In this document: positions 1 to 64,000 of the stretch, piece by piece
Layout: each line of letters begins with the position of its first letter
How positions within the stretch are numbered: position 1 is the first letter of the stretch
Assembly (NCBI GenBank): GCA_029001845.1
Contig: JAREWP010000022.1
Location: 33,678 to 97,677, forward strand
Direction of reading: 5' to 3'
From: Candidatus Magnetocorallium paracelense
Lineage (GTDB): Bacteria; Nitrospirota; Thermodesulfovibrionia; Thermodesulfovibrionales; Magnetobacteriaceae
Length of the DNA: 64,000 bases
Program-made: the position numbers and the translations under genes
The notes under the pieces: model-generated
Told to the model about the DNA's origin: nothing
The model's database searches: none
The model's input: the letters and a program-made list of their open reading frames with translations, nothing else

Positions 1-1264
1 GGTCGGTTGCCGCAATGGAGATGTCTGTCGTAGAGCTTAGAATACTGTTCAGATAGGCTGACTTCTCTCTCAGCACCTCTTCTATTCTTTTACGTTCGGA
101 TACTTCAAGAGACAATAAGTCGTTGGATTCCTTTAATTCACAGGTTCGCTCTTCAACTCTGCTTTCCAGCTCCTCATTCGCCCTTTTAAGTTCTTCTCTG
201 GACTCGATAATTTCGTGCTTCATATGCTCATACTGCTCCTTAAGCATATAGAATTCGTCGCCTCTTTTCAGCGTAAGAGGTTCTATATCCATATTTCGGC
301 AAAAGAGAGAGATGCTTTGAGTAAGGAGCTTTGTATTTCTTGTTATCCAGAAAATGATAATCATGAATATAATGATTATAACGATTGCCGTAACAGCCCT
401 TTGGATACGTTCTGTAAAGAGAATCGATTTTGTCATCGTGTCAAACTGTTCCATAGAAATAAAAGAAGTAAATTGAAGCAAAAGGTCGGAAGCTCCGTAG
501 TCAAAAAAAGACTTTCCCGTAACCAGGTATTCTTCCTTTATCACAGCCAGTTCCAATCCAAAAGGCAGAAGTTCCGGCTCCGAGCTGGCGACTATTTTGT
601 TATCCTCACCTGTCAACAGAGCGACTATATTGCCATAGGCAGTCTCTTCCTCTTGAAAGGCGCTGAAAAAATAGTTGTCAAGAGGTGAAAGAATCATAAA
701 TATTCCCTGTGATGTCCCCTTATACAGGTCGATCGATTTTGCCGTTATGAGAAAGGGAAGACCTTCAATCTCTGTCATAAAACTTTGGTTATGACTTAAA
801 TGACGCAAAAGCCATGATGGTTTCAGTAATGTAGAAGGCATGGGAACAGGCCAGTCCTGAAACAACTCTCTCACCGTACCGTTGTCGTCCAACAGCATGG
901 CGTAACGGATATGTACAAAAGATCGCAGGACGTCTTTACCGGGGAACCATGGAGGCGTTGAATGGTAGATTTTTATATCGGGCGATTTATTATCTGTGAG
1001 ATGTAAACTTTCAATATAATCGGCAAAATTTTTTTGTGAAATTATAATTTTAGATGCATAATCATAATTCTGTATCAACCGATCGAATTGAATACGGTTC
1101 GACTCAGCCTGTTTATTAAGAATATCGTTTAACTGGTTATGAAAGATGGTCTCAAGTTTTTTGTGTTGAAAGTAATCGAGAATCGTCCAGACAACGATTC
1201 CCGTTAAAATCGTAATAAACAGCATTTTGATGTTTAACGGTATATGTTTTAAAAAAGTAGTCAT
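1..1264 (-). CDS. sensor histidine kinase, N-terminal part (3-prime end runs off the left edge of the window)
   Basis: Absent from the ORF track because it has no in-window stop. My translation from the ATG (revcomp of cat at 1262-1264) starts MTTFLKHIPLNIKMLFITILTGIVVW (TM helix). It continues through a long extracytoplasmic region and a second hydrophobic stretch (AVTAIVIIIFMIIIFWI). A coiled coil follows (ESREELKRANEELESRVEERTCELKESN). The visible end, LNSILSSTTDISIAATD, is typical of the start of a PAS domain. I checked the frame at both ends (open to position 2); the middle was read quickly. The 215..688 + ORF is its antisense shadow. Confidence 0.7.
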   Translation of the reverse strand, partial: MTTFLKHIPLNIKMLFITILTGIVVWTILDYFQHKKLETIFHNQLNDILNKQAESNRIQFDRLIQNYDYASKIIISQKNFADYIESLHLTDNKSPDIKIYHSTPPWFPGKDVLRSFVHIRYAMLLDDNGTVRELFQDWPVPMPSTLLKPSWLLRHLSHNQSFMTEIEGLPFLITAKSIDLYKGTSQGIFMILSPLDNYFFSAFQEEETAYGNIVALLTGEDNKIVASSEPELLPFGLELAVIKEEYLVTGKSFFDYGASDLLLQFTSFISMEQFDTMTKSILFTERIQRAVTAIVIIIIFMIIIFWITRNTKLLTQSISLFCRNMDIEPLTLKRGDEFYMLKEQYEHMKHEIIESREELKRANEELESRVEERTCELKESNDLLSLEVSERKRIEEVLREKSAYLNSILSSTTDISIAATD

Positions 1265-1276
1265 CAGGTAAATCTC

Positions 1277-2311
1277 TTACTCAGGTGCTCCGATCAACTC
1301 ATTTTTTTTAAACTTCCATCCTGCATTTCTAATATGGGATGCAGGTATAATACCGTGCTTATAGTCAATGTCTTGGACTGCATCCATGAGGTTATCGACC
1401 AGCGTTTGTGCGGTCTGATTTTGCAGCTCCTTTCTCTCCCATGTTGTGAGGTTGTATACTCTGTAAAAAGGATATTGTCCGGAGATCAGATGCTCGGGAT
1501 TGTCGGGACTGAAGCCGTTTATTTTTAAAAATTTTACAGAATCGGTTTTTTGATACCTCTCTATATTCCACAGTACTTCAAAGCCAATAGAATCTTTTAT
1601 GGAAGACACCTTTGACAGCATATCGGGTATTGTACCGACCTCAAGCATTCTGGAACTGTATAGCGTACTGTTATCCAATATCAGTCGCCAATGCCCGGGG
1701 CGGGCCTTGCAATGGAGCCTTCCAATGGTCCTGATAATCCTGTCCGGACCTTTTTCACCGGCAGGCGTTTTCAGCTCCGACCATGTATATATTTTCCCCT
1801 GAAAAATCGACCTTGCTTCATCGATACTCAAATTGTCTACAGGGTTCTTTGCATTTACCAAAATACCAAGACTTGCGATACCAATCGTATGAAACTTTAC
1901 GCCGGGAAAGCGGTCCTCTTTACCGGGTGGGCAGCAAAAACCGGCAATATCCACACTTTTTCTGCTAATCATTCCTGCAGAAATACCACACGTACCTTCT
2001 CTTACTGCAATATCCATATTTTTCTTTTGTGCGAACGTTTTTATAAGCGGCAGGAGAACAGGGTAGAGGTGTTGATCCAGTGTGACTGCAAGAGCGGCGT
2101 TTTCCGCCCACGATTCGTAGGTAATCTTCTTCGAAAGCCACATCTCGTCCATCATAGCGCCTTCAAAAGGATTGGTAAATGGTTTGCCATGCAAAACGAC
2201 ATTATCTTCAAAGGCAAAAGATGAAGATACCGATAATAAAGAGAATGAAAAAAAACCTGCAAACACGATTGTGAATAAAAACAGAATTGTTCTTTTAACA
2301 TATCTCTCCAT
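1277..2311 (-). CDS. periplasmic substrate-binding protein, PstS/PBP_like_2 fold
   Basis: 344 aa with an N-terminal signal/anchor (ILFLFTIVFAGFFSFSLLSVSSSFA). The core GTCGISAGMISRKSVDIAGF...LGILVNAKNPVDNLSIDEARSIFQGKIYTWSEL fits the phosphate-binding-protein-like pattern. It ends 12 bp upstream of the partial kinase gene. Confidence 0.7.
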   Translation of the reverse strand: MERYVKRTILFLFTIVFAGFFSFSLLSVSSSFAFEDNVVLHGKPFTNPFEGAMMDEMWLSKKITYESWAENAALAVTLDQHLYPVLLPLIKTFAQKKNMDIAVREGTCGISAGMISRKSVDIAGFCCPPGKEDRFPGVKFHTIGIASLGILVNAKNPVDNLSIDEARSIFQGKIYTWSELKTPAGEKGPDRIIRTIGRLHCKARPGHWRLILDNSTLYSSRMLEVGTIPDMLSKVSSIKDSIGFEVLWNIERYQKTDSVKFLKINGFSPDNPEHLISGQYPFYRVYNLTTWERKELQNQTAQTLVDNLMDAVQDIDYKHGIIPASHIRNAGWKFKKNELIGAPE

Positions 2312-2406
2312 GTGATTAACCTCCTTTATGTTTAGAATGTTGAAATCTTACCGGTGGGGTGTTTTCTAATGGCTGTATTGCCGAAAATCCTACAAAACAA
2401 GAGTAT

Positions 2407-3642
2407 TCAACGGATATTCACAATTTTAAAAGGCAGTGTCATTTCGATCGTCGTACCTTTTCCTTCAACGCTGTCAATGTATAAATTGCCGTGCATATCG
2501 TCAATAATTTTCTTGGCGATTGTCAATCCAATGCCGATACCATCACCGACTTGTTTTGTCGTAAAAAAAGGATTGTAAGCCTGCCTCAAAACAGTATCTG
2601 ACATGCCTGCGCCATTATCGATAACTTTAACACTTATCAATTCATCTGTTTCCGAGTAAAAGGTTATGACCTCTATGGCGCCATTGTCGCCCACCGCATC
2701 AATAGCATTTTTTATAAGCTGAAAAAGACATTGATTTATTTTATTTCTGTCAAAATCCTGCATCACAGGTATTTGTCCAAATGTTGTAGTGAATCTGATT
2801 TTATCGTTAATATTATTGCTCAATAACTGAATAGTATCCTTAATGCTCTGATTAATATCTATATTATCAATTGCAGCAATATCAATGCATGAAAAACTCT
2901 TTAAATTATTTACAATATCTTCAATTCTTCTGATACCACGGAGCATCCGGTTATATCGGTTGTCCAACGTATCGAAGAAAAAATCCAGCTTAAGATCCTT
3001 TAGATACTCTTTGTATTCTCTTTTTGTTTGATCGGGAATATTTGCATTATTCCAGAAGTTAACGGCGTACGTCATTTTATCCATATTCTTCTTCATTGAG
3101 TTAAGACTGCTTTTAACGAATCCCAGGGGATTGTTAATCTCATGACAGACTCCGGCAGCCAACGTATATAAACCCACTAATCTGTCAGTCTCAACCAATT
3201 GCAGCTCTTTCTCTCTTAATGATCTCTTTAAAAAGTACTTCTCCATGACTTCATCTAAAGCCTGAAACAAGGACGTTTTAAAATCGCTGCTTTTCAAAAC
3301 AAAATGATTCGCACCTTCTTTAATCGCCTTTATAATTGTATCGGTTGCACTGATGCTTGTGAGCATAATAATAGGAATTTCTCTGTTTTCACAGCGTATT
3401 TGTTTTAATAATTCCAAACCGCTCATACGGGGCATGTCTATATCCGAAATAATGACCGATAAATCGGGATTCTCACGATACCGCTGAAATCCTTTTACTC
3501 CGTCTTCTGCTGTGAGTACTTCATGCCCTTTATTTGTCAGCATTTCATACAGATTATTTAAAACAGATGAAGAGTCGTCTACTAACAATACTTTTAGGAG
3601 GGTTTCTTCGCTGTCGAAGCTGGTTTGGCAGGAATTCGTCAT
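2407..3642 (-). CDS. hybrid response regulator / histidine kinase (REC-HisKA-HATPase)
   Basis: 411 aa. REC: KVLLVDDSSSVL...IISDIDMPRMSGLELLKQIR. H-box: AAGVCHEINNPLGFV. G-boxes: DNGAGM...GDGIGIGLTIAKKII. Confidence 0.9.
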   Translation of the reverse strand: MTNSCQTSFDSEETLLKVLLVDDSSSVLNNLYEMLTNKGHEVLTAEDGVKGFQRYRENPDLSVIISDIDMPRMSGLELLKQIRCENREIPIIMLTSISATDTIIKAIKEGANHFVLKSSDFKTSLFQALDEVMEKYFLKRSLREKELQLVETDRLVGLYTLAAGVCHEINNPLGFVKSSLNSMKKNMDKMTYAVNFWNNANIPDQTKREYKEYLKDLKLDFFFDTLDNRYNRMLRGIRRIEDIVNNLKSFSCIDIAAIDNIDINQSIKDTIQLLSNNINDKIRFTTTFGQIPVMQDFDRNKINQCLFQLIKNAIDAVGDNGAIEVITFYSETDELISVKVIDNGAGMSDTVLRQAYNPFFTTKQVGDGIGIGLTIAKKIIDDMHGNLYIDSVEGKGTTIEMTLPFKIVNIR

Positions 3643-3910
3643 ATTGTATAGTCCAAATTTACATTTGTTAATAATCAGCGGTCTCGATTTTAACTATCGT
3701 AGTTTTTTAATGTTATCATTTTATCAGGTATGACCGATTTTGTCAAAAATGATCATCTTTACTTAAAAATATTTAACCTCAAGTTAAGTTCTTAAAAACT
3801 ATGCCGGAAAAAATGGAATCATACGATTATAACGAAAAATTGCATTTTCATTATTTATCCTGTTATGCTTTATTTTAATAAATTATTCGGGCAATGCCTG
3901 ATAATCATAA

Positions 3911-4063
3911 TTAATCAAAAAACAGCATTTAGCTGTCAGCCATCAGCAGTCAGCTCTTTAATTGCAACACTTTATGGTTCAAAACAGCTTCACCTGTAAG
4001 GTGAAGCTTATTGCTGAAGGCTGACCGCTGACCGCTGATAGCTGACTGCTGTTTTTAGTTAAT
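3911..4063. repeat. family I nested palindrome (gctgac/gctgat periodic arms plus a central perfect hairpin)
   Basis: Left arm 3917-3954: aaaaaacagcatttagctgtcagccatcagcagtcagc. Right arm 4013-4056: gctgaaggctgaccgctgaccgctgatagctgactgctgttttt, an imperfect complement. Central 9-bp hairpin: agcttcacc tgtaa ggtgaagct at 3986-4008. Confidence 0.85.
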
Positions 4064-4105
4064 ATTATAATGTCACTGTCTTATTAATCTTTATGGATAT
4101 ATACT

Positions 4106-5311
4106 ATGAACAATGAAATAGCAAAAAATCAATCCGAACCGGTTCTTCCGGGTACAGTAACAAAAATAGAAAGAGCAGACAAAATATTTTACATAGTAGG
4201 TACTGCCCATGTTTCGAGAGAGAGTGTCGAAGATGTAGAGAAGACAATCGACAGTGTCAATCCGGATTCTGTATGTGTCGAGCTTTGTGAAGCCAGATAT
4301 AAATCGATTATTGAAAAAGAACGCTGGAAGCAAATGGATATTTTTAAAGTAGTTAAGGAAAAAAAATCTCTTTTTTTGTTAACTCAACTGATTATGGCTT
4401 CCTTTTACAGAATGATCGGCGAACATCTGGATGTTCCTCCCGGGGCAGAGATGATTAAAGCGGTTCACATGGCTGAGGAGAGGAAAAAAGAGCTTGTTCT
4501 TGCTGACAGAAACGTTGAGGTTACTTTAAAGCGTGTATGGAGCGGACTTGGTTTTATAGGGAAACTGAAAATGGCTTTTCAGCTTCTTACAGCTTTGTTT
4601 ATGGTAAAAGAGATCGAGATCGACGATCTTGAAAAGCTAAAACAAAGCGATCAACTCGAAGAGATGATGAGTGAGGTTACAAAAGGACTTCCTCAGGTAA
4701 AGGAGAGACTTATTGATGAGAGAGATATTTATCTTGCCGAAAAGGTGCGTACTGCTCCAGGCAGAAAAATCGTTGTTGTCGTTGGCGCCGGGCATGTTAA
4801 GGGGATGACAGGTTACTTGGATAAGGAGAATGATCTAACCGAGATTACGCAAATACCAAAACCCTCTATATGGCCAAAAGTGGCAGGCTGGGCCATACCT
4901 GTGGCTGTGATAGCCATTATTGTGTATGGCTTTATGAAAAACGGTTTCGATCACTCAATGGATTCTGTTTATATCTGGTTCCTTGTAAACGGTTTGTTTT
5001 CCGCATTGGGTGCGGCTGTCGCATTCGGGCACCCTCTTACAATCCTGACTTCCTTTGCAGCCGCTCCGATCACCAGTTTGAATCCAATGCTGGCGGCTGG
5101 ATGGTTTTCAGGGCTTATGCAGGCATATATAAAAAAGCCGACAGTAGAGGATATGGAGAACTTGAAGAACGCCTTTAACTCAGTCAAGGGGTTTTGGCTG
5201 AATCCTGTCAGCAGAGTTCTTCTGGTGGTCGTTCTAGCCAATGCCGGAAGCATGGTAGGAACGTTGGTTGCCGGTAGTTGGATATTAAAAGAGACTCTGC
5301 TGCTTCAATAA
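4106..5311 (+). CDS. TraB/GumN family protein
   Basis: 401 aa. N-terminal FYIVGTAHVSRESVEDV and later VVVVGAGHVKG motifs are typical of the TraB (pheromone-shutdown-like) family. The C-terminal part has several TM helices. Confidence 0.8.
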   Translation: MNNEIAKNQSEPVLPGTVTKIERADKIFYIVGTAHVSRESVEDVEKTIDSVNPDSVCVELCEARYKSIIEKERWKQMDIFKVVKEKKSLFLLTQLIMASFYRMIGEHLDVPPGAEMIKAVHMAEERKKELVLADRNVEVTLKRVWSGLGFIGKLKMAFQLLTALFMVKEIEIDDLEKLKQSDQLEEMMSEVTKGLPQVKERLIDERDIYLAEKVRTAPGRKIVVVVGAGHVKGMTGYLDKENDLTEITQIPKPSIWPKVAGWAIPVAVIAIIVYGFMKNGFDHSMDSVYIWFLVNGLFSALGAAVAFGHPLTILTSFAAAPITSLNPMLAAGWFSGLMQAYIKKPTVEDMENLKNAFNSVKGFWLNPVSRVLLVVVLANAGSMVGTLVAGSWILKETLLLQ

Positions 5312-5351
5312 ACCCAAGTCGTTTATAATGATCTGAGTCATAGATGTTTAG

Positions 5352-7394
5352 ATGTTATCTGCACTCCGAATAAATCGAAGGGAAAATTTTTTTCTATCAA
5401 AAAAATTTCTCCTCCTGTCCCTTACAATATGGACCTCTATTGTTGCATCCTCCCTTTTATTGAATATTTCGGGGCTCAATAAAAGCGTTTATAAAATTGC
5501 AGAAGAGAGCTCTCGTGCAATGTTCAATCTTATACAGTCTTCTCGTATATGGAACGCCAGACATGGCGGGGTTTATGTACCGATAACTGACAATACGCAA
5601 CCAAATCCCTATCTAGACATTCCTGACAGAGATATTGTTTCAACGAAAGGCATGAAACTTACAAAAATCAATCCTGCTTTTATGACACGCCAAATCTCGG
5701 AAATCGCCGTAGAGCTTCATCATGTCGTTTTCCATATAACCAGTCTTAAGCCTATAAGACCTGCAAACAAAGCTGACGAGTGGGAAACGATGGTTTTAAG
5801 AGAATTTGAAAAGGGTAGGGAGGAGAAAATTTCTCTTATTAACGATAACACAGGAAGGGTGTTTCGATATATGGCTGTGCTTAAAGTCAAGAAGTCATGT
5901 TTGAAATGCCATGAAAAGCAGGGATATAAGACAGGCGATATCAGGGGCGGGATCAGTGTGACAATAAAATCGGACCACCTTTTCAGGCACTTTAATTCTC
6001 AAAGGAACAGAATAGTTATATTACATGTTCTGATTTTTCTTATAATCACTTCATTAATGATATATATCTTCTTGATACAAAGAAAATTTTGGATATCGAT
6101 GAAACAAATCGGTGATAAGCAGGAGGACATAATAAATGAAAGAACATCTGAGCTTGCCGGTTTAAACGATCAACTCAGACTCGAGATTAACAGGCGTAAA
6201 AACAGAGAAGAGGAGATTTCCTACAGGCTCCGCATTGAAGAGAGTCTGTTGCTTATCTCAAATATCTTTTCTTCCTCTTCTGACCCGGATATCAAAGCAG
6301 TTCTCTCTTTTCTGGGAGAAACATCCAAAGTGGATCATGTTTTTATATCCCTCCACAATAAAGATGTGAATCGTTTATATCATTGGAATGGCAAGAGTAC
6401 CGAAATAATAAGTGGTGAAACCTATGATGAGGAAAAATTCAATTTTCCATGGTTAACTGAAAAAATGCGGGACAATGACTATGTTGTAATATATGACAGA
6501 AATGAAATAGATGAACATGGCGCAAGGGAAAGAGAATTTTTAAAATCTTTTGGTATTCTTTCTTTTATTGCTGTGCCAATAATTATAAGAAAAGAGCTTC
6601 TCTTTGGATTTACAGGTATCGGTTACCATCTTAAGGGATTTGAGTGGTCAAAAAATCATATTCGCATCATACGTCTTATAAATGAGATGATTGCCAATTA
6701 TCTGGCCAGAGAGGAATCCCGGGATGTGATTAAAAGATCCTTAAAGGAGAAGGATGTTCTTTTGAAAGAGATACATCACAGAGTTAAAAACAATATGCAG
6801 CTTATTTCTTCGCTCATCTACCTCCAGTCCGAGAGTTTGCAGGACAATACTCTCAGCGCCATATTAACGGACAGTCAGAATCGTATAAAATCTATGGCAA
6901 TGATTCATGAAAAACTGTATCAGTCCGACGATCTTGCGGTTATCGATTTCAATGAATACACTCGGGACCTGGTTAGTACAATCCTGACATCACACAGAGA
7001 CCTGTCAGTGAGCTCAGGCATAAGCGTATCTTTTAATATACAAAATCTTTTGCTTGATATCAATACCGCTATTCCATGCGGGCTGATTCTCAATGAACTG
7101 ATTTCCAATGCATTGAAACACGCTTTTACTCCGGGCGTAAAAGGGTCGCTCTCAGTCGACCTTGTCAGTGAAGACTCGTGCCGCTATAAATTGACGGTAA
7201 AGGATAGTGGTAAAGGATTCCCGGAAAAACCTGACTTTAAAAATTTAAATACCATGGGGCTGAAGCTTGTTTATACTCTGGCCACCAGGCAGTTGAACGG
7301 TTCCATTGATATAGACATCACAAAGGGAGCTGGAGCTGTCGTAAAAATCGTCTTTAAGCCTCTTGAGTCATCTGCAGAAAGCAGAGTTATATAG
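5352..7394 (+). CDS. sensor histidine kinase with a periplasmic DUF3365 (Tll0287-like, CxxCH) domain, a GAF-like domain, HisKA_2 and HATPase
   Basis: 680 aa. Two TM helices flank a ~190 aa domain containing KSCLKCHEKQGYKTGDIRGGISV. HisKA_2-type H-box: EIHHRVKNNMQLISSLIYLQ. C-terminal ATPase: LNELISNALKHAF...DSGKGF. Confidence 0.85.
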   Translation: MLSALRINRRENFFLSKKFLLLSLTIWTSIVASSLLLNISGLNKSVYKIAEESSRAMFNLIQSSRIWNARHGGVYVPITDNTQPNPYLDIPDRDIVSTKGMKLTKINPAFMTRQISEIAVELHHVVFHITSLKPIRPANKADEWETMVLREFEKGREEKISLINDNTGRVFRYMAVLKVKKSCLKCHEKQGYKTGDIRGGISVTIKSDHLFRHFNSQRNRIVILHVLIFLIITSLMIYIFLIQRKFWISMKQIGDKQEDIINERTSELAGLNDQLRLEINRRKNREEEISYRLRIEESLLLISNIFSSSSDPDIKAVLSFLGETSKVDHVFISLHNKDVNRLYHWNGKSTEIISGETYDEEKFNFPWLTEKMRDNDYVVIYDRNEIDEHGAREREFLKSFGILSFIAVPIIIRKELLFGFTGIGYHLKGFEWSKNHIRIIRLINEMIANYLAREESRDVIKRSLKEKDVLLKEIHHRVKNNMQLISSLIYLQSESLQDNTLSAILTDSQNRIKSMAMIHEKLYQSDDLAVIDFNEYTRDLVSTILTSHRDLSVSSGISVSFNIQNLLLDINTAIPCGLILNELISNALKHAFTPGVKGSLSVDLVSEDSCRYKLTVKDSGKGFPEKPDFKNLNTMGLKLVYTLATRQLNGSIDIDITKGAGAVVKIVFKPLESSAESRVI

Positions 7395-7401
7395 GGGGGA
7401 G

Positions 7402-8778
7402 CTATGCAGGAAGTATAAAGTAAAAATTATTGCCCTTTGGAGCAGGTTCACAGCCTACGACCCCACCGTGAATTTCTACTGCATTTTTGATAAAAGTCAG
7501 TCCATGTCCGGTGCCGGGTTGTTGTGATACATTAGTGCCTCTGTAACCCTCGCTAAAAATCATTTCTCTCTCTTCCTCTCCAATCTGCCTTCCGGAACTA
7601 AATACATAATACTTCACTCCGCTCTTGTCCAAGCCGAAATAGTCTTTTAAGACTTCTCTGCCAAAAGAGACGTATTTGCCTGTTTTGCCAGAGTTCAGTT
7701 CTACTTCTTCCGTGTATTTCAAGGCATTTGAAAAAAAATTTGCATATACCTGAGCAATCAGCCCGACATCCACGACAGCAATGATTTCATCACCGGCGAC
7801 ACCACTTAGATGATCTTTAATCTCTATTTCCATATCACGAAACCTTTCGGCGAGCCTCTCTATTTGCGGTTCTACGACGTCGTGTAGCATGTTGCATGAT
7901 TTGGTTCTCAAGGTAAGGTGACCTTTATCGAAATGGCTTTTGCGTAACAGCGTCTCAAGGAAGAGGCTTGTATTGTTGTAGTGTTTGTCAATGTTACCGA
8001 ATTCTTCAGACAACCCTCTGTTAACGTCAGTCAATTCTTCAAGCAGGTGCTTTACGCATATGTCATCGCAAGGTTCATTTATATATCTGTTTAAAATATT
8101 GGCAATATCCTTATTTTTTGAAATCTTCCCGTTCAGACGACGGAGAAAGAGCTTAAAAACCATGTTAGGTACTATAATATTATGCTCGATATCGGCTACA
8201 AGAGATTTTATAAAACGCAGATGTTCTATGTGCTTTTCCAATAAAAATCGATTATGAATGTTGAAACCGATTCGATTTGCATATTTTTGAAAGAAAAAAA
8301 CATCATCTTCGTTGAGATCGTCGGCAGGTGATATTACCAAAACTCCGATTATATTATCTTTTGTCATAAATGGGAGATCACCTTTTAATACCTTTTTCCC
8401 TCTAATCGTCAGGATGAGTTTTTCTCCAACATTATATGGGGTGGGCCATGGTGTGATATCGCTGTCAATCACTGAATTTAATTCATCGCAGCACTCTTCT
8501 GTCTTTGCCTTTAGCAGCAGCTCTTTGGTTTTGAGATCCGTTATGTAGAGCTTTGCGTTTTTGTTAAAGAATACTTTGGGTATGGAGACACAGAGGGAGT
8601 ACATGTCATCGATATTGTCAAACTCCTGTGAGAGATCAAAAAAAGTTTTTAGAGCGTCGCCTTCGTCTTTGGTGAAATTGTAGCGGTTATAATTAGCCTT
8701 TTTATTTCTTATGGATTCCAAAATCTGATTAGTCGTAACCATAGTGTCAGTAAATAACTCCTGTAAAAAATGTTTCAA
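7402..8778 (-). CDS. GAF-like sensor histidine kinase / ATP-binding protein
   Basis: 458 aa. C-terminal HATPase motifs: FFSNALKYT, GTGHGLTFIKNAVEIHGG. Putative H region: VADIEHNIIVPN. Convergent with the previous gene, with only 7 bp between the stops. Confidence 0.7.
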   Translation of the reverse strand: MKHFLQELFTDTMVTTNQILESIRNKKANYNRYNFTKDEGDALKTFFDLSQEFDNIDDMYSLCVSIPKVFFNKNAKLYITDLKTKELLLKAKTEECCDELNSVIDSDITPWPTPYNVGEKLILTIRGKKVLKGDLPFMTKDNIIGVLVISPADDLNEDDVFFFQKYANRIGFNIHNRFLLEKHIEHLRFIKSLVADIEHNIIVPNMVFKLFLRRLNGKISKNKDIANILNRYINEPCDDICVKHLLEELTDVNRGLSEEFGNIDKHYNNTSLFLETLLRKSHFDKGHLTLRTKSCNMLHDVVEPQIERLAERFRDMEIEIKDHLSGVAGDEIIAVVDVGLIAQVYANFFSNALKYTEEVELNSGKTGKYVSFGREVLKDYFGLDKSGVKYYVFSSGRQIGEEEREMIFSEGYRGTNVSQQPGTGHGLTFIKNAVEIHGGVVGCEPAPKGNNFYFILPA

Positions 8779-8936
8779 TATTTTTCATTATTAAGGTGCT
8801 CTTTTAACCTTAAAAGGCAGAAAGAGTGAGACAACATCGTATGATAATGATCAAGTTTTTTACATCGTTCTGTATTTGCATTAATTTTTAGCGCCTTAGT
8901 AGTTACAAATCGTAAAAAAATGTTAAAATTTTGTAT

Positions 8937-9107
8937 CTGTTCACAGAGTTCAGGGATCGGTGGTCTGTTTTAAAAAATTTGACTTTTTTTCATAGTAAGA
9001 ACTCCGAAAGGGGTGGAAATACCAATTAAGCTCATGAAAATCAGAAAAAAGAGCCCCTTTTACCTTCAACTGATATCTGATCTCAGATCGCAGTGAACAG
9101 TTGCAAC
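8937..9107 (-). repeat. family C MITE-like element, copy 1 (terminal inverted repeats ctgttcacag...ctgtgaacag type)
   Basis: The reverse complement aligns along its whole length with 34925-35099. Shared blocks include actgttcac-gtgatctgag-tcaga-atcagttgaagg-aaagggg, ttcatgagc-taatt and aaacagacc-ccgatccctgaactct-tgaac. The ends are inverted (ctgttcacagag / cagtgaacag). Confidence 0.85.
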
Positions 9108-9205
9108 TTTATATTTAATCGGCAGGGTAATTAACAAGACAATTTAACAGATGAAGCATGAAGGTGTCAACTGTGTTATCGAAATATTATTATATCTGAT
9201 CTGAA

Positions 9206-9445
9206 ATGAGTAAAGATTTTTTAACATTTATACTCATTGTCTTACTATCGGCGCTTCTTGCTGCTCTTGTGAGTTTGCCCGTTCTGCTTGAACAAAGCAC
9301 TGTTATTGAACCCGAAATTGCAAAAGAAGATATTGAGCCTGAAGATTCTTTCTCTCTGCCTTCCGAGGTCTGTGAGGAGATAGAAAAGAGGGGAGGAAAG
9401 TGTCCTGATTCTATAAAAAAGTGCCCTCCAGGCGAAGATTGTTAA
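9206..9445 (+). CDS. small hypothetical membrane-anchored protein with a Cys-rich C-terminus
   Basis: 79 aa ORF. N-terminal TM segment FLTFILIVLLSALLAALVSLPVLL, an acidic linker, and a C-terminal CEEIEKRGGKCPDSIKKCPPGEDC. I recognise no family. Confidence 0.4.
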   Translation: MSKDFLTFILIVLLSALLAALVSLPVLLEQSTVIEPEIAKEDIEPEDSFSLPSEVCEEIEKRGGKCPDSIKKCPPGEDC

Positions 9446-9490
9446 AGTATGTAACTATGCTATTTTCATGCTTTGCGATAATCTGTGATT

Positions 9491-10363
9491 TCAAGGTTGT
9501 CTGCTTGGTATCTGACGGCATTTTGAATTGACTCTGCCGTTAACGGCGTAGCAGTAAACGCATCCGTGGTAGCAGGTGTTGTATGAACCGATGTCTCTGC
9601 TCTTATCGCAAAAACAGTGTTTTCTCTGGTTTCTGTCACGGCTGCTTTTTACTTCGATAGCGAGAGCCTTTTTCAAAAACTCTGCATCAATACATTTTCC
9701 CTGTTTTACTCCAAAAGCGGAATAATCGTAAGGTATTGCACAACTCTGTAGTTCCATATTATTTATTTTTGCAGAGTTTGCCAGAGAAGCGACTATTCGC
9801 CCGGTAGCGGTCATGTTATCGTTTAAGTCAAAATAGTTAATTCCCCTGGTCTGTCGCATATATGACATAGAAGCAGCGACTTTTTTATAAGTCAGGTCAA
9901 CGATGCTGAATATGACTCTTTGTGTATATCCCTTAAGTTCTGAGGCTATTCTCTCAAAATTATCTATAATATAGTTCTCAGGCGTCATATCGGTTATAAC
10001 AACAGGATCGAACCGCCACACCATTTTGGGGGAGCCGATGATTTCGCTTACTCTTTTGAATGTATCCAGGGATTCTTCGACAGATGGTACATTCGGCTCC
10101 AATATCTTTGGATATCCGTTTACCGTAAAGAGAAAACAGTAGCCGTAACCAAGTGAATTCAGCTTCTTTAAACAGTCAATGAAAGGCGCAGGATTTTTGG
10201 TCCAGAAAACAAAGGCGTCCACTTTTTCAGGTTTAAGGTCTACTTCGAAATGGATACCACTGTAAGGATTTTTTATGGAAACACTCCCTCTTTCAATGGC
10301 TTTTGTAAACCATTCTGTATGAAAGGCCGGAATATCGGTACGTCTGCTTGCCGAAATAATCAA
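9491..10363 (-). CDS. DUF1848 domain-containing protein
   Basis: 290 aa. The N-terminus MIISASRRTDIPAFH and the C-terminal Cys cluster (CFCDKSRDIGSYNTCYHGCVYCYA) are characteristic of DUF1848. Confidence 0.75.
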   Translation of the reverse strand: MIISASRRTDIPAFHTEWFTKAIERGSVSIKNPYSGIHFEVDLKPEKVDAFVFWTKNPAPFIDCLKKLNSLGYGYCFLFTVNGYPKILEPNVPSVEESLDTFKRVSEIIGSPKMVWRFDPVVITDMTPENYIIDNFERIASELKGYTQRVIFSIVDLTYKKVAASMSYMRQTRGINYFDLNDNMTATGRIVASLANSAKINNMELQSCAIPYDYSAFGVKQGKCIDAEFLKKALAIEVKSSRDRNQRKHCFCDKSRDIGSYNTCYHGCVYCYAVNGRVNSKCRQIPSRQP

Positions 10364-10498
10364 TTAATTTCCGAAAAAAGCCTTTTTAGCATTTTTGCCG
10401 CAGTTTTTGTCATTTGAAGATTTACTGTACACAATGTGAGTATAACAGGTAAGTATACGTGGCTTTTAGGGACAGTCCCTTAGTTGCGGATTCTTCTT

Positions 10499-11185
10499 TT
10501 ACTCATATGTGACCACCATGGTGGCATATCCCTCTTCAGCCAAGTGTTCCGCAGTTCGAAGGGCCGCCTCTTTTTGAGAATATTCTCCGATTCTGACGCG
10601 ATAAATCTTTTTATCGTTTACAACGGCCGGTACGATATAAACTTTTTTATAGCTTCGATCCAGTGTTTGTTTAAGCCTCGAAGCGTTTGAACGATTTGAG
10701 AAGGCGGACACCTGGATCGTATATGGCCCCCTATCGGATTTAATTAATGCTCTTTTGGTATAAGAGAGGTCTCTTCCCATAAAATCAATCTTCATTTTCG
10801 CCACACCGACTTCCAACATACCCAGCGCTTTAGCAGCGCCATAGGAAAGATCGAGTTCCCTTCCCTCTATGAAAGGACCTCTGTCATTGATTACCACTTT
10901 TATCGTTTTTCCGTTAAAGGGATTTAATATCTTGAGTTTCGTTCCAAATGGCAGGGTCTTGTGAGCAGCAGTGAGACCGTACATATCATATATTTCACCT
11001 GATGATGTAGGCCTTCCGTGAAATTTCTCTCCATACCACGAAGCAACCATGTAAGTAGTACCTTCGGAGGTCTCTTCCACCAGGTCGTAGTCTCTCTTTT
11101 CAACCTCCTGACTGCAAGAGGTTAAAAAAAACAAAATCGTTAGACAGTAAAAGATATATCTACAAAAGCCGATGTTTTTGACCAC
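10499..11185 (-). CDS. rlpA: septal ring lytic transglycosylase RlpA-family lipoprotein with a SPOR domain
   Basis: 228 aa. Lipobox LFFLTSCS. DPBB core: ASWYGEKFHGRPTSSGEIYDMYGLTAAHKTLPFGTKLKILN...INDRGPF. C-terminal SPOR: YTIQVSAFSNRSNASRL...YRVRIGEYSQKEAA. Confidence 0.9.
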   Translation of the reverse strand: MVKNIGFCRYIFYCLTILFFLTSCSQEVEKRDYDLVEETSEGTTYMVASWYGEKFHGRPTSSGEIYDMYGLTAAHKTLPFGTKLKILNPFNGKTIKVVINDRGPFIEGRELDLSYGAAKALGMLEVGVAKMKIDFMGRDLSYTKRALIKSDRGPYTIQVSAFSNRSNASRLKQTLDRSYKKVYIVPAVVNDKKIYRVRIGEYSQKEAALRTAEHLAEEGYATMVVTYE

Positions 11186-11216
11186 GTCCCATGTCCCTTC
11201 ATATGTAAGACATTAT

Positions 11217-11345
11217 TCAATGTCATTAACTTAAGGAACAAAGCACCTTCCGCGGCTAAACTCGAAGGCTCCGCTTCGCTGCGCCTTCTCAAACATGACC
11301 CGCTTCCGTCGGAAGGTGCTTCACCTCTTAAGTTAACGGTATTGA
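11217..11345 (+). repeat. family B palindromic element, copy 1
   Basis: About 130 bp. Outer inverted arms: cattaacttaaggaacaaagcaccttccg / cggaaggtgcttcacctcttaagttaacgg. Inner hairpin: gaaggctccgcttcgctgcgccttc. By eye about 85-90 percent identical to the reverse complement of 59781-59925. Confidence 0.9.
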
Positions 11346-11368
11346 GACATTAATAAGAATTCATATAA

Positions 11369-12706
11369 TTAGAGGATATAGCGGCTGAGGTCTTCGTCTT
11401 TTACGATTTCCGATAACTTCTCTCTGACATCGTTACTGTTTATGGTAAGTTTTCCTTTCTTTTCCGGGGCCTCGAAGGATATATCTTCAAGTAGTTTCTC
11501 AAGAACTGTCTGCAGTCTTCTGGCGCCAATGTTTTCGGTCTTCTCGTTGACTACCGACGCAATCTCTGCTATGGTGTCTATCGCTTCATCCTTGAAAATC
11601 AGTTTAACCTCTTCCGTATCCATAAGGGCTATATACTGTTTAATCAATGCATTATTGGGTTCAGTCAGAATTCTTACGAATTCTTCTTTACCGAGATGAC
11701 TAAGTTCGACTCTTATGGGAAATCTACCCTGAAGCTCCGGGATAAGATCGGATGGTTTTGTAAGGTGAAAAGCACCGGCAGCAATAAAGAGTATATGATC
11801 GGTTTTAACGTGGCCGTGTTTTGTGTTAACCGTCGTACCTTCCACGATAGGCAGCAAATCTCGCTGAACGCCTTCCCTGGAAACATCGGGGCCGTGACCT
11901 GAACTCCTGTTTGTTACTTTGTCTATCTCGTCTACAAAAATAATACCTGTTTGCTCGGTCCTTTCGATAGCTTCCCTGGTTACCTTATCCATATCGATCA
12001 GTTTATTGGCTTCGGATTCTACAAGTTGCTCCATTGCATCGGGTACGCTCATTTTTTTTCGCTTAGGCTTTTCCGGCAGAATGTTTCCGAGCATCTCTTT
12101 TATATTAATCTCAAGATCTTCCATGCCTATATTGGATATGACACCAAAGGGCATCATCTTTTCCTTGACTTCTATATCGACATATTTGGAATCCAGTTTT
12201 CCCTCTTGCAGGCGCTTTCTTAGTTTCTCTCTAGTGGCATGATGCTTCTCCTTTTCCTCATCGGTAAGTGGAGAGCTCTTTTTGCCTTTTGCAATTGGTA
12301 ACAGTAAATCGAGCATCCTCTCCTCGGCAAGGGTCTTCGCCTTTTCCTGTATACTTTGAATATGCTCATCCTTTACAATATTAACAGCTATTTCAGTAAG
12401 ATCTCTAACCATTGACTCGACATCTCTTCCAACATAACCGACCTCTGTAAATTTAGATGCCTCTACCTTTATAAAAGGCGCATGAGAGAGTTTTGCCAGT
12501 CTTCGGGCTATTTCGGTCTTTCCCACTCCTGTGGGACCGATCATAATTATATTTTTGGGGAGTACTTCATCCCGTAATTCCTGTGACAGTTGTTGCCTTC
12601 TCCAACGATTCCTCAATGCAATTGCAACTGCTTTTTTTGCATCGCCCTGCCCGATAATGAACTTATCCAGCTCCTCTACGATTGTTCTTGGTGTGAGATT
12701 ATCCAT
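11369..12706 (-). CDS. hslU: ATP-dependent protease ATPase subunit HslU
   Basis: 445 aa. [34 protein letters not shown] signature, Walker [16 protein letters not shown], and C-terminal [18 protein letters not shown]. Confidence 0.97.
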
Positions 12707-13232
12707 TTAACTCCTCTACAAAGATTTTATTATTTGTGTATATACAAATATCGGATGCTATTTCAAGTGATTTCTCGGCAATCTCTCTGGCGGAAAGAGA
12801 TGTGTTTTGCATTAGAGAAACAGCGGCAGCCTGAGCATAAGAGCCGCCGGACCCGATTGCTGCAATGCCGTTTTCAGGCTCTATGACATCGCCTGTACCT
12901 GAAATAATCAGTGTATTACTCTCATTTGCGGCTACCAACAGCGCTTCGAGTCTTCTCAAAATTTTATCGGTTCTCCAGTCTTTGGCAAGTTCGACTGCCG
13001 CCCTTGTAAGATTACCTCTGTACGTTTCGAGTTTACCGTCGAATTTATCGAAAAGCGTAAAGGCATCTGCCGTGGCGCCTGCGAAACCGACGATGACCTT
13101 GTTATTATAGAGCCTTCTGATTTTTTTTGCATTATGTTTTATTATAGTGTGCCCCAGTGTAACTTGTCCGTCTCCGGCAATGGCGACGTCCGTATCTTTT
13201 CTTACACATACTATTGTAGTACCTTTAAACAT
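12699..13232 (-). CDS. hslV: ATP-dependent protease subunit HslV
   Basis: 177 aa. TTIVCVRKD (catalytic N-terminal Thr after Met removal), [17 protein letters not shown]. Overlaps hslU by 8 nt. Confidence 0.97.
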
Positions 13233-13326
13233 ATTTTTCCTCTTTATGTGACATGAATTGTTATTTGTTTTATATCATAACAAAAAACAGCAGATTTATT
13301 TAAGTCATTGAAACGGCATACTGTTT

Positions 13327-13555
13327 ACCTAACCCGGCAAGCGGTTACAAAAAAGGTTTGGGGAATTTCGGAGAAATTCCCTTCAAGTCTCCTCTCCCCT
13401 TGAGGGGAGAGGATTAAGGTGAGGGGTGACAGCGGAGAAGCGTTACCCTGTCGAGTACCTTACCGCACCCCCTCACCCTAACCCTCTCCCCCTTCAAAGG
13501 GGGAGAGGGAGTAAAAAAACGCTGCTTTTGCAGCTTAGGGTTGAGTCAACCCTTA
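13327..13555 (+). repeat. family A GC-rich multi-hairpin element, copy 1 (with the G-motif left flank)
   Basis: Components in order: cctaacccggcaagcgg flank; hairpin ggaatttcggagaaattcc; hairpin ctcctctcccc-ttga-ggggagagga; long-range stem ggtgagggg...cccctcacc; hairpin ccctctccccc-ttcaaa-gggggagaggg; then two small hairpins (gctgcttttgcagc, agggttgagtcaaccct). Four copies occur in the window. Confidence 0.9.
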
Positions 13556-13587
13556 ATCTGAAAAACCTGCTCAGGCCTTTTTTTTTT

Positions 13588-13629
13588 TGACATTCATTTG
13601 GCATTTGAACTTTGGAATTTGACATTCAG
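13588..13629. repeat. family F low-complexity arm (tgacatt / tttggcatt / tgaacttt units)
   Basis: tgacattcatttggcatttgaactttggaatttgacattcag. It resembles the right arm of the 20175-20353 hairpin and lies directly after family A copy 1. Confidence 0.7.
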
Positions 13630-13638
13630 AAATGACGT

Positions 13639-15105
13639 TTACTCCTTCATTCCTCTCTGGCGACCTTTTGCAGAGGGCCCTTTTATGCGTAATGCGTTCC
13701 TCAAAGCAGACAAGTCCTCTCTGCTAAGGGATTTTGTAATAAGAAGAGCTGATAAATAGATTATCGGACCACTTAAAAGAGCCGCCATTTCGTTTATTTT
13801 ATAAATAAAACCCATTGCTATCCACATAATGGCGCTGCTGATTATCGGGCCGGGAATGTTTTTAATCGTTAAGGGCGATATATTATGCCTGTAAACAAAG
13901 TGCGATAAAAACACTATTTTTATAAAATATGCCGCAGTCAACCCGATCGAGGCCCCTAGATAACCGAACATAGGTATCAGCAGCAAATCGAGAACAAGAT
14001 TTACGATAAACATCACACCCTGGCTTAGTGCTGAAAACCACTGTTTTTTGAGAGCGATAATCACGGCATTCAGCAGAGATTCGAGAAACATGAAAACAAT
14101 CGCCCATGACAATATCTTCATGGTAACAGCGGAATCTATAAAAGCGTCGCCAAATAAAAGTAAAATGACAGGCTCTGCAAATACGGTTAGTGTCACTGCC
14201 GCCGGGAGGCTGATTATAATAAAAAATCTGAATGCTCTTGATAAGATTTTTTCAAGCTCTTCTATAGATTCGACTGCCAGTCTGTTCAGATATGGAAAGA
14301 GAGCAGTCGTCAGTGTCATGGGAATAATTTTTAATCTTATCGTTAATGCAAAGGGGGCGAAGAAGAGAGATATCTCAGATGCGTTTCTAAATATTTTCAA
14401 TATAAAAACAGCCATTCTCATAGTTGCTTCTACCAGCAGCATCTCAAGAAAGAGAGGAAAAGATTCTCTGATTAAAGTTTTTATTCTCTTATGTTTAAAG
14501 GTGAATGTAACTTTTTCAAGTACCTTTGAGTAGATAACATAAGCAATTGAAAGAGCAAGGAAGTTAGCAGCCATGACACCCAGAAGCAGGGGGATGAATC
14601 CGAGGTCCAAAGAAATGACAACAATAATTATGATTAGCGCAGTTAGTCGATTAATGATATTTATAATCGCCTTGTACTCCATTTTTTCAAAGGCAAGGAA
14701 AATATTTATAAAGGACATCGTCAGTAAAAATAGTATTTCACTTATCATAAGAATATAAAAGGCAGTGAGAAATTGCCCGGAAATACCAAAGGAAGCGACT
14801 ATAAATGAGAGGGAGATAAAAGTTACACCAGAGAGAATCAGCCTTATAAACAATAACGAACTCAGATAATCCAAAGCCCCGGCTTTGTCGTTCCCAACCT
14901 CTCGCATAACAATTCGTTCCATACCGAAGTTGGGGATGGAAATCGCTACTGCCACTATGGAGATAAGAAAGGCGTATTTTCCGTAAATCTCTACTCCCAG
15001 GTATCTGGCAAATACAATTATAACAAGGAGCCTGAATACTACATCGGTTCCGTTAGCAAGTAAAAGCATGAGGGAGTTTTTGGTTATCCTGGAGGATCGA
15101 TTCAT
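13639..15105 (-). CDS. polysaccharide flippase (Wzx / MOP superfamily)
   Basis: 488 aa, about 12-14 predicted TM helices. The N-terminus NSLMLLLANGTDVVFRLLVIIVFARYLGVEIYGKYAF is typical of oligosaccharide flippases. Adjacent to the EPS export genes. Confidence 0.8.
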   Translation of the reverse strand: MNRSSRITKNSLMLLLANGTDVVFRLLVIIVFARYLGVEIYGKYAFLISIVAVAISIPNFGMERIVMREVGNDKAGALDYLSSLLFIRLILSGVTFISLSFIVASFGISGQFLTAFYILMISEILFLLTMSFINIFLAFEKMEYKAIINIINRLTALIIIIVVISLDLGFIPLLLGVMAANFLALSIAYVIYSKVLEKVTFTFKHKRIKTLIRESFPLFLEMLLVEATMRMAVFILKIFRNASEISLFFAPFALTIRLKIIPMTLTTALFPYLNRLAVESIEELEKILSRAFRFFIIISLPAAVTLTVFAEPVILLLFGDAFIDSAVTMKILSWAIVFMFLESLLNAVIIALKKQWFSALSQGVMFIVNLVLDLLLIPMFGYLGASIGLTAAYFIKIVFLSHFVYRHNISPLTIKNIPGPIISSAIMWIAMGFIYKINEMAALLSGPIIYLSALLITKSLSREDLSALRNALRIKGPSAKGRQRGMKE

Positions 15106-15208
15106 GGGTTTTAATACTGATGGTTTTTCGTTATTTTAAGGCAACTACATGCAATAAGTTAAGGTAATACTTTAGGAATTTAAGTGACTATTCTGTGACA
15201 TTTTTACT

Positions 15209-15988
15209 TCATGCCCATTTAAACAGCCTCTTTAAAAAACTCTGTTGTACAGGTTTAGGAGCAGGCACGCGTACCGGATCGCCCTTTATAATATTTGCCG
15301 GTATTGAGGTCACCATTTCCAGGGCTCTGTCCGGTCCGGATATTTCTTTTATAATTCTAAAACCCTCTGCAAATGTATAGGCCCCTGTGGAAGAAGAGTG
15401 AATATCGCTTCCCATCATATGGATGAGATTGTGTGAAATAAGGAGTTTTGCCGTTTTTTGAGCATTTTTACCGTACCGGCCCGTAAGACTACCGGAATTT
15501 ACATGGGTCAGCGCGCCTCTTTTAATAAAGTCAAACAACCTGTTAGGCTCCTCCCATATTTTTACATATCTTTCGGGATGGGCAATGATTGGTATAACGC
15601 CGCATACTATGAGATCGAAGATTACCTGTTCCGTAAAATCGGGTATCTCAAGAAGAGGAAGTTCAAGGAGAATATACCTGCCCTGTCCGTTAATTGTCAG
15701 TTTTTTGTTTTCTTTAATTCTCTTAGGAAGGTCAGGAGTAATAAAAATTTCAGCGCCACGGACGATTTCTATATCTATATTTTCCCTTGCTACTCTTTTT
15801 TTTAAGTCATCGAAACCTTGATTAACATGATCCCAGGAGGTGCTGTCAGCCAAATCCAGTGCATGGGGAGTGGCGAAAAGAGTTTTTACTCCGGCTTTTT
15901 CCGCTGTAACGGCGATTTCAACGGATTCATCAATATTCGATGCGCCGTCGTCTACACCGGGAATTATATGGGAATGTACATCGATCAT
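15209..15988 (-). CDS. PHP-family protein-tyrosine phosphatase (CpsB/CapC type)
   Basis: 259 aa. MIDVHSHIIPGVDDGA N-terminus, HPERY and GSDIHS metal-binding motifs. Confidence 0.9.
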   Translation of the reverse strand: MIDVHSHIIPGVDDGASNIDESVEIAVTAEKAGVKTLFATPHALDLADSTSWDHVNQGFDDLKKRVARENIDIEIVRGAEIFITPDLPKRIKENKKLTINGQGRYILLELPLLEIPDFTEQVIFDLIVCGVIPIIAHPERYVKIWEEPNRLFDFIKRGALTHVNSGSLTGRYGKNAQKTAKLLISHNLIHMMGSDIHSSSTGAYTFAEGFRIIKEISGPDRALEMVTSIPANIIKGDPVRVPAPKPVQQSFLKRLFKWA

Positions 15989-18087
15989 TTCCTCTGGCCT
16001 TCATAATACCCCTTTTTATAATAGTAGTGATAATATCCGCTTCCTGTAGCTGCTTTGAACTTATTGAGCACCATTCCCAGAGGTCTTACATTAGCGTTTT
16101 CAAGGAGTTCTCTTGCCTGTGAAAAAGCACGTAATGTAAGAGATTCGCTCTCCAAAACCAGGATCGTCCCGTCACTAAAGGGTGATAAAAAGATCGAGTC
16201 ATGAGCAACAAGCAGGGGAGGCGTATCCATAATTACAAAATCGTAACTCTTTTTCAGTTCGCCTATTAATTCGTGAAGCTTATCGGATTCGATCATTCTG
16301 CCCGGATCAGGAGGTATGGGGCCGCTTGTTAATATGTTTAATCCCGGAACATCGGTTTTTATTGCAGCATCAGGAAGAGCCGCTTCACCTGAAAGCACAT
16401 TTGTAACGCCTGTGGCGTTTGGAATGTTAAAGACTTCGTGTATTCGAGGCTTACGAAAGTCTAAGTCTACGATAATGACTTCTTTGCCTTCATAGGTAAT
16501 TGAAATACCGAGATTGACAGAGGTCGTCGTTTTTCCCTCACCTGCAAGTACGCTGGTTACAAGGAAATTGCTAACAGGGCTGTCAAGGCTTGAAAATTTA
16601 ATGCTGTTTCTTATTGTCCTGTAAGATTCGCTGACAGGGTCTTTTGGATCTCTGGACGAAATAATGGCGTCTTCTTTCTTTTTGAATCTGGGAATCGTCC
16701 CCAGAAGCGTTAAATCGGAATGTCGTTTCGCATCATCTGGAGTTTTGATGGTATCGTCAAAATAGTCGATTAAAAAGGCAAGACCCAGGCCGAATATCAT
16801 ACCGATTAAAGCTCCCAACAATATATTCAGAGATTTATTCGGGAAAAAGGGATCGTCAAAATCAGGTTCCACAGCCGCCTCTACCAACCTAATATCGGAA
16901 AGTGTCATCGCTTCAGCAACGCCTACCTGATAAAGATACTCCAGCAAAGCGCCATACAGCTCCTGGCTTGCAGTGGTTTTTAACATAAGTTGTGTATTGA
17001 TCAGTTCCTTTTCCGGGATTGTGAAAAGTAAATCCATATACTTTTCAATGTCCTGATTTACATTGACCAGGTGAATTTCCAGGGCGGAAAGCTCTCTTTC
17101 GAGCAGTTGCAAATCTTTGGAAGACTCCTGATAGTAACTCATCTCTTTCTTTAGTTCTTCTCTGGCTTTCGAGATCTTCAGTTTGAGCACTTTCACGTCC
17201 ATATGCTCGGGAGTTTTTTCAGCCAGCGCTTCAGATAATTTGAATTCCATGTCAAGGATTTTTTTCCTGATTTCTTCTATCTGAGGATTTTCGGACGCAG
17301 CAGAACCGGACACGGTTCTTTCGTCCTGTGTGCTCAATTGGGCCTTGAGAGTTTTGATCTTTGCCTTTACTTCAGCCAAATCTATAATATTGTCTTCCTT
17401 CTGCTGCATAAGTTCGGAGACCTTCTCGAGCGCTATCTTTGTCTCTATATTTATATCGATCGTCTTTTCCTGTAGTTTGAAGCTTCTGATTTCCTCCAAA
17501 GCTCTCAGATACTCTGCTTTCGCCAGCTTAATCTGATCGTCGATAAATGACCTGGCGCTTCCGTACTCCTGCCTTCTCTGTTTAAGATTGGAGTCGATAT
17601 ATATATCCGCCAGCGTATTGGCTATCATGGATGCTTCCAGGGGGTTGGGAGATTTGGTTTGTATCTCAATCAGATCGGTCTCTTCGATTTCTGCAATATT
17701 TACTTTAGGTCTTGGAAAGAGTGTGGACATAAAGATGTTGGATTTTAACAGGTCCTGAGGCATAAACAGATTACCGTCGTTGTCTCTTAACTGAAGGAGG
17801 TTGATTACTTCGTTAAGAACCGGCGCCACTGTCGCCAGAGCGATATTGTTTTGCAGCTCCGTATCGGAACCGGTCAGGGACATCAGATCCGTAAGGTCGG
17901 AAAGGCCAATACTGGAAAGCAGGGAAGAAGCGGTGTCAGAACTTGAAATTAACAGCTTTGCCGAAGATTCATATTGCGGTGTTAGAAGATAGCTGCAAAC
18001 AGCAGCAGTGAGAGTTATAACGAGAAAGGCCTGAAGTACAATCCATTTCCTGCGAAAGATTATTTCCAGAAGTTTTCTTAATTCCAT
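15985..18087 (-). CDS. polysaccharide co-polymerase / tyrosine autokinase (Wzc / GumC family)
   Basis: 700 aa. Wzz-like N-terminus with two TM segments and a long coiled coil. BY-kinase Walker A: SVLAGEGKTTTSVNLG. C-terminal tyrosine cluster: GSGYYHYYYKKGYYE. Confidence 0.9.
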   Translation of the reverse strand: MELRKLLEIIFRRKWIVLQAFLVITLTAAVCSYLLTPQYESSAKLLISSSDTASSLLSSIGLSDLTDLMSLTGSDTELQNNIALATVAPVLNEVINLLQLRDNDGNLFMPQDLLKSNIFMSTLFPRPKVNIAEIEETDLIEIQTKSPNPLEASMIANTLADIYIDSNLKQRRQEYGSARSFIDDQIKLAKAEYLRALEEIRSFKLQEKTIDINIETKIALEKVSELMQQKEDNIIDLAEVKAKIKTLKAQLSTQDERTVSGSAASENPQIEEIRKKILDMEFKLSEALAEKTPEHMDVKVLKLKISKAREELKKEMSYYQESSKDLQLLERELSALEIHLVNVNQDIEKYMDLLFTIPEKELINTQLMLKTTASQELYGALLEYLYQVGVAEAMTLSDIRLVEAAVEPDFDDPFFPNKSLNILLGALIGMIFGLGLAFLIDYFDDTIKTPDDAKRHSDLTLLGTIPRFKKKEDAIISSRDPKDPVSESYRTIRNSIKFSSLDSPVSNFLVTSVLAGEGKTTTSVNLGISITYEGKEVIIVDLDFRKPRIHEVFNIPNATGVTNVLSGEAALPDAAIKTDVPGLNILTSGPIPPDPGRMIESDKLHELIGELKKSYDFVIMDTPPLLVAHDSIFLSPFSDGTILVLESESLTLRAFSQARELLENANVRPLGMVLNKFKAATGSGYYHYYYKKGYYEGQRK

Positions 18088-18626
18088 AAACCATCGTCCT
18101 CTCCGATCATTTTCAAAGATTTAGTCACATTGTAATGCACGAATTTGTCTTCACTGTCAAGCAGTTTCGTTAAAACGGGCAGGGCGCTGTTGTCTTTAAT
18201 GTTGCCTAAGGCCCATATAGTGACGATCTGAAGATCTTTGTCCTGTATCAGAGTCGTTAAAAAAGGTATTGCACCGGGGTCCTGAATCTTACCTAATGCC
18301 TCTATGGCGGCTCTTTGGATCTCTTTGTCCTCGTTCTTCAATACATTGACAAGGGGTTTTACGCTGCTGCTTCCTCCAATGTTCCCCAGTGTCCTGATTA
18401 TATTGATTTTTAAATTTTTTCCGTAGTGTTGATCTTCGGCGCTCTGCAAAAGTTCCAGAAGCGGTTGTACGGCTTCTTCGGCCTGCATCTCTCCCAGGCG
18501 ACTTACGGCATTATTGACAACCATAATGTTCGGGCTTTTAAGGCTTTCAATATAATCGGAGCCGTTAGAACAGGATAGGATTAAGGAATAAAAAAGGGGT
18601 AACAGATAAATAATGATTCTTCTCAT
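18078..18626 (-). CDS. HEAT-repeat lipoprotein
   Basis: 182 aa. Lipobox SLILSCS. Four or five PBS-lyase/HEAT-like repeats (V..AV.ALG.I.D..A...L..LL.D.D). Overlaps both neighbouring genes. Confidence 0.8.
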   Translation of the reverse strand: MRRIIIYLLPLFYSLILSCSNGSDYIESLKSPNIMVVNNAVSRLGEMQAEEAVQPLLELLQSAEDQHYGKNLKINIIRTLGNIGGSSSVKPLVNVLKNEDKEIQRAAIEALGKIQDPGAIPFLTTLIQDKDLQIVTIWALGNIKDNSALPVLTKLLDSEDKFVHYNVTKSLKMIGEDDGLWN

Positions 18627-19699
18627 CGTGCTTGTATCGAAAAATTGGTGTCCTTATCTTCTCCTTTAAAGACGTCTTTCACTTTGGGCCATAAAATTAT
18701 ACCGCTTTCCGTGTTCACAAGGGGGCTGACAATCTTTGAAAGATGCTGGAAGAACCAGCTTACATTGGATATCAGAACCTTTGGAACATAAACGATATCG
18801 CCGCTCTTTAAAAAGGCGTTTTGAGTCAGGTCTCCCTCTTTGTAAAGGCTTTTGAGATTTAAGGACTCAACATTGCTTTGTCCTGCTGACTTTCTTATGA
18901 GAAGGACATTCTTGAGTTTTGCATCGTCTGTAACGCCACCGGCGTTCAAGAGTATCTCGAATAATCTTTTCGGAGAGTCAAGGGTATATACTCCGGGATT
19001 GTTTACTTCACCAAGGACCATTACTTTACTGCTTTTGATACTCGTTACATCGATAGTTACCTGAGGATCCATTATATATGTGCTCAATCCATTCTTGATC
19101 GTATCTCTTAATTCAAAAACGTCTTTGCCGGCGGCCTCTAAGTTCCCTAATATGGGGAATGATATCATGCCCGTTGAGTCAATCTTGACGGTTTTTGAAA
19201 GATCGGATATTTTCCGGCTTTCCGTAGAAGAGACATTCACAGTCACCTGGGGGTCGAGTATGTAATTGGCCAGTCTGTCCCTTATTTTGTCTCTAAGTTC
19301 GAAAATACTGACACCGGCCGCCTGTACGTCTCCTATCATTGGAAACATGATTTTCCCCGAATAGTCGATCATTATCTTTCTGCTCAACTGTTCGTTTCTG
19401 TATACGAAAATTTCCAGTGTATCGCCAACGGAAAGAAGGGGTTCGGGAAATTTTTTTCTGTAAACATTGATTTCAACGGAATCGCCTGCCCCGAGAGTGA
19501 AATCAGTTAGTTTAATATCGTCGATTCCTTCTACTTCCTTAACATTTTCAGCAACCTCTCTGTCTGTCTTTTTGTCAGAGGTTGAGCAACCGGGGAGGTA
19601 AATAAAAAGATGGAGTATTAGTATGAATATATAAGAAGTGCTGACGAGCTCGGAGCTGAAGCGTTTTTCTCTCCCCATATTATGCTTTATAATCAACAC
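18623..19699 (-). CDS. polysaccharide export outer-membrane lipoprotein (Wza-like, Poly_export plus SLBB repeats)
   Basis: 358 aa. Lipobox YLPGCS. Repeated segments G.I.FP.IG.V.AAG....EL...I...L..YI.DPQVTV. The true start may be the internal Met (MGREKRF, about 19678). Confidence 0.85.
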   Translation of the reverse strand: MLIIKHNMGREKRFSSELVSTSYIFILILHLFIYLPGCSTSDKKTDREVAENVKEVEGIDDIKLTDFTLGAGDSVEINVYRKKFPEPLLSVGDTLEIFVYRNEQLSRKIMIDYSGKIMFPMIGDVQAAGVSIFELRDKIRDRLANYILDPQVTVNVSSTESRKISDLSKTVKIDSTGMISFPILGNLEAAGKDVFELRDTIKNGLSTYIMDPQVTIDVTSIKSSKVMVLGEVNNPGVYTLDSPKRLFEILLNAGGVTDDAKLKNVLLIRKSAGQSNVESLNLKSLYKEGDLTQNAFLKSGDIVYVPKVLISNVSWFFQHLSKIVSPLVNTESGIILWPKVKDVFKGEDKDTNFSIQAR

Positions 19700-19761
19700 C
19701 TAAATCCGAACTGTCAAAAATAGGAATACTTTTGAGTATTCTGTTTATCTGGTATCTGTTA

Positions 19762-19794
19762 TTCTCGAAAATCATGAGAATATATTTTCGAGAA
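19762..19794. promoter_or_regulatory. 11-bp inverted repeat upstream of the wza operon (candidate operator)
   Basis: ttctcgaaaat (19762-19772), an 11-nt spacer, then attttcgagaa (19784-19794). It lies about 65-95 bp upstream of the wza start. Confidence 0.35.
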
Positions 19795-19928
19795 GTACGA
19801 CCATACAAAATAACACATAATTGACAGTAATTACAATGGGGGTAAAAAAGAGGGCAGGCTTTAAATGTTCGATATTATCTCCCCAATAAAGTATTTACAA
19901 AATAGAGAGGATCATAATATAATATTTA

Positions 19929-20135
19929 ATGAAACGTTTTTTTATAATTGTCGGCATTCTTATTCCTCCCATAGGACTTATATATCTTTTTGCTGCGATC
20001 AATTTTGCATTAGGTTACAGAAAACTCTATTGCGGCGCAGGTCAGCCTACCTTCAGGGAACAGATGATTGCTAAAATTGAAGATAAAGGTATCCCTGTAC
20101 CATTGTGGTTGAAAAAACCTGCTAAAAGCTGCTGA
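19929..20135 (+). CDS. small hypothetical membrane protein
   Basis: 68 aa ORF with one clear TM helix (FFIIVGILIPPIGLIYLFAAINFAL). No obvious RBS and no family recognised. Confidence 0.3.
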   Translation: MKRFFIIVGILIPPIGLIYLFAAINFALGYRKLYCGAGQPTFREQMIAKIEDKGIPVPLWLKKPAKSC

Positions 20136-20174
20136 TCGTAAAACTCCGATTCATACTCTTGACACGCCCTGACT

Positions 20175-20353
20175 CCTAACCCGGCATAGCCGGAACCAAA
20201 CAGAAATTCCTAAACATTTTAATGACAAATGACAAAATCCAAATGTCAATTCAAATCCAAATGCCTAAATGTCAAAAGCCGTACACTTCTCTTTCTTTGA
20301 CATTTGAACTTTGTCATTGATTTGGCCTTTGAGCTTTGACATTTGGCATTCAT
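20175..20353. repeat. family F hairpin with the G-motif flank
   Basis: Flank: cctaacccggcatagccgg. Left arm: aatgacaaatgacaaaatccaaatgtcaattcaaatccaaatgcctaaatgtcaaaag. Short loop. Right arm: ctttgacatttgaactttgtcattgatttggcctttgagctttgacatttggcattcat. The arms are imperfect complements made of about 8-nt units. Confidence 0.8.
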
Positions 20354-20420
20354 AAATAAATATGGGTGCTTTTTTGCACACAATTTCATTTATAAGCGAC
20401 TAAAATCATCTTTCACTCTC

Positions 20421-21458
20421 ATGCTTAAGTTAATACTTAGAGCAGATTCTTTCACCGGTCTCGGAACAGGCCATGTAATGAGATGCCTCTCCCTTGGACA
20501 GGCTTTTAGGGACATAGGCGGAGATGTATTATTTATCACTTATTGCGAGAGTAAAGATTTATTAAACAGGTTAAAGCAAGAGGGATTCGAAGTGCTCTCT
20601 TCGAGTCATCCCCACCCGCACAAAGCAAGTCTCGATCTTACTAAGGATGTTTTAAAATCCAATACCGGCGCATGGGTTGTTGTGGACGGTGTTCATTTCG
20701 ACATCGATTATCACCTCTTTATAAAACAAAGAAAGGGTCGTTTATTGATTATAGACGACATGGCCCGTTTGAAGAGTTATTGTGGTGACATTATTTTAAA
20801 CCAAAATCTTCATGCCTTTGACCTGGAATACAACCATGACAGAAAGACAACTCTTCTTTCAGGCCCCAAGTATGCCATTCTCAGGCGAGAATTTACCGAC
20901 TTACAGAGTTATCCTAAAGAGATTCCTCCAAGAGCCAGGAAAATCTTAATCACTTTAGGCGGCATGGATGACAAAAACCGGACTCAAAAAGTCCTTGCCT
21001 CTCTGGTCGATATTTCAGATATTGAAATCGATGTCGTTATTGGCAGTGCTTTTAAGCATTTGAAGAGTATAAAGGACTATATCGATGCTTCCGGGATGAA
21101 GGCATCGATCGTCAAAAATGTAACGGAAATGAGTAAACTCATGGCCTCTGCGGACCTTGCCATCTCCTCCGGTGGAACGACTGTGTGGGAACTTGCCTTT
21201 ATGGGAGCCCCTGCCATTATCGGAGAGATCGCCGAGATCGAAGAGTATCTTGTACGCGGGCTTAAAAAGAGGGGACTTTTTGAGTGCATCGGACCATTCG
21301 ATTCGATTTCTACGAAAGAATTAAGTGAGGTTGTCCTGAATCTGATTAACGATATCAAAGCTCGATCTTCGATGAGCGTAACGGGACAGAGAGTCGTCGA
21401 TGGAGGAGGATGCAAAAGAGTTCTCGAAATAATAGCGGCAATAAACAGAATGAAATAA
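20421..21458 (+). CDS. pseG: UDP-2,4-diacetamido-2,4,6-trideoxy-beta-L-altropyranose hydrolase (PseG, pseudaminic acid pathway)
   Basis: MLKLILRADSFTGLGTGHVMRCLSLGQAF matches the PseG N-terminus, and the GT-B-like C-terminus has ISSGGTTVWELAFMGAP. I prefer the ATG at 20421 because the TTG at 20343 lies inside the family F repeat. Confidence 0.8.
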   Translation: MLKLILRADSFTGLGTGHVMRCLSLGQAFRDIGGDVLFITYCESKDLLNRLKQEGFEVLSSSHPHPHKASLDLTKDVLKSNTGAWVVVDGVHFDIDYHLFIKQRKGRLLIIDDMARLKSYCGDIILNQNLHAFDLEYNHDRKTTLLSGPKYAILRREFTDLQSYPKEIPPRARKILITLGGMDDKNRTQKVLASLVDISDIEIDVVIGSAFKHLKSIKDYIDASGMKASIVKNVTEMSKLMASADLAISSGGTTVWELAFMGAPAIIGEIAEIEEYLVRGLKKRGLFECIGPFDSISTKELSEVVLNLINDIKARSSMSVTGQRVVDGGGCKRVLEIIAAINRMK

Positions 21459-21635
21459 GCTTGTGCTGCGTCGGACTTCACTGATGTAGTGCTCAACGTA
21501 GCTCTGCTGCGCCTGCACCTAAATCGGCTTGCCTCCTTGCCTAAGCACTTGCTTTTACACCATCGGTCCTCGACCTGATTGTCACTTTTAGGTAATAATG
21601 TAACATCTTCTTTTCCGGTTTTCTCTATATTTCTC

Positions 21636-22541
21636 TTATATACCTTCCTCCTTTAATACACTTCTGACGAAATCTATTTCCATCTCCAATACATCCGCTA
21701 TATTCTCCGCCTTCATGTCAGCTCTTTTGTACAGCTTTATTACCGACTCTTTCTTTGCCTTGTTTACACCTTTTTCCATTCCCTTTTCCATTCCCTTTTC
21801 CATACCGTCAAAAAGCGCCGTTTCCACCAATGACCTCTCATATCTTAAATTCTCCATATAAATATTATAGGCAGCTCTTTCCTCTTCTCTCAAATTTAAA
21901 ATATCCAGTCTCTTCTTAGCTAAATCTATATTCTTCGCATTAAAGTCGTCCCTTATCTCCCCTGTTTTTAAAAAATAGACCCACTCGTCAAATCGCTCCT
22001 CCATCTCCTTATTCTCGTCGAATTTTCCTGTTCGGATTATGTAGTGCTCAGGGAATATCTCATCTATCTCTGTCAGGTTAAACAGCTTTTGCTGAGACTT
22101 TGTCAGTTTCAGAATATCCTTCTTATGCACTCCCGTAAATTGTGTAGTCCCTTTGTACAGATAATCTTCTCCGCTGCCAAGTTCGAAGTATACGATACTT
22201 ACGGTAATAACCTTCCTGATTTTGCCGTAAGATTCTCCCTCTCTTAAGAACTGTGTTATCAAACGCGATGAACCGAATAAAATTCTGTGAAAGAAATCGA
22301 ACTCCCGCTCATACTGCACCTCGATTAATATCAATGCTTCCAGCGAATCCTTTGCAAGTATATCTACTCTGTTGGATTTGTCTCTTTCTGCTTCCTTATT
22401 ACTTTCGCTCTCGATTATATCTACTATAGTAATATCCTCATGAAGCAATTCGCTCAGAAAACCCTCCAATATATCGAAATTGGCTTTGTCTCTGAGTATA
22501 CGCTTTATCGCCCAGTCAAATGTTATTAACTTTCTTTTCAT
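21636..22541 (-). CDS. Rpn-family recombination-promoting nuclease / PD-(D/E)XK putative transposase
   Basis: 301 aa. DWAIKRILRDKANFDILEGFLSELL...DKSNRVDILAKD...LILIEVQYE is the YhgA/Rpn-type nuclease core. The C-terminal part is helical with MEKG repeats. Confidence 0.85.
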   Translation of the reverse strand: MKRKLITFDWAIKRILRDKANFDILEGFLSELLHEDITIVDIIESESNKEAERDKSNRVDILAKDSLEALILIEVQYEREFDFFHRILFGSSRLITQFLREGESYGKIRKVITVSIVYFELGSGEDYLYKGTTQFTGVHKKDILKLTKSQQKLFNLTEIDEIFPEHYIIRTGKFDENKEMEERFDEWVYFLKTGEIRDDFNAKNIDLAKKRLDILNLREEERAAYNIYMENLRYERSLVETALFDGMEKGMEKGMEKGVNKAKKESVIKLYKRADMKAENIADVLEMEIDFVRSVLKEEGI

Positions 22542-23152
22542 TAGAATCGCCTTTACATCTTGTATTTGTAATCTTTTGCAGGTTTAAAGGTTGAGGAATA
22601 AAAATAAACAACCGGAGGGTGCGGATTGTACTCACCCCTATGTCTATTATATCCCAATGTTCATTGCATGCGCAAAGATAATCAGAAAACCTTTAGCGGG
22701 GATTGTTACACTTCATCCAAAAACAAAACCATACAACACTGTCATTCCGATGAAAATCTGAATCCAGGGTTCAAAAGAGGGATGTTGAAAGTATGGACAG
22801 GGAAACACTTGCCCTGATATTGGATAGCAGTATAGAAAAAAAACAGGCGATGAATTAAAAGAGTCTTTCCGTAAGTTAAGAGCTACTGCCGAAATGATCG
22901 GTTGGAGAGAGCGTGAGTTTTTGAATGCTCTGTCGTTGCTGTTGGAAAAGTAGCGCACAAAGCCTTTTTCTTAAAAAAAATTTTAATTCCGAGATTTTTT
23001 ATTTTTACCCGCCCTTATGTTCATTCCTGCAATATCAAAGAAGTTACAAAAGAATAATTCTGAATATAATTCTCAAATGCCTGCCAGGCAAGGCTTATCT
23101 GCGATGACATGATTCATTGCAACAATTAAAATGTTAATAAAATTATAGCTTT

Positions 23153-23205
23153 TGTAGGTAAAACACCTACAAAGCGTGTAGGTGTTTTACCTACAGATTT
23201 TTTCT
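23153..23205 (+). terminator. perfect 19-bp-stem hairpin followed by a T-run (intrinsic terminator and/or a four-half-site protein-binding site)
   Basis: tgtaggtaaaacacctaca (23153-23171), aagcg, tgtaggtgttttacctaca (23177-23195), then gattttttcttttc. Each arm is itself palindromic (tgtaggt / acctaca). Confidence 0.5.
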
Positions 23206-23289
23206 TTTCAAATATGTTATAACAATCTCTAAATCCAACCCAACGTAACGATTCACTCGATATCAGTTAATAGTTTTGACTTTTTTCTT

Positions 23290-23452
23290 TAACTCCCTCT
23301 CCCTCTTTGAAGGGGGTGAGGGGGTATGTATAGTACAGTGAGGGGGTGCGATACACTACTCGATAGGGTAACGCTTCTCCACCGTCACCCCTCACCTTAA
23401 TCCTCTCCCCTCAAGGGGAGAGGAGACTGAAAGGGAATTTCTTTGAAATTCC
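23290..23452 (-). repeat. family A GC-rich multi-hairpin element, copy 2 (inverted orientation)
   Basis: The reverse complement reads ggaatttcaaagaaattccctttcagtctcctctccccttgaggggagaggattaaggtgaggggtgacggtggagaagcgttaccctatcgagta... The distal part is diverged relative to copies 1, 3 and 4. Confidence 0.9.
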
Positions 23453-23490
23453 TGTAACGATTGCTATAGTCGTTTAAAGGGGACAATCGA

Positions 23491-23562
<72 letters not shown>

Positions 23563-23714
23563 ATTACCTGCCTTAAAAAGAATTCCCGTCAAATACATTT
23601 AAAGTATCACACCCCTTATCACCAAGTCTTTTCATATCTCAACCGACAAATTATCTTCATAATATTTCCATACAATCAGTCAATAAACCCTGTTATCTTT
23701 ATTTTTTCCAAATA

Positions 23715-23778
23715 TCAAAAACCAGTAAATCCGCCTAAAACTCAAAAAGCAGTTGCAAATGAAAGTACTCTAAAAAAA
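23715..23778 (-). repeat. family E unit, copy 1 (inverted)
   Basis: The reverse complement tttttttagagtactttcatttgcaactgctttttgagttttaggcggatttactggtttttga aligns with 28878-28942 and 29088-29152. Confidence 0.85.
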
Positions 23779-23787
23779 TATTTTAAA

Positions 23788-23857
23788 AACCACGAAGTTC
23801 ACGAAGGACACGAAGAAAAAACAAAAAATCTTCGCGCCCTTCGTGAACTTTGTGGTT
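23788..23857. repeat. family D (cacgaag)n hairpin without cargo
   Basis: Left arm aaccacgaagttcacgaaggacacgaaga, loop aaaaacaaaaaa, right arm tcttcgcgcccttcgtgaactttgtggtt. The arms are complementary apart from 3 mismatches. Confidence 0.9.
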
Positions 23858-23864
23858 AATTAAT

Positions 23865-23930
23865 CTTTTTTGAATGCCTTTGGATTATGATTGTTTTTTT
23901 CACTTAATATGTGATTTTACTGAGTTATGA
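23865..23930 (+). repeat. family E unit, degenerate copy (completes an E-D-E composite palindrome spanning 23715-23930)
   Basis: cttttttgaatgcctttggattatgattgtttttttcacttaatatgtgattttactgagttatga shares blocks with family E: tttttt-ga-t-c-ttt-gatt-a-gattgtttt ... gattttactgagtt-tga. Confidence 0.6.
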
Positions 23931-24000
23931 CGATACAGCAAATAGATTGAAGATTTTATCTTCACAAATGTAACAAATCTATTTTTAGGAGGAAATTTTT

Positions 24001-25227
24001 ATGAACAAGAGGTCCAAATCATTAAGAAAGAGTCATTTTGGGATTTATCTTTTAACCGTTTTATTGATTGCCGGATTGGCAGGGGCGGCGTATGGAGGAT
24101 CGGATTCGAATGTGACCTATACGTTTACATCGGGATCGACTGCGAAATCGAGTGAAGTGAATGCGAATTTTGATTATCTGGAGGACAGGTGTTGGGATAT
24201 GAGTGGGAGTAATTATTATTTGAATGGTGACTTCGTTGGTATCGGTACTTCAAGTCCATTGTATTCTAATACTCTCTTTGAAGTACGTAAAGATCATGCA
24301 GACAGAACCAGATTAACTATTAATAATCAATATGGCTCAGGGAGCAGATCTGAATTATTTTTAAGAACTAAAATTGGCTCAGATGATGGTGGAGGATTAT
24401 ATCTTCAGGCAAATTCAAGCACATCCGAATGGGGTAATGATGCAGTAATAGCAACTACAGGCCCTGACGGTGTAAATATGAGATTTTACAACGCAAAAGG
24501 TGATTATTATTTTATGGGGAAATCAGATGGCACTAAAGGCAATGTCGGTATTGGTACAGATAATCCAAATTATTTATTTCATGTTTATGACACCACTAAT
24601 TTCAGTAGCTATTTTGAAGGCACAGGCACAGTAGATGTTGTCTTGAAAAGTGAAAGTCAGGCAGGATTAAGTATTAAGTCAAATACGAATCCAGTATTAA
24701 GTTTTCAGGTAGGTACTACAAATCCAGGTAGTACCCGTGCTAGCATTTATGTCAACAGTTCAGATAGTTCCATGAGATTTCAGGCTGGTGGTGAAACTGA
24801 CAGGATGACTATTGACTCTTCCGGGAACGTCGGAATCGGAACAACCTCACCTTCAGGAAAGCTTGACGTCAACGGCTCCATCTACCAACGCGGCTCCTCC
24901 CTCCACGCCGACTACGTCTTCGAGCCTGACTACAAACTGGAATCAATAGAAGAACACGCCGATTTCATGTGGAGTAACAAGCATCTTAAAGCAATCCCTA
25001 AAGCAAAGGTAGACGAGCAGGGGCTTGAGATTGTTGAGGTGGGTTCCCATCGTAAAGGCATTGTAGAAGAGCTTGAAAAGGCGCATATTTATATTTCCGA
25101 GTTGAATGAAGAGATGAAGGAATATAAGGACTCAATCGCCCGGCAGCAAGAGTTAATTAAGCAGCAGCAGGAGGCGATCTCTTTGTTGATGGAGAAGGTA
25201 GAGGCATTGGAAAAGCAGGAAAAGTAG
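24001..25227 (+). CDS. secreted/anchored tail-fibre-like protein with a C-terminal coiled coil
   Basis: 408 aa with a strong RBS (aggagg). N-terminal anchor IYLLTVLLIAGLAGAAYG. Motifs SSEVNANFDYL and repeated GNVGIGT(T/D)xP...L.V resemble tail-fibre-like proteins. The distal DYVFEPDYKLESIEEHADFMWSNKHLKAIP module is followed by a heptad coiled coil. Confidence 0.7.
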   Translation: MNKRSKSLRKSHFGIYLLTVLLIAGLAGAAYGGSDSNVTYTFTSGSTAKSSEVNANFDYLEDRCWDMSGSNYYLNGDFVGIGTSSPLYSNTLFEVRKDHADRTRLTINNQYGSGSRSELFLRTKIGSDDGGGLYLQANSSTSEWGNDAVIATTGPDGVNMRFYNAKGDYYFMGKSDGTKGNVGIGTDNPNYLFHVYDTTNFSSYFEGTGTVDVVLKSESQAGLSIKSNTNPVLSFQVGTTNPGSTRASIYVNSSDSSMRFQAGGETDRMTIDSSGNVGIGTTSPSGKLDVNGSIYQRGSSLHADYVFEPDYKLESIEEHADFMWSNKHLKAIPKAKVDEQGLEIVEVGSHRKGIVEELEKAHIYISELNEEMKEYKDSIARQQELIKQQQEAISLLMEKVEALEKQEK

Positions 25228-25238
25228 GGATAATTATT

Positions 25239-25737
25239 AACCACGAAGGGCACGAAGATCACGAAGAAAGGGATAAAGATATTAGATTTCATTATTATGT
25301 TATATTAGGTAATGGAATTCGATGAGTTATCTAATAAGGTTATCGGGCTTGCTATTACGGTTCATAAAGAATTAGGGCCTGGATTGTTGGAGAATACATA
25401 TAAACAATGCCTTGCCTATGAATTGAGTAAGGCTGGTATGAATTTTCAGATAGAAGCCGATTTGCCTGTCGTTTATAAAGAAATCAAAATATCATGCGGT
25501 TACAGGATCGATTTATTGATAGAGAAGCAACTGATTGTAGAGCTAAAGAGTGTCGACCAACTACACTCTGTACATGAAGCCCAAATACTTACATATATGA
25601 AACTGTCGAATATAAAAAAAGGTCTATTACTTAATTTCAATACAGTATTATTAAAAGACGGCATAAAAAGATTTATTTTATGATTAAAAATATTTTTCTT
25701 TTATTCCTTCTTCGTGGCCTTCGTGCTCTTCGTGGTT
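25239..25737. repeat. family D (cacgaag)n inverted repeat enclosing the GxxExxY ORF
   Basis: Left arm 25239-25272: aaccacgaagggcacgaagatcacgaagaaaggg. Right arm 25705-25737: tccttcttcgtggccttcgtgctcttcgtggtt, its near-perfect reverse complement. The ORF 25312-25683 sits in the loop. Confidence 0.9.
25312..25683 (+). CDS. GxxExxY family protein (PD-(D/E)XK nuclease-like fold)
   Basis: 123 aa. VIGLAITVHKELGPGLLENTYKQCLAYEL carries the G-x-x-E-x-x-Y signature. YRIDLLIEKQLIVELKSV is a D...E-x-K nuclease-like core. Ends with ...LLNFN. Confidence 0.9.
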   Translation: MEFDELSNKVIGLAITVHKELGPGLLENTYKQCLAYELSKAGMNFQIEADLPVVYKEIKISCGYRIDLLIEKQLIVELKSVDQLHSVHEAQILTYMKLSNIKKGLLLNFNTVLLKDGIKRFIL

Positions 25738-25778
25738 AAAAAAATAACAAGTTTCTATTCAATTAAGGAGAGAACAAT

Positions 25779-28571
25779 ATGAAAAAACGATATTTAACAT
25801 ATTTTTTCCTTTTCCTTCCTTTACTTCTCCTGCCTGCCATAGCCTTTTCCGCAAGCAGTAACTGGGACGAGATGATATGGGATCAGGATGTATGGGACGG
25901 AAGTAACAAATTTACACTTACTGTAAGTACTACGGGATCGGGAAGCTGTACTGTCACGAGTTCCCCCTCGGGAATTAATTGCGGAAGCGATTGTAGTGAA
26001 AGTTACGATTCAGGAACAAGCGTCACATTAACAGCCACACCTGACAGCGGTTCCACATTCGACGGCTGGTCAGGGGCATGCAGCGGTACAGGGAGTTGTA
26101 ACGTAACCATGACTGTGGCTACAGCCGTAACAGCTACATTCACAAGCGCCTGCGGCGACAACTTTACCATATCCCCGACAAGCAAATCCTTTGATGCGGC
26201 AGGCGGAACGGGCAGTGTATCGGTAACTGCGCCGGCAAGCACATGCACATGGGGCGCTTCGGTAGATTCGAATTCAACGAGCTGGATAACGATAACATCG
26301 GGAAGCAGCGGAACCGGTAACGGAACGGTCAGCTATAAAGTATCGGAAAATACCGGTACGGCGGCAAGAACCGGAACCATAACCATAGCCGGTAAGACAT
26401 TCACCGTGACCCAGGATGGAGCAGAATGCAAATTTACATTATCGGAAACGAGCAAATCCTTTTCCGCATCAGGCGGAACCGGGAGTGTAACTGTAACGCC
26501 TTCAGGCAGCACATGTGCATGGACGGCATCGGTTGATTCATCCTTTGCAGGCTGGATATCCGTCACATCAGGCAGCAGCAGTACCGGAACGGGAACAGTT
26601 AATTATACGGTTGCCGAAAACACCGATACTGGAGCAAGGACAGGTAAGATTACAATCGCAGGACACTCTTTTGAAGTAACTCAGGAAGGGGCATGTGGAT
26701 TTACCCTTACTCCTGCAAGCCAAACATTTACCACAAGCGCAGGAACGGGAAGCTTTGCCATTGATGCATCGGACAGCGCCTGTGCATGGACGGCAACAAG
26801 CAGTGATTCGACGTGGCTTGGTTTTACAACGACTGCAAGCGGAACCGGAGATGCAACAGTGGGTTATTCCGTTACTGAAAATACAGGCTCAGACCAGAGA
26901 TCAGGAACAATCACCATAACAGGAAGTACTTCATCCTCCGTATTTACGGTAACTCAGGATGGAGTAACCTGTGTCAGTACAGGATTTACAATAACGCCTG
27001 CAAGCGCATCTTATGATTATGAAGGCGGAACGGGAAGTGTTGCCGTAACAGCCCCGACAGGTTGTGACTGGACAGCAGTAAGCAACACGCCGGACTGGCT
27101 CCTGATAACATCGGGAAGTACTGGAACAGGAGAAGGCAGTGTTTCTTATGAAGTAGAGGTAAACACATCCTCTGAGACGCGTACAGGAACCATGACCATT
27201 GCAGGAAAGACCTTTACCGTTACACAGGAGAGTTTTGTCGTAGGAACTCTTGTCGGTTACTGGACTTTTGATTCAGGTTCAGGGAGTATTGCCTATGACT
27301 CCTCAGTGAACGGATATGACGGAACCATTGCAGGAGCCGAGTGGATCGAAAACGGCGCCTGCGGGTATGCGCTGAGCTTTGACGGAACGGAAGATTCCGT
27401 AGAGCTTCCCTATTCATTTATGAACGGAATCGGAGCCTTTACATTCAGTGCATGGGTGCTTGTAGATCACGGCGCATTTACATCCGGTGAAACTCTTATG
27501 GGCGCCATTGTTTCGGCAGCTAATGCAGGTCAGTCAAATGAATTACTGCTCTTTGTCAACGGTACGGAGTTATGGCCGATGATAAAGGGAGAGAGATTCA
27601 TAACCACCAGAGGAATCAGCGACAGTCAGTGGCATTATGTCTCTCTTGTAAGAGAGAGTTCCGGTAATTCTTTACTCTACATAGACGGAGAGTTGGACAG
27701 TTCCGGTGTTCTTTCTCATGAACAGTTAAGTGTAGAGCCCGGCGGATTATGGCTGGGAAGAGAGCAGGATTGCGTGGCCGGATGCTGGGATATATCTCAG
27801 GATTTTGAGGGCGCAATGGACGAGATAAAGATATACAACTATGCACTGACTTATGACGAGATGCTGGCTGATATGGCGGACTGCGTACCCACAACAGGCG
27901 GTGAAATCGTCGTAACACCGGGGTCTCACAATTTCGGTGAAGTCAATGTAGGTGATCACTCCTCCCACCAGACCTTTACAATCAAGAATACAGGTGTGGT
28001 AAGCCATGCACTGGGCGGACTGGAACTTTCCGGCGCCAACAGCCATGAGTTTCTGAAGGTAAACGATACCTGTTCATGGAAGACTCTTGATCCTGCACAG
28101 AGCTGTATTGCAGAGATCGCCTTTGTACCTGCTACGGAAGGTGAAAAGAGTGCAGGCCTGGATGTGGTATCCGATGAGTCAACCGTCAGCGTACCATTGT
28201 CAGGCGTCGGAGTAATCACGAGCAGCATCGACCTGGCAGGTGAGTGGCAGTCCTTTGAAATGCAGAAAGTCGGTAGAGACAATTTGCAGGTAAAAGGGAC
28301 TTTCCTTGTCAAGAATAACGGTCCTGAGTATTTCAGAGGTACCGTGAAACTGACAGGATACTTTTCTAATGATGACGTATACAGCTCCGACGATGTGTAC
28401 AAGGCTCAGAAGAGTGTCAATGTAAAGGGACGTCAGGGAACCACCCTGAATGTCAACTTTACGGCGGCCGGACTTACAGGGAAGTATCTGATCGTTGTCA
28501 TCGATGCTGACAATATTGTAACCGAATATGACGAGGATAATAATGTTGTAATAAGTCCCATGATGAGATAA
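25779..28571 (+). CDS. large secreted multidomain surface protein (BACON-like repeats, LamG/ConA-like, choice-of-anchor-D/ASH-like, CARDB-like)
   Basis: 930 aa with RBS aaggag and a signal peptide. About five repeats of the type S..F.A.GGTGSV.VTA....C.W.A.......WI.ITSGSSGTG.G.V.Y.V.EN.....RTG.ITIAG..F.V.Q. LamG_3-like block: LVGYWTFD...GYDGTI...AFTFSAWV...QWHYV...LYIDGEL...MDEIKIYNYAL. Then HNFGEVNVGD...FTIKNTG, and a C-terminal YLIVVIDADNIVTEYDEDNN. Confidence 0.85.
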   Translation: MKKRYLTYFFLFLPLLLLPAIAFSASSNWDEMIWDQDVWDGSNKFTLTVSTTGSGSCTVTSSPSGINCGSDCSESYDSGTSVTLTATPDSGSTFDGWSGACSGTGSCNVTMTVATAVTATFTSACGDNFTISPTSKSFDAAGGTGSVSVTAPASTCTWGASVDSNSTSWITITSGSSGTGNGTVSYKVSENTGTAARTGTITIAGKTFTVTQDGAECKFTLSETSKSFSASGGTGSVTVTPSGSTCAWTASVDSSFAGWISVTSGSSSTGTGTVNYTVAENTDTGARTGKITIAGHSFEVTQEGACGFTLTPASQTFTTSAGTGSFAIDASDSACAWTATSSDSTWLGFTTTASGTGDATVGYSVTENTGSDQRSGTITITGSTSSSVFTVTQDGVTCVSTGFTITPASASYDYEGGTGSVAVTAPTGCDWTAVSNTPDWLLITSGSTGTGEGSVSYEVEVNTSSETRTGTMTIAGKTFTVTQESFVVGTLVGYWTFDSGSGSIAYDSSVNGYDGTIAGAEWIENGACGYALSFDGTEDSVELPYSFMNGIGAFTFSAWVLVDHGAFTSGETLMGAIVSAANAGQSNELLLFVNGTELWPMIKGERFITTRGISDSQWHYVSLVRESSGNSLLYIDGELDSSGVLSHEQLSVEPGGLWLGREQDCVAGCWDISQDFEGAMDEIKIYNYALTYDEMLADMADCVPTTGGEIVVTPGSHNFGEVNVGDHSSHQTFTIKNTGVVSHALGGLELSGANSHEFLKVNDTCSWKTLDPAQSCIAEIAFVPATEGEKSAGLDVVSDESTVSVPLSGVGVITSSIDLAGEWQSFEMQKVGRDNLQVKGTFLVKNNGPEYFRGTVKLTGYFSNDDVYSSDDVYKAQKSVNVKGRQGTTLNVNFTAAGLTGKYLIVVIDADNIVTEYDEDNNVVISPMMR

Positions 28572-28603
28572 TACTCTTTTTATTTCACTAATACGACGCT
28601 ATG

Positions 28604-28640
28604 GAGATGCCCGGAAACAGTCGGGCATCTCTTCTAATCT
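28604..28640 (+). terminator. candidate intrinsic terminator after the 930-aa gene
   Basis: 10-bp GC-rich stem gagatgcccg (28604-13) / cgggcatctc (28622-31), loop gaaacagt, followed by a weak T-rich tail ttctaatct. Confidence 0.5.
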
Positions 28641-28841
28641 GTAAGATGATCCTGAAAGTATAAAGAAGATATTTGGTCATAGTTCTCAGAGGTAGGAGAT
28701 GGGAGGCCGGTTTTATATGACAATACCTTTCTCCAATTAAAATAACCACATTTATGAGTAATAATAAGCTATCAGACAATGGATGAAGAAGTTTTTTACA
28801 ATTCGAATGCGCTGGATTCCCGCCTTAAGAATTTTCTTTTT

Positions 28842-28870
28842 TCTTCGCGCCCTTCGTGTGCTTCGTGGTT
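28842..28870. repeat. family D right-arm-only copy
   Basis: tcttcgcgcccttcgtgtgcttcgtggtt. The first 17 nt are identical to the right arm at 23829-23845. No matching left arm lies nearby. Confidence 0.85.
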
Positions 28871-28877
28871 AAAAAAG

Positions 28878-28942
28878 TTTTTTTTCGAGTACTTTTGATT
28901 TACGATTGTTTTAAAGTTTTAGCCGGATTTACTGAGTTTTGA
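28878..28942 (+). repeat. family E unit, copy 2
   Basis: ttttttttcgagtacttttgatttacgattgttttaaagttttagccggatttactgagttttga. Confidence 0.85.
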
Positions 28943-28984
28943 ATTTTGTCAGGGGTGAATATAATAGTGAACCTCGACAATTCA

Positions 28985-29072
28985 GAAGTTTAAATGTCAT
29001 AATTAAGCATGAAAACAGGTTTTAACATTTTGTATTTGATTTGACACTTGAATTTTGTCACTTTTGAATTTC
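28985..29072. repeat. family F-like hairpin
   Basis: gaagtttaaatgtcataatt ... aacattttgtatttgatttgacacttgaattttgtcacttttgaatttc uses the same tgaca/tttga unit vocabulary as 20175-20353. Confidence 0.55.
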
Positions 29073-29087
29073 TTATACATTAAATTA

Positions 29088-29152
29088 TTTTTTTGAGTAC
29101 TTTTGATTTGCGATTTTTTTTTCGGTTTTAACCGGCTTTACTGCGTTTTGAG
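29088..29152 (+). repeat. family E unit, copy 3
   Basis: tttttttgagtacttttgatttgcgatttttttttcggttttaaccggctttactgcgttttgag. Confidence 0.8.
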
Positions 29153-29165
29153 TTTATACCTGCTA

Positions 29166-29216
29166 AATAAGTAGCAAAACAGTCTCTTTTTTTAAACTGA
29201 CCTCCGTTCCCGGAAT
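29166..29216 (+). repeat. family C partial copy (right end only)
   Basis: aaataagtagcaaaacagtctctttttttaaactgacctccgttcccggaa aligns with aaataagtcaaatttctttaaacagacctccgatccctgaa at 35043-35083. Confidence 0.5.
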
Positions 29217-29240
29217 TTTTTAAGCAGATATGAAATAAAT

Positions 29241-29852
29241 ATGTTATGGCCCGGTGAAAAAGAAGCATGGGATATCCTTTCAGGCCTTGATTCAGAACAT
29301 ATAAAAAACAATGCGAAAGTATTATTCAATTCTCACGATTCTGTATATGAATTGACATGTTTTAGCCAGAGCATCTTTGTTTCCTTAACAGATCGCGATA
29401 TATCCAGTAAATCCTCTTTAGGCAAGTTGCTGGTCAACTCGCTTAGCGATTATTCCAGACTCTCGATACTCAGATACCTGATTCATGCGAATAATCTGCC
29501 CTTTACAGATAAACTCGTACGCCCTTCGGATTTATCGGGAGGCGAGATATTCGCGAGAGGCACTCATGTCCTGCCATTGAATAGAATCGCTTCCTCTTTT
29601 ACAAATCATTATAATGAGTTTCTAAACATTGGTAAAAGCCTTGGCGGCTCTCTTCTTCACTACGGGGACATGTCATTAAAGCTATTTCCTTTTCCGCGAG
29701 TACCTGTCGTTCTTATATTATGGTCAGGCGATGAGGAGTTCCCGCCAAATTCCTCTCTTTTGTTCGATTCAAGCTGTACATATCATTTATCAACTGATAT
29801 TTTATGGTCAACCGCCATGATGACTGTTGAGATGATGTTAATAAAAACCTAA
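29241..29852 (+). CDS. hypothetical protein, DUF3786-like
   Basis: 203 aa. The N-terminal EKEAWDILSGLDSEHIKNNAKVLFNSHDSVYELTCFSQSIFVSLTDRDI resembles my recollection of DUF3786 proteins. The assignment is from memory only. Confidence 0.5.
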   Translation: MLWPGEKEAWDILSGLDSEHIKNNAKVLFNSHDSVYELTCFSQSIFVSLTDRDISSKSSLGKLLVNSLSDYSRLSILRYLIHANNLPFTDKLVRPSDLSGGEIFARGTHVLPLNRIASSFTNHYNEFLNIGKSLGGSLLHYGDMSLKLFPFPRVPVVLILWSGDEEFPPNSSLLFDSSCTYHLSTDILWSTAMMTVEMMLIKT

Positions 29853-30096
29853 GTAACTACTCAGTTATTTAGGTTGAAGACTGAAGCAAAAAATTAAGTG
29901 TATTCAGTAGTTTTGAATCTCCTTTTTGGCTTCTTCAAGAAATCCCATCGTCTTTTTCATGTAATCTTCATACTGTTGGAAAGTTAAGAATGAAACGTAT
30001 CTTTGAAAAAACGTAAATTGTCCCACCTTCTCACTCAAGTCATTTGATTTTTTGCTTCAGCCTTCAGTCTTCAGCCTAAAATACCTAAGCAGTTAC
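29848..30096. repeat. family H (ctgaagg/ctgaagc)n hairpin with a ~140-bp loop
   Basis: Left arm: cctaagtaactactcagttatttaggttgaagactgaagcaaaaaattaagtg. Right arm: catttgattttttgcttcagccttcagtcttcagcctaaaatacctaagcagttac. The loop holds a 40-codon minus-strand ORF fragment (29904-30026). Confidence 0.85.
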
Positions 30097-30142
30097 AAGT
30101 GTTTTACTGCCCTGTCTGTTTTTAAAGCTCAGCATTTAAGAG

Positions 30143-31867
30143 TCAATTCTCTTTGTCTGTTTCTGTAAGATTAAATTTTCTCATTTTTCTGTAAACGGTC
30201 TTTCTGTTTACACCCAACAACCGTGCTGCTTTGGCTTTTTTCCATTCAGCCTGTTCCAACGCTTTGAGAATGATCTCAGGATCATCTATATCAGTGCTCA
30301 TCTTTTGCTCTCTTTTGTTTATGTCCATAAGACCGGGAAATCTCCTCGGCAGGTCGGATAAAGTAATGACCGGTTGACGGCTGACTATAAAAGCGTGCTC
30401 AAGTGTGTGTTTGAGTTCTCTTATATTACCGGGCCAGTGATAATTCATAAATAGATGTAGTACATCTTCCGATAATGTCTGAATTGTTTTGTTGAATTCT
30501 TTATTGAATTTGTCGATAAAGTGACTTATAAGGAGAGGTATATCTTCTTGCTTCTCTCTTAAAGCCGGCAATTCAATGGCAACGACATTTAAACGATAAT
30601 AGAGGTCTTCGCGAAACATACCAAGCTTAATTCTCTCCATAAGGTTTCGATTCGTGGCAGCTATTATTCTGACATCAATTCTTATCGGAGTCGGATCTCC
30701 GACACGTTCAAACTCCTTTTCCTGAATAACTCTTAGGAGTTGCATCTGCATTTTAGGTGAAATATCACCAATCTCATCAAGAAAAACAGTGCCGCCCTCA
30801 GCTATCTGAAATCTGCCCTCTTTATCATCGCAGGCGCCGGTAAAAGCTCCTTTGACGTGACCGAACAGCTCACTTTCAAGAATATTCTCAGATAAAGCCG
30901 TACAGTTAACTTTTATTAACGGCCCCTTTCTCACAGTACTCTTAGAGTGAATAGCCTCTGCCACCAACTCTTTGCCCGTGCCGCTTTCTCCTGTTATGAG
31001 AACAGTGCTGTGTACATCCGCCAGATCTTCTATAATAGAGTAAATGGTCTGCATCTCCTCGCTTTTTCCAATCAAATCGTAAAAACGTCTTCTCTGTGCC
31101 AAATTCCTTTCCATTTCAACAATTTTTGTCATATCTCTGATAATCAGCACTGCTCCGGAAAACCTTCCGCTGCGGTTAATAAGAGGCCGCGCCTTTGTGC
31201 TGACTACTTTGTTTTCAGGCTTCCTGCATCGGCATTCTATATACTCCAGGACAGTTGGAGATTTTCTTTTTATGGATTCAACGGCAACTCCCAGACATCT
31301 CATACTGCAATCAGCCAGGATATCTTTAATCCCGGTTCCAATAATTTTTTCTCTTTTCCATCCACATAACCTGACAGCGGCGGCATTTATTTCAGTCACT
31401 GACATACCTGTATCTATTGTAAGAATCGCGTCATCTACGCTGTCAAAAACAGCTTCCAGGTTTGTTTTGTACCTCTCTTTTTCATCGAGCGCTCTCTTGT
31501 ATTGCAACGCCTTATCGGCAACTCTCAGCAGCTCTTCCTTTTCCACAGGTTTAGAGATGTAATCAAAAGCACCTGAGCGAACCGATTCCGACGCTGTTTC
31601 GATATCCGGATAGCCTGTAATCATAATGACCTGACAATTCGACTCCTTCCTGTTTATTTCCTTTAATATATCGATTCCTGAACTCCTTCCAAGTATTATG
31701 TCCAGAAAAACGATATCATGATCAGAAGTGTCCATTAGGCTTACAGCACCGGAATAATTCTCGGCCGTTGATACTTCATAGCCGTTTTCAGTCAGAAAAT
31801 CGCTAAAGGTAAGTCGTATACCTTTTTCATCATCTACGATAAGAGCTTTAGGCTTCAACTTTTCCAC
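30143..31867 (-). CDS. sigma-54-dependent response regulator (REC-PAS-AAA+-HTH_8, NtrC family)
   Basis: 574 aa. REC: ALIVDDEKGIR...FLDIILG. AAA+: GESGTGKELVAEAIH, GAFTGA, ESELFGH. C-terminal Fis-type HTH: KAKAARLLGVNRKTVYRKM. Confidence 0.95.
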   Translation of the reverse strand: MEKLKPKALIVDDEKGIRLTFSDFLTENGYEVSTAENYSGAVSLMDTSDHDIVFLDIILGRSSGIDILKEINRKESNCQVIMITGYPDIETASESVRSGAFDYISKPVEKEELLRVADKALQYKRALDEKERYKTNLEAVFDSVDDAILTIDTGMSVTEINAAAVRLCGWKREKIIGTGIKDILADCSMRCLGVAVESIKRKSPTVLEYIECRCRKPENKVVSTKARPLINRSGRFSGAVLIIRDMTKIVEMERNLAQRRRFYDLIGKSEEMQTIYSIIEDLADVHSTVLITGESGTGKELVAEAIHSKSTVRKGPLIKVNCTALSENILESELFGHVKGAFTGACDDKEGRFQIAEGGTVFLDEIGDISPKMQMQLLRVIQEKEFERVGDPTPIRIDVRIIAATNRNLMERIKLGMFREDLYYRLNVVAIELPALREKQEDIPLLISHFIDKFNKEFNKTIQTLSEDVLHLFMNYHWPGNIRELKHTLEHAFIVSRQPVITLSDLPRRFPGLMDINKREQKMSTDIDDPEIILKALEQAEWKKAKAARLLGVNRKTVYRKMRKFNLTETDKEN

Positions 31868-34853
31868 TCACAGGTAAATCTACGGTAATTTCTGTATACT
31901 CTCCTTCTATGCTGTCTACCTTGATCTTACCATTATGATCGCTTATAATTCCGTGTGAAATACTTAATCCCAATCCCATTCCTTCACCGGCAGGTTTTGT
32001 TGTAAAGAATGGATTCAATACTTTTTCACCAATATCCGCCGGAATGCCTGTGCCGTTATCGTAAAAAATAAAGCTTGCAACTGAAATATCTTCATTATGT
32101 TTCAGTTTGCAGGAAATTTTCAATATTTTTGTCTGATTATTTTCAAATTTTTTATGATTCAGGGCATATCTGGCATTATTGAGCATATTCAGAAAGACCT
32201 GCTGAATTTGTTGAGAGTTAATGTTAATCTCAGGAAGGTTATCAGCTATGTTTGTCTCTATTAATATACCATCCTTTTCTATCTGCCTTTTTGTAAGGGC
32301 CAGAGTATCATCCAATACTTTTTGAATACCGATAGGAAGCTTATCGTCCTTTTTAACACGAGCGAATGATAACAGTGCTCTGACGATCCCAGCAATACGT
32401 CTGCCTTCTTTTATGATTTCATTGCTGTACTCATACTCCTTTGAGTCTTCCTTTAGTTTATCCAGGATTACTCGGCCATAATTTATGATGCTGTTTACGG
32501 GATTATTGATTTCATGGGCCACCCCGGCGGACAATTCGCCAAGAGAGGCCAGGTGGGCGGTGCGAATTGTCTCTGCCTGAATATGTATCTTTTCAGTGAT
32601 TTCCGTAGCAATCTCTATGACACTGACAATCTTTCCGGAATCATCTTTTACCGGAAAGGCTTTTACTTCCCATACTTTGCCATCTTTTGTCGTTCTTTCA
32701 TCTGAATTTGGTTTTCCGGACTGAAAGCTTTTCAAAGCCTGACAATCATAACACACACTTTTATATCCATGGAGCAACTCATAACAGTAATTGCCTGTTA
32801 TATCATCACTAAACTGTTGAGTCATGCTGTTGTTGGCCCATACAATTTTCAGATCAGGAGATAACTGTACAATCGCATCGGGAATAGAGTCGAGAAGCGT
32901 ATGAAACTCCTGATAAAGTTTTCGATATTTTTGTTCACTCTTAAACAGACTTTCTTCATCTTTTTTACGTTTTGAGATATCGCGAACAATACCTGTAAAA
33001 AACCTGCCTTCCGCTGTTACCCAGCTTCCAAGTGAAAGTTCCAGGGGAAATTCACTGCCTTTTTTATGTAAGCCCACAGTTTCAATTGTTCCGCCAATCA
33101 TTTTTGACGCTTCTCCTGATATAATACGACTGATTCCGCTTTTATGAGATTCTCTGAATCGCTCGGGCATGATGATCGTAACAGGCGCTCCAATCACTTC
33201 ATTTGCCGAAAGACCAAAAATTGAACCGGCTGCCTCATTCCAGAAAATGATTTCACCATTGTTGTTGATTGTGATAATCCCATCACTGGCGGTTCTCATA
33301 ACAGCGTTTAATTGTTCATTTATTTTTTTTAAATCATCTGTTCTTTTCTCCACCAGATTTTCCAGCTCCTCTTTTGAAACCGTACTCTCCTGAAGTTCTA
33401 TACTCATTTTATTAAAGGTCTCTGCAAGTTGTCCTATTTCATCTTTGGACATGACGTCTACTCTGTCTGTAAATTTTCCTTTACCGATATCTTTCGCAGC
33501 GTCAGCAAGTTTTCTGATGGGACGTGAGATATTCCTTCCATAGACAATACTTGACAGGATCACCAGAACAGAAATAATGACAGTAACGATTCTCATTACG
33601 CGTGTCAGGTTCTCAATGGAGCTGAATGCCTCGTCCCTGTCAATCTCGGACATAAGAACCCATTTGAGCCCTTTTATATGAATCGGCGTATATGCGCCTA
33701 AAACCGGCACGTTCCTGTAATCGGGAAACAGGCCTGCCCCTTCACTGCCTTTTAAAGCCTCTTTCACACCCGATGTATTGACTTCCTGAAGTAATATGGT
33801 TGTATCCAGAGCTCTCATCTTCTTAATAAGAGCTTTATTGTACCCCTGCTTTTTCAACAATGAGATATATTTCTCTTTGTTTTCACTGAAAAATCTTGAA
33901 TCGCTTCTCATCAACATATCTTCTCCAACCAAATAGGTCTTCACTGATCTCCCCATTCCACGGTGTTCCCACTTCCTTTGTGAGGTCATGATTTCATCGA
34001 TTTTATGAATAGATAGTTGGAAGACCAATATACCTGTTAAAGTGTCATCATCAAATACAGGTGATGACACAAATGCGGCAGGCTTATTATAAGAAGGCTC
34101 ATAATGGCTGAAGTCTGCTATATATGCATTGTCTTTGACTTTAAGATTAAGGGCTTTTCTAAAAACCTTTGCAAGATTCGATTTTCGATAGGGTCCTGTC
34201 ATTAAGGAGGTTCCGAAATCGACTTCTTTAAATGTGGAATATACAATATACCCCTGTTCCGGCTCTATTAGGAAAATATCGTAATATTCAATGATACTCC
34301 TGAATAGTTTCCTCATCATAGGGTGATATTTTTTATGCACTTTACTGTAAGTCGATCCGTCAGAGGAGTAATCGTACTCATATTTACGTCCTAAATCTTT
34401 TGGATTGGACGAGATGTAGAGATGTTGGAGTATTCTTGTAACCTTCTCTTCAGGCCACCATTTATCCAAAGAGTTAACTGCAGAACCATAAGTATGCTCC
34501 CTTTGATATCGATATCTGTTTTTAAGCTTTTTCTCGAATTCTCCTTTGTTTGAGTCATACCATACAGACAATTCCTGCTCAACTTTCCAAAAAGCATCTG
34601 TAAATTCACTGACTGCGCTGATTACGGATAAGTCATTCGAGTGTTGAACGGACTGATCCTTTACTATTTTTAAATACTCCTCTATCTGTTCTCTCTTTAA
34701 CTCCCTTAATGAAAGCAGATGTTTCATAACCTGCTCTTTCATGACATTCCTGACTTTTAAAGAGGAAATCATACCGAGAACAATAAGAGGCAGCAATCCA
34801 ATGATAAAAAAAATTATGACCAGTTTTTTACTTATCGTTAATCTGTTACGCAT
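31848..34853 (-). CDS. sensor histidine kinase (TM, Cache-like extracytoplasmic domain, HAMP, 2 PAS, HisKA, HATPase)
   Basis: 1001 aa. HAMP: ISRPIRKLADAAKDIGKGKF...DEIGQLAETFNKM. PAS S-boxes. H-box: GVAHEINNPVNSI. ATPase: GEGMGLGLSISHGII. Overlaps the regulator gene by 20 nt. Confidence 0.9.
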   Translation of the reverse strand: MRNRLTISKKLVIIFFIIGLLPLIVLGMISSLKVRNVMKEQVMKHLLSLRELKREQIEEYLKIVKDQSVQHSNDLSVISAVSEFTDAFWKVEQELSVWYDSNKGEFEKKLKNRYRYQREHTYGSAVNSLDKWWPEEKVTRILQHLYISSNPKDLGRKYEYDYSSDGSTYSKVHKKYHPMMRKLFRSIIEYYDIFLIEPEQGYIVYSTFKEVDFGTSLMTGPYRKSNLAKVFRKALNLKVKDNAYIADFSHYEPSYNKPAAFVSSPVFDDDTLTGILVFQLSIHKIDEIMTSQRKWEHRGMGRSVKTYLVGEDMLMRSDSRFFSENKEKYISLLKKQGYNKALIKKMRALDTTILLQEVNTSGVKEALKGSEGAGLFPDYRNVPVLGAYTPIHIKGLKWVLMSEIDRDEAFSSIENLTRVMRIVTVIISVLVILSSIVYGRNISRPIRKLADAAKDIGKGKFTDRVDVMSKDEIGQLAETFNKMSIELQESTVSKEELENLVEKRTDDLKKINEQLNAVMRTASDGIITINNNGEIIFWNEAAGSIFGLSANEVIGAPVTIIMPERFRESHKSGISRIISGEASKMIGGTIETVGLHKKGSEFPLELSLGSWVTAEGRFFTGIVRDISKRKKDEESLFKSEQKYRKLYQEFHTLLDSIPDAIVQLSPDLKIVWANNSMTQQFSDDITGNYCYELLHGYKSVCYDCQALKSFQSGKPNSDERTTKDGKVWEVKAFPVKDDSGKIVSVIEIATEITEKIHIQAETIRTAHLASLGELSAGVAHEINNPVNSIINYGRVILDKLKEDSKEYEYSNEIIKEGRRIAGIVRALLSFARVKKDDKLPIGIQKVLDDTLALTKRQIEKDGILIETNIADNLPEININSQQIQQVFLNMLNNARYALNHKKFENNQTKILKISCKLKHNEDISVASFIFYDNGTGIPADIGEKVLNPFFTTKPAGEGMGLGLSISHGIISDHNGKIKVDSIEGEYTEITVDLPVSGKVEA

Positions 34854-34924
34854 ATTTTTAGAATGAGGAGAATATTGTTATCAATAATACTCTTTTATAA
34901 GATCGTCTCAGGTTTTTTCATATT

Positions 34925-35099
34925 GTAACTGTTCACAGTGATCTGAGGTCAGAGGTCAGTTGAAGGGTAAAGGGGAGTTTTTTTTATTGAATTTCATGAG
35001 CATAATTGTCGTTTACACCCTTTTCTGACTTCTTAATGAGATAAATAAGTCAAATTTCTTTAAACAGACCTCCGATCCCTGAACTCTTTGAACCGTTAC
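34925..35099 (+). repeat. family C MITE-like element, copy 2
   Basis: gtaactgttcacagtgatctgaggtcagaggtcagttgaagggtaaagggg...ttcatgagcataatt...aaacagacctccgatccctgaactctttgaaccgttac. The termini are inverted. Confidence 0.85.
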
Positions 35100-35221
35100 T
35101 TCATATTCTACCATTTTTAATCTCACTGTCATTGAACTAATCGATAGGAAAAAAGAATCCCTCTCTTACTTATCATCTATTCCTGTTGCCTGTAATCTTA
35201 TTCCTTATGTTAAAATATGGT

Positions 35222-37144
35222 ATGCAAAGAATTGTCCCCTCTATAATAATAACCATTCTTCTTCTCTTCATCTCTTCCGCATTTGCCGTCCCTATAGAGA
35301 CATTCATCAAGGCCGACAAACTCGAATACGATCCTGTAAAAAAAGTCTATATTCTGACAGGCAATGTGGAGATAAAAAGGGTTGACGCTAATATAAAGGC
35401 GGAGTATATCGAGTATAACGAAGAGACGCTCTTTGTTAAAGCAAAAACGGACGTCTTTTATAGTGACAAAGAAGTGTCCATGCTTGCCGATGAAGCGGAT
35501 ATTTACATAGACAAAAAGACAGGTAAAATTAAAAACGGTGATATTACCTTTAAAAAAGACAATTATCATGTTACCGGTGACGAGGTAATTAAAAAAAGCG
35601 AAAGCGAGTACTTCCTTGAAAATGCGACATTTACCACCTGTGACGCCGATGTACCGGAATGGTGCTTTCATGCAAAGGAGGTAAATATTGAAGTCGGCGA
35701 TTATATGAAAGCCAAAAATATCAATTTCAGAGTAAAAGACTTCCCTATATTCTACTCTCCCTATTTCAGGACAGCGATTGCAAGAAAAACCGGATTTTTA
35801 ATACCAACCCTTGGCTTTGGAGACGATAAGGGGTCATATTTTAAACTCCCCTTTTACTGGGTCATCTCGGACAACAGAGACGCCACATTTAGTCTTGAAA
35901 TCCATACGAAAAGAGGGGCAGGGGAGGGCGTAGAATATCGCTATTTAGAAAGAGGAGGCATTGAGGGACACTGGAACGTGAAGCATCAGCATGACAGAGA
36001 GATGGATAAAGATTTTGTTTTAATAAAGGGCGAGCACTTACAGTTCGCCGAAGAAGGTCTGTCCCTTTATCTTGACGTCAATCACCTCAGTGAGGACGAA
36101 TATTATAAAGAATACAGTCCTGATATGGAGAAAACATTCCGCAGGTATCTTGAAACAAGGGGAGAGGTTTCCTATTCGTATAAGAGATTAAGAGGTTATT
36201 TGTTGTCCGAATATTGGGAGGATTTAAGATATGACAGAGAGGAAGTCTCGCAAATAACACCGGAACTGGGGCTGACACTCAACCCTACAAGAGTGGGGCC
36301 AGTGAATCTCTCTGTTACCTCATCTATAGCGAATATCTGGTCCGATGAAGGCGCTGACGGAGAACGTCTTCTATTTATTCCTAAAATCTATCACTCTATG
36401 GGTGAAACCTTCAGACTCAAGCAAACAGCAGCCTTTAAGGCTGAATCCTATTCTATGTCTCGTACCGCCGGTGACGAAAACGACAGCGACGACATGACAT
36501 TTCTCTATACAGCCAGCGCGGATGTGACGTTTACTAAGAAATACGACTCTTTTACCCATGTCATAGAACCATCTTTGGGTTTTACATATATATCCGACAG
36601 CAGCGAAGCGCCTGTTATCGACTATTTCGAACTCCTTGAAAAGAGATCGGACCTTGAATTGGCGCTAATGAATTATTTTAGAAATGACAATGGCACCTTT
36701 CTTTTTCTGCGACTCTCCAATCCCTTTGAACTTCTTGATTCCGCCAATCGATTTGGTCCTTTAAAGGTGCAGGTAAGATTGAATACCCCTGTCTCTCTTA
36801 CTGCAGACGCCACATACGACTACCACGATAATGAATTAAAAACAGTAAATACAGAGCTGGCTTTCAATCTTTTCAATTCCAGAATATACTTTGGAGAAAG
36901 ATACGACCTCGATTACGACAGGATGTTCCTCACAGGCGGCATTGGTTTCAGACCTTTTAAATATCTAACTTTAGGCGCCGACTTCTGGCACGATTCCAAG
37001 GAAGACGGTCACACTAACTTCACAGTTAACTCCACTTACTCAAGACAGTGCTGGGGCGTCAATATGCTCTTCAGAAAAAAACCGGACGATTTCAATTTCT
37101 ACTTCACCATCGACCTGAGAGGTCTTGGCGCCTATCGCCTATAA
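35222..37144 (+). CDS. lptD: LPS-assembly outer-membrane protein LptD
   Basis: About 640 aa from the ATG at 35222 (MQRIVPSIIITILLLFISSAFA signal). OstA-like N-terminus: IKADKLEYDPVKKVYILTGNVEI...FTTC. Followed by a large beta-barrel-type C-terminal region. Confidence 0.85.
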   Translation: MQRIVPSIIITILLLFISSAFAVPIETFIKADKLEYDPVKKVYILTGNVEIKRVDANIKAEYIEYNEETLFVKAKTDVFYSDKEVSMLADEADIYIDKKTGKIKNGDITFKKDNYHVTGDEVIKKSESEYFLENATFTTCDADVPEWCFHAKEVNIEVGDYMKAKNINFRVKDFPIFYSPYFRTAIARKTGFLIPTLGFGDDKGSYFKLPFYWVISDNRDATFSLEIHTKRGAGEGVEYRYLERGGIEGHWNVKHQHDREMDKDFVLIKGEHLQFAEEGLSLYLDVNHLSEDEYYKEYSPDMEKTFRRYLETRGEVSYSYKRLRGYLLSEYWEDLRYDREEVSQITPELGLTLNPTRVGPVNLSVTSSIANIWSDEGADGERLLFIPKIYHSMGETFRLKQTAAFKAESYSMSRTAGDENDSDDMTFLYTASADVTFTKKYDSFTHVIEPSLGFTYISDSSEAPVIDYFELLEKRSDLELALMNYFRNDNGTFLFLRLSNPFELLDSANRFGPLKVQVRLNTPVSLTADATYDYHDNELKTVNTELAFNLFNSRIYFGERYDLDYDRMFLTGGIGFRPFKYLTLGADFWHDSKEDGHTNFTVNSTYSRQCWGVNMLFRKKPDDFNFYFTIDLRGLGAYRL

Positions 37145-37163
37145 AGTGAGATATAATACAATA

Positions 37164-37350
37164 ACCTAACCCGGCAAGCGGTCACCAAACAGGTTTGATG
37201 TAATGCTTAGGAATTTCGAAAAAATTCCCTTCAAGTCTCCTCTCCCCTTGAGGGGAGAGGATTAAGGTGAGGGGTGACGGTGGAGAAGCGTTACCCTATC
37301 GAGTACTGTATCGACCGCCCTCACCCCAACCCTCTTCCCCTTCAAAGGGG
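37164..37350 (+). repeat. family A GC-rich multi-hairpin element, copy 3 (with the G-motif flank)
   Basis: aacctaacccggcaagcggtcacc...ggaatttcgaaaaaattcccttcaagtctcctctccccttgaggggagaggattaaggtgaggggtgacggtggagaagcgttaccctatcgag...ccctcaccccaaccctcttccccttcaaagggggagagggag. Confidence 0.9.
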
Positions 37351-37634
37351 GAGAGGGAGCAAGAGAATAACAGATCACAAATTTATTGATAATAAATGGA
37401 GCTTTGCTCCGTTATTTTACCTGTATCTGGAGGTTGATGTATGAAATTGTTTAGAAATTTGTTAATGATTGTTATGGTCTTTGCCATTTTTTACCGGAAA
37501 GACTCTTTCGATTATAAAGAGATTTCGTTAATTTAGTTCCTAATACTGCAGCGACACTTAATACTAATCGCTGTTCAGGCAACAGGCATAAGAAAAATCA
37601 AACCTTGTGCCTGTTGCCTTATGCCTTTTCACTC

Positions 37635-39488
37635 TTATAATTCAGAAATCCGTGGTAACTCTATTGTAAACACAGCACCGTCACCGCTGTTTTCAGCATA
37701 GAGTTTCCCGTTCATATTTTTTTCAATAATTACTTTTGACATATACAGACCGACCCCGGTGCCTTTTCCTTCTTCCTTCGTTGTAAAATAGGGTTCAAAA
37801 ATTTTGTCTATAATATTTTCAGGTATGCCTCCGGCTCGATCGCTGATTTTAATAAGAATTTTTTCGTTGACACTGTTTATTTTAATCGATACAACTCTGT
37901 TCTCACTGCTTATTCTCCCCTGACGGACTCTCTGTAATACAGCGTCCCTTGCATTATGCAGAATATTGATGACTACCTGCATAAATTCATTGAGGTAACT
38001 CTTTATGGTCAGGCTTTCGACACTTTCCGTCCTCAGTTCGACTCTGATATTTGCATTGTCCAGTTGCGCTGAAATCAGACTGATAACCTCCTTAATTGTC
38101 TTGGCAATATTGAAAGAGGACTTATCTTTCTCAGGCTTAAAAAAATTTCTGAAGTCATCTATTGTTTTTGACATATATTGAATTTGGGACATAGATGACT
38201 TGACCATTTTATCGAGGTAATCCTCATCCAACTCTCCATAATGATAAGCATCCTGGAAATCCTGAACAGCCAGGCCTAAAGCTGTAAGAGGCTGTCTCCA
38301 CTGGTGAGCAATAGCGCCGATCATTTCACCCATTGCAGCCAGTTTGGATTGTTGGACCAATATCTCTTCCTGTCTTCTTCTTTTCTTTATCTCTGAATTC
38401 ACTCTCATTTCCAGGTTTCTGTTGAGCTCGCGAAGCTCTTCTTCCTGTTTTTTCAGCTTATCTTCCAGCTCTTTGCGCTCGGTAATATCTCTGACAACAC
38501 CTACGGAACCGCTAAAATCCTTCTCACGCATTTTGATGACGCCAAAACTGCCTTTGAACTGAACGTCATTCAGACTCGATCCGGCTTCATAAATACCGGA
38601 ACTGTTAATCTCCGCTACCAATGAATCCTTATCCTTTTTATTGTCATCTTTTACATTGATCCTGACTTCCAGACCTTTTGTCGTACGCTGCCCGGTCCTT
38701 CTTTCATCGAACAGTTTTGGCTGCTCTTCATATCCTGTTTCAACACCTTCGTACTTTGTAAGCACTTTATCGCGGCTGATTTTATCTACATCTTCAGTGG
38801 GGATTAATTTGCTGAAATGCTTTCCTATCAGGATTTCGGGATCGTATCCATAATTTTTTATTGCACCGTTTATATAGGTAAAACAGCCTTTTTCATCTAC
38901 TTTGTACACCACATCGGGGATTGCTTCCATAAGGGCTCTGAAATTTTTTTCGGAGTTATGCACTTTAATTACTTCCTGAGCAAGCTCTTTGTAGAGTTCA
39001 TCAAGGGAATCTTCCACCATTTTACGCGTTTCTATCTCCTGCTTCAGCTCCAGGGTTCGTTCTTCCACGCAAAATTCCAGATGGTTTTTGTATTGTTCCA
39101 GTTCCTTTTCTTTTGCATGTAATCTCAAGGCAACTTCAATGGCAACATGCAAATCTCTTTTTGTGAAAGGTTTTAAAAGATAGTTATAGGGCTCCGTCTC
39201 TTTGATCTCCTTTAATAAATTTTCCGTATAACCGGAACTCATGTAAATAATCGGAACATCTATAGATTTTTCATGTATCCTCTTTGCCACATCGATACCG
39301 CTTGTACGATCTTCCAGAGTGATATCCATTAAAATAATATCGGGATGGTGGTCCTTTGCTACTTTGTTTATAGCCATGGCGCCTGTATTGACAATAGAAA
39401 ACACGTCATAATCCAATTCCTTTATCCAATCCCTTATCTGTTTTGCAATGGCTTTGGAATCCTCGACTATCATTATCGTAGTGTTCAT
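37635..39488 (-). CDS. hybrid response regulator / PAS histidine kinase
   Basis: 617 aa. N-terminal REC: IMIVEDSKAIA...ILMDITL. PAS. H-box: MGEMIGAIAHQWRQPLTAL. ATPase: GKGTGVGLYMSKVIIE. Confidence 0.9.
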   Translation of the reverse strand: MNTTIMIVEDSKAIAKQIRDWIKELDYDVFSIVNTGAMAINKVAKDHHPDIILMDITLEDRTSGIDVAKRIHEKSIDVPIIYMSSGYTENLLKEIKETEPYNYLLKPFTKRDLHVAIEVALRLHAKEKELEQYKNHLEFCVEERTLELKQEIETRKMVEDSLDELYKELAQEVIKVHNSEKNFRALMEAIPDVVYKVDEKGCFTYINGAIKNYGYDPEILIGKHFSKLIPTEDVDKISRDKVLTKYEGVETGYEEQPKLFDERRTGQRTTKGLEVRINVKDDNKKDKDSLVAEINSSGIYEAGSSLNDVQFKGSFGVIKMREKDFSGSVGVVRDITERKELEDKLKKQEEELRELNRNLEMRVNSEIKKRRRQEEILVQQSKLAAMGEMIGAIAHQWRQPLTALGLAVQDFQDAYHYGELDEDYLDKMVKSSMSQIQYMSKTIDDFRNFFKPEKDKSSFNIAKTIKEVISLISAQLDNANIRVELRTESVESLTIKSYLNEFMQVVINILHNARDAVLQRVRQGRISSENRVVSIKINSVNEKILIKISDRAGGIPENIIDKIFEPYFTTKEEGKGTGVGLYMSKVIIEKNMNGKLYAENSGDGAVFTIELPRISEL

Positions 39489-39490
39489 TG

Positions 39491-40945
39491 TTAATAATTA
39501 CCTCTTTCCACCAGGGTTATTATTGTCTGTAATCCGTTTTCAGCGTTTGAGACATCAATGATCCCGTTAAAATTGTTTTCTATAATCATCTTACTCATAT
39601 ACATGCCAATCCCGGTTCCGATTCCCTTTTCCTTGGTAGTGAAATAGGGTTCAAAAATTCGTTCAATATCTGCTTTGTTCATTCCCTTTCCATTATCCAA
39701 AATGACAATCGTTGTTTTATCTTCTGTCTTTTCTATTGAAATGATTATGCAGGGTTGATGAATTGTATTTTTATGTTCTGCAATGGCATCAATAGAATTT
39801 GAAATAATATTTTGAACAACATGTGAAAACTGACTGTGTAAACCATATATTATAACCGGTGACTTCGCCATATGGATTCGAACATCGATGCCATGCTTCT
39901 TTAAATTGTTTTCAAATAATTTCAAAACATTATTTATATTTTCTTTCACATCGAAATCTTCATATTCCGAGCCGGGTTTCAGAAAATTCATAAAATCGTC
40001 GATTGTATTTGACATACTAAGAATTTGATCCATACTTTCTCTGACAAATTTGTCAATATAGTTTTTATCCAACTCTTCATGAACATAGGCTTCCTCGACA
40101 TCCTGTACAAACATTCCTAATGCTGTCAATGGTTGCCTCCATTGATGAGCGATGGCGCCAACCATTTCTCCCATAGATGCGAGCTTTGATTGTTGAATCA
40201 ATATTTTTTCCTGTGCATTTCTTTTTTGTATCTCCTGTTCCACTTTTTGCTCCAGTTCGTTTTTATATGCCCTTATCTCCGTAATATCTTCACCGGAAGA
40301 GAGGGTTTGGAAAATTTTACCCTTTTCATCTTTAAAATAGCTGTTATGCCATGCAATGAGCCGTTTTTTTCCGCTTGAGGTGACTATACTATTCTCATGA
40401 TACTCAATTTCATCGGTTTCACCGCATAACATTATCTCGAAAAATTTATGAACTTCCTTTGCTTCATCAGGTGGAAGGCAGAGAAAAAACCAGTTTTTAC
40501 CAATTGCATCATCGGCCTTCACTTCCAGAATATCTAAAGCACGTTGATTTAAATGGGCGATGGTTCCGTCAGGGTTTAAGACGACAAGCATGGAGCCCGC
40601 CATATTAAAGTAGAGTTCGCTGTTGACTTTTTCCAATGAGATTTGAGCATAGGCTTCTTTTAACGCCTTATTGCTTTGTGTCAGCTCGTTTTTAACAGAT
40701 TCCAGATTGTTTTGTGTTTGAACTAAATAACGTATCAAAAAAGCGGAGATAAAAAAAACGACAAAAGCATCGACAGCCGGTGTAATGAAGCCGACAATTA
40801 ATAAATTCTTATCAAAGAAACCGCCTGTCAGCCAATAACTTTGAATGACAATTAAAAACTCCGAAATAATAATGGCCGCGACAGTAAAAAGAGCGATATA
40901 AGGCCAAAAACCCAATCGGGCCAATACTTTTACCAATTTATCCAT
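39491..40945 (-). CDS. membrane PAS sensor histidine kinase (paralogue of the downstream kinase core)
   Basis: 484 aa, 2-3 TM helices, PAS. H-box: MGEMVGAIAHQWRQPLTAL. ATPase: GIGTGIGMYMSKMIIE. Ends 2 bp before the next gene. Confidence 0.9.
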   Translation of the reverse strand: MDKLVKVLARLGFWPYIALFTVAAIIISEFLIVIQSYWLTGGFFDKNLLIVGFITPAVDAFVVFFISAFLIRYLVQTQNNLESVKNELTQSNKALKEAYAQISLEKVNSELYFNMAGSMLVVLNPDGTIAHLNQRALDILEVKADDAIGKNWFFLCLPPDEAKEVHKFFEIMLCGETDEIEYHENSIVTSSGKKRLIAWHNSYFKDEKGKIFQTLSSGEDITEIRAYKNELEQKVEQEIQKRNAQEKILIQQSKLASMGEMVGAIAHQWRQPLTALGMFVQDVEEAYVHEELDKNYIDKFVRESMDQILSMSNTIDDFMNFLKPGSEYEDFDVKENINNVLKLFENNLKKHGIDVRIHMAKSPVIIYGLHSQFSHVVQNIISNSIDAIAEHKNTIHQPCIIISIEKTEDKTTIVILDNGKGMNKADIERIFEPYFTTKEKGIGTGIGMYMSKMIIENNFNGIIDVSNAENGLQTIITLVERGNY

Positions 40946-41306
40946 ATCCCTTATTATAGCTAATATATTTATGATGATTAAACGTTAATTTTTAACAAAC
41001 ATGTATGAGACTGCATAATCCGTTAACACCCCCCTCTATGTTTATTTCGTCCGGCACATATTGATTTATAGTATAGAAATATGTTAACTATAGGAAGTCT
41101 TACCTGCATTATATTAAATCTATTGTGATGAAATATAGTCAAAGTAAAATATTTTATGCCGCTGACAGGTAACGTAGAAATAGAACAATTTATACCATAA
41201 TAAAAAAGTCCGCTAAAAAGAACAAAGTCTTGAAAATACAGACTTACCATGTTTTTTAACTAATATTGATAAATTGAATATATTTAAAAAAAAAAACTGC
41301 TGAAAA

Positions 41307-42980
41307 ATGGAGGAGTTCTTAATAAAGGTTCTGAGCAAAATAAATTTTGGAGTAAAAATAATAGTCGCTGTTGTCATCACTTTTGTTGTCAGCTTTTTCA
41401 TCAACTTTTTTTATGTCAAGGGAATTATTGAGCATAATGCAAAGACAGCTTTAATTAAAGAGGCTGAATCCGTAGCCGGAATTGCCGAGGAAATTAGAAA
41501 CACGGTATCCTCTTTTTGGGAGGAGGAAGTCCTGGACTCAGAAAGACTGATTGCCAATACGAAAGAAGCCATGAAAAATATACACTCAGACGAAGAACGT
41601 CTGAAAAAAGCCAGAACTCTTCCTGTTTATAACACAATTCCCATCGTCGCTTCATGGGATGCCCTTGGTAAAAAGGCAGATACCTTGGGTTACAAATTTA
41701 AAGTGCTGAGTCTTACACCGAGAAATTCCAGAAACATGGCGGAAGGTAAAGAGGCGGATATGCTTAAGCACATGGAAAATACAGGAAAAAACCAGACATG
41801 GCGAATAGACAGGGAAAGTAATTCTTTATGGTTTATAAAAGCAATTAAAGTTGAGGAGGGATGCCTGTTTTGTCATGGAGATGGGGATTACGATATACTT
41901 GGTTTTAAAAAGGAGGGTATGAAATCCGGAGATTTTAGAGGGGGTTTTAAATTCGCTTTCAGTCTTGAACCGATGCAACAGGAAATCAGGAATTTTCTTT
42001 TTAAAACCACTTTCCTTGCAGTGATTCTCATATTGATTGTTGCTGCTGTTGTCAAGTATATGGTTGCTAAGTTGGCTATAAAGCCTGTATCGGAAATGCG
42101 TAGGGGAATCGAGTTAATATCTCAGGGAGATCTTTCTGCAAAAGTAAAGGTGGAAACCGAAGATGATATTGGTATGGCAGGTAAGGCTTTAAACAGCATG
42201 GCGCAAAAATTGGATGAAATAATTGGTAATATCAAGAGAGCTGCGGAACATGTGGCTTCAAGCAGTAACGAAATCAGTACAAGCTCACAAGTGCTGTCAC
42301 AGGGCGCCACTGAACAGGCCGCATCGGCTGAAGAAGCATCTTCAGCGATGGAACAAATGTCTGCAAATATAAAACAAAACGCGAATAACGCTGTGGAAAC
42401 GGACAAAATAGCGGTAAATGCATCGGGTAATGCAGATGAAAGCGGTAAAGCCGTGTCACAGGCAGTTAACGCCATGAATCAAATAGCAGATAAAATTAAT
42501 ATTATTGAAGAAATCGCACGTCAGACAAATCTTCTTGCATTGAATGCAGCGATCGAGGCTGCTCGCGCCGGCGAGCACGGGAAAGGTTTTGCAGTTGTCG
42601 CCTCTGAAGTAAGAAAGCTTGCAGAACGGAGCCAGACAGCAGCCGCTGAAATCACCGAGCTGTCGGGGTCAAGTGTCGCTGTGTCGGAAAAGGCGGGACA
42701 AATGCTTATTAAACTTGTACCGGACATCCGAAGAACAGCGGAACTTATACAGGAAATTTCTGCTTCAAGCAATGAGCAGAGCACGGGAGTAGAGCAAATC
42801 AACATTGCCATTCAACAACTTGACACCGTTATTCAGCAAAATGCTTCAGCTTCGGAAGAACTTTCATCCGCCTCAGAAGAGCTTTCTGCTCAGGCCGTTG
42901 CACTTAAAGATTCAGTTTCATATTTCAAGACTTCCAATGCAGGAATTAGGGGTTCAGTATCGTCCGAGGAAAGACAATAA
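41307..42980 (+). CDS. methyl-accepting chemotaxis protein with a DUF3365 (CxxCH) periplasmic sensor domain
   Basis: 557 aa. Two TM helices flank a domain containing [13 protein letters not shown]...[10 protein letters not shown]. Then HAMP and the MCP signalling domain ([41 protein letters not shown]). Confidence 0.9.
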
Positions 42981-43265
42981 TCTGTCTTTAGCACTAATGC
43001 AACTAAGGTCTCCTATGATTCTTCTTTCAGGAAGGGCCTTTTTTATTATTAATGTTGGTGTTGCTCGGTTATTTCGTCAAATCCTTTTATTGCGGTAGGA
43101 CATTTTTCTAATACTTTACTCCCCATTTACTCTCCTATTAAAAGTTTGTGTTATCGATAGAGTTTATATTAACAAAAAAAAGAGTCTTACCCATAGCAAC
43201 ATCATTAGAAAAGCAACAATAGATGCATAAAAAATTATCCGGTTCGTCAGAAAGCGCAGGTAAGC

Positions 43266-44090
43266 CTAAATAGAGTCCTTCCCGGAGTTGGAAAGAATAT
43301 GAACATCCCTTTTTGGATAAGGAATTTCTATGCCGGCTTTTTTGATCTCACTGTAGACTGCTAAATTCACCTTATAAAGAGACTGATAATAACTGTTGGT
43401 AGGCACCCAGAAACGGTAACTTATGTTTACTGAAGAATCTCCGAAGCTTCCGATACCTATTTGCGGTCTTGTCTCTTTAGAGACCTCCGGTATGGCAAGG
43501 AGCACTTTCTCCACAATAGCGATTGCTTCTTCCGGCGCACACTCGTAACTGACTCCAATGGATTCTTCGGCTATTTTCACTTCTCGGGAATTGAAAAGAA
43601 TTTCTCCGATAATATGCTTGTTCGGGATATTGATCTCAACTCCGTCTTCATCCTCTATCATTGTGTATGCCAGAGTGACTTCTTTTACGATTCCGCTGAC
43701 ATTTTTAACTGTAATCGTGTTTCCTACAACAAAAGGGCGGGATATAATGATCGAAAGGCCGGCGCCGTAATTCGAAAGAGGTCCCTGAATGGCAAAGCTT
43801 GCGCCAAAGGCCATTGCAGTGATGGCGGCGACAAGGGGGGCAATGCTGATTCCGAACTTGCCCAGTGCGATAATAAAAGTAAAGGAGAGAATCAATATTT
43901 TAACGGTTTTAGCTATAAACTTAGATAATGTTACATCGAATTTCTTCCTGTCAAAAAGTTTTAACAGCATGGAAGATATCCAGCCTGCAACCATCCACCC
44001 GATAATAAGTACAAAAACCGCTCCAATAACCTGGAAACTGTAATTTACACAAAAATCGATTATTGTTATGACTACTTTTTCTATATCCAT
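43266..44090 (-). CDS. small-conductance mechanosensitive channel (MscS family)
   Basis: 274 aa, three N-terminal TM helices. MscS core: GPLSNYGAGLSIIISRPFVVGNTITV...GIVKEV.L..T. Confidence 0.9.
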   Translation of the reverse strand: MDIEKVVITIIDFCVNYSFQVIGAVFVLIIGWMVAGWISSMLLKLFDRKKFDVTLSKFIAKTVKILILSFTFIIALGKFGISIAPLVAAITAMAFGASFAIQGPLSNYGAGLSIIISRPFVVGNTITVKNVSGIVKEVTLAYTMIEDEDGVEINIPNKHIIGEILFNSREVKIAEESIGVSYECAPEEAIAIVEKVLLAIPEVSKETRPQIGIGSFGDSSVNISYRFWVPTNSYYQSLYKVNLAVYSEIKKAGIEIPYPKRDVHILSNSGKDSI

Positions 44091-44102
44091 TGTGTCTCCT
44101 TA

Positions 44103-46136
44103 TTATCTTCCAAAGGGCAGTCCCTTTAGTATTTCTTTGCCGGATTCTTTAAGATTATCAAGGTTCTCTTCCAGAGCTTCGGGATTATTTATAAGTTCTT
44201 TTACCTCGTCGGGATTACTCAGATCAACATTGAGGGTCTCTTTGAGCATGCCCTTCAGATCGGGTTTAAACGCCGGAGAATCGAATGTCCCTGTAATGAG
44301 AACGGGAACCATAATGCCTGTTCTCTTTTTCTCGTCTCCCTGTCCCTGTAAGGTCGAAACGAATTTCGGTTCGACACGAAAATCAAGTTCCTCTTTGACA
44401 AGATCAGCCTCACCTGAAGATGTAACTCTCAGTAAAGGAGAGAGGAGCTTTGTGGCTTCTGTATGAAAGAGGCCCTCTGTGATAGTAAATGGAATATGGA
44501 GCTCTGTAAAGTCCGTTTTTGGACGATCTTTCGCTGTCGCTTCGAGTCCGAAGGATGTTTTTATGTTTCTCACCATGGCCGGTATGTCTATTCCTATTAT
44601 GGCGCCGTCATTAAACCTTATTTCACCGGTTCCGCTCAGACTCTTTTTGATTTGTTCCGTGCTTTCGCCTTTGGCGGCTATAGAGATATTCGCATTTAGC
44701 ACGCCTTCTACTATGTCTCTTTTTAAGAAGTCACGTACTATTACGCCTCCCTGAATATTTTCCAATGTAACGTTAAAATCTGTCACCGGTATCTCTTTGC
44801 TCACATCTAAGGCTGTCTTTAGCAGGACAGTTCCTTCAAACATCTTCAGATGTAAGGGGTCAATTTTATATAAACCACTTCTGCCTGTTAACTCAACAAA
44901 GATATCCTTTACTTGCGATTCCTTAATTTTTACTGTATCGGCCTCAATTTTACCTTTTATAACAGGTGTGCGCAATGGAGCGTAATCGATTTTTTTCTTC
45001 TCCTTATCGCTGCCTTCTGCTTTTGGCTCATCTTTGCTTTCATCTCTGTTTTTATTGTCCGGCGGTAAATATCTGTTCAAATCAATAGTGTCAAGATGTA
45101 CATGAAAGGCTATGTCAGGGCCGGCGAAATCGCTAATATCGGTATTAAAAGATATTGTTGTTTCATCGATTGTAAATAAACCGTTTTTTAAGTGGACTTC
45201 CTTCGCCGTACCATTAAGAGTCGTGTTCAGAGACAGAGAGGTTAAAGCATTTTTATCCGCAGTTTGAAGAGGGAAAGGAATATTAAGAGCATCTGTTATT
45301 CTTCGAGGGGAAAATTGATTAACCTTGAGAGTCATATCATACTCGCCTCCTTTGCTCAAAGCCGACACGTTTCCCTTTACGTCAATATCCAGTTCTCCAA
45401 TTAGTTTGGCAATCAGTTCAAAATGTATCGTGTCCTCAAGAGGCTGTCTTCCTATCGGACCAATTTTACCATCAAGAGAGAGGGGAAGGTTATCTGCTTT
45501 TGCAGAAAATGTAAAATGAATCGGATTATCGAAAGACACTTCTTTTAATTGAAAATTAATATTGGTAATGTTCTTCTTTAATCCTGAAGAACGGTCGGAA
45601 AATGTAAGAGAACCCTCTTTAACAGAGAAATCACCAACTGTTAAAGATTTAACCGGCAGTTCCAATGGATCGCCTTTTTTTTCTGTACGATTGTCCGTGG
45701 GTTTGGTTTGTTTCTGCCTGCTTCCGCCGACACCCTCCCAGTTGGCCAAACCATCCTTATTCTTCTCCAATACGATTCGTGGTTCTTTTATAATAAATCT
45801 TTTAAGCTCTATCTCTTTTGACAAAAGCGGCAATAATTTAACTCTTACTTCAAATTTGTCTAGAGAAACAAAAAAATCGCTTTCAAAGCCCTCAGGATTG
45901 CCAAGGATCATGTTATTCAGTTTAAATCCAGCCCAAGGGAAGAGGGAAAGAGCGATTTCTCCATTCAATTCGAAAGTTCTGCCTGTAGCAGCAGTTACCT
46001 TTTCCTTGATAAGGGGTTTATATTTATTAATATCTATAAAGAGAGGTATTGTGATGAGGGCTACAATGATAAATACAAAAAGTGCGAAAACTGTCAGGAA
46101 ACTCCATTTCAATAACTTGTTCACTGGCTCCTCCAA
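44103..46136 (-). CDS. AsmA family outer-membrane biogenesis protein
   Basis: 677 aa. N-terminal anchor followed by DINKYKPLIKEKVTAATGRTFELNGEIALSLFPWAGFKLNNMILGNPEGF, typical of AsmA. AsmA_2-like C-terminus. Confidence 0.85.
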   Translation of the reverse strand: MEEPVNKLLKWSFLTVFALFVFIIVALITIPLFIDINKYKPLIKEKVTAATGRTFELNGEIALSLFPWAGFKLNNMILGNPEGFESDFFVSLDKFEVRVKLLPLLSKEIELKRFIIKEPRIVLEKNKDGLANWEGVGGSRQKQTKPTDNRTEKKGDPLELPVKSLTVGDFSVKEGSLTFSDRSSGLKKNITNINFQLKEVSFDNPIHFTFSAKADNLPLSLDGKIGPIGRQPLEDTIHFELIAKLIGELDIDVKGNVSALSKGGEYDMTLKVNQFSPRRITDALNIPFPLQTADKNALTSLSLNTTLNGTAKEVHLKNGLFTIDETTISFNTDISDFAGPDIAFHVHLDTIDLNRYLPPDNKNRDESKDEPKAEGSDKEKKKIDYAPLRTPVIKGKIEADTVKIKESQVKDIFVELTGRSGLYKIDPLHLKMFEGTVLLKTALDVSKEIPVTDFNVTLENIQGGVIVRDFLKRDIVEGVLNANISIAAKGESTEQIKKSLSGTGEIRFNDGAIIGIDIPAMVRNIKTSFGLEATAKDRPKTDFTELHIPFTITEGLFHTEATKLLSPLLRVTSSGEADLVKEELDFRVEPKFVSTLQGQGDEKKRTGIMVPVLITGTFDSPAFKPDLKGMLKETLNVDLSNPDEVKELINNPEALEENLDNLKESGKEILKGLPFGR

Positions 46137-46159
46137 TATGAGTAAGTTTTAACGGGAAA

Positions 46160-46339
46160 TTACGATGAATAATCGTTGAATTTATCTTCTATTTTGTCTA
46201 CTGTGTCATCGAACTTTCTAAAAAATTTTGCTATTAAAACAAAGAAATACTTTATAACAACAACGAATGTTGCAACCATCATCAAGGCGATTAGTATGAA
46301 GAAGGCGATTAGCAGCAGTTCAAGATCGTTTAACTGCAT
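46160..46339 (-). CDS. small hypothetical membrane protein (59 aa, below the ORF-track cutoff)
   Basis: My translation: MQLNDLELLLIAFFILIALMMVATFVVVIKYFFVLIAKFFRKFDDTVDKIEDKFNDYSS. One long hydrophobic segment. Ends 23 bp upstream of asmA on the same strand. Confidence 0.35.
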   Translation of the reverse strand: MQLNDLELLLIAFFILIALMMVATFVVVIKYFFVLIAKFFRKFDDTVDKIEDKFNDYSS

Positions 46340-46654
46340 TCAATATCTCAACTGACGGCATCCGTTCAAAATGCAAAACCATCCTCTATAAATAGGTTTT
46401 AAATGCCTCTGTTTCAAATTCCTCCTCTGTTGTTGTCGTAATCCTGAGAATAGGTTTATCTGTTAAAAAGAAGTAAATATTCACAGTGTGAAATGAGAAT
46501 TTAAGTTACCTTTTTAAAATATTGGCAGATGAGCAAACATCTCAATATTAACTGTATATCCGTGATATGACTTTTTATAATAACAAATAATAATAACCGG
46601 TGTAAATTTAATTATGACTACTATGACTCATTCACATTGACAAAGATGGAAGAA

Positions 46655-46830
46655 GGAATTTCAAAGAAATTTCTTTACAGGTCTCCTCTCCCCTTGAGGG
46701 GAGAGGAGACAAGGTGAGGGGTGACGGTGGAGAAGCATAACCGTATCGAGTACCGCACCCCCTCACCCCAACCCTCTCCCCCTTCAAAGGGGGAGAGGGA
46801 GTAAGAGAAAAGTCGCTGCCTGAGGCAGCT
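46655..46830 (+). repeat. family A GC-rich multi-hairpin element, copy 4
   Basis: ggaatttcaaagaaatttc...gtctcctctccccttgaggggagaggagacaaggtgaggggtgacggtggagaagc...caccccctcaccccaaccctctcccccttcaaagggggagagggagt, plus the gctgcctgaggcagc hairpin. Confidence 0.9.
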
Positions 46831-46929
46831 TAACTTGCTATATTTATGTTATAATGTAAGGGATTTTCTTTTCCATTTATATACCTTTAAAACATATGGT
46901 ACAAATCCTGGCGTTTTTATTAAATAATT

Positions 46930-47077
46930 GTAACTATTTAAGTGTATAGACTGAAGGCTGAAACAAAAAATCAAATATCCTGAGTACGTCAGCCAATAAA
47001 AAACTTAATGTTTTATCGATAACACATGTTTTAACCTGACAGTCTTCAGCCTTCAGTCTATACATCTAAGCAGTTAC
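46930..47077. repeat. family H (ctgaagg)n hairpin, second copy
   Basis: Left arm gtaactatttaagtgtatagactgaaggctgaaac. Right arm agtcttcagccttcagtctatacatctaagcagttac. The arms are close inverted complements with a loop of about 75 nt. Confidence 0.85.
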
Positions 47078-47139
47078 CGATTTTTTATAATTCTATCTTA
47101 TAGAGATAAGTTTTTCACAAAATTTATTTGGAGGTTCAG

Positions 47140-49251
47140 ATGAGGCTGACGATACGAAAGAAATTTATTGCAGGTTTTTTTAGTATTTCTTTATTGGTTC
47201 TACTGTCCGGCGTTATAGGTATTATTGCGACAAGAGGAGTCACAGAGAGAGGTAAAGTAATCATTGATGAAACAATGCCTGTAAAGGATGTTTCCATGGA
47301 AGCGTTAATCGCTCTTGAAAAAGGAATTTCCGCAGGCAGAAAATATATTAATAATATCTACGAGCTTAATACCATTAAAGAGGATGTAAATGAGGCTCTT
47401 GGAGATTTTGATATGTTTATTTCCATGCTCAAATACGGTACTGAGTCAGAAAAGTTTAAAAATTCTTCTGCCGGTGCTATGTATATGAAAGATGAATTGG
47501 ATATTGTCGTACCTGAAGTAAAAGGAGTTATAAAAGATTTAGCAAACAAGACAGCTCAAAGATTTACGGTTTTCAAACAGGAAGCAGACAATCTCATAGA
47601 GATACATGACAAAAAAGTACGTTATTATTTTAACCATAATGGTTTGAATTACGATATAGTGCTTTTCCTTTATTTTATAGACACTGCTCAGCATGAGTGG
47701 ATGAATAAACTTGAAGAGATAACAACATACTATGCACTTGCATTTTCAGGTGAAACAGATCCGAGCAAAAGTGATTTTGGTATTTGGTATAATAACTTTA
47801 CAACAGACGACAATAAACTGAGCGGCATGCTTGAAAAGTATAATAAACTGAACATAAAGGCCCATGAACTGGCAAAGAAAATTAACTCACTCGATAATGA
47901 AGCAGACAGAAAAAAGGCTTTTAAGCGGGGAAAGAGAGTTATTTTTGTTAAAGGAAGTTATCTGCTCCATGAGATATTGGAGTATGTGACACCTCTTGTC
48001 AATGACCTGAATCTAAAAGAGCAAGCCGCATTGAAGGCTATGGAACTGTCATCGCAAGAGATAAGAGCGACTATAAACGATCTTATGTCGGCAATCGATA
48101 ATGAGATGTTGTCGGCAATTCAATCCTCAGAGGACTCGATGAACTCGGCAAATATTATACTGATTATTACGATTATTTTTGCCGTTGCTACTGCAATATT
48201 ACTTGGTTTGTTTTTAACCCGCTCAGTTATTGCGCCTCTGAATGAAGGTGTGCATCTTGCCGAAAAACTTGCTGACGGTGATCTGAACCTAAAAGCGGAT
48301 ATTAAAAATAACGACGAACTTGGAAATCTCCTTAACGGGATGAACGTTGTAGTAGATAACCTGAGGAAAATTATTGGCGAGATTAAAACTGCATCTGACG
48401 AGGTGGCTGAAAATTCAGAACAAACATCTGCTACAACAGGTCAACTCAAAGATGGAATAAATCAGCAGGTAATGCAATTGGAACAATCCGTTACCGCTAC
48501 TACTGAAATGTCTCAGACAATTGTAGATGTCGCTAAAAACGCTTCCGACGCTTCTGAAGCAGCCAAAGAGTCAGCCAAGGTTGCAGATGAGGGAAAAGCT
48601 GTTGTAGAACTCACAGTGACAGGCATTGTAAGCATTGCCGAAACAGTGAGGAGTTCATCGGAAATGATAGAAAAACTGAGCGAAAGCAGTAAGCAGATAG
48701 GGGATATTTTAAGTGTAATTAACGATATTGCCGATCAAACCAATCTTCTTGCATTAAATGCTGCAATAGAGGCAGCCAGGGCCGGGGAACAGGGGCGCGG
48801 GTTTGCCGTAGTGGCAGACGAAGTAAGAAAACTTGCAGAGAGAACAGGTACGGCGACAAATGAGATTTCCGATATGATTAAGAAAATTCAACAGGATACA
48901 GACTTGTCGGTGCAAAGCATGGAAGCAGGTCAGAGCAAGGCCGAAGAGGTTGTAAAACAGACGGAGTCAGCTAAATTTGCACTAGACAAAATAGTTCTTG
49001 CTTCAAACCGCTGTTTTGATATGGTTCAAATGATAGCTACTGCTATAGAGGAGCAATCTGCCGTTATAGAGGAGGTTTCATCGACGATGGAGAATATATC
49101 GGATATCTCAAAGAATTCAGGAGAAGGTATAAACAATATCGACAATGCAACAAAAGGTTTATCCGGCCTCTCTATGAATCTTAAAGATATTGTTTCATGG
49201 TTTAAGTTGGAGAACTCTTCATCGTCGGGATACCTTATAGGACGGGAATGA
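47140..49251 (+). CDS. methyl-accepting chemotaxis protein (large helical periplasmic domain, HAMP, MCP signal domain)
   Basis: About 703 aa from the ATG at 47140 (RBS ggagg 6-10 nt upstream). Two TM segments. HAMP: [19 protein letters not shown]. Signal domain: [41 protein letters not shown]. Confidence 0.9.
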
Positions 49252-49297
49252 TTAAGGGAACTGATATTTCACCTAAGTACTTGTGGAGGGCAAAATT

Positions 49298-49531
49298 ATG
49301 AATACCGGTGATGACAACTCAATTAATTCAAAAGAAGTGCTTATTAAGACAGTAGACGGCGAGGTTTTAAAGGGGAAGTTAAATCTAAAGTTTGAGGAGA
49401 GGGTTTCCGATCTTTTTACTCAAGGGGAGGACTCATTTGTTATTCTCTTTGACGTCTCATATAAAGGAGGAAAGAATAAAACTCTCTTTATCAATAAGAG
49501 TAATATAATATTTGTAGAGCCTTTAGATTGA
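49298..49531 (+). CDS. small conserved-looking hypothetical protein downstream of the MCP
   Basis: 77 aa from the ATG at 49298 (RBS ggaggg 7 nt upstream). VLIKTVDGEVLKGKLNLKFEERVSDLFTQGEDSFVILFDV...LFINKSNIIFVEP looks beta-rich. No family assigned. Confidence 0.5.
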   Translation: MNTGDDNSINSKEVLIKTVDGEVLKGKLNLKFEERVSDLFTQGEDSFVILFDVSYKGGKNKTLFINKSNIIFVEPLD

Positions 49532-49648
49532 AGGGTAGGGGGTAGGTGCAATTTTTTTTAATAAAACATGAAAAAAAGCAAATATGTCAAGAAATTAAAA
49601 TAATTAAATGGTATTATCTCCTATAATTTAAATTAAAGGAGGTTTTTT

Positions 49649-49927
49649 ATGTTTAAAAGAAGTTTGTTTTTTTTGTTGTTCTTCTTATTAATCGTCTCAG
49701 TTGCCCTGGTCCAGGCGGAATCGGTTAATATCAACACCGCCGATGCAAAGACCCTGGAAAAACGAATCGACGGAGTTGGAAAAAAGAAAGCCGAGGCGAT
49801 TATAAAGTATCGAGAGGCAAATGGCCCCTTCAATACCGTCGAAGAATTAACAAAGGTGAAAGGATTCGGCAAGAAGTTATTGGAGAAGAACAGAGGAATA
49901 TTAACTGTAGGTACGACAGAGGAATAG
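49649..49927 (+). CDS. comEA: ComEA-family helix-hairpin-helix DNA-binding protein
   Basis: 92 aa, RBS aaggagg, signal peptide. VNINTADAKTLEKRIDGVGKKKAEAIIKYREANGPFNTVEELTKVKGFGKKLLEKN is the ComEA HhH signature. Confidence 0.85.
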   Translation: MFKRSLFFLLFFLLIVSVALVQAESVNINTADAKTLEKRIDGVGKKKAEAIIKYREANGPFNTVEELTKVKGFGKKLLEKNRGILTVGTTEE

Positions 49928-49948
49928 ATATTGCCGAATAACCAAATA

Positions 49949-49976
49949 AGCCGAGGCTGATTTTCGAGCCTCGGCT
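49949..49976. terminator. candidate bidirectional terminator between the convergent comEA and arsS-arsM genes
   Basis: Perfect 10-bp stem agccgaggct (49949-58) / agcctcggct (49967-76) with loop gattttcg. The flanking T/A tracts are modest. Confidence 0.5.
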
Positions 49977-50001
49977 CATCGATTTAGGTAGGGAGAGTTC
50001 C

Positions 50002-52026
50002 TTAGCAGCAGGAAGAGCCTGACGAGCTGTTTCCGCTACTGTCTTGTGGGTTATTTTCGACGTTTGAGCAATCTTTAAACTCGCCGAAATGCTCATTAAA
50101 CGAACCTGTAACTTCAAAAAAATCTTTATACCTTGTTTTCGAAAGCATTAGGGCTGTATTACCGCAGACTTTTTCAGGCTTACCTTTATAAAAGAGATGG
50201 GATTCGTCAAGTTGAAAACTGAATGGCGATTCCGGAAGACCTCCTTTATATATGGCGATATGACCGTAATCCTCACAGGCGTCTTCAAGCCCTTTAAGTT
50301 TCCAAAGTCTGTAAGTGGCTGAATAGAACCTGATATTCCCTGTGAGCTTTAATATCTCATTGTTTGTTATTCTTACTTCTCTTAACGAGATTATCCTTGG
50401 ATCGATAAAACCAGTTTTTCTGCACAACCTCTTAAAATCTCCAAAATAAAGTGCTCCTCCCAGACACTCGGAATATAACAGAGGATTGTTCCTGATTTCA
50501 TCTCCGGCTCTCCTGTCTGTGTAAATGTCTGAAAAATAAAACTCCCCGCCATATTTCAGTGTATCGTATATTTGCCTGAATACAGGTTCTTTGTCTTCCG
50601 CCAGATTTAAGACACAGTTGGATATCGTTACATCTATAGATTCGCTTTCAAAGTGCTGCCCGATATTTTCCATATAATCCATTATAAAAGATATATTGGG
50701 CTTTTTATAGCCGAACCTCTCTGTTTGAGACTTTATACGGCTTTTGGCCAGATTAAGCTGGTTTTCAGTCATATCCAATCCACAGACAAAACCTTTCGGT
50801 CCTGTCAGTTTTGAAATGATATATGCATCTCTTCCGGTGCCGCAACCTATGTCAAGAACTTTTAAGCCGTTAAGATGTGTTGGAATCGGTGAGCCGCAGC
50901 CGTAATACTTCATTAGAATTTCATCGTCTATCAAAGGAATGATATCCTTAATATATTCCGGTATTTCGTTTATATTGCAACAGGCTTCACTTTTGAGATC
51001 AGAAGTCTTTTTCAGCTCCTCGCCATAATAGTATTTTACCTTTCCTTTAACGTCAAATTCCCTGACACTCTTTTCCGTGACAAACTCTTTTGTTATCAAT
51101 TCACCGTGACAACTACTTCCCAGGTTAGCAGTGCAAGCAAAGCAGTGGTCGTCAAATGAAATGGCAGAGGAAAGACTGTCTATATCGATCTCCCAAAAAA
51201 ACTTGTTATCATACCCCTGTATTTTTCGGTTGGCAGCCAGGTTAAAGTCACAATCATATATGTATCCCTGATAATCTATGGATAAGAGATGCCTGCACAT
51301 AATGTTGTTGAGAGTTGACGGGTTATAGGATTTCTTCAATAATTCCATATAGGTGTTCAGTCTGCCTCTGTTTTTTAAAAGGTTTTTGAACTTTCCAAGA
51401 GGAGAGTTAACCATTGTGATTAATCTGTTAAAGAAGATGTTGTGCTTTGCAGAAAGGATGTCCTTGAACTGTGTTTCCAATTGTCCGTGATCGGGAGGTA
51501 AGTAATCGGAGGAGGGATTGTAAACCAAATCCAGTTCCAATCCGTTTGTTCCGTATCCGATGTCGTTAAGTCGTTTAAGAACTTTCAGAGTAGCAGAAAA
51601 GGCGCCATCGCCTCTTTGCCTGTCCACTGAGTCCTGAAAAACGGCGGGCAGGGATGAGATCAGTTTTACATTGAAATCTTTAAAAAGATCGATATAAAAT
51701 GAATAGCGATCGTGAGAGAGTACTGTCAGATTAGTTCTGACTGCTAAGGCTTTGTCCGTTAAAGAGAGCTCTTCTAAAAAAAATTTGAGATTTGGATTTA
51801 GTTCGGGAGTCCCGCCGGTAAACTCTACATTCGATACAGGCATTCGCTTTAAAGATTCAACGATCTTTTCAGCGGTTTCCAGGGACATATTTTTAGTACC
51901 ACGCGGCGATGCCGATATATGGCAGTGGTTGCATTTTTGATTGCACTTATTGCCCAGGTTGATTTGAATAACTTCTATTCTTCTTTTTTCAATAGGCGTT
52001 TCAGGCGGAAAATTGTTATCAAGCAT
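50002..52026 (-). CDS. fusion protein: ArsS-type radical SAM/Cys-rich enzyme (N-terminal) plus ArsM-type As(III) S-adenosylmethionine methyltransferase (C-terminal)
   Basis: 674 aa. N-terminal half: IQINLGNKCNQKCNHCHISASP...FTGGTPELNP...RTNLTVL and CFACTANLGSSCHG (ArsS / TIGR04167-like). C-terminal half: VKYYYGEELKKTSDLKSEACC...YYGCGSPIP...VLDIGCGTGRDAYIISKL...ISNCVLNL...YSECLGGALY. This is the ArsM signature, including the four As-binding Cys positions. Confidence 0.85.
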   Translation of the reverse strand: MLDNNFPPETPIEKRRIEVIQINLGNKCNQKCNHCHISASPRGTKNMSLETAEKIVESLKRMPVSNVEFTGGTPELNPNLKFFLEELSLTDKALAVRTNLTVLSHDRYSFYIDLFKDFNVKLISSLPAVFQDSVDRQRGDGAFSATLKVLKRLNDIGYGTNGLELDLVYNPSSDYLPPDHGQLETQFKDILSAKHNIFFNRLITMVNSPLGKFKNLLKNRGRLNTYMELLKKSYNPSTLNNIMCRHLLSIDYQGYIYDCDFNLAANRKIQGYDNKFFWEIDIDSLSSAISFDDHCFACTANLGSSCHGELITKEFVTEKSVREFDVKGKVKYYYGEELKKTSDLKSEACCNINEIPEYIKDIIPLIDDEILMKYYGCGSPIPTHLNGLKVLDIGCGTGRDAYIISKLTGPKGFVCGLDMTENQLNLAKSRIKSQTERFGYKKPNISFIMDYMENIGQHFESESIDVTISNCVLNLAEDKEPVFRQIYDTLKYGGEFYFSDIYTDRRAGDEIRNNPLLYSECLGGALYFGDFKRLCRKTGFIDPRIISLREVRITNNEILKLTGNIRFYSATYRLWKLKGLEDACEDYGHIAIYKGGLPESPFSFQLDESHLFYKGKPEKVCGNTALMLSKTRYKDFFEVTGSFNEHFGEFKDCSNVENNPQDSSGNSSSGSSCC

Positions 52027-52038
52027 AAATAGAGATGT

Positions 52039-52320
52039 TTATAATTTATTTCCAGAGGCTTTGTTTCTTGTACGCTTTTGTGCGAAATAGACCTCATAAT
52101 CCTCCTTTGTATTGAATACGTGACACAATCTCTGGTTAGCATGTATAGCCACTATGTCTTTCCACTGATGCTCTCTGTCAGCTACTGATGAAACGACTTC
52201 AGCATAAATGGAGCTTCCATGACGATTATGCGTATTGCTAACAAGAAAGAGACCTTCTTCCAACTCCATGAGAAATTTCTTTGTCAGTAATGTTGTTTTA
52301 ATGGGGCTGAGTTCTTGCAT
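52039..52320 (-). CDS. hypothetical protein
   Basis: 93 aa ORF ending 12 bp upstream of the arsS-arsM fusion on the same strand. No family recognised. Confidence 0.45.
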   Translation of the reverse strand: MQELSPIKTTLLTKKFLMELEEGLFLVSNTHNRHGSSIYAEVVSSVADREHQWKDIVAIHANQRLCHVFNTKEDYEVYFAQKRTRNKASGNKL

Positions 52321-52702
52321 GAGCTACCTTTCCTGAGATTATTTTGAGTGCCTATTATAACCTAAATTAAAAGAATAATTTAACAAAAAAATCCTTCAAA
52401 AAACAAGATATATTATTATTTTACATAATATATCTTATCGGTCGTTTAATTTTAACACGAATTGTTGGTAATTTGTTAATTCTTTGTTGTTAACGTCCTC
52501 CTGAGACAGAAAAAACGGTGATGTAACGTATATGATTAAGAAGTAGTCAAAATAATTATCTATAAAAAATAAAGGGTTATCCATCTAGATTAGGAGTTAT
52601 TGAAAATGTTGGCAGGTTAGGAATAAAAACAGAGAAAGCACTGAATGAAACATAATGTAAGTCATTGAAATTAAAGGTAAAAATGATTGTAAAGGAGTTT
52701 AT

Positions 52703-53995
52703 TCACAGCACAGAACCTTCCAAAGAATGCTTTAAAGAGCGCGTTATTTCGGCATTAAGCACGGTCCCTTCGATTAATGGTTTTTTATATGAAGATATAG
52801 TAACGATCTTATTGGTTCTTGTACGACCTATACATACAGAGCCGCCGGACTCTTCAATTAACAATTCCACTGTTTTTCCTTGCAGCTCTTTGTTCTTCGC
52901 TTCAGTAATAACGTCCTGAACTGCCAGAATCTCTGCGAGCCTTTCTGATTTGATATCTTCATCCACCTGAGTATTCATGGCCGAAGCAGCTGTATTTGGT
53001 CTCGGAGAATATTTAAAAGCAAAAATCCCATCAAATTCAATTTCCTTTAGTGCTTTGACAGTAGCCTGATGGTCGTCAGAGGTTTCAGAGGGAAATCCTG
53101 TAATTATGTCAGTCGTAATCGACAGATGAGGTATCGATTTGCAAAGCCTGTTTACTTTATCCAGATACTCCGAATAAGTATACTTCCTGTTCATTAAGTT
53201 CAAAATCCTCGATGAGCCCGATTGAAGAGGAAGATGTATGTGTTCGCAGACTTTGCCGGTTTCCGTAACAGCATCAATAAGTTCGTCGTTAAAGTCTTTT
53301 GGATGGGAAGTAATGAACCTGATACGCTCAAGTCCGGGAATTTTATCTAAATGTTTCAGCAATTCCGGAAAAGAGCACTCTCCACGATAGGAATTGACAT
53401 TTTGTCCAAGAAGTGTAACCTCTTTATAGCCATCTTCGGCAAGCGCTGTTGCTTCGGAAAGGATTTTGTTTAGAGACCTTGATTTCTCTCTTCCTCTGGT
53501 ATAAGGCACTATGCAGTAGCTGCAATAGTTATTACAGCCATACATTATATTGATAAGCGCCTTTACTCTTCCGTTTCTCTCGACAGCAATTTTATTCGAT
53601 TCAAAAATGTTGTTCTCTTCCAGGGCTGTTACAGGAAAAGGGCTGTCTAAAAGGCTGCTTAATTTCGAAATATTCCGAGGACCAATCAGAGCATCAAGAT
53701 AAGGTCTGCCGTTAAAAAGGTTTTTACCTTCCTGCTGTGCGATGCATCCGGCAACGACAATTTTTATATCCGGTCTTTTCCTTTTAATTACATTCACCCT
53801 GCCAAGGTGGCTGTAAAATTTCTGTTCGGCCTTTTGCCTGATACTACATGTATTGTATATTATAAGATCGGCTTCTTCAGGATTTCCCGCCCTTTCGTAG
53901 CCCTCCCCTTTCAATATTCCCGCCATCTTTTCGGAATCATGGGCATTCATTTGGCAGCCGAATGTGTGGAGGTAGTATTGCTTTTTTTCTTTCAT
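52703..53995 (-). CDS. miaB: tRNA-i6A37 methylthiotransferase MiaB
   Basis: 430 aa. YLHTFGCQMNAHDSEKMAGIL (UPF0004), radical-SAM CNNYCSYCIVPYTRG, and a C-terminal TRAM domain. Confidence 0.92.
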   Translation of the reverse strand: MKEKKQYYLHTFGCQMNAHDSEKMAGILKGEGYERAGNPEEADLIIYNTCSIRQKAEQKFYSHLGRVNVIKRKRPDIKIVVAGCIAQQEGKNLFNGRPYLDALIGPRNISKLSSLLDSPFPVTALEENNIFESNKIAVERNGRVKALINIMYGCNNYCSYCIVPYTRGREKSRSLNKILSEATALAEDGYKEVTLLGQNVNSYRGECSFPELLKHLDKIPGLERIRFITSHPKDFNDELIDAVTETGKVCEHIHLPLQSGSSRILNLMNRKYTYSEYLDKVNRLCKSIPHLSITTDIITGFPSETSDDHQATVKALKEIEFDGIFAFKYSPRPNTAASAMNTQVDEDIKSERLAEILAVQDVITEAKNKELQGKTVELLIEESGGSVCIGRTRTNKIVTISSYKKPLIEGTVLNAEITRSLKHSLEGSVL

Positions 53996-54074
53996 GACAA
54001 CGAAAGAATATCGTTATTCCCGCTAAAAGGACTGTGGAATAACGATATCTCAATCTTAAAGCGACATTTAATAA

Positions 54075-55298
54075 TTACAATGTTTGATGCTCACCTAACA
54101 TTCGTTTCTTAGGTAAAATTCCAATACCTGAAACATCTATATGGAGCTTGAACTTGTCATCTTCTGTATTAAAACCAAGCTTTTCGCCAACTTCTATAAC
54201 ATTGTTTTTGTCGACAATCACTTTATTGAGTTTACTGTCACTTTTTATATGTACATCGTCAAGGATTATAGAGTCATTAATCTCCACTCCCTCTTCAATA
54301 TCGACGCCGCTCCTTATAATGGAATTTTTTATTGTGGCGTAGTTTATTCTGACGCCATCAGTGACAGTGCTGTTAATAATCGTGCCTCCTATTATCTTTG
54401 CAGAGGGGACACGAGATAAAGCCGGATGGATAGGCCATAAATGATTATATAGATCAAAAAGCGGCTCAGGACCAAGAATCTCCATATGGGCTTTCCAATA
54501 TGCATCAATCGTTCCTACGTCTCTCCAATATCCAACTTCTTCATAAGGTTTTAGCCCGGGAATTTTGTTCATGGAAAAATCATAGGCAAAGAGTCGAGTC
54601 TTATTTACCATATTTGGCAGTATATAACCTCCGAAATCGTGCTCATTATTTTTTTGTGCATCTGCAAGTGCGTTTAAAAGTACATCTGCGTTAAATATGT
54701 AATTACCCATTGATGCGTATGCTTTATCAGGATCATTTGGCATGTGAGAAGGATTTTTCGGCTTTTCTTCAAATCTTTCGATCACTCCGTTTTTGTTCGT
54801 TTTGATCACTCCAAAAGCCGTGGCTTCCGCAAGAGGAACAGGTCTGGCTGCAACAGTGACATCCGCATTATTTTGAAGGTGAAATTCCAGCATCTGACGT
54901 AAATTCATACGATAAATATGGTCAGCACCAAAAACAACGACATGTGTCGGATTATGTTGTTTAATAAGATTTATATTCTGATATACAGCATCGGCGGTTC
55001 CCTGAAACCACTCTGTACCTTTTAGCATCTGTGGTGGAACAACGGTTATAAACTGATCTCTGGATACGGAATTTTGAGCCCAGTTTTCCTGAATATGCTT
55101 AATCATAGATTGCGACTTGTACTGAACGAGGAGATAAATGGAAAACATTTCGGAATTGATAATATTACTCAAGACAAAATCGATTATTCGGAATCTTCCG
55201 GCAAAGGGCACTGCCGGTTTGGAACGTTCAGCTGTTAAAGGAAAAAGTCTCCTGCCTTCACCTCCGGCAAGAACAAGCACCAAAATTTTTTCACGCAT
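54075..55298 (-). CDS. glgC: glucose-1-phosphate adenylyltransferase
   Basis: 407 aa. [47 protein letters not shown], and a C-terminal left-handed beta-helix. Confidence 0.95.
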
Positions 55299-55776
55299 AA
55301 AAAAACCTCCTTATTGAGTAAATCGGATTTTTGTATAAAAATAAATAACTATCATGCCCCTATTCTCATATTGTTATTATAAGAATTCTAAATTATAACA
55401 TAAAAACATCCTAAAATATTTGATGCAAAAGAGATTGACCTCTAAATCCCTGTTATTTTACCACAAGATAGATAATTCTATGAAATCAATAAGTTATAAA
55501 TTAAAAGTTAAATAATAACTTTAATTATTCCGCTTATGCTAAAGTAAAACATAATATTTGTTTATTGTGCTGCACGATGTACTCTCAGAATTAACATTCT
55601 TTTACTGTTATGCAGAGGTCTTGTTTTTTTTTTATTTAATATGTTATTTTTTAAGCCATTTTAAAACATTTGTATAGAAGTTCTGTAAATTATCTCTGTA
55701 AATTATCTGTTAATTAAAGCATCAACCTGATTTTACATTGTAACTGTCTTAGCAAACAATATAAAGGAGTGTGTTT

Positions 55777-56490
55777 ATGAAGAGACTTTTATTTTTTTTT
55801 ATACTGATATTAACGGCTTTTGCTTTTGCCTGTAGTCAGGACAACAGCCCTGATAACGTAAAAAGGAGCGATTTAAACGAAGAAAGGGCCAGGCTGAGTT
55901 ACGCCCTTGGTCTCGATATTGGCAAGCGATTTAAGTACGACTCTGTAGATCTTGATACAACAATTTTTACTAAAGGTTTCACCGATGGTATGACTTCGGA
56001 TACCCATCTTTTAAACGAGCAGGAACTAATGGTTGTTTTATCGCACTTTAAAAAACAGACAATAGAAAAGCAAATGAAAAAGACAAAAGAGGTCGCAGAA
56101 GGAAATAAACGCGCCGGTGCGGATTTTCTTGAAAACAATAAAAAAGAAGATGGCGTCGTGATATTGGAAAGTGGTTTGCAATATAAGATAATAGAAGAAG
56201 GAAGCGGAGAAAAACCAAAGGAAACAGATACCGTTATAGTTCATTACAGCGGAAAACTTATAAACGGTCAGGAGTTTGACAGCTCTTATGCAACAGGCAA
56301 GCCTGCCACAATTCCGGTGAACGGCCTGATTTCAGGATGGTCTGAAGCGTTACAACGGATGAACAAAGGAGCTAAGTGGAAGATATTTATACCTTCTCAC
56401 CTTGGATATGGAGATATCGGTGCCGGCAATGTGCCTCCCGGTTCTACAATAATTTTCGATATTGAGCTTATTGACATTCAGAAGAGCTAA
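55777..56490 (+). CDS. FKBP-type peptidyl-prolyl isomerase lipoprotein (FkpA/Mip-like)
   Basis: 237 aa from the ATG at 55777 (RBS aaggag). Lipobox AFAFACS. N-terminal dimerisation helix region. FKBP core: VHYSGKLINGQEFDSSY...GWSEALQRMNKGAKWKIFIPSHLGYG. Confidence 0.92.
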   Translation: MKRLLFFFILILTAFAFACSQDNSPDNVKRSDLNEERARLSYALGLDIGKRFKYDSVDLDTTIFTKGFTDGMTSDTHLLNEQELMVVLSHFKKQTIEKQMKKTKEVAEGNKRAGADFLENNKKEDGVVILESGLQYKIIEEGSGEKPKETDTVIVHYSGKLINGQEFDSSYATGKPATIPVNGLISGWSEALQRMNKGAKWKIFIPSHLGYGDIGAGNVPPGSTIIFDIELIDIQKS

Positions 56491-56574
56491 AATATCTGCT
56501 TACAGCAATTCTCCGTGCCCTGAAGTCAGACAAAAAGCTTTTTAACCTGCAATCTATAAACAGATTTTATGCGT

Positions 56575-56608
56575 CTCCTCTTTATCCATAAGAGGAGCGT
56601 TATTTTTA
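56575..56608 (+). terminator. candidate intrinsic terminator after the FKBP gene
   Basis: Stem ctcctctt (56575-82) / aagaggag (56590-97), loop tatccat, followed by cgttattttta. Confidence 0.55.
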
Positions 56609-56685
56609 TATTTATTCTGTTGTTACTACATTTGTTTTTCTGATTTTACCTGCCTTTTTTACAATAATATAATCAGTCTAATTAA

Positions 56686-56806
56686 CGTTCGAATTCAAAC
56701 GAAATAAAGCCTCATTCTAAATCCGTGTTCGGTAAACCGGCGGGCTACGCAGGCTAAAGCCTGCGCCTACATTTAAAGACTTCCGCCGAAGGACGTTAAT
56801 TTGAGC
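56686..56806. repeat. family B-like palindrome (distant relative)
   Basis: ttaacgttcg...ccggcgggctacgcaggctaaagcctgcgcctac...cttccgccgaaggacgttaat. It shares the outer ttaac / gttaa arms and an inner GC-rich hairpin, the same design as family B. Confidence 0.5.
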
Positions 56807-56828
56807 CGTGAGTTATTGTAATTCAAAA

Positions 56829-56858
56829 GCTGATAGCTGACTGCTAAATGCTATTTTT
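56829..56858. repeat. family I half copy
   Basis: gctgatagctgactgctaaatgctatttttt matches the reverse complement of the left arm at 3917-3947 and the right arm at 4034-4056. Confidence 0.75.
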
Positions 56859-56865
56859 TATTTAT

Positions 56866-58110
56866 ATGAAAAAAAAAAATCCCCTTAAGATATTGATCCC
56901 CAGATTCGATACCATGGGTGACATAATTCTTATAGAAGGATTGATCGAGTCATTAATTGCAAAGTTTGAAGAACCGGATATTACACTTCTTGTAAGAAGT
57001 GAATATGAGCAGTTGTATCATCTTTTCCCTCATAACCTGAAGTGGTTAACTATTTCTATACACCCATATATAATGCCTTCTATGCAAGATGTAAAAGAGC
57101 TTGTCCGACTCTTTAATAATATTTCTCAACATAGTTTCGACATGATTCTGATAACTACTTTCAACAGAACATGGATTGACGATATACTTGCTTCGAAATT
57201 TAAGGAGACCTATATTGTAGCCTTTGGTGAATATAAGCCGATAAAGGGAAGATATAAATGGATATACGATTACTTTGGTCTGCAAGTCTCTCTTCCCTTT
57301 GATAAGTGCGTGTCGGCCGACAGGGAGCTTCAAGAGACATGGAAATACTCTCTTTTTCTGGACGAATTGGATGGAAAATCAGTCGTTTTAAAACCTTCTC
57401 GCTTACATGTGGATTTGGAGCATACTGTAAAGGCTGAAAAAGTTTTGAATAGAAATACGATGAATAGGCGCCCTTTTTTTATCTGCCTACCTGGTGGAAA
57501 TATGAATATTCCCATAAAAATCTGGCCTTCAGAGAGATATGCGGCAGCAATATCTCAAATTGTAACCGATTATGATATGCTGCCTTTGATTGTTGGTCAT
57601 GAAAGTGAAAGCAGCACTGTTTTGAAACTATCAAACATGCTGACTAAAGAAAATATCGAGACGCATTATTGGATCGGCAAACCCGGAGAAATTCCGGTTC
57701 TCGCTGCATTAATACGTAAAGCGCAACTCTATTTTGGAAACGATACCGGTGCTTTACATCTTGCCTGTGCATTAGGCATTCCTTCAGTAGCCATTTTTGG
57801 CGGAGGCCATTGGCCCAGATTTCTTCCGGAAGGGAAAAAAAGCATAGGGGTCGCAGTCAGAACCCCCTGTTTTTCCTGCGATTGGGACTGTGCATTCGAA
57901 GACGCACCCTGTATACGACTCGTTACAGTCGAAGATGCTCTATTGGCAGTCAAAAAGGTAATGGATAACCATGTAGAATCTAACAGGATATTTTTTCCCG
58001 ACAGACTATCAATGGAGACAGAGTTTTATATGGAAAAGGCGTACAGAAAACATCTTGCTTTAAAGAGTGTTCTGAATGATACAATAGATAAATATGAATC
58101 TGAAAAATAA
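56866..58110 (+). CDS. glycosyltransferase family 9 (heptosyltransferase-like)
   Basis: About 414 aa. KILIPRFDTMGDIIL N-terminus and the distal GNDTGALHLACALGIPSVAIFGG are GT9 hallmarks. The ATG at 56848 is an alternative start but lies inside the family I repeat. Confidence 0.8.
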   Translation: MKKKNPLKILIPRFDTMGDIILIEGLIESLIAKFEEPDITLLVRSEYEQLYHLFPHNLKWLTISIHPYIMPSMQDVKELVRLFNNISQHSFDMILITTFNRTWIDDILASKFKETYIVAFGEYKPIKGRYKWIYDYFGLQVSLPFDKCVSADRELQETWKYSLFLDELDGKSVVLKPSRLHVDLEHTVKAEKVLNRNTMNRRPFFICLPGGNMNIPIKIWPSERYAAAISQIVTDYDMLPLIVGHESESSTVLKLSNMLTKENIETHYWIGKPGEIPVLAALIRKAQLYFGNDTGALHLACALGIPSVAIFGGGHWPRFLPEGKKSIGVAVRTPCFSCDWDCAFEDAPCIRLVTVEDALLAVKKVMDNHVESNRIFFPDRLSMETEFYMEKAYRKHLALKSVLNDTIDKYESEK

Positions 58111-58150
58111 AGATTGAAAAGATATAAAAACCTGAGTAGTTACAAAAAGT

Positions 58151-59236
58151 TTAACCCTTTAAAGCGATTGCTTTTTCTATTGTTTCTTTATTTATACCTC
58201 CCACCATTTTAACTCTCCCTATCTCCTCAGGCAGAACAAAACGAATATCGCCTGACAAAACTTTCTTATCAATGGACATCGATTCCATAAGCATATCCGC
58301 TGAAATATCGGGAGGTGTCTCATAGGGAAGTTCGTAAGCATCTATCAGCTCTCTTATTTCATTGAAAGCCTCATATTCAAGCATAGACAGTAAAGAGGCG
58401 ACTCCGGCTTCAATATACATTCCAATAGCAACCGATTCTCCATGTAAAAATTTCTTGTAACCTGTAGATGTCTCGATTCCATGGCCTACGGTATGACCAA
58501 AATTTAGTACTGCCCTTAATCCTGCTTCTCTTTCATCTTTTGATACAACTTCAGCTTTAATTTGACAAGAACGGCCGATAATATGCGTTATGGCGTCATG
58601 TTCCAGAGAAAGAACGGCCTGACGGTTGTCTTTTAAATAGGAAAAAAATTTTTTATCCCAAATTACTCCATATTTTATTACTTCAGCCATCCCTGCTCTA
58701 ATTTCCCTGTCTGGAAGAGTATCCAGTGTATCAACATCTATTAATACGTAGCGGGGCTGATAAAAGGCGCCTATCATATTCTTGCCAAGATAGTGATTAA
58801 TGCCGGTTTTCCCGCCTACAGAACTGTCTACCTGAGACAGGAGAGTTGTGGGTACCTGTATATAATCGATACCTCTCATATATGTGGAAGCTGCAAAACC
58901 TGTTATATCACCGATTACACCACCGCCCAGAGCAATAAGAACGGACTTCCTGTCCAACCTCTGCTTAAGCAGCTCGTTCATTATGTAATCATACCATGCA
59001 GAGTTCTTATACTCTTCTCCATCGGGAATCAACAGAAAAGTGACATCGTAATCATAGTTTTTAAGGGAGTTAATAACAGACTCTCCGTACAAATCGAAAA
59101 CAGTAGGGTTGCTGACTATAACCGGTTTATTTGAAAAAGAGAAATCCCTCAGTATTCTTCCAATAGTAGTAAGATTTCCTTTATCAATGGCAATTTTATA
59201 ACTTCTTTCGCCTAAATTTACATCTATCTCTCTCAT
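58151..59236 (-). CDS. aroB: 3-dehydroquinate synthase
   Basis: 361 aa. GGGVIGDITGFAASTYMRGIDYIQVPTTLLSQVDSSVGGKTGIN, HGESVAIGM. Confidence 0.95.
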   Translation of the reverse strand: MREIDVNLGERSYKIAIDKGNLTTIGRILRDFSFSNKPVIVSNPTVFDLYGESVINSLKNYDYDVTFLLIPDGEEYKNSAWYDYIMNELLKQRLDRKSVLIALGGGVIGDITGFAASTYMRGIDYIQVPTTLLSQVDSSVGGKTGINHYLGKNMIGAFYQPRYVLIDVDTLDTLPDREIRAGMAEVIKYGVIWDKKFFSYLKDNRQAVLSLEHDAITHIIGRSCQIKAEVVSKDEREAGLRAVLNFGHTVGHGIETSTGYKKFLHGESVAIGMYIEAGVASLLSMLEYEAFNEIRELIDAYELPYETPPDISADMLMESMSIDKKVLSGDIRFVLPEEIGRVKMVGGINKETIEKAIALKG

Positions 59237-59748
59237 TGTGAACCTATCCTGCCGATATTCTCAATAATTTCCTCAGCAATCATTATAGGAGATCGATTAT
59301 TCGTATCAACTATAATATCTGCTTTTTTATACAAAGGCTCTCTTTGCTCAAGAAGAGTGTTCAGTTTGTCTAAAGGATTCTCTACATTTAAAAGAGGCCT
59401 GTCATCATTTGCTATAGTACGTTCAATAATTGTTTCAGGTATGGCAGTAAGATTTACGATAATACCGTTTTCACTAAGTGTATCTATATTCTCATCCCTA
59501 AGAACAATGCCTCCTCCTGTCGAAATAACAACTTTTTTATTTTTTGCAGCTTTTATAGCCATTTCGCTCTCGATATCCCTAAATCTTTCCTCTCCGTACT
59601 CTTCAAATATTTCCTTGATTTTAAGACCCTCCTGTTTTTCGATCTCACTATCCATATCTATGAATTTCAACCCCAGTTTTTTGGAAAGTACTCTTCCCAC
59701 CGTTGTCTTACCGGTTCCCATGATACCTGTAAGCACAATATTTTTCAA
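59233..59748 (-). CDS. aroK: shikimate kinase
   Basis: 171 aa. Walker A GIMGTGKTTVGRVLS, FIDMD, ISTGGG. Overlaps aroB by 4 nt. Confidence 0.95.
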   Translation of the reverse strand: MKNIVLTGIMGTGKTTVGRVLSKKLGLKFIDMDSEIEKQEGLKIKEIFEEYGEERFRDIESEMAIKAAKNKKVVISTGGGIVLRDENIDTLSENGIIVNLTAIPETIIERTIANDDRPLLNVENPLDKLNTLLEQREPLYKKADIIVDTNNRSPIMIAEEIIENIGRIGSQ

Positions 59749-59780
59749 TTTTTCCTCCTTCTATTTAGAAATTATAGATT

Positions 59781-59925
59781 AATACCATTAACTTAAGGAG
59801 TGAAGCATCTTCCGATGAAAGCGGGTCATGTTTGAGAAGACGCAGCGAAGCGGAGCCTTCAAGTTTAGCCGGTGAAGGCGGGAAGAGCTTTGCTCCTTAA
59901 GTTAATGACATTGAATTATAGATAA
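59781..59925 (-). repeat. family B palindromic element, copy 2
   Basis: The reverse complement aligns end to end with 11217-11345, with one 6-nt indel and scattered substitutions. Confidence 0.9.
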
Positions 59926-59935
59926 CAAAAAGACC

Positions 59936-60598
59936 TTAAGAGAGACTGCAACTGCAAGAGCATGCGCAGCCTCGTGATTTTTCAAATGCCTCTTTGCCCT
60001 CTTTAAAAGAAAAAAAGGCAATGGCAATTGCTCCGAGCGAGTCGATATAGCCTATACCTGTCAGCTCATAACCGACACTTGCTATGAGCAGTGTAAAAGA
60101 GAGCATCATACATGTTTTTGTACAGGCGGCGTCAGCGTAAAGCGCTTTTGATCCCAGTCTGCTTGCAGTGATGAGTTTATAATGAATAAGAAGCCACATA
60201 GAGGCAATGCTTACAATAGAAATAATGATACCCCAAAAAGTTGTTTCCGGTTTTTGTCCTGAAAAAATATTTAGTATTGCAGATATAATCAGACCTGCAA
60301 AAAGTATATAAAATGCAGTACCTGTAATTCTCAGCGCCTGTCTTTCAAAAATATCGGAATTTGTTTCTACTGAAAGTCCTTGCTTTTGTATTCTGATTAT
60401 CATATGCCATATGCCTATGCCTGATATTACTTCTACAAAAGAATCCAGACCGAAACCAAAAAGAGATATGGTTTCGTCTTCAAAACCTAAAAAAACAGAA
60501 ACCAAGCCTTCGAAAAAATTATAGAATATTGTAATGCAGGCGAGTATATAGGCGAGTTTGTATAATTTTCTTATATTATTGTCAACAGAGTCAATCAT
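59936..60598 (-). CDS. cation-efflux-like membrane protein (CDF transmembrane domain only) with a Cys-rich tail
   Basis: 220 aa, six TM helices. FNFFEGLVSVFLGFEDETISLFGFGLDSFVEVISG resembles the CDF TM1-2 region. C-terminus: GCACSCSCSLS. Confidence 0.7.
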   Translation of the reverse strand: MIDSVDNNIRKLYKLAYILACITIFYNFFEGLVSVFLGFEDETISLFGFGLDSFVEVISGIGIWHMIIRIQKQGLSVETNSDIFERQALRITGTAFYILFAGLIISAILNIFSGQKPETTFWGIIISIVSIASMWLLIHYKLITASRLGSKALYADAACTKTCMMLSFTLLIASVGYELTGIGYIDSLGAIAIAFFSFKEGKEAFEKSRGCACSCSCSLS

Positions 60599-60605
60599 TT
60601 ACTTC

Positions 60606-60749
60606 TTAAGAAAGCTCTTTTTTATTATCGCAAGATGATCCCTCTGACCCGCAGGAACACCCTCCTTTTTTTTTGAAAACAGATTTATATTTCAGATATA
60701 TCAAACCACCTGCAATAACTACAAGAAAAATCGTGTCCGTTAAAGCCAT
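60606..60749 (-). CDS. FeoB-associated Cys-rich small membrane protein (47 aa, below the ORF-track cutoff)
   Basis: My translation: MALTDTIFLVVIAGGLIYLKYKSVFKKKGGCSCGSEGSSCDNKKELS. Strong RBS gaggagg. The layout (one TM helix, a basic stretch, then a Cys-rich tail) matches that family. Ends 7 bp upstream of the cation transporter gene. Confidence 0.6.
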   Translation of the reverse strand: MALTDTIFLVVIAGGLIYLKYKSVFKKKGGCSCGSEGSSCDNKKELS

Positions 60750-60880
60750 AAATAAACCTCCTCTCGGGTTAAACGAATGACATCTCCGCAGTTAGCTGCT
60801 TTCGAAGCAAACAACTATAAACCTCCGGATTATTACAAAGCATGAGAATACTAAAGTATAGGAAGAACACTATATATTTT

Positions 60881-60947
60881 AACCGCGAAGATCACTAAGG
60901 GCACAAAGATTTTTATTTTTCTTTATGCCTTTCATGATCTTCGTGGT
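60881..60947. repeat. family D hairpin, degenerate cargo-less copy
   Basis: Left arm aaccgcgaagatcactaagggcacaaag, loop atttttatttttc, right arm tttatgcctttcatgatcttcgtggtt. Confidence 0.75.
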
Positions 60948-61035
60948 TATTTAAACAAAGTTTTTAGGTCTTACTTTCGGGAGAACTAATGACTACCTTT
61001 ATGATAACAAATAGATTTACAATTTTTCGAGTATA

Positions 61036-64000
61036 TTAACTATAAAAGATCCATGAATCGAACCATCTTAAGTAATCCGATGCATAGTCTTTATCAACAA
61101 CCAATCCTGACAGGAGAGGGTAAAATATAAGGAATAAAAGAAATACAACAATAAGATAACCTGACATAAAATATTTTGTTCCAGGATATAGTTTTTTAAA
61201 CTTACTGTAAACATAGACGATAGAGAGTATAAGAAAAGGAACAGAGGCGAAAAAATGGTAGATAAAAGTAAGTCTTGAAACAGAAATCCAAGGCAAATAC
61301 TGAAATACAAAAGCAGTAAATATTACTACCATACCGGCTTCGGTCTCGTTAAACTCTCTACTTTTAAGCGAATAAACAACAAAAAAGAAAGCTGCCAATA
61401 CAGCCGGAACTCCAGCCCACCAAACAGCAGGATTTCCCATTGAAACAATAGTTGAAATCTTTCCTTCCGGCAAATTGTCCTGCCCTGTATAATACCACAC
61501 AGGCCTTTTTATCAATGGCCACTCCCACCATTGTGAAGAGAAAGGATGATCGGCCTTTAAGTTTTTGTGATAATTAAACATATGGATTTGATATGTTACC
61601 ACATCGACCGGATCGTGTCCCGGACCCGGCGCCATCATAAACGGTATGTAGGACAAAAAATATACAGTTATTGGCAGAAGCATAAAAAACAATACAGCGA
61701 TAATGAGTAAACTTTTATTTGAGTAGATAAATAATAAAAAAGAATTTTCTTTCTGTCCGTCACTCCGGTTTCTCTCTCTGTATTTTATAAAAAGAATCCA
61801 GAAAAACAGAATTCCCAAACCTGCTCCTGCATAAAGGGAAATCCACTTACATGCAACACCAAATGAAAATGAAGCACCGGCAAGGGCGAGAAAAACTCTG
61901 CATCTGTAATAATCTCTATCGTAAAGAGACTTCATGACGAATTTATACATAAAAAAATACATAAGAAGAATATAAAAAACTGAGTAAACCGAGATTGTTG
62001 CAATCCTGGACTCCACAAAATGCATAAATTCAAAGGTCATTAAAAAAGCTGAAATAAAAGCGTATTCTTTCTTTCCAAAAAGCTCTTTTCCAAAGATGTA
62101 GATAACGGGAATCATTGCGGCGCCAAAGAGCAGACCGATTATCCTCCATCCAAAAGGATTCATTCCAAACAAGAGGATACCAAGAGAGATAAACAACTTA
62201 CCAAGAGGCGGATGGGTTGATTCAAAGGGCTCAATTTTCAGGATATGCTCATATCCTGTTCTTGCATGATATATCTCGTCAAAATACATGCCTGTCATGA
62301 AAGTGGGTCTGTATTCTATCAGATGTTGCTCGTCAAAGAGATTATCTATATTGCCTGACGAATAAGGACCAAGACCCAGAGAGAAAATTCCTGAGATTTT
62401 ATAAGACACTTCATCTGTCAGAGAGGCGGAAAATTGAGAAAAACCAAGCTCATAAAGAGTTGCACCGGGAGTTTTCGATGTTATCTTTATAAAGGCGGCT
62501 TTAAAATCTGTTTCAAGAAACTTCCACTCGAATATATTGTTACTACTAATAACGTCGCCTCTATTCCAATTAGTTAAATCGGTTGAATAATCTACATTGA
62601 ATTGTCCGTTTCCAAGCCCGCAGTAATAGTAAATTCTTTTAATGTCTCTTATTTCGCCAAAATCAATATAAAAACCTTCTCCTATGGAAGAGGGCTTCCA
62701 GTAGGTTTCCGGTGTTCTCATTGAACCGAATCGAAAGAGGGCGATTAATAAAAAAATCCCTGTCAGTATTGCAATCAAAATTATATCACCTCCGGTATAA
62801 TTTGTTTTTTCTTTATATCGTCTCTCTCTCTTTTGAACATTTAAAAATCTATTATCTCCGACAGATACATCAGCAGCGATTTTATCACTCTTTAAAAGTA
62901 TGTTAAATATGACTTTAAGGGTATACAGGAAAGTAATAACATTTACAATGGAAACAGAAATCACAACAGGATCTAAGCCCTTAATATGATAGACGCCGGA
63001 AAGACTTTTTTGAAATATAAATCCAACATTAATGAAATCAGTTAAAGTATAGATGCACAGTATTGGAAACAGGCGTCTGTCTCTGAAAAAAATGAGACAA
63101 AAAAACAGTAAAATAAAAAAGGGGTATAAATATCTTTCGTGCATCTTTGCCGAAAGAATAAAGACAGATAAAACTGTAAAGGCGGCTATAAGAAAAAGCT
63201 TACCCTCCCCCATTCCTTTAAAATAAAGAATAAAGGCTGTAATGACTATAATAAGTAGAAACATGATGCTCCATGTACTATAAGATACAAACAAAAGCTT
63301 TTCATTTATCGGAACCCAGTTACCACCTGTAAGCGCAAATAGATTAAAAGCGTTTAAAGAGGCATATGAATAAGAGGTAAGCATATTTTGAAACAATACA
63401 AAAAAACCGTTAAATCCCCTTGAAAGTAAAACAGGGAGGATCATAATAAAAAAAACGGCTGAACCTGCTATAAAAGAAATTACTGTATCTTTTATGTTTC
63501 TATTTAACAGAATTACAAATAGTAATAATGGTGCGAAAATAAGTGTTTGAGGTTTAATTGACATCGATATGGCGAACAAGGCTGTGGCAGGTGCTGATTT
63601 CCCGAAATGAAGCATCAGTAATGAAAGTATAAGAAAAAATGTAAAAAATGAATCTGCCTGCCCCCATAGAGAGGAATTCAGAATGATCTGGGGACTAAAA
63701 GCGTATAATAGAGAAAGTCCAACTGAAGCAGATGATCCTGCGCGGCTTTTTGTAAATCTGTAAAGTATATAAGCTGTAGCAATATCGGTAATAATGGATG
63801 GTAGTCTGAGCATCACAGGAAAAAGATCGGATTTTGTAATGAGAGAAAAAAGATATCCTCCTTTGCCGATAATATAAAGAATATATATATATCCCGGCAG
63901 GTAATCTATAAATAGCTCACCCGAATAGATATGTAACAAGCCCTTTGAAGCAGCAATGTTTGACCAGGCTGCAAAAGTTCCTGTATCTATAGGGTGCCCG
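61036..64000 (-). CDS. giant polytopic glycosyltransferase (5-prime end outside the window): N-terminal GT-C module, central discoidin-like domain, C-terminal PMT/GT39-like module
   Basis: The frame is open to the window edge (GHPIDTGTFAAWSNIAASKGLLHIYSGELFIDYLPGYIYILY...). The first ~370 aa are multi-TM. The middle is YWKPSSIGEGFYIDFGE...YELGF. Then DEIYHARTGYEH...ESTHPPLGKLFISLG, typical of phospholipid-carrier-dependent (PMT-like) transferases, with more TM helices to the end. Confidence 0.8.
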   Translation of the reverse strand, partial: GHPIDTGTFAAWSNIAASKGLLHIYSGELFIDYLPGYIYILYIIGKGGYLFSLITKSDLFPVMLRLPSIITDIATAYILYRFTKSRAGSSASVGLSLLYAFSPQIILNSSLWGQADSFFTFFLILSLLMLHFGKSAPATALFAISMSIKPQTLIFAPLLLFVILLNRNIKDTVISFIAGSAVFFIMILPVLLSRGFNGFFVLFQNMLTSYSYASLNAFNLFALTGGNWVPINEKLLFVSYSTWSIMFLLIIVITAFILYFKGMGEGKLFLIAAFTVLSVFILSAKMHERYLYPFFILLFFCLIFFRDRRLFPILCIYTLTDFINVGFIFQKSLSGVYHIKGLDPVVISVSIVNVITFLYTLKVIFNILLKSDKIAADVSVGDNRFLNVQKRERRYKEKTNYTGGDIILIAILTGIFLLIALFRFGSMRTPETYWKPSSIGEGFYIDFGEIRDIKRIYYYCGLGNGQFNVDYSTDLTNWNRGDVISSNNIFEWKFLETDFKAAFIKITSKTPGATLYELGFSQFSASLTDEVSYKISGIFSLGLGPYSSGNIDNLFDEQHLIEYRPTFMTGMYFDEIYHARTGYEHILKIEPFESTHPPLGKLFISLGILLFGMNPFGWRIIGLLFGAAMIPVIYIFGKELFGKKEYAFISAFLMTFEFMHFVESRIATISVYSVFYILLMYFFMYKFVMKSLYDRDYYRCRVFLALAGASFSFGVACKWISLYAGAGLGILFFWILFIKYRERNRSDGQKENSFLLFIYSNKSLLIIAVLFFMLLPITVYFLSYIPFMMAPGPGHDPVDVVTYQIHMFNYHKNLKADHPFSSQWWEWPLIKRPVWYYTGQDNLPEGKISTIVSMGNPAVWWAGVPAVLAAFFFVVYSLKSREFNETEAGMVVIFTAFVFQYLPWISVSRLTFIYHFFASVPFLILSIVYVYSKFKKLYPGTKYFMSGYLIVVFLLFLIFYPLLSGLVVDKDYASDYLRWFDSWIFYS

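Follow-up and report, generated by a model that had tools for sequence, protein, structure and literature searches.

What occupies the spaces between genes in a 64-kb stretch of Candidatus Magnetocorallium paracelense DNA (the window), and is it mobile? The DNA is ordinary Nitrospirota chromosome, with an HslU that shares 76%–83% identity with the proteins of Ca. Magnetoovum, Ca. Magnetobacterium, and Thermodesulfovibrionales. Palindromic elements lie at 17 intergenic loci and make up ~3.0 kb of the 11.9 kb of non-coding DNA. BLAST self-comparison detects 11 long inverted repeats (versus a mean of 2.05 and a maximum of 5 in 20 Markov shuffles), and RNA-fold z-scores lie between −6.8 and −11.2 for families D, I, H, B, and A, with 0 of 200 shuffles folding equally well. 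The density, ~1 element per 3.7 kb, is high, as a preliminary description of this DNA had held, but REP/REPIN-rich genomes span such densities. Copies within the window have diverged by 5%–20% and are therefore not assembly duplicates. Nor are they mere 3′-end terminators, since the gaps that they occupy are divergent (6), convergent (3), or co-directional (7), with elements in either orientation, and their flanks follow the pattern T-run/hairpin/A-run, with an A-run, not a U-run, 3′ of the hairpins. A few hairpins resemble plain terminators (for example, 28603–28640, and a perfect 19-nt stem at 23153–23195). Rfam gave no match for any window element, and neither a DDE nor any other known transposase was found in the window, the D cassette described below included.

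All the families named in the preliminary description are present at or near the places it had put them, and the re-use of modules is real, as seen in E-D-E, G-A-F, and D-E-F-E-C composites. The single architecture proposed there holds for D, H, I, and F, whose arms are built of tandem 7–9-nt units, but not for A, B, and C, which look like conventional MITE-like insertions of the terminal inverted repeat (TIR)/hairpin type. Family A has four copies of ~150 nt, roughly 80%–95% identical. A1 (forward strand) belongs to the G-A-F composite at 13327–13635, made up of a G motif (13327–13348), A1 with four hairpins (13362–13519), two small hairpins, and an F arm (13585–13635). A2 (37210–37367, forward) forms a G + A2 unit at 37164–37367; A3 spans 46655–46809 (forward; the A copy proper is 46667–46809), and A4 is an inverted copy on the reverse strand (23290–23440). 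Palindromic B1 (~130 nt; 11217–11345, forward; z = −6.9) is an inverted repeat between hslU and rlpA. B2 (59760–59933, reverse), which also forms an inverted repeat and was included in the fold test, is its inverted copy in the repeat search and alignment; the supposed third relative at 56686 is not convincingly homologous. Alignment of C1 (8933–9104, forward) with its inverted copy C2 (34925–35099, reverse; ends GTAACTGTTCACAG...TTGAACCGTTAC) defines a MITE-like element of ~170 nt with degenerate TIRs (GTAACnGTTCAnAG), of which a fragment near 29194 (about 29190–29216) matches over ~40 nt and no more. Three of the four copies of E abut D arms.

Among the tandem-unit families, F is the weakest (fold z = −3.2), with sites at 20221–20345, 13585–13635, and 28930–29065. 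The first lies in the G-F-F element (20175–20353), a G-like motif followed by a hairpin with arms of TGACATTT/GAACTTT units that abuts the start of the next gene. H1 (29853–30096), an inverted repeat between convergent genes, has GTAAC..TTAGG + (CTGAAGn)n arms and a 124-nt loop; H2 (46930–47077; inverted repeat, z = −8.5) has the same ends and arms around an unrelated 82-nt loop, so that the two are similar at their ends only. The I element (3918–4056; inverted repeat, z = −9.6) has (GCTGACn)n arms and an inner GC hairpin (3986–4008), and sits between divergent genes, 50 nt upstream of a start at 4106. The D-E-F-E-C composite (28832–29216) joins a solo D 3′ arm (28832–28876), E (28874–28940), the F hairpin (~28930–29065), a second E (29082–29150), and the C fragment (~29190–29216).

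Comparison with other genomes shows insertion polymorphism: the hslU–rlpA gap that holds B1 in the window is empty in one related genome (L107) and holds a different insert in another (L105), and synteny comparison finds B1 absent from this gap in Ca. Magnetoovum WYHC-5. Presence outside the window is divided. D, H, and I arms each occur in at least 120 IMG/VR stretches, among them contigs with I-type arms and H-type hairpins of the form TTAGG(CTGAAGG)n...(CCTTCAG)nCCTAA; G-like and F-like modules occur in Scalindua and in a gammaproteobacterial MAG, an F-like arm adjoins a D arm in Ca. Scalindua (L014, 12668–12796), and an A sub-module is present in 14 metagenome contigs. A search of ~60 kb from the nearest available relatives turned up no full-length A, B, C, or E. 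For A, B, C, E, F, H, and I, no partner gene came to light.

Family D has such a partner. Among window elements, only the complete D cassette (25234–25742, forward) holds an ORF in its loop, and the preliminary description had missed that this ORF is a nuclease gene tied to CACGAAG arms across phyla. The 5′ arm (TTAACCACGAAGggCACGAAGatCACGAAG, 25234–25279) and 3′ arm (CTTCGTGgcCTTCGTGctCTTCGTGGTTAA, 25697–25742) form a 46-nt inverted repeat, 80% complementary, each arm having the structure (CACGAAG+2 nt)3. Between them, a forward-strand gene (25312–25683) encodes a 123-aa GxxExxY/PDDEXK_3 protein (PF13366, 2.2e-43; TIGR04256, 8.2e-44) with D67, E77, and K79 intact; the PD-(D/E)XK triad is invariant among homologues. 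The AF2 model is confident (pLDDT 95.7) and its predicted fold falls in the Cas4/lambda-exonuclease class, Cas4 SSO0001 and enzymes of the lambda-exonuclease type being weak matches (TM 0.46–0.53). Three further D loci carry no ORF: a hairpin with a 12-nt loop (23774–23871) within inverted E units, the whole forming the E-D-E palindrome at 23715–23930 (−42.4 kcal/mol, z = −11.2); a hairpin of degenerate units (60880–60949; inverted repeat, z = −10.7); and the solo arm at 28832. These are best explained as ORF-less derivatives or targets of the cassette.

We surveyed the flanks of 10 loci and then 80 loci with homologues 58%–80% identical to the window protein. CACGAAG-type arms like those of the window accompany GxxExxY homologues in 80 other genomes from ~20 phyla, in a family that numbers 28,077 clusters at 50% identity. 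Among heptamers no farther than 140 nt from the gene, CACGAAG or CTTCGTG is the most frequent in 63 of 85 loci and CACAGAG in eight, and three-unit arrays occur at 3.4 per kb up to 200 nt from the gene, compared with 0.02–0.04 per kb beyond 500 nt. Arms are inverted arrays of two to four CACGAAG heptamers with a 9-nt period, the outermost unit being ACCACGAAG. Arm-to-arm loop lengths are bimodal (n = 107; at most 100 nt in 43, 350–550 nt in 51), indicating two states, ORF-less or with one gene. The arm alphabet tracks the protein clade: more distant homologues have CACAGAG/CGCAGAG arms (proteins at 48%–61% identity) or CGCGAAG arms (one at 39%), and distal ORF-less arrays share the alphabet of the resident gene by 34 to 2 and 5 to 0. 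The cassette points the same way as both neighbors in 43 of 53 loci and opposite to them in three, which fits a promoter-less hitch-hiker within operons such as rmlA–rmlC and fabD–fabG.

The arms are conserved as sequence rather than as pairing, as their spacers do not covary: the Watson-Crick fraction of spacer dinucleotides is 0.336, versus 0.360 ± 0.03 with shuffled partners. Of the departures from the heptamer consensus, 50 lack a compensating change and five have one, the arm sequence is unchanged across genomes of 37%–70% G+C, and "AC" stands directly 5′ of the outermost unit in 95%–96% of arrays. The arms are also boundaries of transfer, in that nucleotide identity of at least 90% between phyla stops at them (L028/L029, L032/L090, and L067/L077/L085). 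One contig has three 99%-identical copies of ~565 bp in unrelated flanks, each bordered by the same direct TTA or TAA at either end, a 3-bp duplication. No other target-site duplication is clear, and this one is part of a larger composite with conventional-MITE-like outer TIRs (GGTGATTT...AAACCACC).

We put at roughly 55% the probability that family D is a nuclease-associated mobile cassette with MITE/REPIN-like ORF-less derivatives. The cassette would be a promoter-less 123-aa GxxExxY PD-(D/E)XK nuclease gene bracketed by arms and traveling between genomes as an arm-bounded unit. The heptamer arrays would be putative sequence-specific recognition sites, comparable to the sub-terminal binding sites of transposons, and not RNA helices. 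What binds the heptamers, where cleavage falls, and how copying proceeds we infer from these patterns: the nuclease, or a complex containing it, may recognize the arrays and cut at or near them, after which repair or recombination would copy the gene into the loop of an ORF-less hairpin (homing); alternatively or additionally, hairpins may be mobilized in trans, as RAYT does for REPINs. Several observations count against this proposal. The protein, a minimal nuclease core, shows no evident domain for recognizing DNA, no orthologous filled/empty site pair was found for the D cassette, 14 of 85 loci are hairpin-gene-hairpin and not arm-gene-arm, and some distant homologues are flanked by direct repeats or single inverted repeats. 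D-type hairpins abound in IMG/VR phage contigs without a GxxExxY gene, also between phage structural genes, so hairpins can persist without a linked gene. The three-copy composite could itself be a GGTGATTT...AAACCACC MITE mobilized by an unrelated transposase.

A function in RNA is unlikely. The arms would pair in the transcript as a ~27-bp stem that RNase III could cut or that could stop 3′ exonucleases; hairpins without an ORF would be REP-like mRNA stabilizers, insulators, or processing sites between cistrons, and the inserted GxxExxY gene would be excised or insulated by the long-range stem that encloses it, like the stems of 23S rRNA intervening sequences. The great stability of the predicted stems (z = −10.7 to −11.2), the 43 of 53 cassettes that lie co-oriented in gene strings, and the position of hairpins between genes, including phage structural genes, all agree with this, but spacers that pair at chance and 50 of 55 heptamer deviations left uncompensated do not; pairing alone would not need a heptamer invariant over ~20 phyla and 37%–70% G+C. 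A T-run before and an A-run after the hairpin on both strands also make no intrinsic terminator, and elements occur in divergent promoter regions as well. It is quite unlikely, too, that D hairpins are only a target, an independent REP-like repeat kept by another factor or the host, with GxxExxY a selfish gene that inserts in or near loops, in the way that IS1397 and ISKpn1 use REP loops, and has no role in hairpin spread. Such a relation would suit the gene-free hairpins of phage contigs and, in bacterial loci, those over 1 kb away from the gene, the coexistence of arm-gene-arm and hairpin-gene-hairpin forms, and a locus (L017) where the 5′ arm is duplicated, one copy on either side of the gene. 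It sits poorly with an arm alphabet that shifts with protein clade and is matched by distal arrays, with arrays ~100 times denser beside the gene, and with arms and gene that move together between phyla.

The tandem-unit arms might instead be regulatory DNA or RNA that does not move, arrays of sites to which a host regulator or nucleoid protein binds, akin to cyanobacterial STRR or the Beggiatoaceae TAACTGA heptamers. Tandem heptamers do lie in intergenic DNA, some just upstream of starts (I, 3918–4056; F, 20221–20345), and such arrays are common in other bacteria (PMC4679880). This becomes very improbable given insertions polymorphic among related genomes, 99%-identical multiple copies with target-site duplications in one genome, horizontal transfer as discrete units, and occurrence in either orientation and every intergenic context. 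Chance palindromes, ordinary terminators, or assembly artefacts would account for the few plain-terminator-like hairpins (28603–28640; 23153–23195) and are effectively refuted by the 11 long inverted repeats versus 2.05 in shuffles, fold z-scores down to −11, the divergence of window copies, and D-type arms in hundreds of independent public contigs.

If family D is a nuclease-associated cassette, it has partial parallels in several known systems. In REPIN-RAYT systems (Bertels & Rainey 2011; PMC3116915; PMC3337134), as here, short palindromic intergenic repeats are many, the gene is flanked by inverted repeats, and the repeat variant appears to follow the variant of the associated gene. The RAYT protein, however, is a Y1/HUH (IS200/IS605-type) transposase, not a 123-aa PD-(D/E)XK nuclease, and its repeat is a single REP hairpin with a GTAG-type head in place of tandem heptamer arrays. 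RAYTs are also mostly single-copy and vertically inherited, whereas the D cassette is horizontally mobile and multi-copy. Free-standing homing endonuclease genes, which include the PD-(D/E)XK class (I-Ssp6803I), resemble D as small nuclease genes between conserved host genes, sporadic and cross-phylum in distribution, that split a palindromic site into halves with intact ORF-less sites elsewhere. Their target is a conserved host gene, unlike the dispersed repeat that is D's putative target, and for D no such filled/empty pair was found. Transposon ends such as those of Tn7, Mu, En/Spm, and Ac/Ds have repeated sub-terminal binding sites; they and MITEs share with D inverted termini with several copies of a short motif per end (protein-binding in the transposons), short ORF-less derivatives, and, in the one multi-copy case, a 3-bp TWA duplication, but D's internal gene is a minimal nuclease and no known transposase. 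IS1397 and ISKpn1 are IS3-family elements that target REP loops and bring their own TIRs and transposase; like them, D is a coding element in the loop of a dispersed palindromic repeat, but its only ends are the hairpin arms. The E-D-E, G-A-F, and D-E-F-E-C mosaics recall enterobacterial BIMEs and pneumococcal BOX, mosaic intergenic elements with few re-used modules in variable order, to which they bear no sequence relationship; several window modules, moreover, have tandem-unit arms that different phyla share. STRR of cyanobacteria and TAACTGA of Beggiatoaceae are likewise intergenic-only tandem heptanucleotide arrays in distant lineages, with no function assigned (PMC4679880). They are direct (169 direct sets versus one inverted set in a Beggiatoaceae genome; PMC4679880), whereas the arrays of the window are paired in inverted orientation, as hairpins or around a gene.

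The intergenic spaces of the window are thus best explained as colonized by several unrelated short non-coding palindromic families that resemble MITE/REPIN-type mobile DNA in their behavior. No description of the D cassette was found in the searchable literature, and it seems to be an undescribed mobile element; the H, I, and F alphabets would be analogous arrays serving other partners.

The window holds a mixed population of MITE/REPIN-like palindromic insertions, and one of its families, D, whose inverted arms are built of (CACGAAG + 2 nt)3, represents either the ORF-less version of a GxxExxY nuclease cassette or the target of one. The surrounding DNA has a G+C content of ~40% and carries ordinary chromosomal genes (hslVU, lptD, asmA, chemoreceptors, histidine kinases, polysaccharide export, aroK/aroB), with an HslU that is 76%–83% identical to proteins named from Nitrospirae, Ca. 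Magnetoovum, Ca. Magnetobacterium, and Thermodesulfovibrionales, which places the source in the Nitrospirota. No tRNA genes were found in the window, and no Rfam covariance model matched it at the gathering score; at E ≤ 1 only spurious miRNA-hairpin models appeared. Reading all intergenic gaps, together with repeat tools, placed the named families where the preliminary description had them, including I, F, and the G motif (e.g., 13327–13348). Family A is present in four copies that align, C in two copies, inverted to each other and ending in terminal inverted repeats GTAACnGTTCAnAG, with a further fragment of ~40 nt, and E in four copies, three of them fused to D arms on the outer side. The two H elements have ends and arms in common and differ in their loops. 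For B, the two inverted copies stand (B1 lies at 11217–11345, between hslU and rlpA), but the third "relative" proposed at 56686 is not convincingly homologous; the spacer at 21459–21635, tried as another B homologue, was rejected for equally unconvincing homology. Long inverted repeats exceed chance, at 11 in a BLAST self-comparison against a shuffle mean of 2.05 (maximum 5), and fold z-scores run from −6.8 to −11.2 for D, I, H, B, and A, with F weak at −3.2. Altogether, 17 loci take up ~3.0 kb of the 11.9 kb of noncoding DNA in the window.

Gaps of all three kinds, divergent, convergent, and co-directional, harbor the elements, which are found in both orientations and hence are not simply terminators; this contradicts the possibility, raised with the preliminary description, that all copies are just 3′-end terminators. 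An intrinsic (Rho-independent) terminator also does not fit D, whose consensus reads as T-run, hairpin, and A-run on both strands. A, B, C, H, and ORF-less D are short, lack ORFs, occur in several copies, and have terminal inverted repeats, all traits of MITEs. The window copies show no clear target-site duplication, and neither the window nor the fetched loci yielded a transposase-encoding autonomous partner for A, B, C, H, or I. The string AAGC(N0–2)GTTAC occurs seven times in the window against 0.96 expected (13339, 13438, 23368 on the minus strand, 30087, 37286, 47068, and 56345), six of these inside G, A loops, or H ends, and similar AAGTTACC strings flank D cassettes in gammaproteobacterial (L033–L035) and planctomycetotal (L037/L041) loci. 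A GTAAC/GTTAC terminal motif was nevertheless rejected as a general feature, because other genomes show no GTTAC enrichment outside or next to D, H, or I arms.

The 1.46-kb gap that contains one A copy (23290–23440, minus strand) and an E-D-E palindrome (23715–23930) also holds a perfect (ACAG)14 microsatellite at 23506–23562, a tract that may be phase-variable. At 23153–23195, a 5-nt loop closes a perfect 19-nt stem (TGTAGGTAAAACACCTACA / TGTAGGTGTTTTACCTACA) that is unrelated to the named families and looks like a terminator. An Rpn-family PD-(D/E)XK "recombination-promoting nuclease/putative transposase" (PF12784, TIGR01784; 21636–22541, minus strand) adjoins the repeat-rich gap at 22542–24000, and we found no link between this gene and any repeat family.

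The sole arm-enclosed ORF in the window (25312–25683, inside the complete D cassette at 25234–25742) encodes a GxxExxY/PDDEXK_3 protein; the ORF-less D hairpins lie at 23774–23871 and 60880–60949, and a solo D arm at 28832–28876. The protein gives full-length matches to PF13366 (147.8 bits against a cut-off of 22, E = 2.2e-43) and TIGR04256 (148.7 bits against a cut-off of 35, E = 8e-44), and the catalytic residues D67, E77, and K79 are invariant or nearly so among homologues. An AF2 model from a diverse alignment reached a pLDDT of 95.7, an earlier one from a shallow alignment (pLDDT 58) having been set aside. The closest solved folds to the predicted structure are Cas4 SSO0001 and lambda-exonuclease-type enzymes, a weak resemblance (E ~5e-3, TM 0.46–0.53), and a PDB sequence search with the nuclease returned no matches. 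PADLOC gave only a weak Cas4 match, which indicates that this is not a known defense system. The family is very large: grouped at 50% identity, its members form 28,077 clusters with a threshold of E ≤ 1e-3 and 11,105 with one of E ≤ 1e-10. Many of the top-scoring relatives in the representative library (P0241–P0255 and others) are ~265–295 aa long with two matched stretches and, judged by these matches, are apparently tandem fusions or duplications of the GxxExxY domain. Just downstream of the cassette, an ORF at 25779–28571 encodes a 930-aa surface-type protein, within which DNA repeats of ~270 nt (26159–27059, 69%–73% identity) correspond to tandem BACON domains.

The arms accompany the gene across phyla. 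All the homologues fetched at 72%–80% identity, from Ca. Jettenia (with the gene between rmlA and rmlC), GCA_040960175, and metagenome contigs, have (CACGAAGnn)n / (nnCTTCGTG)n arms on either side. Taking one genome per species, a scan gave 80 loci from ~20 phylum-level lineages, phyla being judged from record titles, among them Planctomycetota, Nitrospinota, Calditrichota, Desulfobacterota, Spirochaetota, Chloroflexota, Gammaproteobacteria, Bacteroidota, Ignavibacteriota, Chlorobiota, Verrucomicrobiota, and CPR, and arms were present at almost all of them. In a de novo count, the commonest flanking heptamer was CACGAAG or CTTCGTG at 63 of 85 loci and CACAGAG at eight. Three-unit arrays reach 3.4 per kb less than 200 nt from the gene, as against 0.02–0.04 per kb more than 500 nt away, a difference of ~100-fold. 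Arm-to-arm distance is bimodal, with 43 cases at ≤100 nt (ORF-less hairpins) and 51 at 350–550 nt (one gene). Where neighbors could be called, the cassette gene is co-oriented with both of them at 43 of 53 loci and opposite in three, which fits a promoter-less rider on host operons. An exact-6-mer pair finder recovers only the gene-bearing D cassette, and these results come instead from BLAST and mismatch-tolerant array searches; the surveys as a whole comprise one genome scan and one metagenome scan.

That the cassette moves as a discrete unit by horizontal transfer is shown by cross-phylum pairs in which nucleotide identity of at least 90% is restricted to the cassette (L028/L029, L032/L090, and L067/L077/L085); between L028 (Thermodesulfobacteriota) and L029 (Binatia), homology sets in precisely at the outer edge of the 5′ arm. 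On one gammaproteobacterial contig (CALOFM010000020.1), three copies of ~565 bp are 99% identical, whereas their flanks are unrelated (L033, L034, and L035). Each is a composite (locus ~9913–10478) of outer terminal inverted repeats GGTGATTT/AAACCACC, a G-like CCTAAACCCGG in the outer module that resembles the G motif of the window, D arms, and the GxxExxY gene, and each is flanked by a matching direct TTA or TAA, a 3-bp target-site duplication. This duplication belongs to the larger composite, and an unrelated transposase could have been the mover. In the Planctomycetota MAG JAFEBS01, two cassette copies (L037 and L041) are each flanked by the 28-nt direct repeat CGCGGGCAAGTTACCTTGGNCGTTCGGC, reflecting a long duplication or else a cassette insertion between tandemly arranged copies of some other repeat. 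Among the loci compared, we found no orthologous filled/empty pair for the D cassette. For B, Ca. Magnetoovum WYHC-5 has nothing inserted in the hslU–rlpA gap, the site of B1 in the window, and GCA_024449705 has a different repeat-rich insert there. When 13233–13638 of the window is set against 8556–9455 of the GCA_024449705 locus and 8473–9387 of the WYHC-5 locus, xerC lies immediately upstream of hslV in both relatives and is missing from the window, where the G-A-F composite and a polysaccharide-export cluster occupy its place.

The main rival to a mobile-element reading is that the arms form an RNA-processing or insulating stem. The D array consensus is T-rich-AC-CACGAAG-RR-CACGAAG-RR-CACGAAG-A-rich, with the AC at 95%–96%. 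Across 58 nonredundant 3+3 hairpins, opposing spacer dinucleotides are Watson-Crick in 33.6% of positions versus 36.0 ± 3.0% for shuffled partners, and of the 55 departures from the heptamer consensus, 50 lack a compensating change. This absence of covariation in the arms weakens the RNA-stem explanation. The CACGAAG heptamer is also unchanged between genomes of 37% and 70% G+C, and this constancy, together with the lack of pairing conservation, points to each unit being recognized sequence-specifically rather than serving a purely structural RNA role. The arm alphabet (the repeat-unit sequence) appears to shift with the protein, a link behind which stand few independent lineages. Plasmid-borne homologues have CACAGAG/CGCAGAG arms in Bacteroides finegoldii (54% identity), CACAGAG arms in Bernardetia (51%), a (CGCAGAG)3 hairpin in Gemmatirosa (48%), and (CGCGAAG)3 in Sphingomonas (39%, between fabD and fabG), and those of 33%–36% identity have direct repeats or a single inverted repeat. 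Arrays more than 500 nt from the gene in the fetched loci match the alphabet of the resident gene by 34 to 2 and 5 to 0, counts that are phylogenetically non-independent.

Known systems resemble parts of this architecture. As in REPIN-RAYT systems, D inverted doublets are dispersed in intergenic DNA and also flank the associated gene, but where those systems have a Y1/HUH REP-associated tyrosine transposase, the arms hold a PD-(D/E)XK nuclease. The window ORFs include no Y1 transposase, and the D cassette falls outside the definition of REPIN-RAYT because its gene is not one. Seen as a MITE family, D has a candidate autonomous element in its gene-bearing cassette, although the encoded protein is not a known transposase. 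An integron cassette with attC was rejected: there is no integrase in the window, the cassettes stand singly between housekeeping genes, and the arms are sequence-conserved heptamer arrays. The cassette may be comparable to a homing endonuclease gene: it is transferred horizontally as a discrete unit, and its loops are bimodal, ORF-less or gene-bearing. Compared with STRR/TAACTGA heptamer repeats, which are direct arrays, the arms consist of tandem 7-nt units with a 7–9-nt period but form inverted pairs, and they differ from the published unit sequences (PMC4679880). The closest analogues are REPIN-RAYT (PMC3116915), homing endonuclease genes of the free-standing kind, transposon ends whose sub-terminal binding sites are repeated, BIME-type mosaics, and heptamer direct repeats (PMC4679880). 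Our literature search found no description of the GxxExxY cassette, and the arm strings occur in no searchable paper; of the three searchable papers that name GxxExxY, one does so only as the annotation of a neighboring domain, and by title and abstract the others are not about repeats.

The preliminary description expected its families to be found beyond the window, and the arms do recur outside it: (CACGAAGnn)3, (CTGAAGn)3, and (GCTGACn)3, the units of D, H, and I, are each found in at least 120 IMG/VR stretches. The D hairpins there are short-looped and occupy the spaces between phage structural genes, often several per contig (e.g., L154, L142, L157, and L216), on putative phage contigs of 47%–70% G+C, and the H hairpins have TTAGG...CCTAA borders as in the window. 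Nested hairpins of two alphabets are present as well, one example (L157, 5559–5768) having outer (CGCGAAGA)3 arms and inner (CGCGGAG/CGCAGAG) arms. Despite the common D arrays, no GxxExxY protein or gene was found in the IMG/VR contigs, and clustering of adjacent ORFs gave no recurrent small gene beside H or I arrays, only ordinary phage genes. In Ca. Scalindua a D arm has an F-like arm as its neighbor. Fourteen unrelated metagenome contigs of 51%–65% G+C contain the A junction motif GGGGAGAGGA..AAGGTGAGGGGTGAC but not the whole A element. A search of ~60 kb from the nearest relatives (L105, which is GCA_024449705, and L107/L108, L107 being Ca. Magnetoovum WYHC-5) turned up no A, B, C, E, or H; these relatives carry their own hairpins with (GTCAGAG/GACAGAG)n arms. 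One of these, between two genes at 19134–19301 of L105, has the architecture of H, I, and D in a different alphabet. In Danxiaibacter flavus (Bacteroidota), the intergenic stretch 2490–2800 of locus L059 contains direct (AGCTNTC)n arrays, terminator-like hairpins, and then long (TCTTACN)n arrays, which suggests that tandem-heptamer intergenic DNA is common well beyond the lineage of the window.

We propose, tentatively and with a probability of about 0.35, that GxxExxY nucleases and inverted heptamer arrays constitute an unrecognized and very widespread class of prokaryotic mobile element, in which a minimal PD-(D/E)XK nuclease drives homing into, or trans-mobilization of, hairpins with modular arms of 7-nt units, the alphabets being co-evolved specificities. 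Such a class would span ~28,000 clusters at 50% identity and ~20 phyla, with hairpins in phages too. CACGAAG, CACAGAG, CGCAGAG, and CGCGAAG, and possibly CTGAAGG, GCTGACN, and TGACATTT, would be the alphabets, with nuclease lineages or others as partners. For D we infer that the nuclease would bind the heptamers and cut after binding, and that copying would follow through repair.

The mosaics of the window extend the BIME/REPIN picture past the Proteobacteria, and one genome can hold many hairpin families at once, re-assorted into mosaics. The arms and similar heptamer hairpins produce spurious ORFs and break assemblies, and recognizing arms as element ends should improve gene calling in Nitrospirota, Planctomycetota, Bacteroidota, and others. 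GxxExxY/PDDEXK_3, a very large family without an assigned function, is here tied to a conserved and easily recognized DNA architecture, which yields a concrete hypothesis, that a minimal nuclease recognizes repeated heptamers sequence-specifically. If the proposal is true, many intergenic tandem-heptamer hairpins would be explained, a large protein family of "unknown function" would gain a function, and selfish DNA in bacteria, and perhaps in phages, may have a new mode of spreading.

Follow-up and report, generated by a model that had tools for sequence, protein, structure and literature searches.

Why is a gene for a small protein of predicted nuclease fold held between two inverted arrays of one heptamer, in the gap between two genes that read in its own direction? 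The case arises in a 64,000-nt stretch of DNA from Candidatus Magnetocorallium paracelense, here called the window, where a gene of the GxxExxY family is bracketed by arms built from the heptamer CACGAAG (Table 1). Comparison with other genomes, metagenomes and viral contigs indicates that the gene-in-hairpin unit looks like an abundant selfish element, apparently undescribed.

Table 1. Features of the unit and of related hairpins (positions in the window, except in the last row, where they refer to the viral contigs named)
Feature	Location	Strand	Description
Cargo-less hairpin, same type	23789..23858	.	14-nt loop; 143 nt upstream of the 408-aa gene
Upstream host gene	24001..25227	+	408 aa; co-oriented with the unit
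Left arm	25234..25279	.	tTAACC + (CACGAAG + 2-nt spacer) x3; heptamers at 25242, 25251, 25260
GxxExxY / PDDEXK_3 gene	25312..25683	+	123 aa, 372 nt; motif G24-x-x-E27-x-x-Y30; catalytic D67, E77, K79
Right arm	25697..25742	.	(CTTCGTG + spacer) x3 + GGTTAA; heptamers at 25710, 25719, 25728
Downstream host gene	25779..28571	+	930 aa; co-oriented; BACON, Laminin_G_3, CARDB, choice-of-anchor D
Lone right arm, CTTCGCGccCTTCGTGtgCTTCGTGGTTAA	28838..28870	.	Inner unit as in the right arm of the 23789-23858 hairpin
Degenerate cargo-less hairpin	60883..60948	.	CGCGAAG / CACTAAG / CACAAAG units; between two minus-strand genes
Viral hairpin cargo	L205 765-1135 (= L245); L244 2757-3162; L252 36-334		phrog_6978; DUF6527 / phrog_15183; one without family

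The unit fills most of the space between its co-oriented neighbors, a gap that measures 551 bp and had been put at roughly 550 bp by an initial annotation of this DNA. Its left arm starts 7 nt past the stop codon of the upstream gene, and 37 nt separate the end of its right arm from the start of the downstream gene. Rereading the window returns the arms as first reported, aaccacgaagggcacgaagatcacgaagaaaggg at 25239-25272 and ccttcttcgtggccttcgtgctcttcgtggtt at 25706-25737. The core of the left arm (25239-25266) consists of tta, ACC and three CACGAAG heptamers with gg and at between them, and the core of the right arm (25710-25737) consists of three CTTCGTG heptamers, separated by gc and ct, followed by GTT. 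The CACGAAG core thus has a period of 9 nt, a heptamer plus a 2-nt spacer, and not the 7 nt implied by the earlier term heptad-periodic. Likewise, the near-perfect complementarity ascribed to the arms holds for the heptamers and fails at both spacers, which are mismatched. An inverted-repeat search extends the arms to 25234-25279 and 25697-25742, 46 nt each, 80% complementary and 417 nt apart. With up to 2 mismatches allowed, CACGAAGNNCACGAAG matches the window 13 times against 0.18 expected, and 13 matches are reached in none of 100 shuffles, so the repeat pattern is not due to chance. In the predicted fold of the 517-nt unit the arms are paired, with an energy of -139.9 kcal/mol and a z of -6.1.

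Both neighbors had been described as surface-protein genes. The description is supported for the downstream gene by its BACON, CARDB and choice-of-anchor D domains; for the 408-aa upstream gene, profile searches gave no family match and an ortholog search found no close orthologue. The upstream gene is the presumed source of read-through transcription into the unit. Within the downstream gene, internal repeats of ∼270 nt (26159-27059) match its BACON domains. An Rfam search detected no rRNA within the window, where the unit sits between two protein-coding ORFs; across the window and 20 related loci, no Rfam family reached its gathering score, and matches to miRNA hairpins were sub-threshold only.

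Cargo-less versions of the hairpin had been said to occur elsewhere in the window, and they do: one complete hairpin, one degenerate hairpin and one lone arm (Table 1). The complete one folds with a z of -11 to -12.5 and the degenerate one with a z of about -10. A derived inner unit, CTTCGCG-CC, recurs in two places 5 kb apart, within the right arm of the complete hairpin (23830-23854) and within the lone arm (28843-28867), which suggests recent copying within the genome. The letters AACCAC at 28745-28750 are a possible relic of the left end that would belong to the lone arm. No further remnants of GxxExxY or PF05635 genes were found in a search across the window. An A/T-rich repeat of ∼40-75 nt (..TTTTTTGAGTACTTTTGATTTGCGATT..TTTACTGAGTTTTGA) is present at 23859-23897, 28874-28912 and 29082-29120, directly after two hairpin sites and, as a third copy, 208 nt beyond the second; it may represent a promoter-type element for the gene that follows. 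A gene for an Rpn-family recombination-promoting nuclease / putative transposase (TIGR01784) lies on the minus strand at 21636-22541, 1.2 kb from the first empty hairpin.

The generality of the design is evident from two independent routes of sampling. Sampling by arm motif, with one genome per species, yields at least 120 loci, and those listed come from Acidobacteriota, Planctomycetota, Desulfobacterota, Chloroflexota, Verrucomicrobiota, Methylomirabilota, Alpha- and Gammaproteobacteria and others. In the listed loci there are 86 hairpins that fit the consensus (T/A/C)ACC-(CACGAAGnn)2-4 ... (nnCTTCGTG)2-4-GGT and have loops of 5-443 nt. Among these, 83 are empty and 3 are occupied (in the window, L035 and L114), and the coding cargo in all three is a 123-aa GxxExxY protein. 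The identical CACGAAG heptamer is found in phyla that span 39-70% G+C, and the motif is also present in IMG/VR viral contigs. Sampling by protein profile in metagenomes, which relied on protein similarity alone, gives 80 loci at 54-78% identity, 78 of whose genes have enough flanking sequence. An inverted repeat scoring at least 12 spans the gene in 67 of these 78 (86%) compared with 4 of 179 random control segments, and strict 9-nt complementary arms are present in 47 of the 78 compared with 1 of 583 controls; 11 of the 78 have no detectable arms. When both samples are pooled (169 hairpins), loop lengths are bimodal, with 108 below 200 nt, 3 at 200-350 nt and 54 at 350-500 nt. GxxExxY genes are therefore flanked by inverted, CACGAAG-like arms in most cases, and the original proposal of a stem with a small nuclease-fold gene as optional cargo is supported by the armed genes together with the mostly empty hairpins.

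The ORF had been read as a complete GxxExxY gene, and it matches both family profiles over their full length, with 148.7 bits for TIGR04256 (cut-off 35) and 147.8 bits for PF13366 (cut-off 22). Within the set of close relatives, residues G24, E27, Y30, D67, E77 and K79 do not vary; across 78 diverse members each is either invariant or conserved in at least 90%. An AF2 model from a deeper alignment has a pLDDT of 96.3 and replaces one from a shallow alignment (pLDDT 57), which was set aside. The top Foldseek matches to this model are all PD-(D/E)XK nucleases, although weak (E ∼1e-2, TM ∼0.5), and the best PDB matches, also weak, are lambda exonuclease, Cas4 SSO0001, LHK-Exo and RecE. The protein is accordingly modeled as a restriction-endonuclease-like alpha-beta fold and is a predicted nuclease. 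A Holliday-junction-resolvase-like fold was considered and is not among the structural matches. PDB sequence searches with two profiles gave no match, and no solved structure or characterized member was found; defense-system profile libraries returned weak similarity to the Cas4 core and nothing else, and the GenBank phages searched hold no GxxExxY homologue. The family comprises 27,826 clusters at 50% identity. Its top matches in the representative library (P0241-P0255) are proteins of ∼270-295 aa with two GxxExxY domains, perhaps genuine fusions or else tandem units called as a single ORF.

Selection on the protein can be gauged from orthologues at the same site, whose flanks are 72-95% identical. 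Their dN/dS is 0.02-0.12 with dS above 1, indicating that the GxxExxY protein is clearly functional. In these same orthologues, with synonymous sites saturated, the CACGAAG heptamers are intact and the spacers have drifted. The contrast between heptamer and spacer is general. Across 121 distinct CACGAAG hairpins the heptamer positions are 97-100% conserved, whereas spacers pair in 55-61% of cases versus 44-55% when shuffled and show no covariation. On the CACGAAG strand the spacers consist largely of purines, and in occupied units just 33% of their positions form Watson-Crick pairs. Pairing beyond the ACC/GGT ends fades within a few bases. A wobble bias on the sense strand is absent, with G.U versus A.C mismatches numbering 10 versus 16 in spacers and 4 versus 6 in heptamers. 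Fixed heptamers combined with spacers that pair poorly suggest that the arms are inverted arrays of a recognized sequence and not just a stem, and this pattern of letters points to motif recognition over a plain RNA stem. Arm and protein also diverge together. CACGAAG is the heptamer in closer relatives, and CACAGAG, CACGGAG, CACAAAG, CAGTGAG and CGCGAAG occur in other clades, with periods of 8-11 nt. Heptamer type follows the protein tree (67% identity within a type versus 58% otherwise, permutation p<0.001). No target-site duplication was seen around the units; the flanks are complementary (TTnACC...GGTnAA) and extend the palindrome instead of forming direct repeats.

The placement of the units is equally constrained. 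Of 34 callable cases, 31 have an upstream neighbor that reads in the same direction as the unit, and the neighbor's stop codon precedes the first heptamer by a median of ∼13 nt. Cultured or annotated examples come from RefSeq isolates and Ca. Jettenia. In Bacteroides finegoldii the unit lies between radA and the gene for a FAD-dependent protein, its arm beginning 1 nt past the stop codon of radA; in Bernardetia it lies between ade and the mannose-1-phosphate guanylyltransferase gene, in Sphingomonas between fabD and fabG, in Ca. Jettenia between rmlA and rmlC, and in a metagenome lineage between brxC and pglX. The GxxExxY start codon usually abuts the last heptamer of the left arm, which leaves no room for a promoter and so points to expression by read-through. 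Empty hairpins likewise favor the 3' ends of genes, with 17 in convergent contexts and 1 in a divergent context. Intrinsic termination was considered as a function and rejected, as no T-run follows the stem and a terminator scan finds no more sites than in shuffles. On both strands the consensus flanks of the hairpins are rich in T on the upstream side and in A on the downstream side. The gene neighborhoods inspected have no consistently neighboring transposase.

Several loci record what has happened to the units over time. Remnants of GxxExxY genes persist in three empty loops, L076 (both the N- and C-terminus), L039 and L146. Hairpins of sister type are nested in CACGAAG loops at L069, L093, L071 and L047, and in a Vicinamibacterales MAG at least 8 hairpins of the CACGAAG type follow one another in tandem at a spacing of ∼155 nt (L050 6474-7802). 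In the brxC-pglX interval of a BREX operon (L330 2459-3182), a GxxExxY gene with a left arm only is followed by two complete empty CACGAAG hairpins in tandem, over which the gene caller placed a 112-aa ORF. At one orthologous site between convergent genes, the unit is inverted in L143 and L144 relative to L142 and L149, with breakpoints inside the arms. Direct evidence of movement was not found. An orthologous site with the GxxExxY unit in L141 holds a different hairpin in L004, and no clean pair with the same hairpin occupied and empty at one orthologous site was seen; the orthologous pairs other than L141/L004 had been chosen for occupancy. Scoring the hairpins for occupancy, as the initial annotation had proposed, separates at least 83 empty from 3 occupied ones, all three by GxxExxY. 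A separate hairpin family, GTCATGTTGAGCGAAGCGAAACATCTC ... with its reverse complement, occupies one orthologous intergenic site in L133 (839-974) and L153 (1696-1886) and is absent from L161 (1866-1883). The hairpin at L004 7357-7504, where L141 has its GxxExxY unit, is of a similar GTCACCTGAACGAAGTGAAGAATC type at a separate site.

Other genes can occupy hairpins of this kind. A PF05635 four-helix-bundle gene (L122 1371-1733) lies outside rRNA in a long repeat-armed inverted repeat (1255-1961) that is absent from the orthologous site of L124 (1233-1317), which has a short GTGAGGC-type hairpin. A second PF05635 gene, also outside rRNA (L059 3606-4099), has arms of tandem AATTACG heptads. Hairpins of the CACGAAG type are common in IMG/VR viral contigs, where some surround unrelated small genes (Table 1) and no GxxExxY is found in those stretches. 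It follows that arms, even those with cargo, do not require a linked nuclease and that the cargo is not strictly GxxExxY. In the bacterial samples, the coding cargo of CACGAAG-type hairpins is GxxExxY every time. The sole other coding cargo in the bacterial samples is a small ORF of another kind, which matches DUF6504 weakly and below threshold and lies in a CACAGAG-type hairpin at L158 3655-4338; this hairpin adjoins a GxxExxY unit with CACAAAG-type arms.

The best-supported reading of these observations is a module, selfish or semi-domesticated, resident just behind host genes at their 3' ends. We tentatively favor, at a probability of about 45%, a promoter-less selfish module that is expressed by read-through and whose nuclease would recognize its own heptamer arrays. 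The module consists of TTnACC-(CACGAAG-RR)x3, a promoter-less GxxExxY nuclease gene and (YY-CTTCGTG)x3-GGTnAA, and lodges a few nucleotides past the stop codon of a co-oriented host gene. GxxExxY would be transcribed by read-through, its translation would probably depend on coupling or on the SD-like GAAGG/GGAGG of the arm units, and the transcript may close on itself via the arms, leaving the host operon little disturbed. The heptamer arrays would be recognized by their sequence, with the encoded PD-(D/E)XK nuclease as the likeliest factor to do so, and the arms would provide ∼30 bp of homology common to all copies. We infer cleavage by the nuclease at cognate hairpins or close to them, followed by repair that transfers a copy of the gene to cargo-less hairpins, a homing-like gene conversion among dispersed copies. 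Internal deletion would regenerate cargo-less hairpins, so that empty copies may be both relics and targets. A 123-aa hydrolytic nuclease alone cannot rejoin DNA, which counts against this homing-like reading, and the viral cargo leaves room for an unlinked mobilizing factor. Long vertical retention and strong purifying selection are unusual for a purely selfish homing gene, and a host benefit could therefore exist. A stronger form of the same reading is doubtful: GxxExxY units would be an unrecognized class of mobile element, in which a minimal nuclease reads its own 7-bp arrays and is copied by repair among thousands of cognate hairpins, with a heptamer 'code' that co-evolves with the enzyme, PF05635 IVS proteins as a parallel lineage and rRNA intervening sequences as a special case.

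An unlikely alternative places the process at the RNA level, as an insertion like the intervening sequences of rRNA. The arms would then be only a double-stranded RNA stem, serving as an RNase III site or for looping out, that excises or insulates the insert, and the nuclease would be unrelated to them. In its favor, the MFE fold predicted for the unit brings the arms together (z = -6.1), and the folds of empty hairpins have energies of -35 to -46 kcal/mol. Units can occupy an operon while its genes stay together, and PF05635 genes share the design. There is also precedent in rRNA intervening sequences that carry an ORF, have a closing stem and are processed by RNase III (PMC4990558). However, such a stem should drift by compensatory change, and instead the heptamer is fixed across phyla with spacers that do not covary. 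The missing bias of G.U over A.C on the sense strand argues in the same direction, as does the way heptamer type tracks protein clade. Strong purifying selection on GxxExxY also sets it apart from the apparently untranslated S23p of Coxiella (PMC4990558).

Two further alternatives assign the nuclease a different part. It is quite improbable that the hairpins are REP-like 3'-end structures useful to the host, in mRNA stabilization or genome structuring, with GxxExxY as a domesticated nuclease whose task would be their upkeep, such as the resolution of hairpins or cruciforms once extruded. The 17 to 1 excess of convergent over divergent contexts for empty hairpins at gene 3' ends fits this proposal, and so do strong purifying selection with long vertical retention at fixed sites and the swapping of hairpin families at the same intergenic 'slot' (L141/L004, L122/L124). 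An identical heptamer in phyla of 39-70% G+C and in viral contigs is better explained by horizontal spread, however, and ORF decay inside hairpins, nesting and tandem pile-ups are likewise at odds with a host function. Insertion in essential operons such as fabD-fabG looks opportunistic, and a stem without a T-run is not an intrinsic terminator. In a very unlikely reading, each arm would be a terminal inverted repeat that offers several binding sites to an unlinked transposase or recombinase, and both GxxExxY and the phage genes would be passengers. Three direct 9-bp sites, inverted between the two ends, resemble the subterminal binding-site arrays of transposons and count in its favor, as do the other genes carried in viral contigs and the excess of empty over occupied hairpins (at least 83 versus 3). 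Against it, 86% of the GxxExxY genes have arms, arm type co-diverges with the protein, and GxxExxY is every coding cargo of CACGAAG-type hairpins in the bacterial samples, the only other coding cargo there being that of the CACAGAG-type L158 hairpin. The absence of target-site duplications, and of a transposase consistently nearby in the neighborhoods inspected, also speaks against an unlinked transposase.

The proposed module shares features with several known systems and differs from each. Intervening sequences in the 23S rRNA of Leptospira and Coxiella have complementary ends that form a stem, contain a PF05635 / S23p ORF and are seen as selfish and horizontally spread (PMC4990558). Like the unit, they hold an ORF of ∼120 codons between stem-forming ends inside a host transcription unit, and versions lacking the ORF exist. 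An early analogy with these sequences is strengthened by the PF05635 genes that have the same design outside rRNA (L122, L059). Unlike the unit, which sits between protein-coding genes and encodes a PF13366 PD-(D/E)XK protein, intervening sequences interrupt a 23S rRNA helix (9, 25 or 45) and encode a PF05635 four-helix bundle. Moreover, the arms of the unit are arrays of a conserved heptamer, not arbitrary complementary sequence, and its protein is under strong purifying selection.

Homing endonuclease genes resemble the unit as small promoter-less nuclease genes that depend on host transcription, spread across phyla and occur in intact, decayed and empty states. The unit differs in having no intron or intein and in its putative target, a dispersed hairpin repeat in place of one conserved host site; GxxExxY belongs to none of the classical homing families, and cleavage and homing are only putative for it. 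With MITEs, REP/BIME elements with RAYT and Correia elements, the unit shares short inverted repeats in many copies at gene 3' ends and in convergent gaps, and in both some copies derive from a coding parent by internal deletion. Terminal inverted repeats and many dispersed copies are present here as in MITEs, whereas the only linked protein is a 123-aa nuclease and no transposase parent is found. The unit has neither a DDE or Y1 transposase nor a target-site duplication, and its arm motif crosses phyla instead of being species-specific, with 2-4 tandem units of 8-11 nt per arm. Nucleases of the Cas4 and lambda-exonuclease type give the best structural matches to the AF2 model and a weak Cas4-core profile match, with the D...E-x-K motif conserved. 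GxxExxY proteins, in contrast, are half their size, have no aligned Fe-S cysteines and lack a CRISPR context, and the matches are weak. A published description of GxxExxY genes in hairpins was not found in open-access papers and preprints, in line with what had been supposed when the locus was first described. The finding relates to palindromic elements already known, whether IVS-like, homing-like or MITE-like, and the architecture itself is apparently undescribed.

The arms have practical consequences for annotation. They yield spurious ORFs with HEGHEE, FVSFVV or LRVLRG peptides and probably break assemblies, and they mark insertions in operons, such as fabD-fabG, that annotation takes for ordinary genes. 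A 7-nt motif that is kept across phyla while nearby synonymous sites saturate calls for a factor that recognizes it. GxxExxY, a family named after its motif only and without a known role, now has a genetic context and a candidate partner in the flanking heptamer arrays. More broadly, the analysis points to ORF-bearing rRNA intervening sequences as part of a wider class of genes carried in hairpins, most of which lie outside rRNA.
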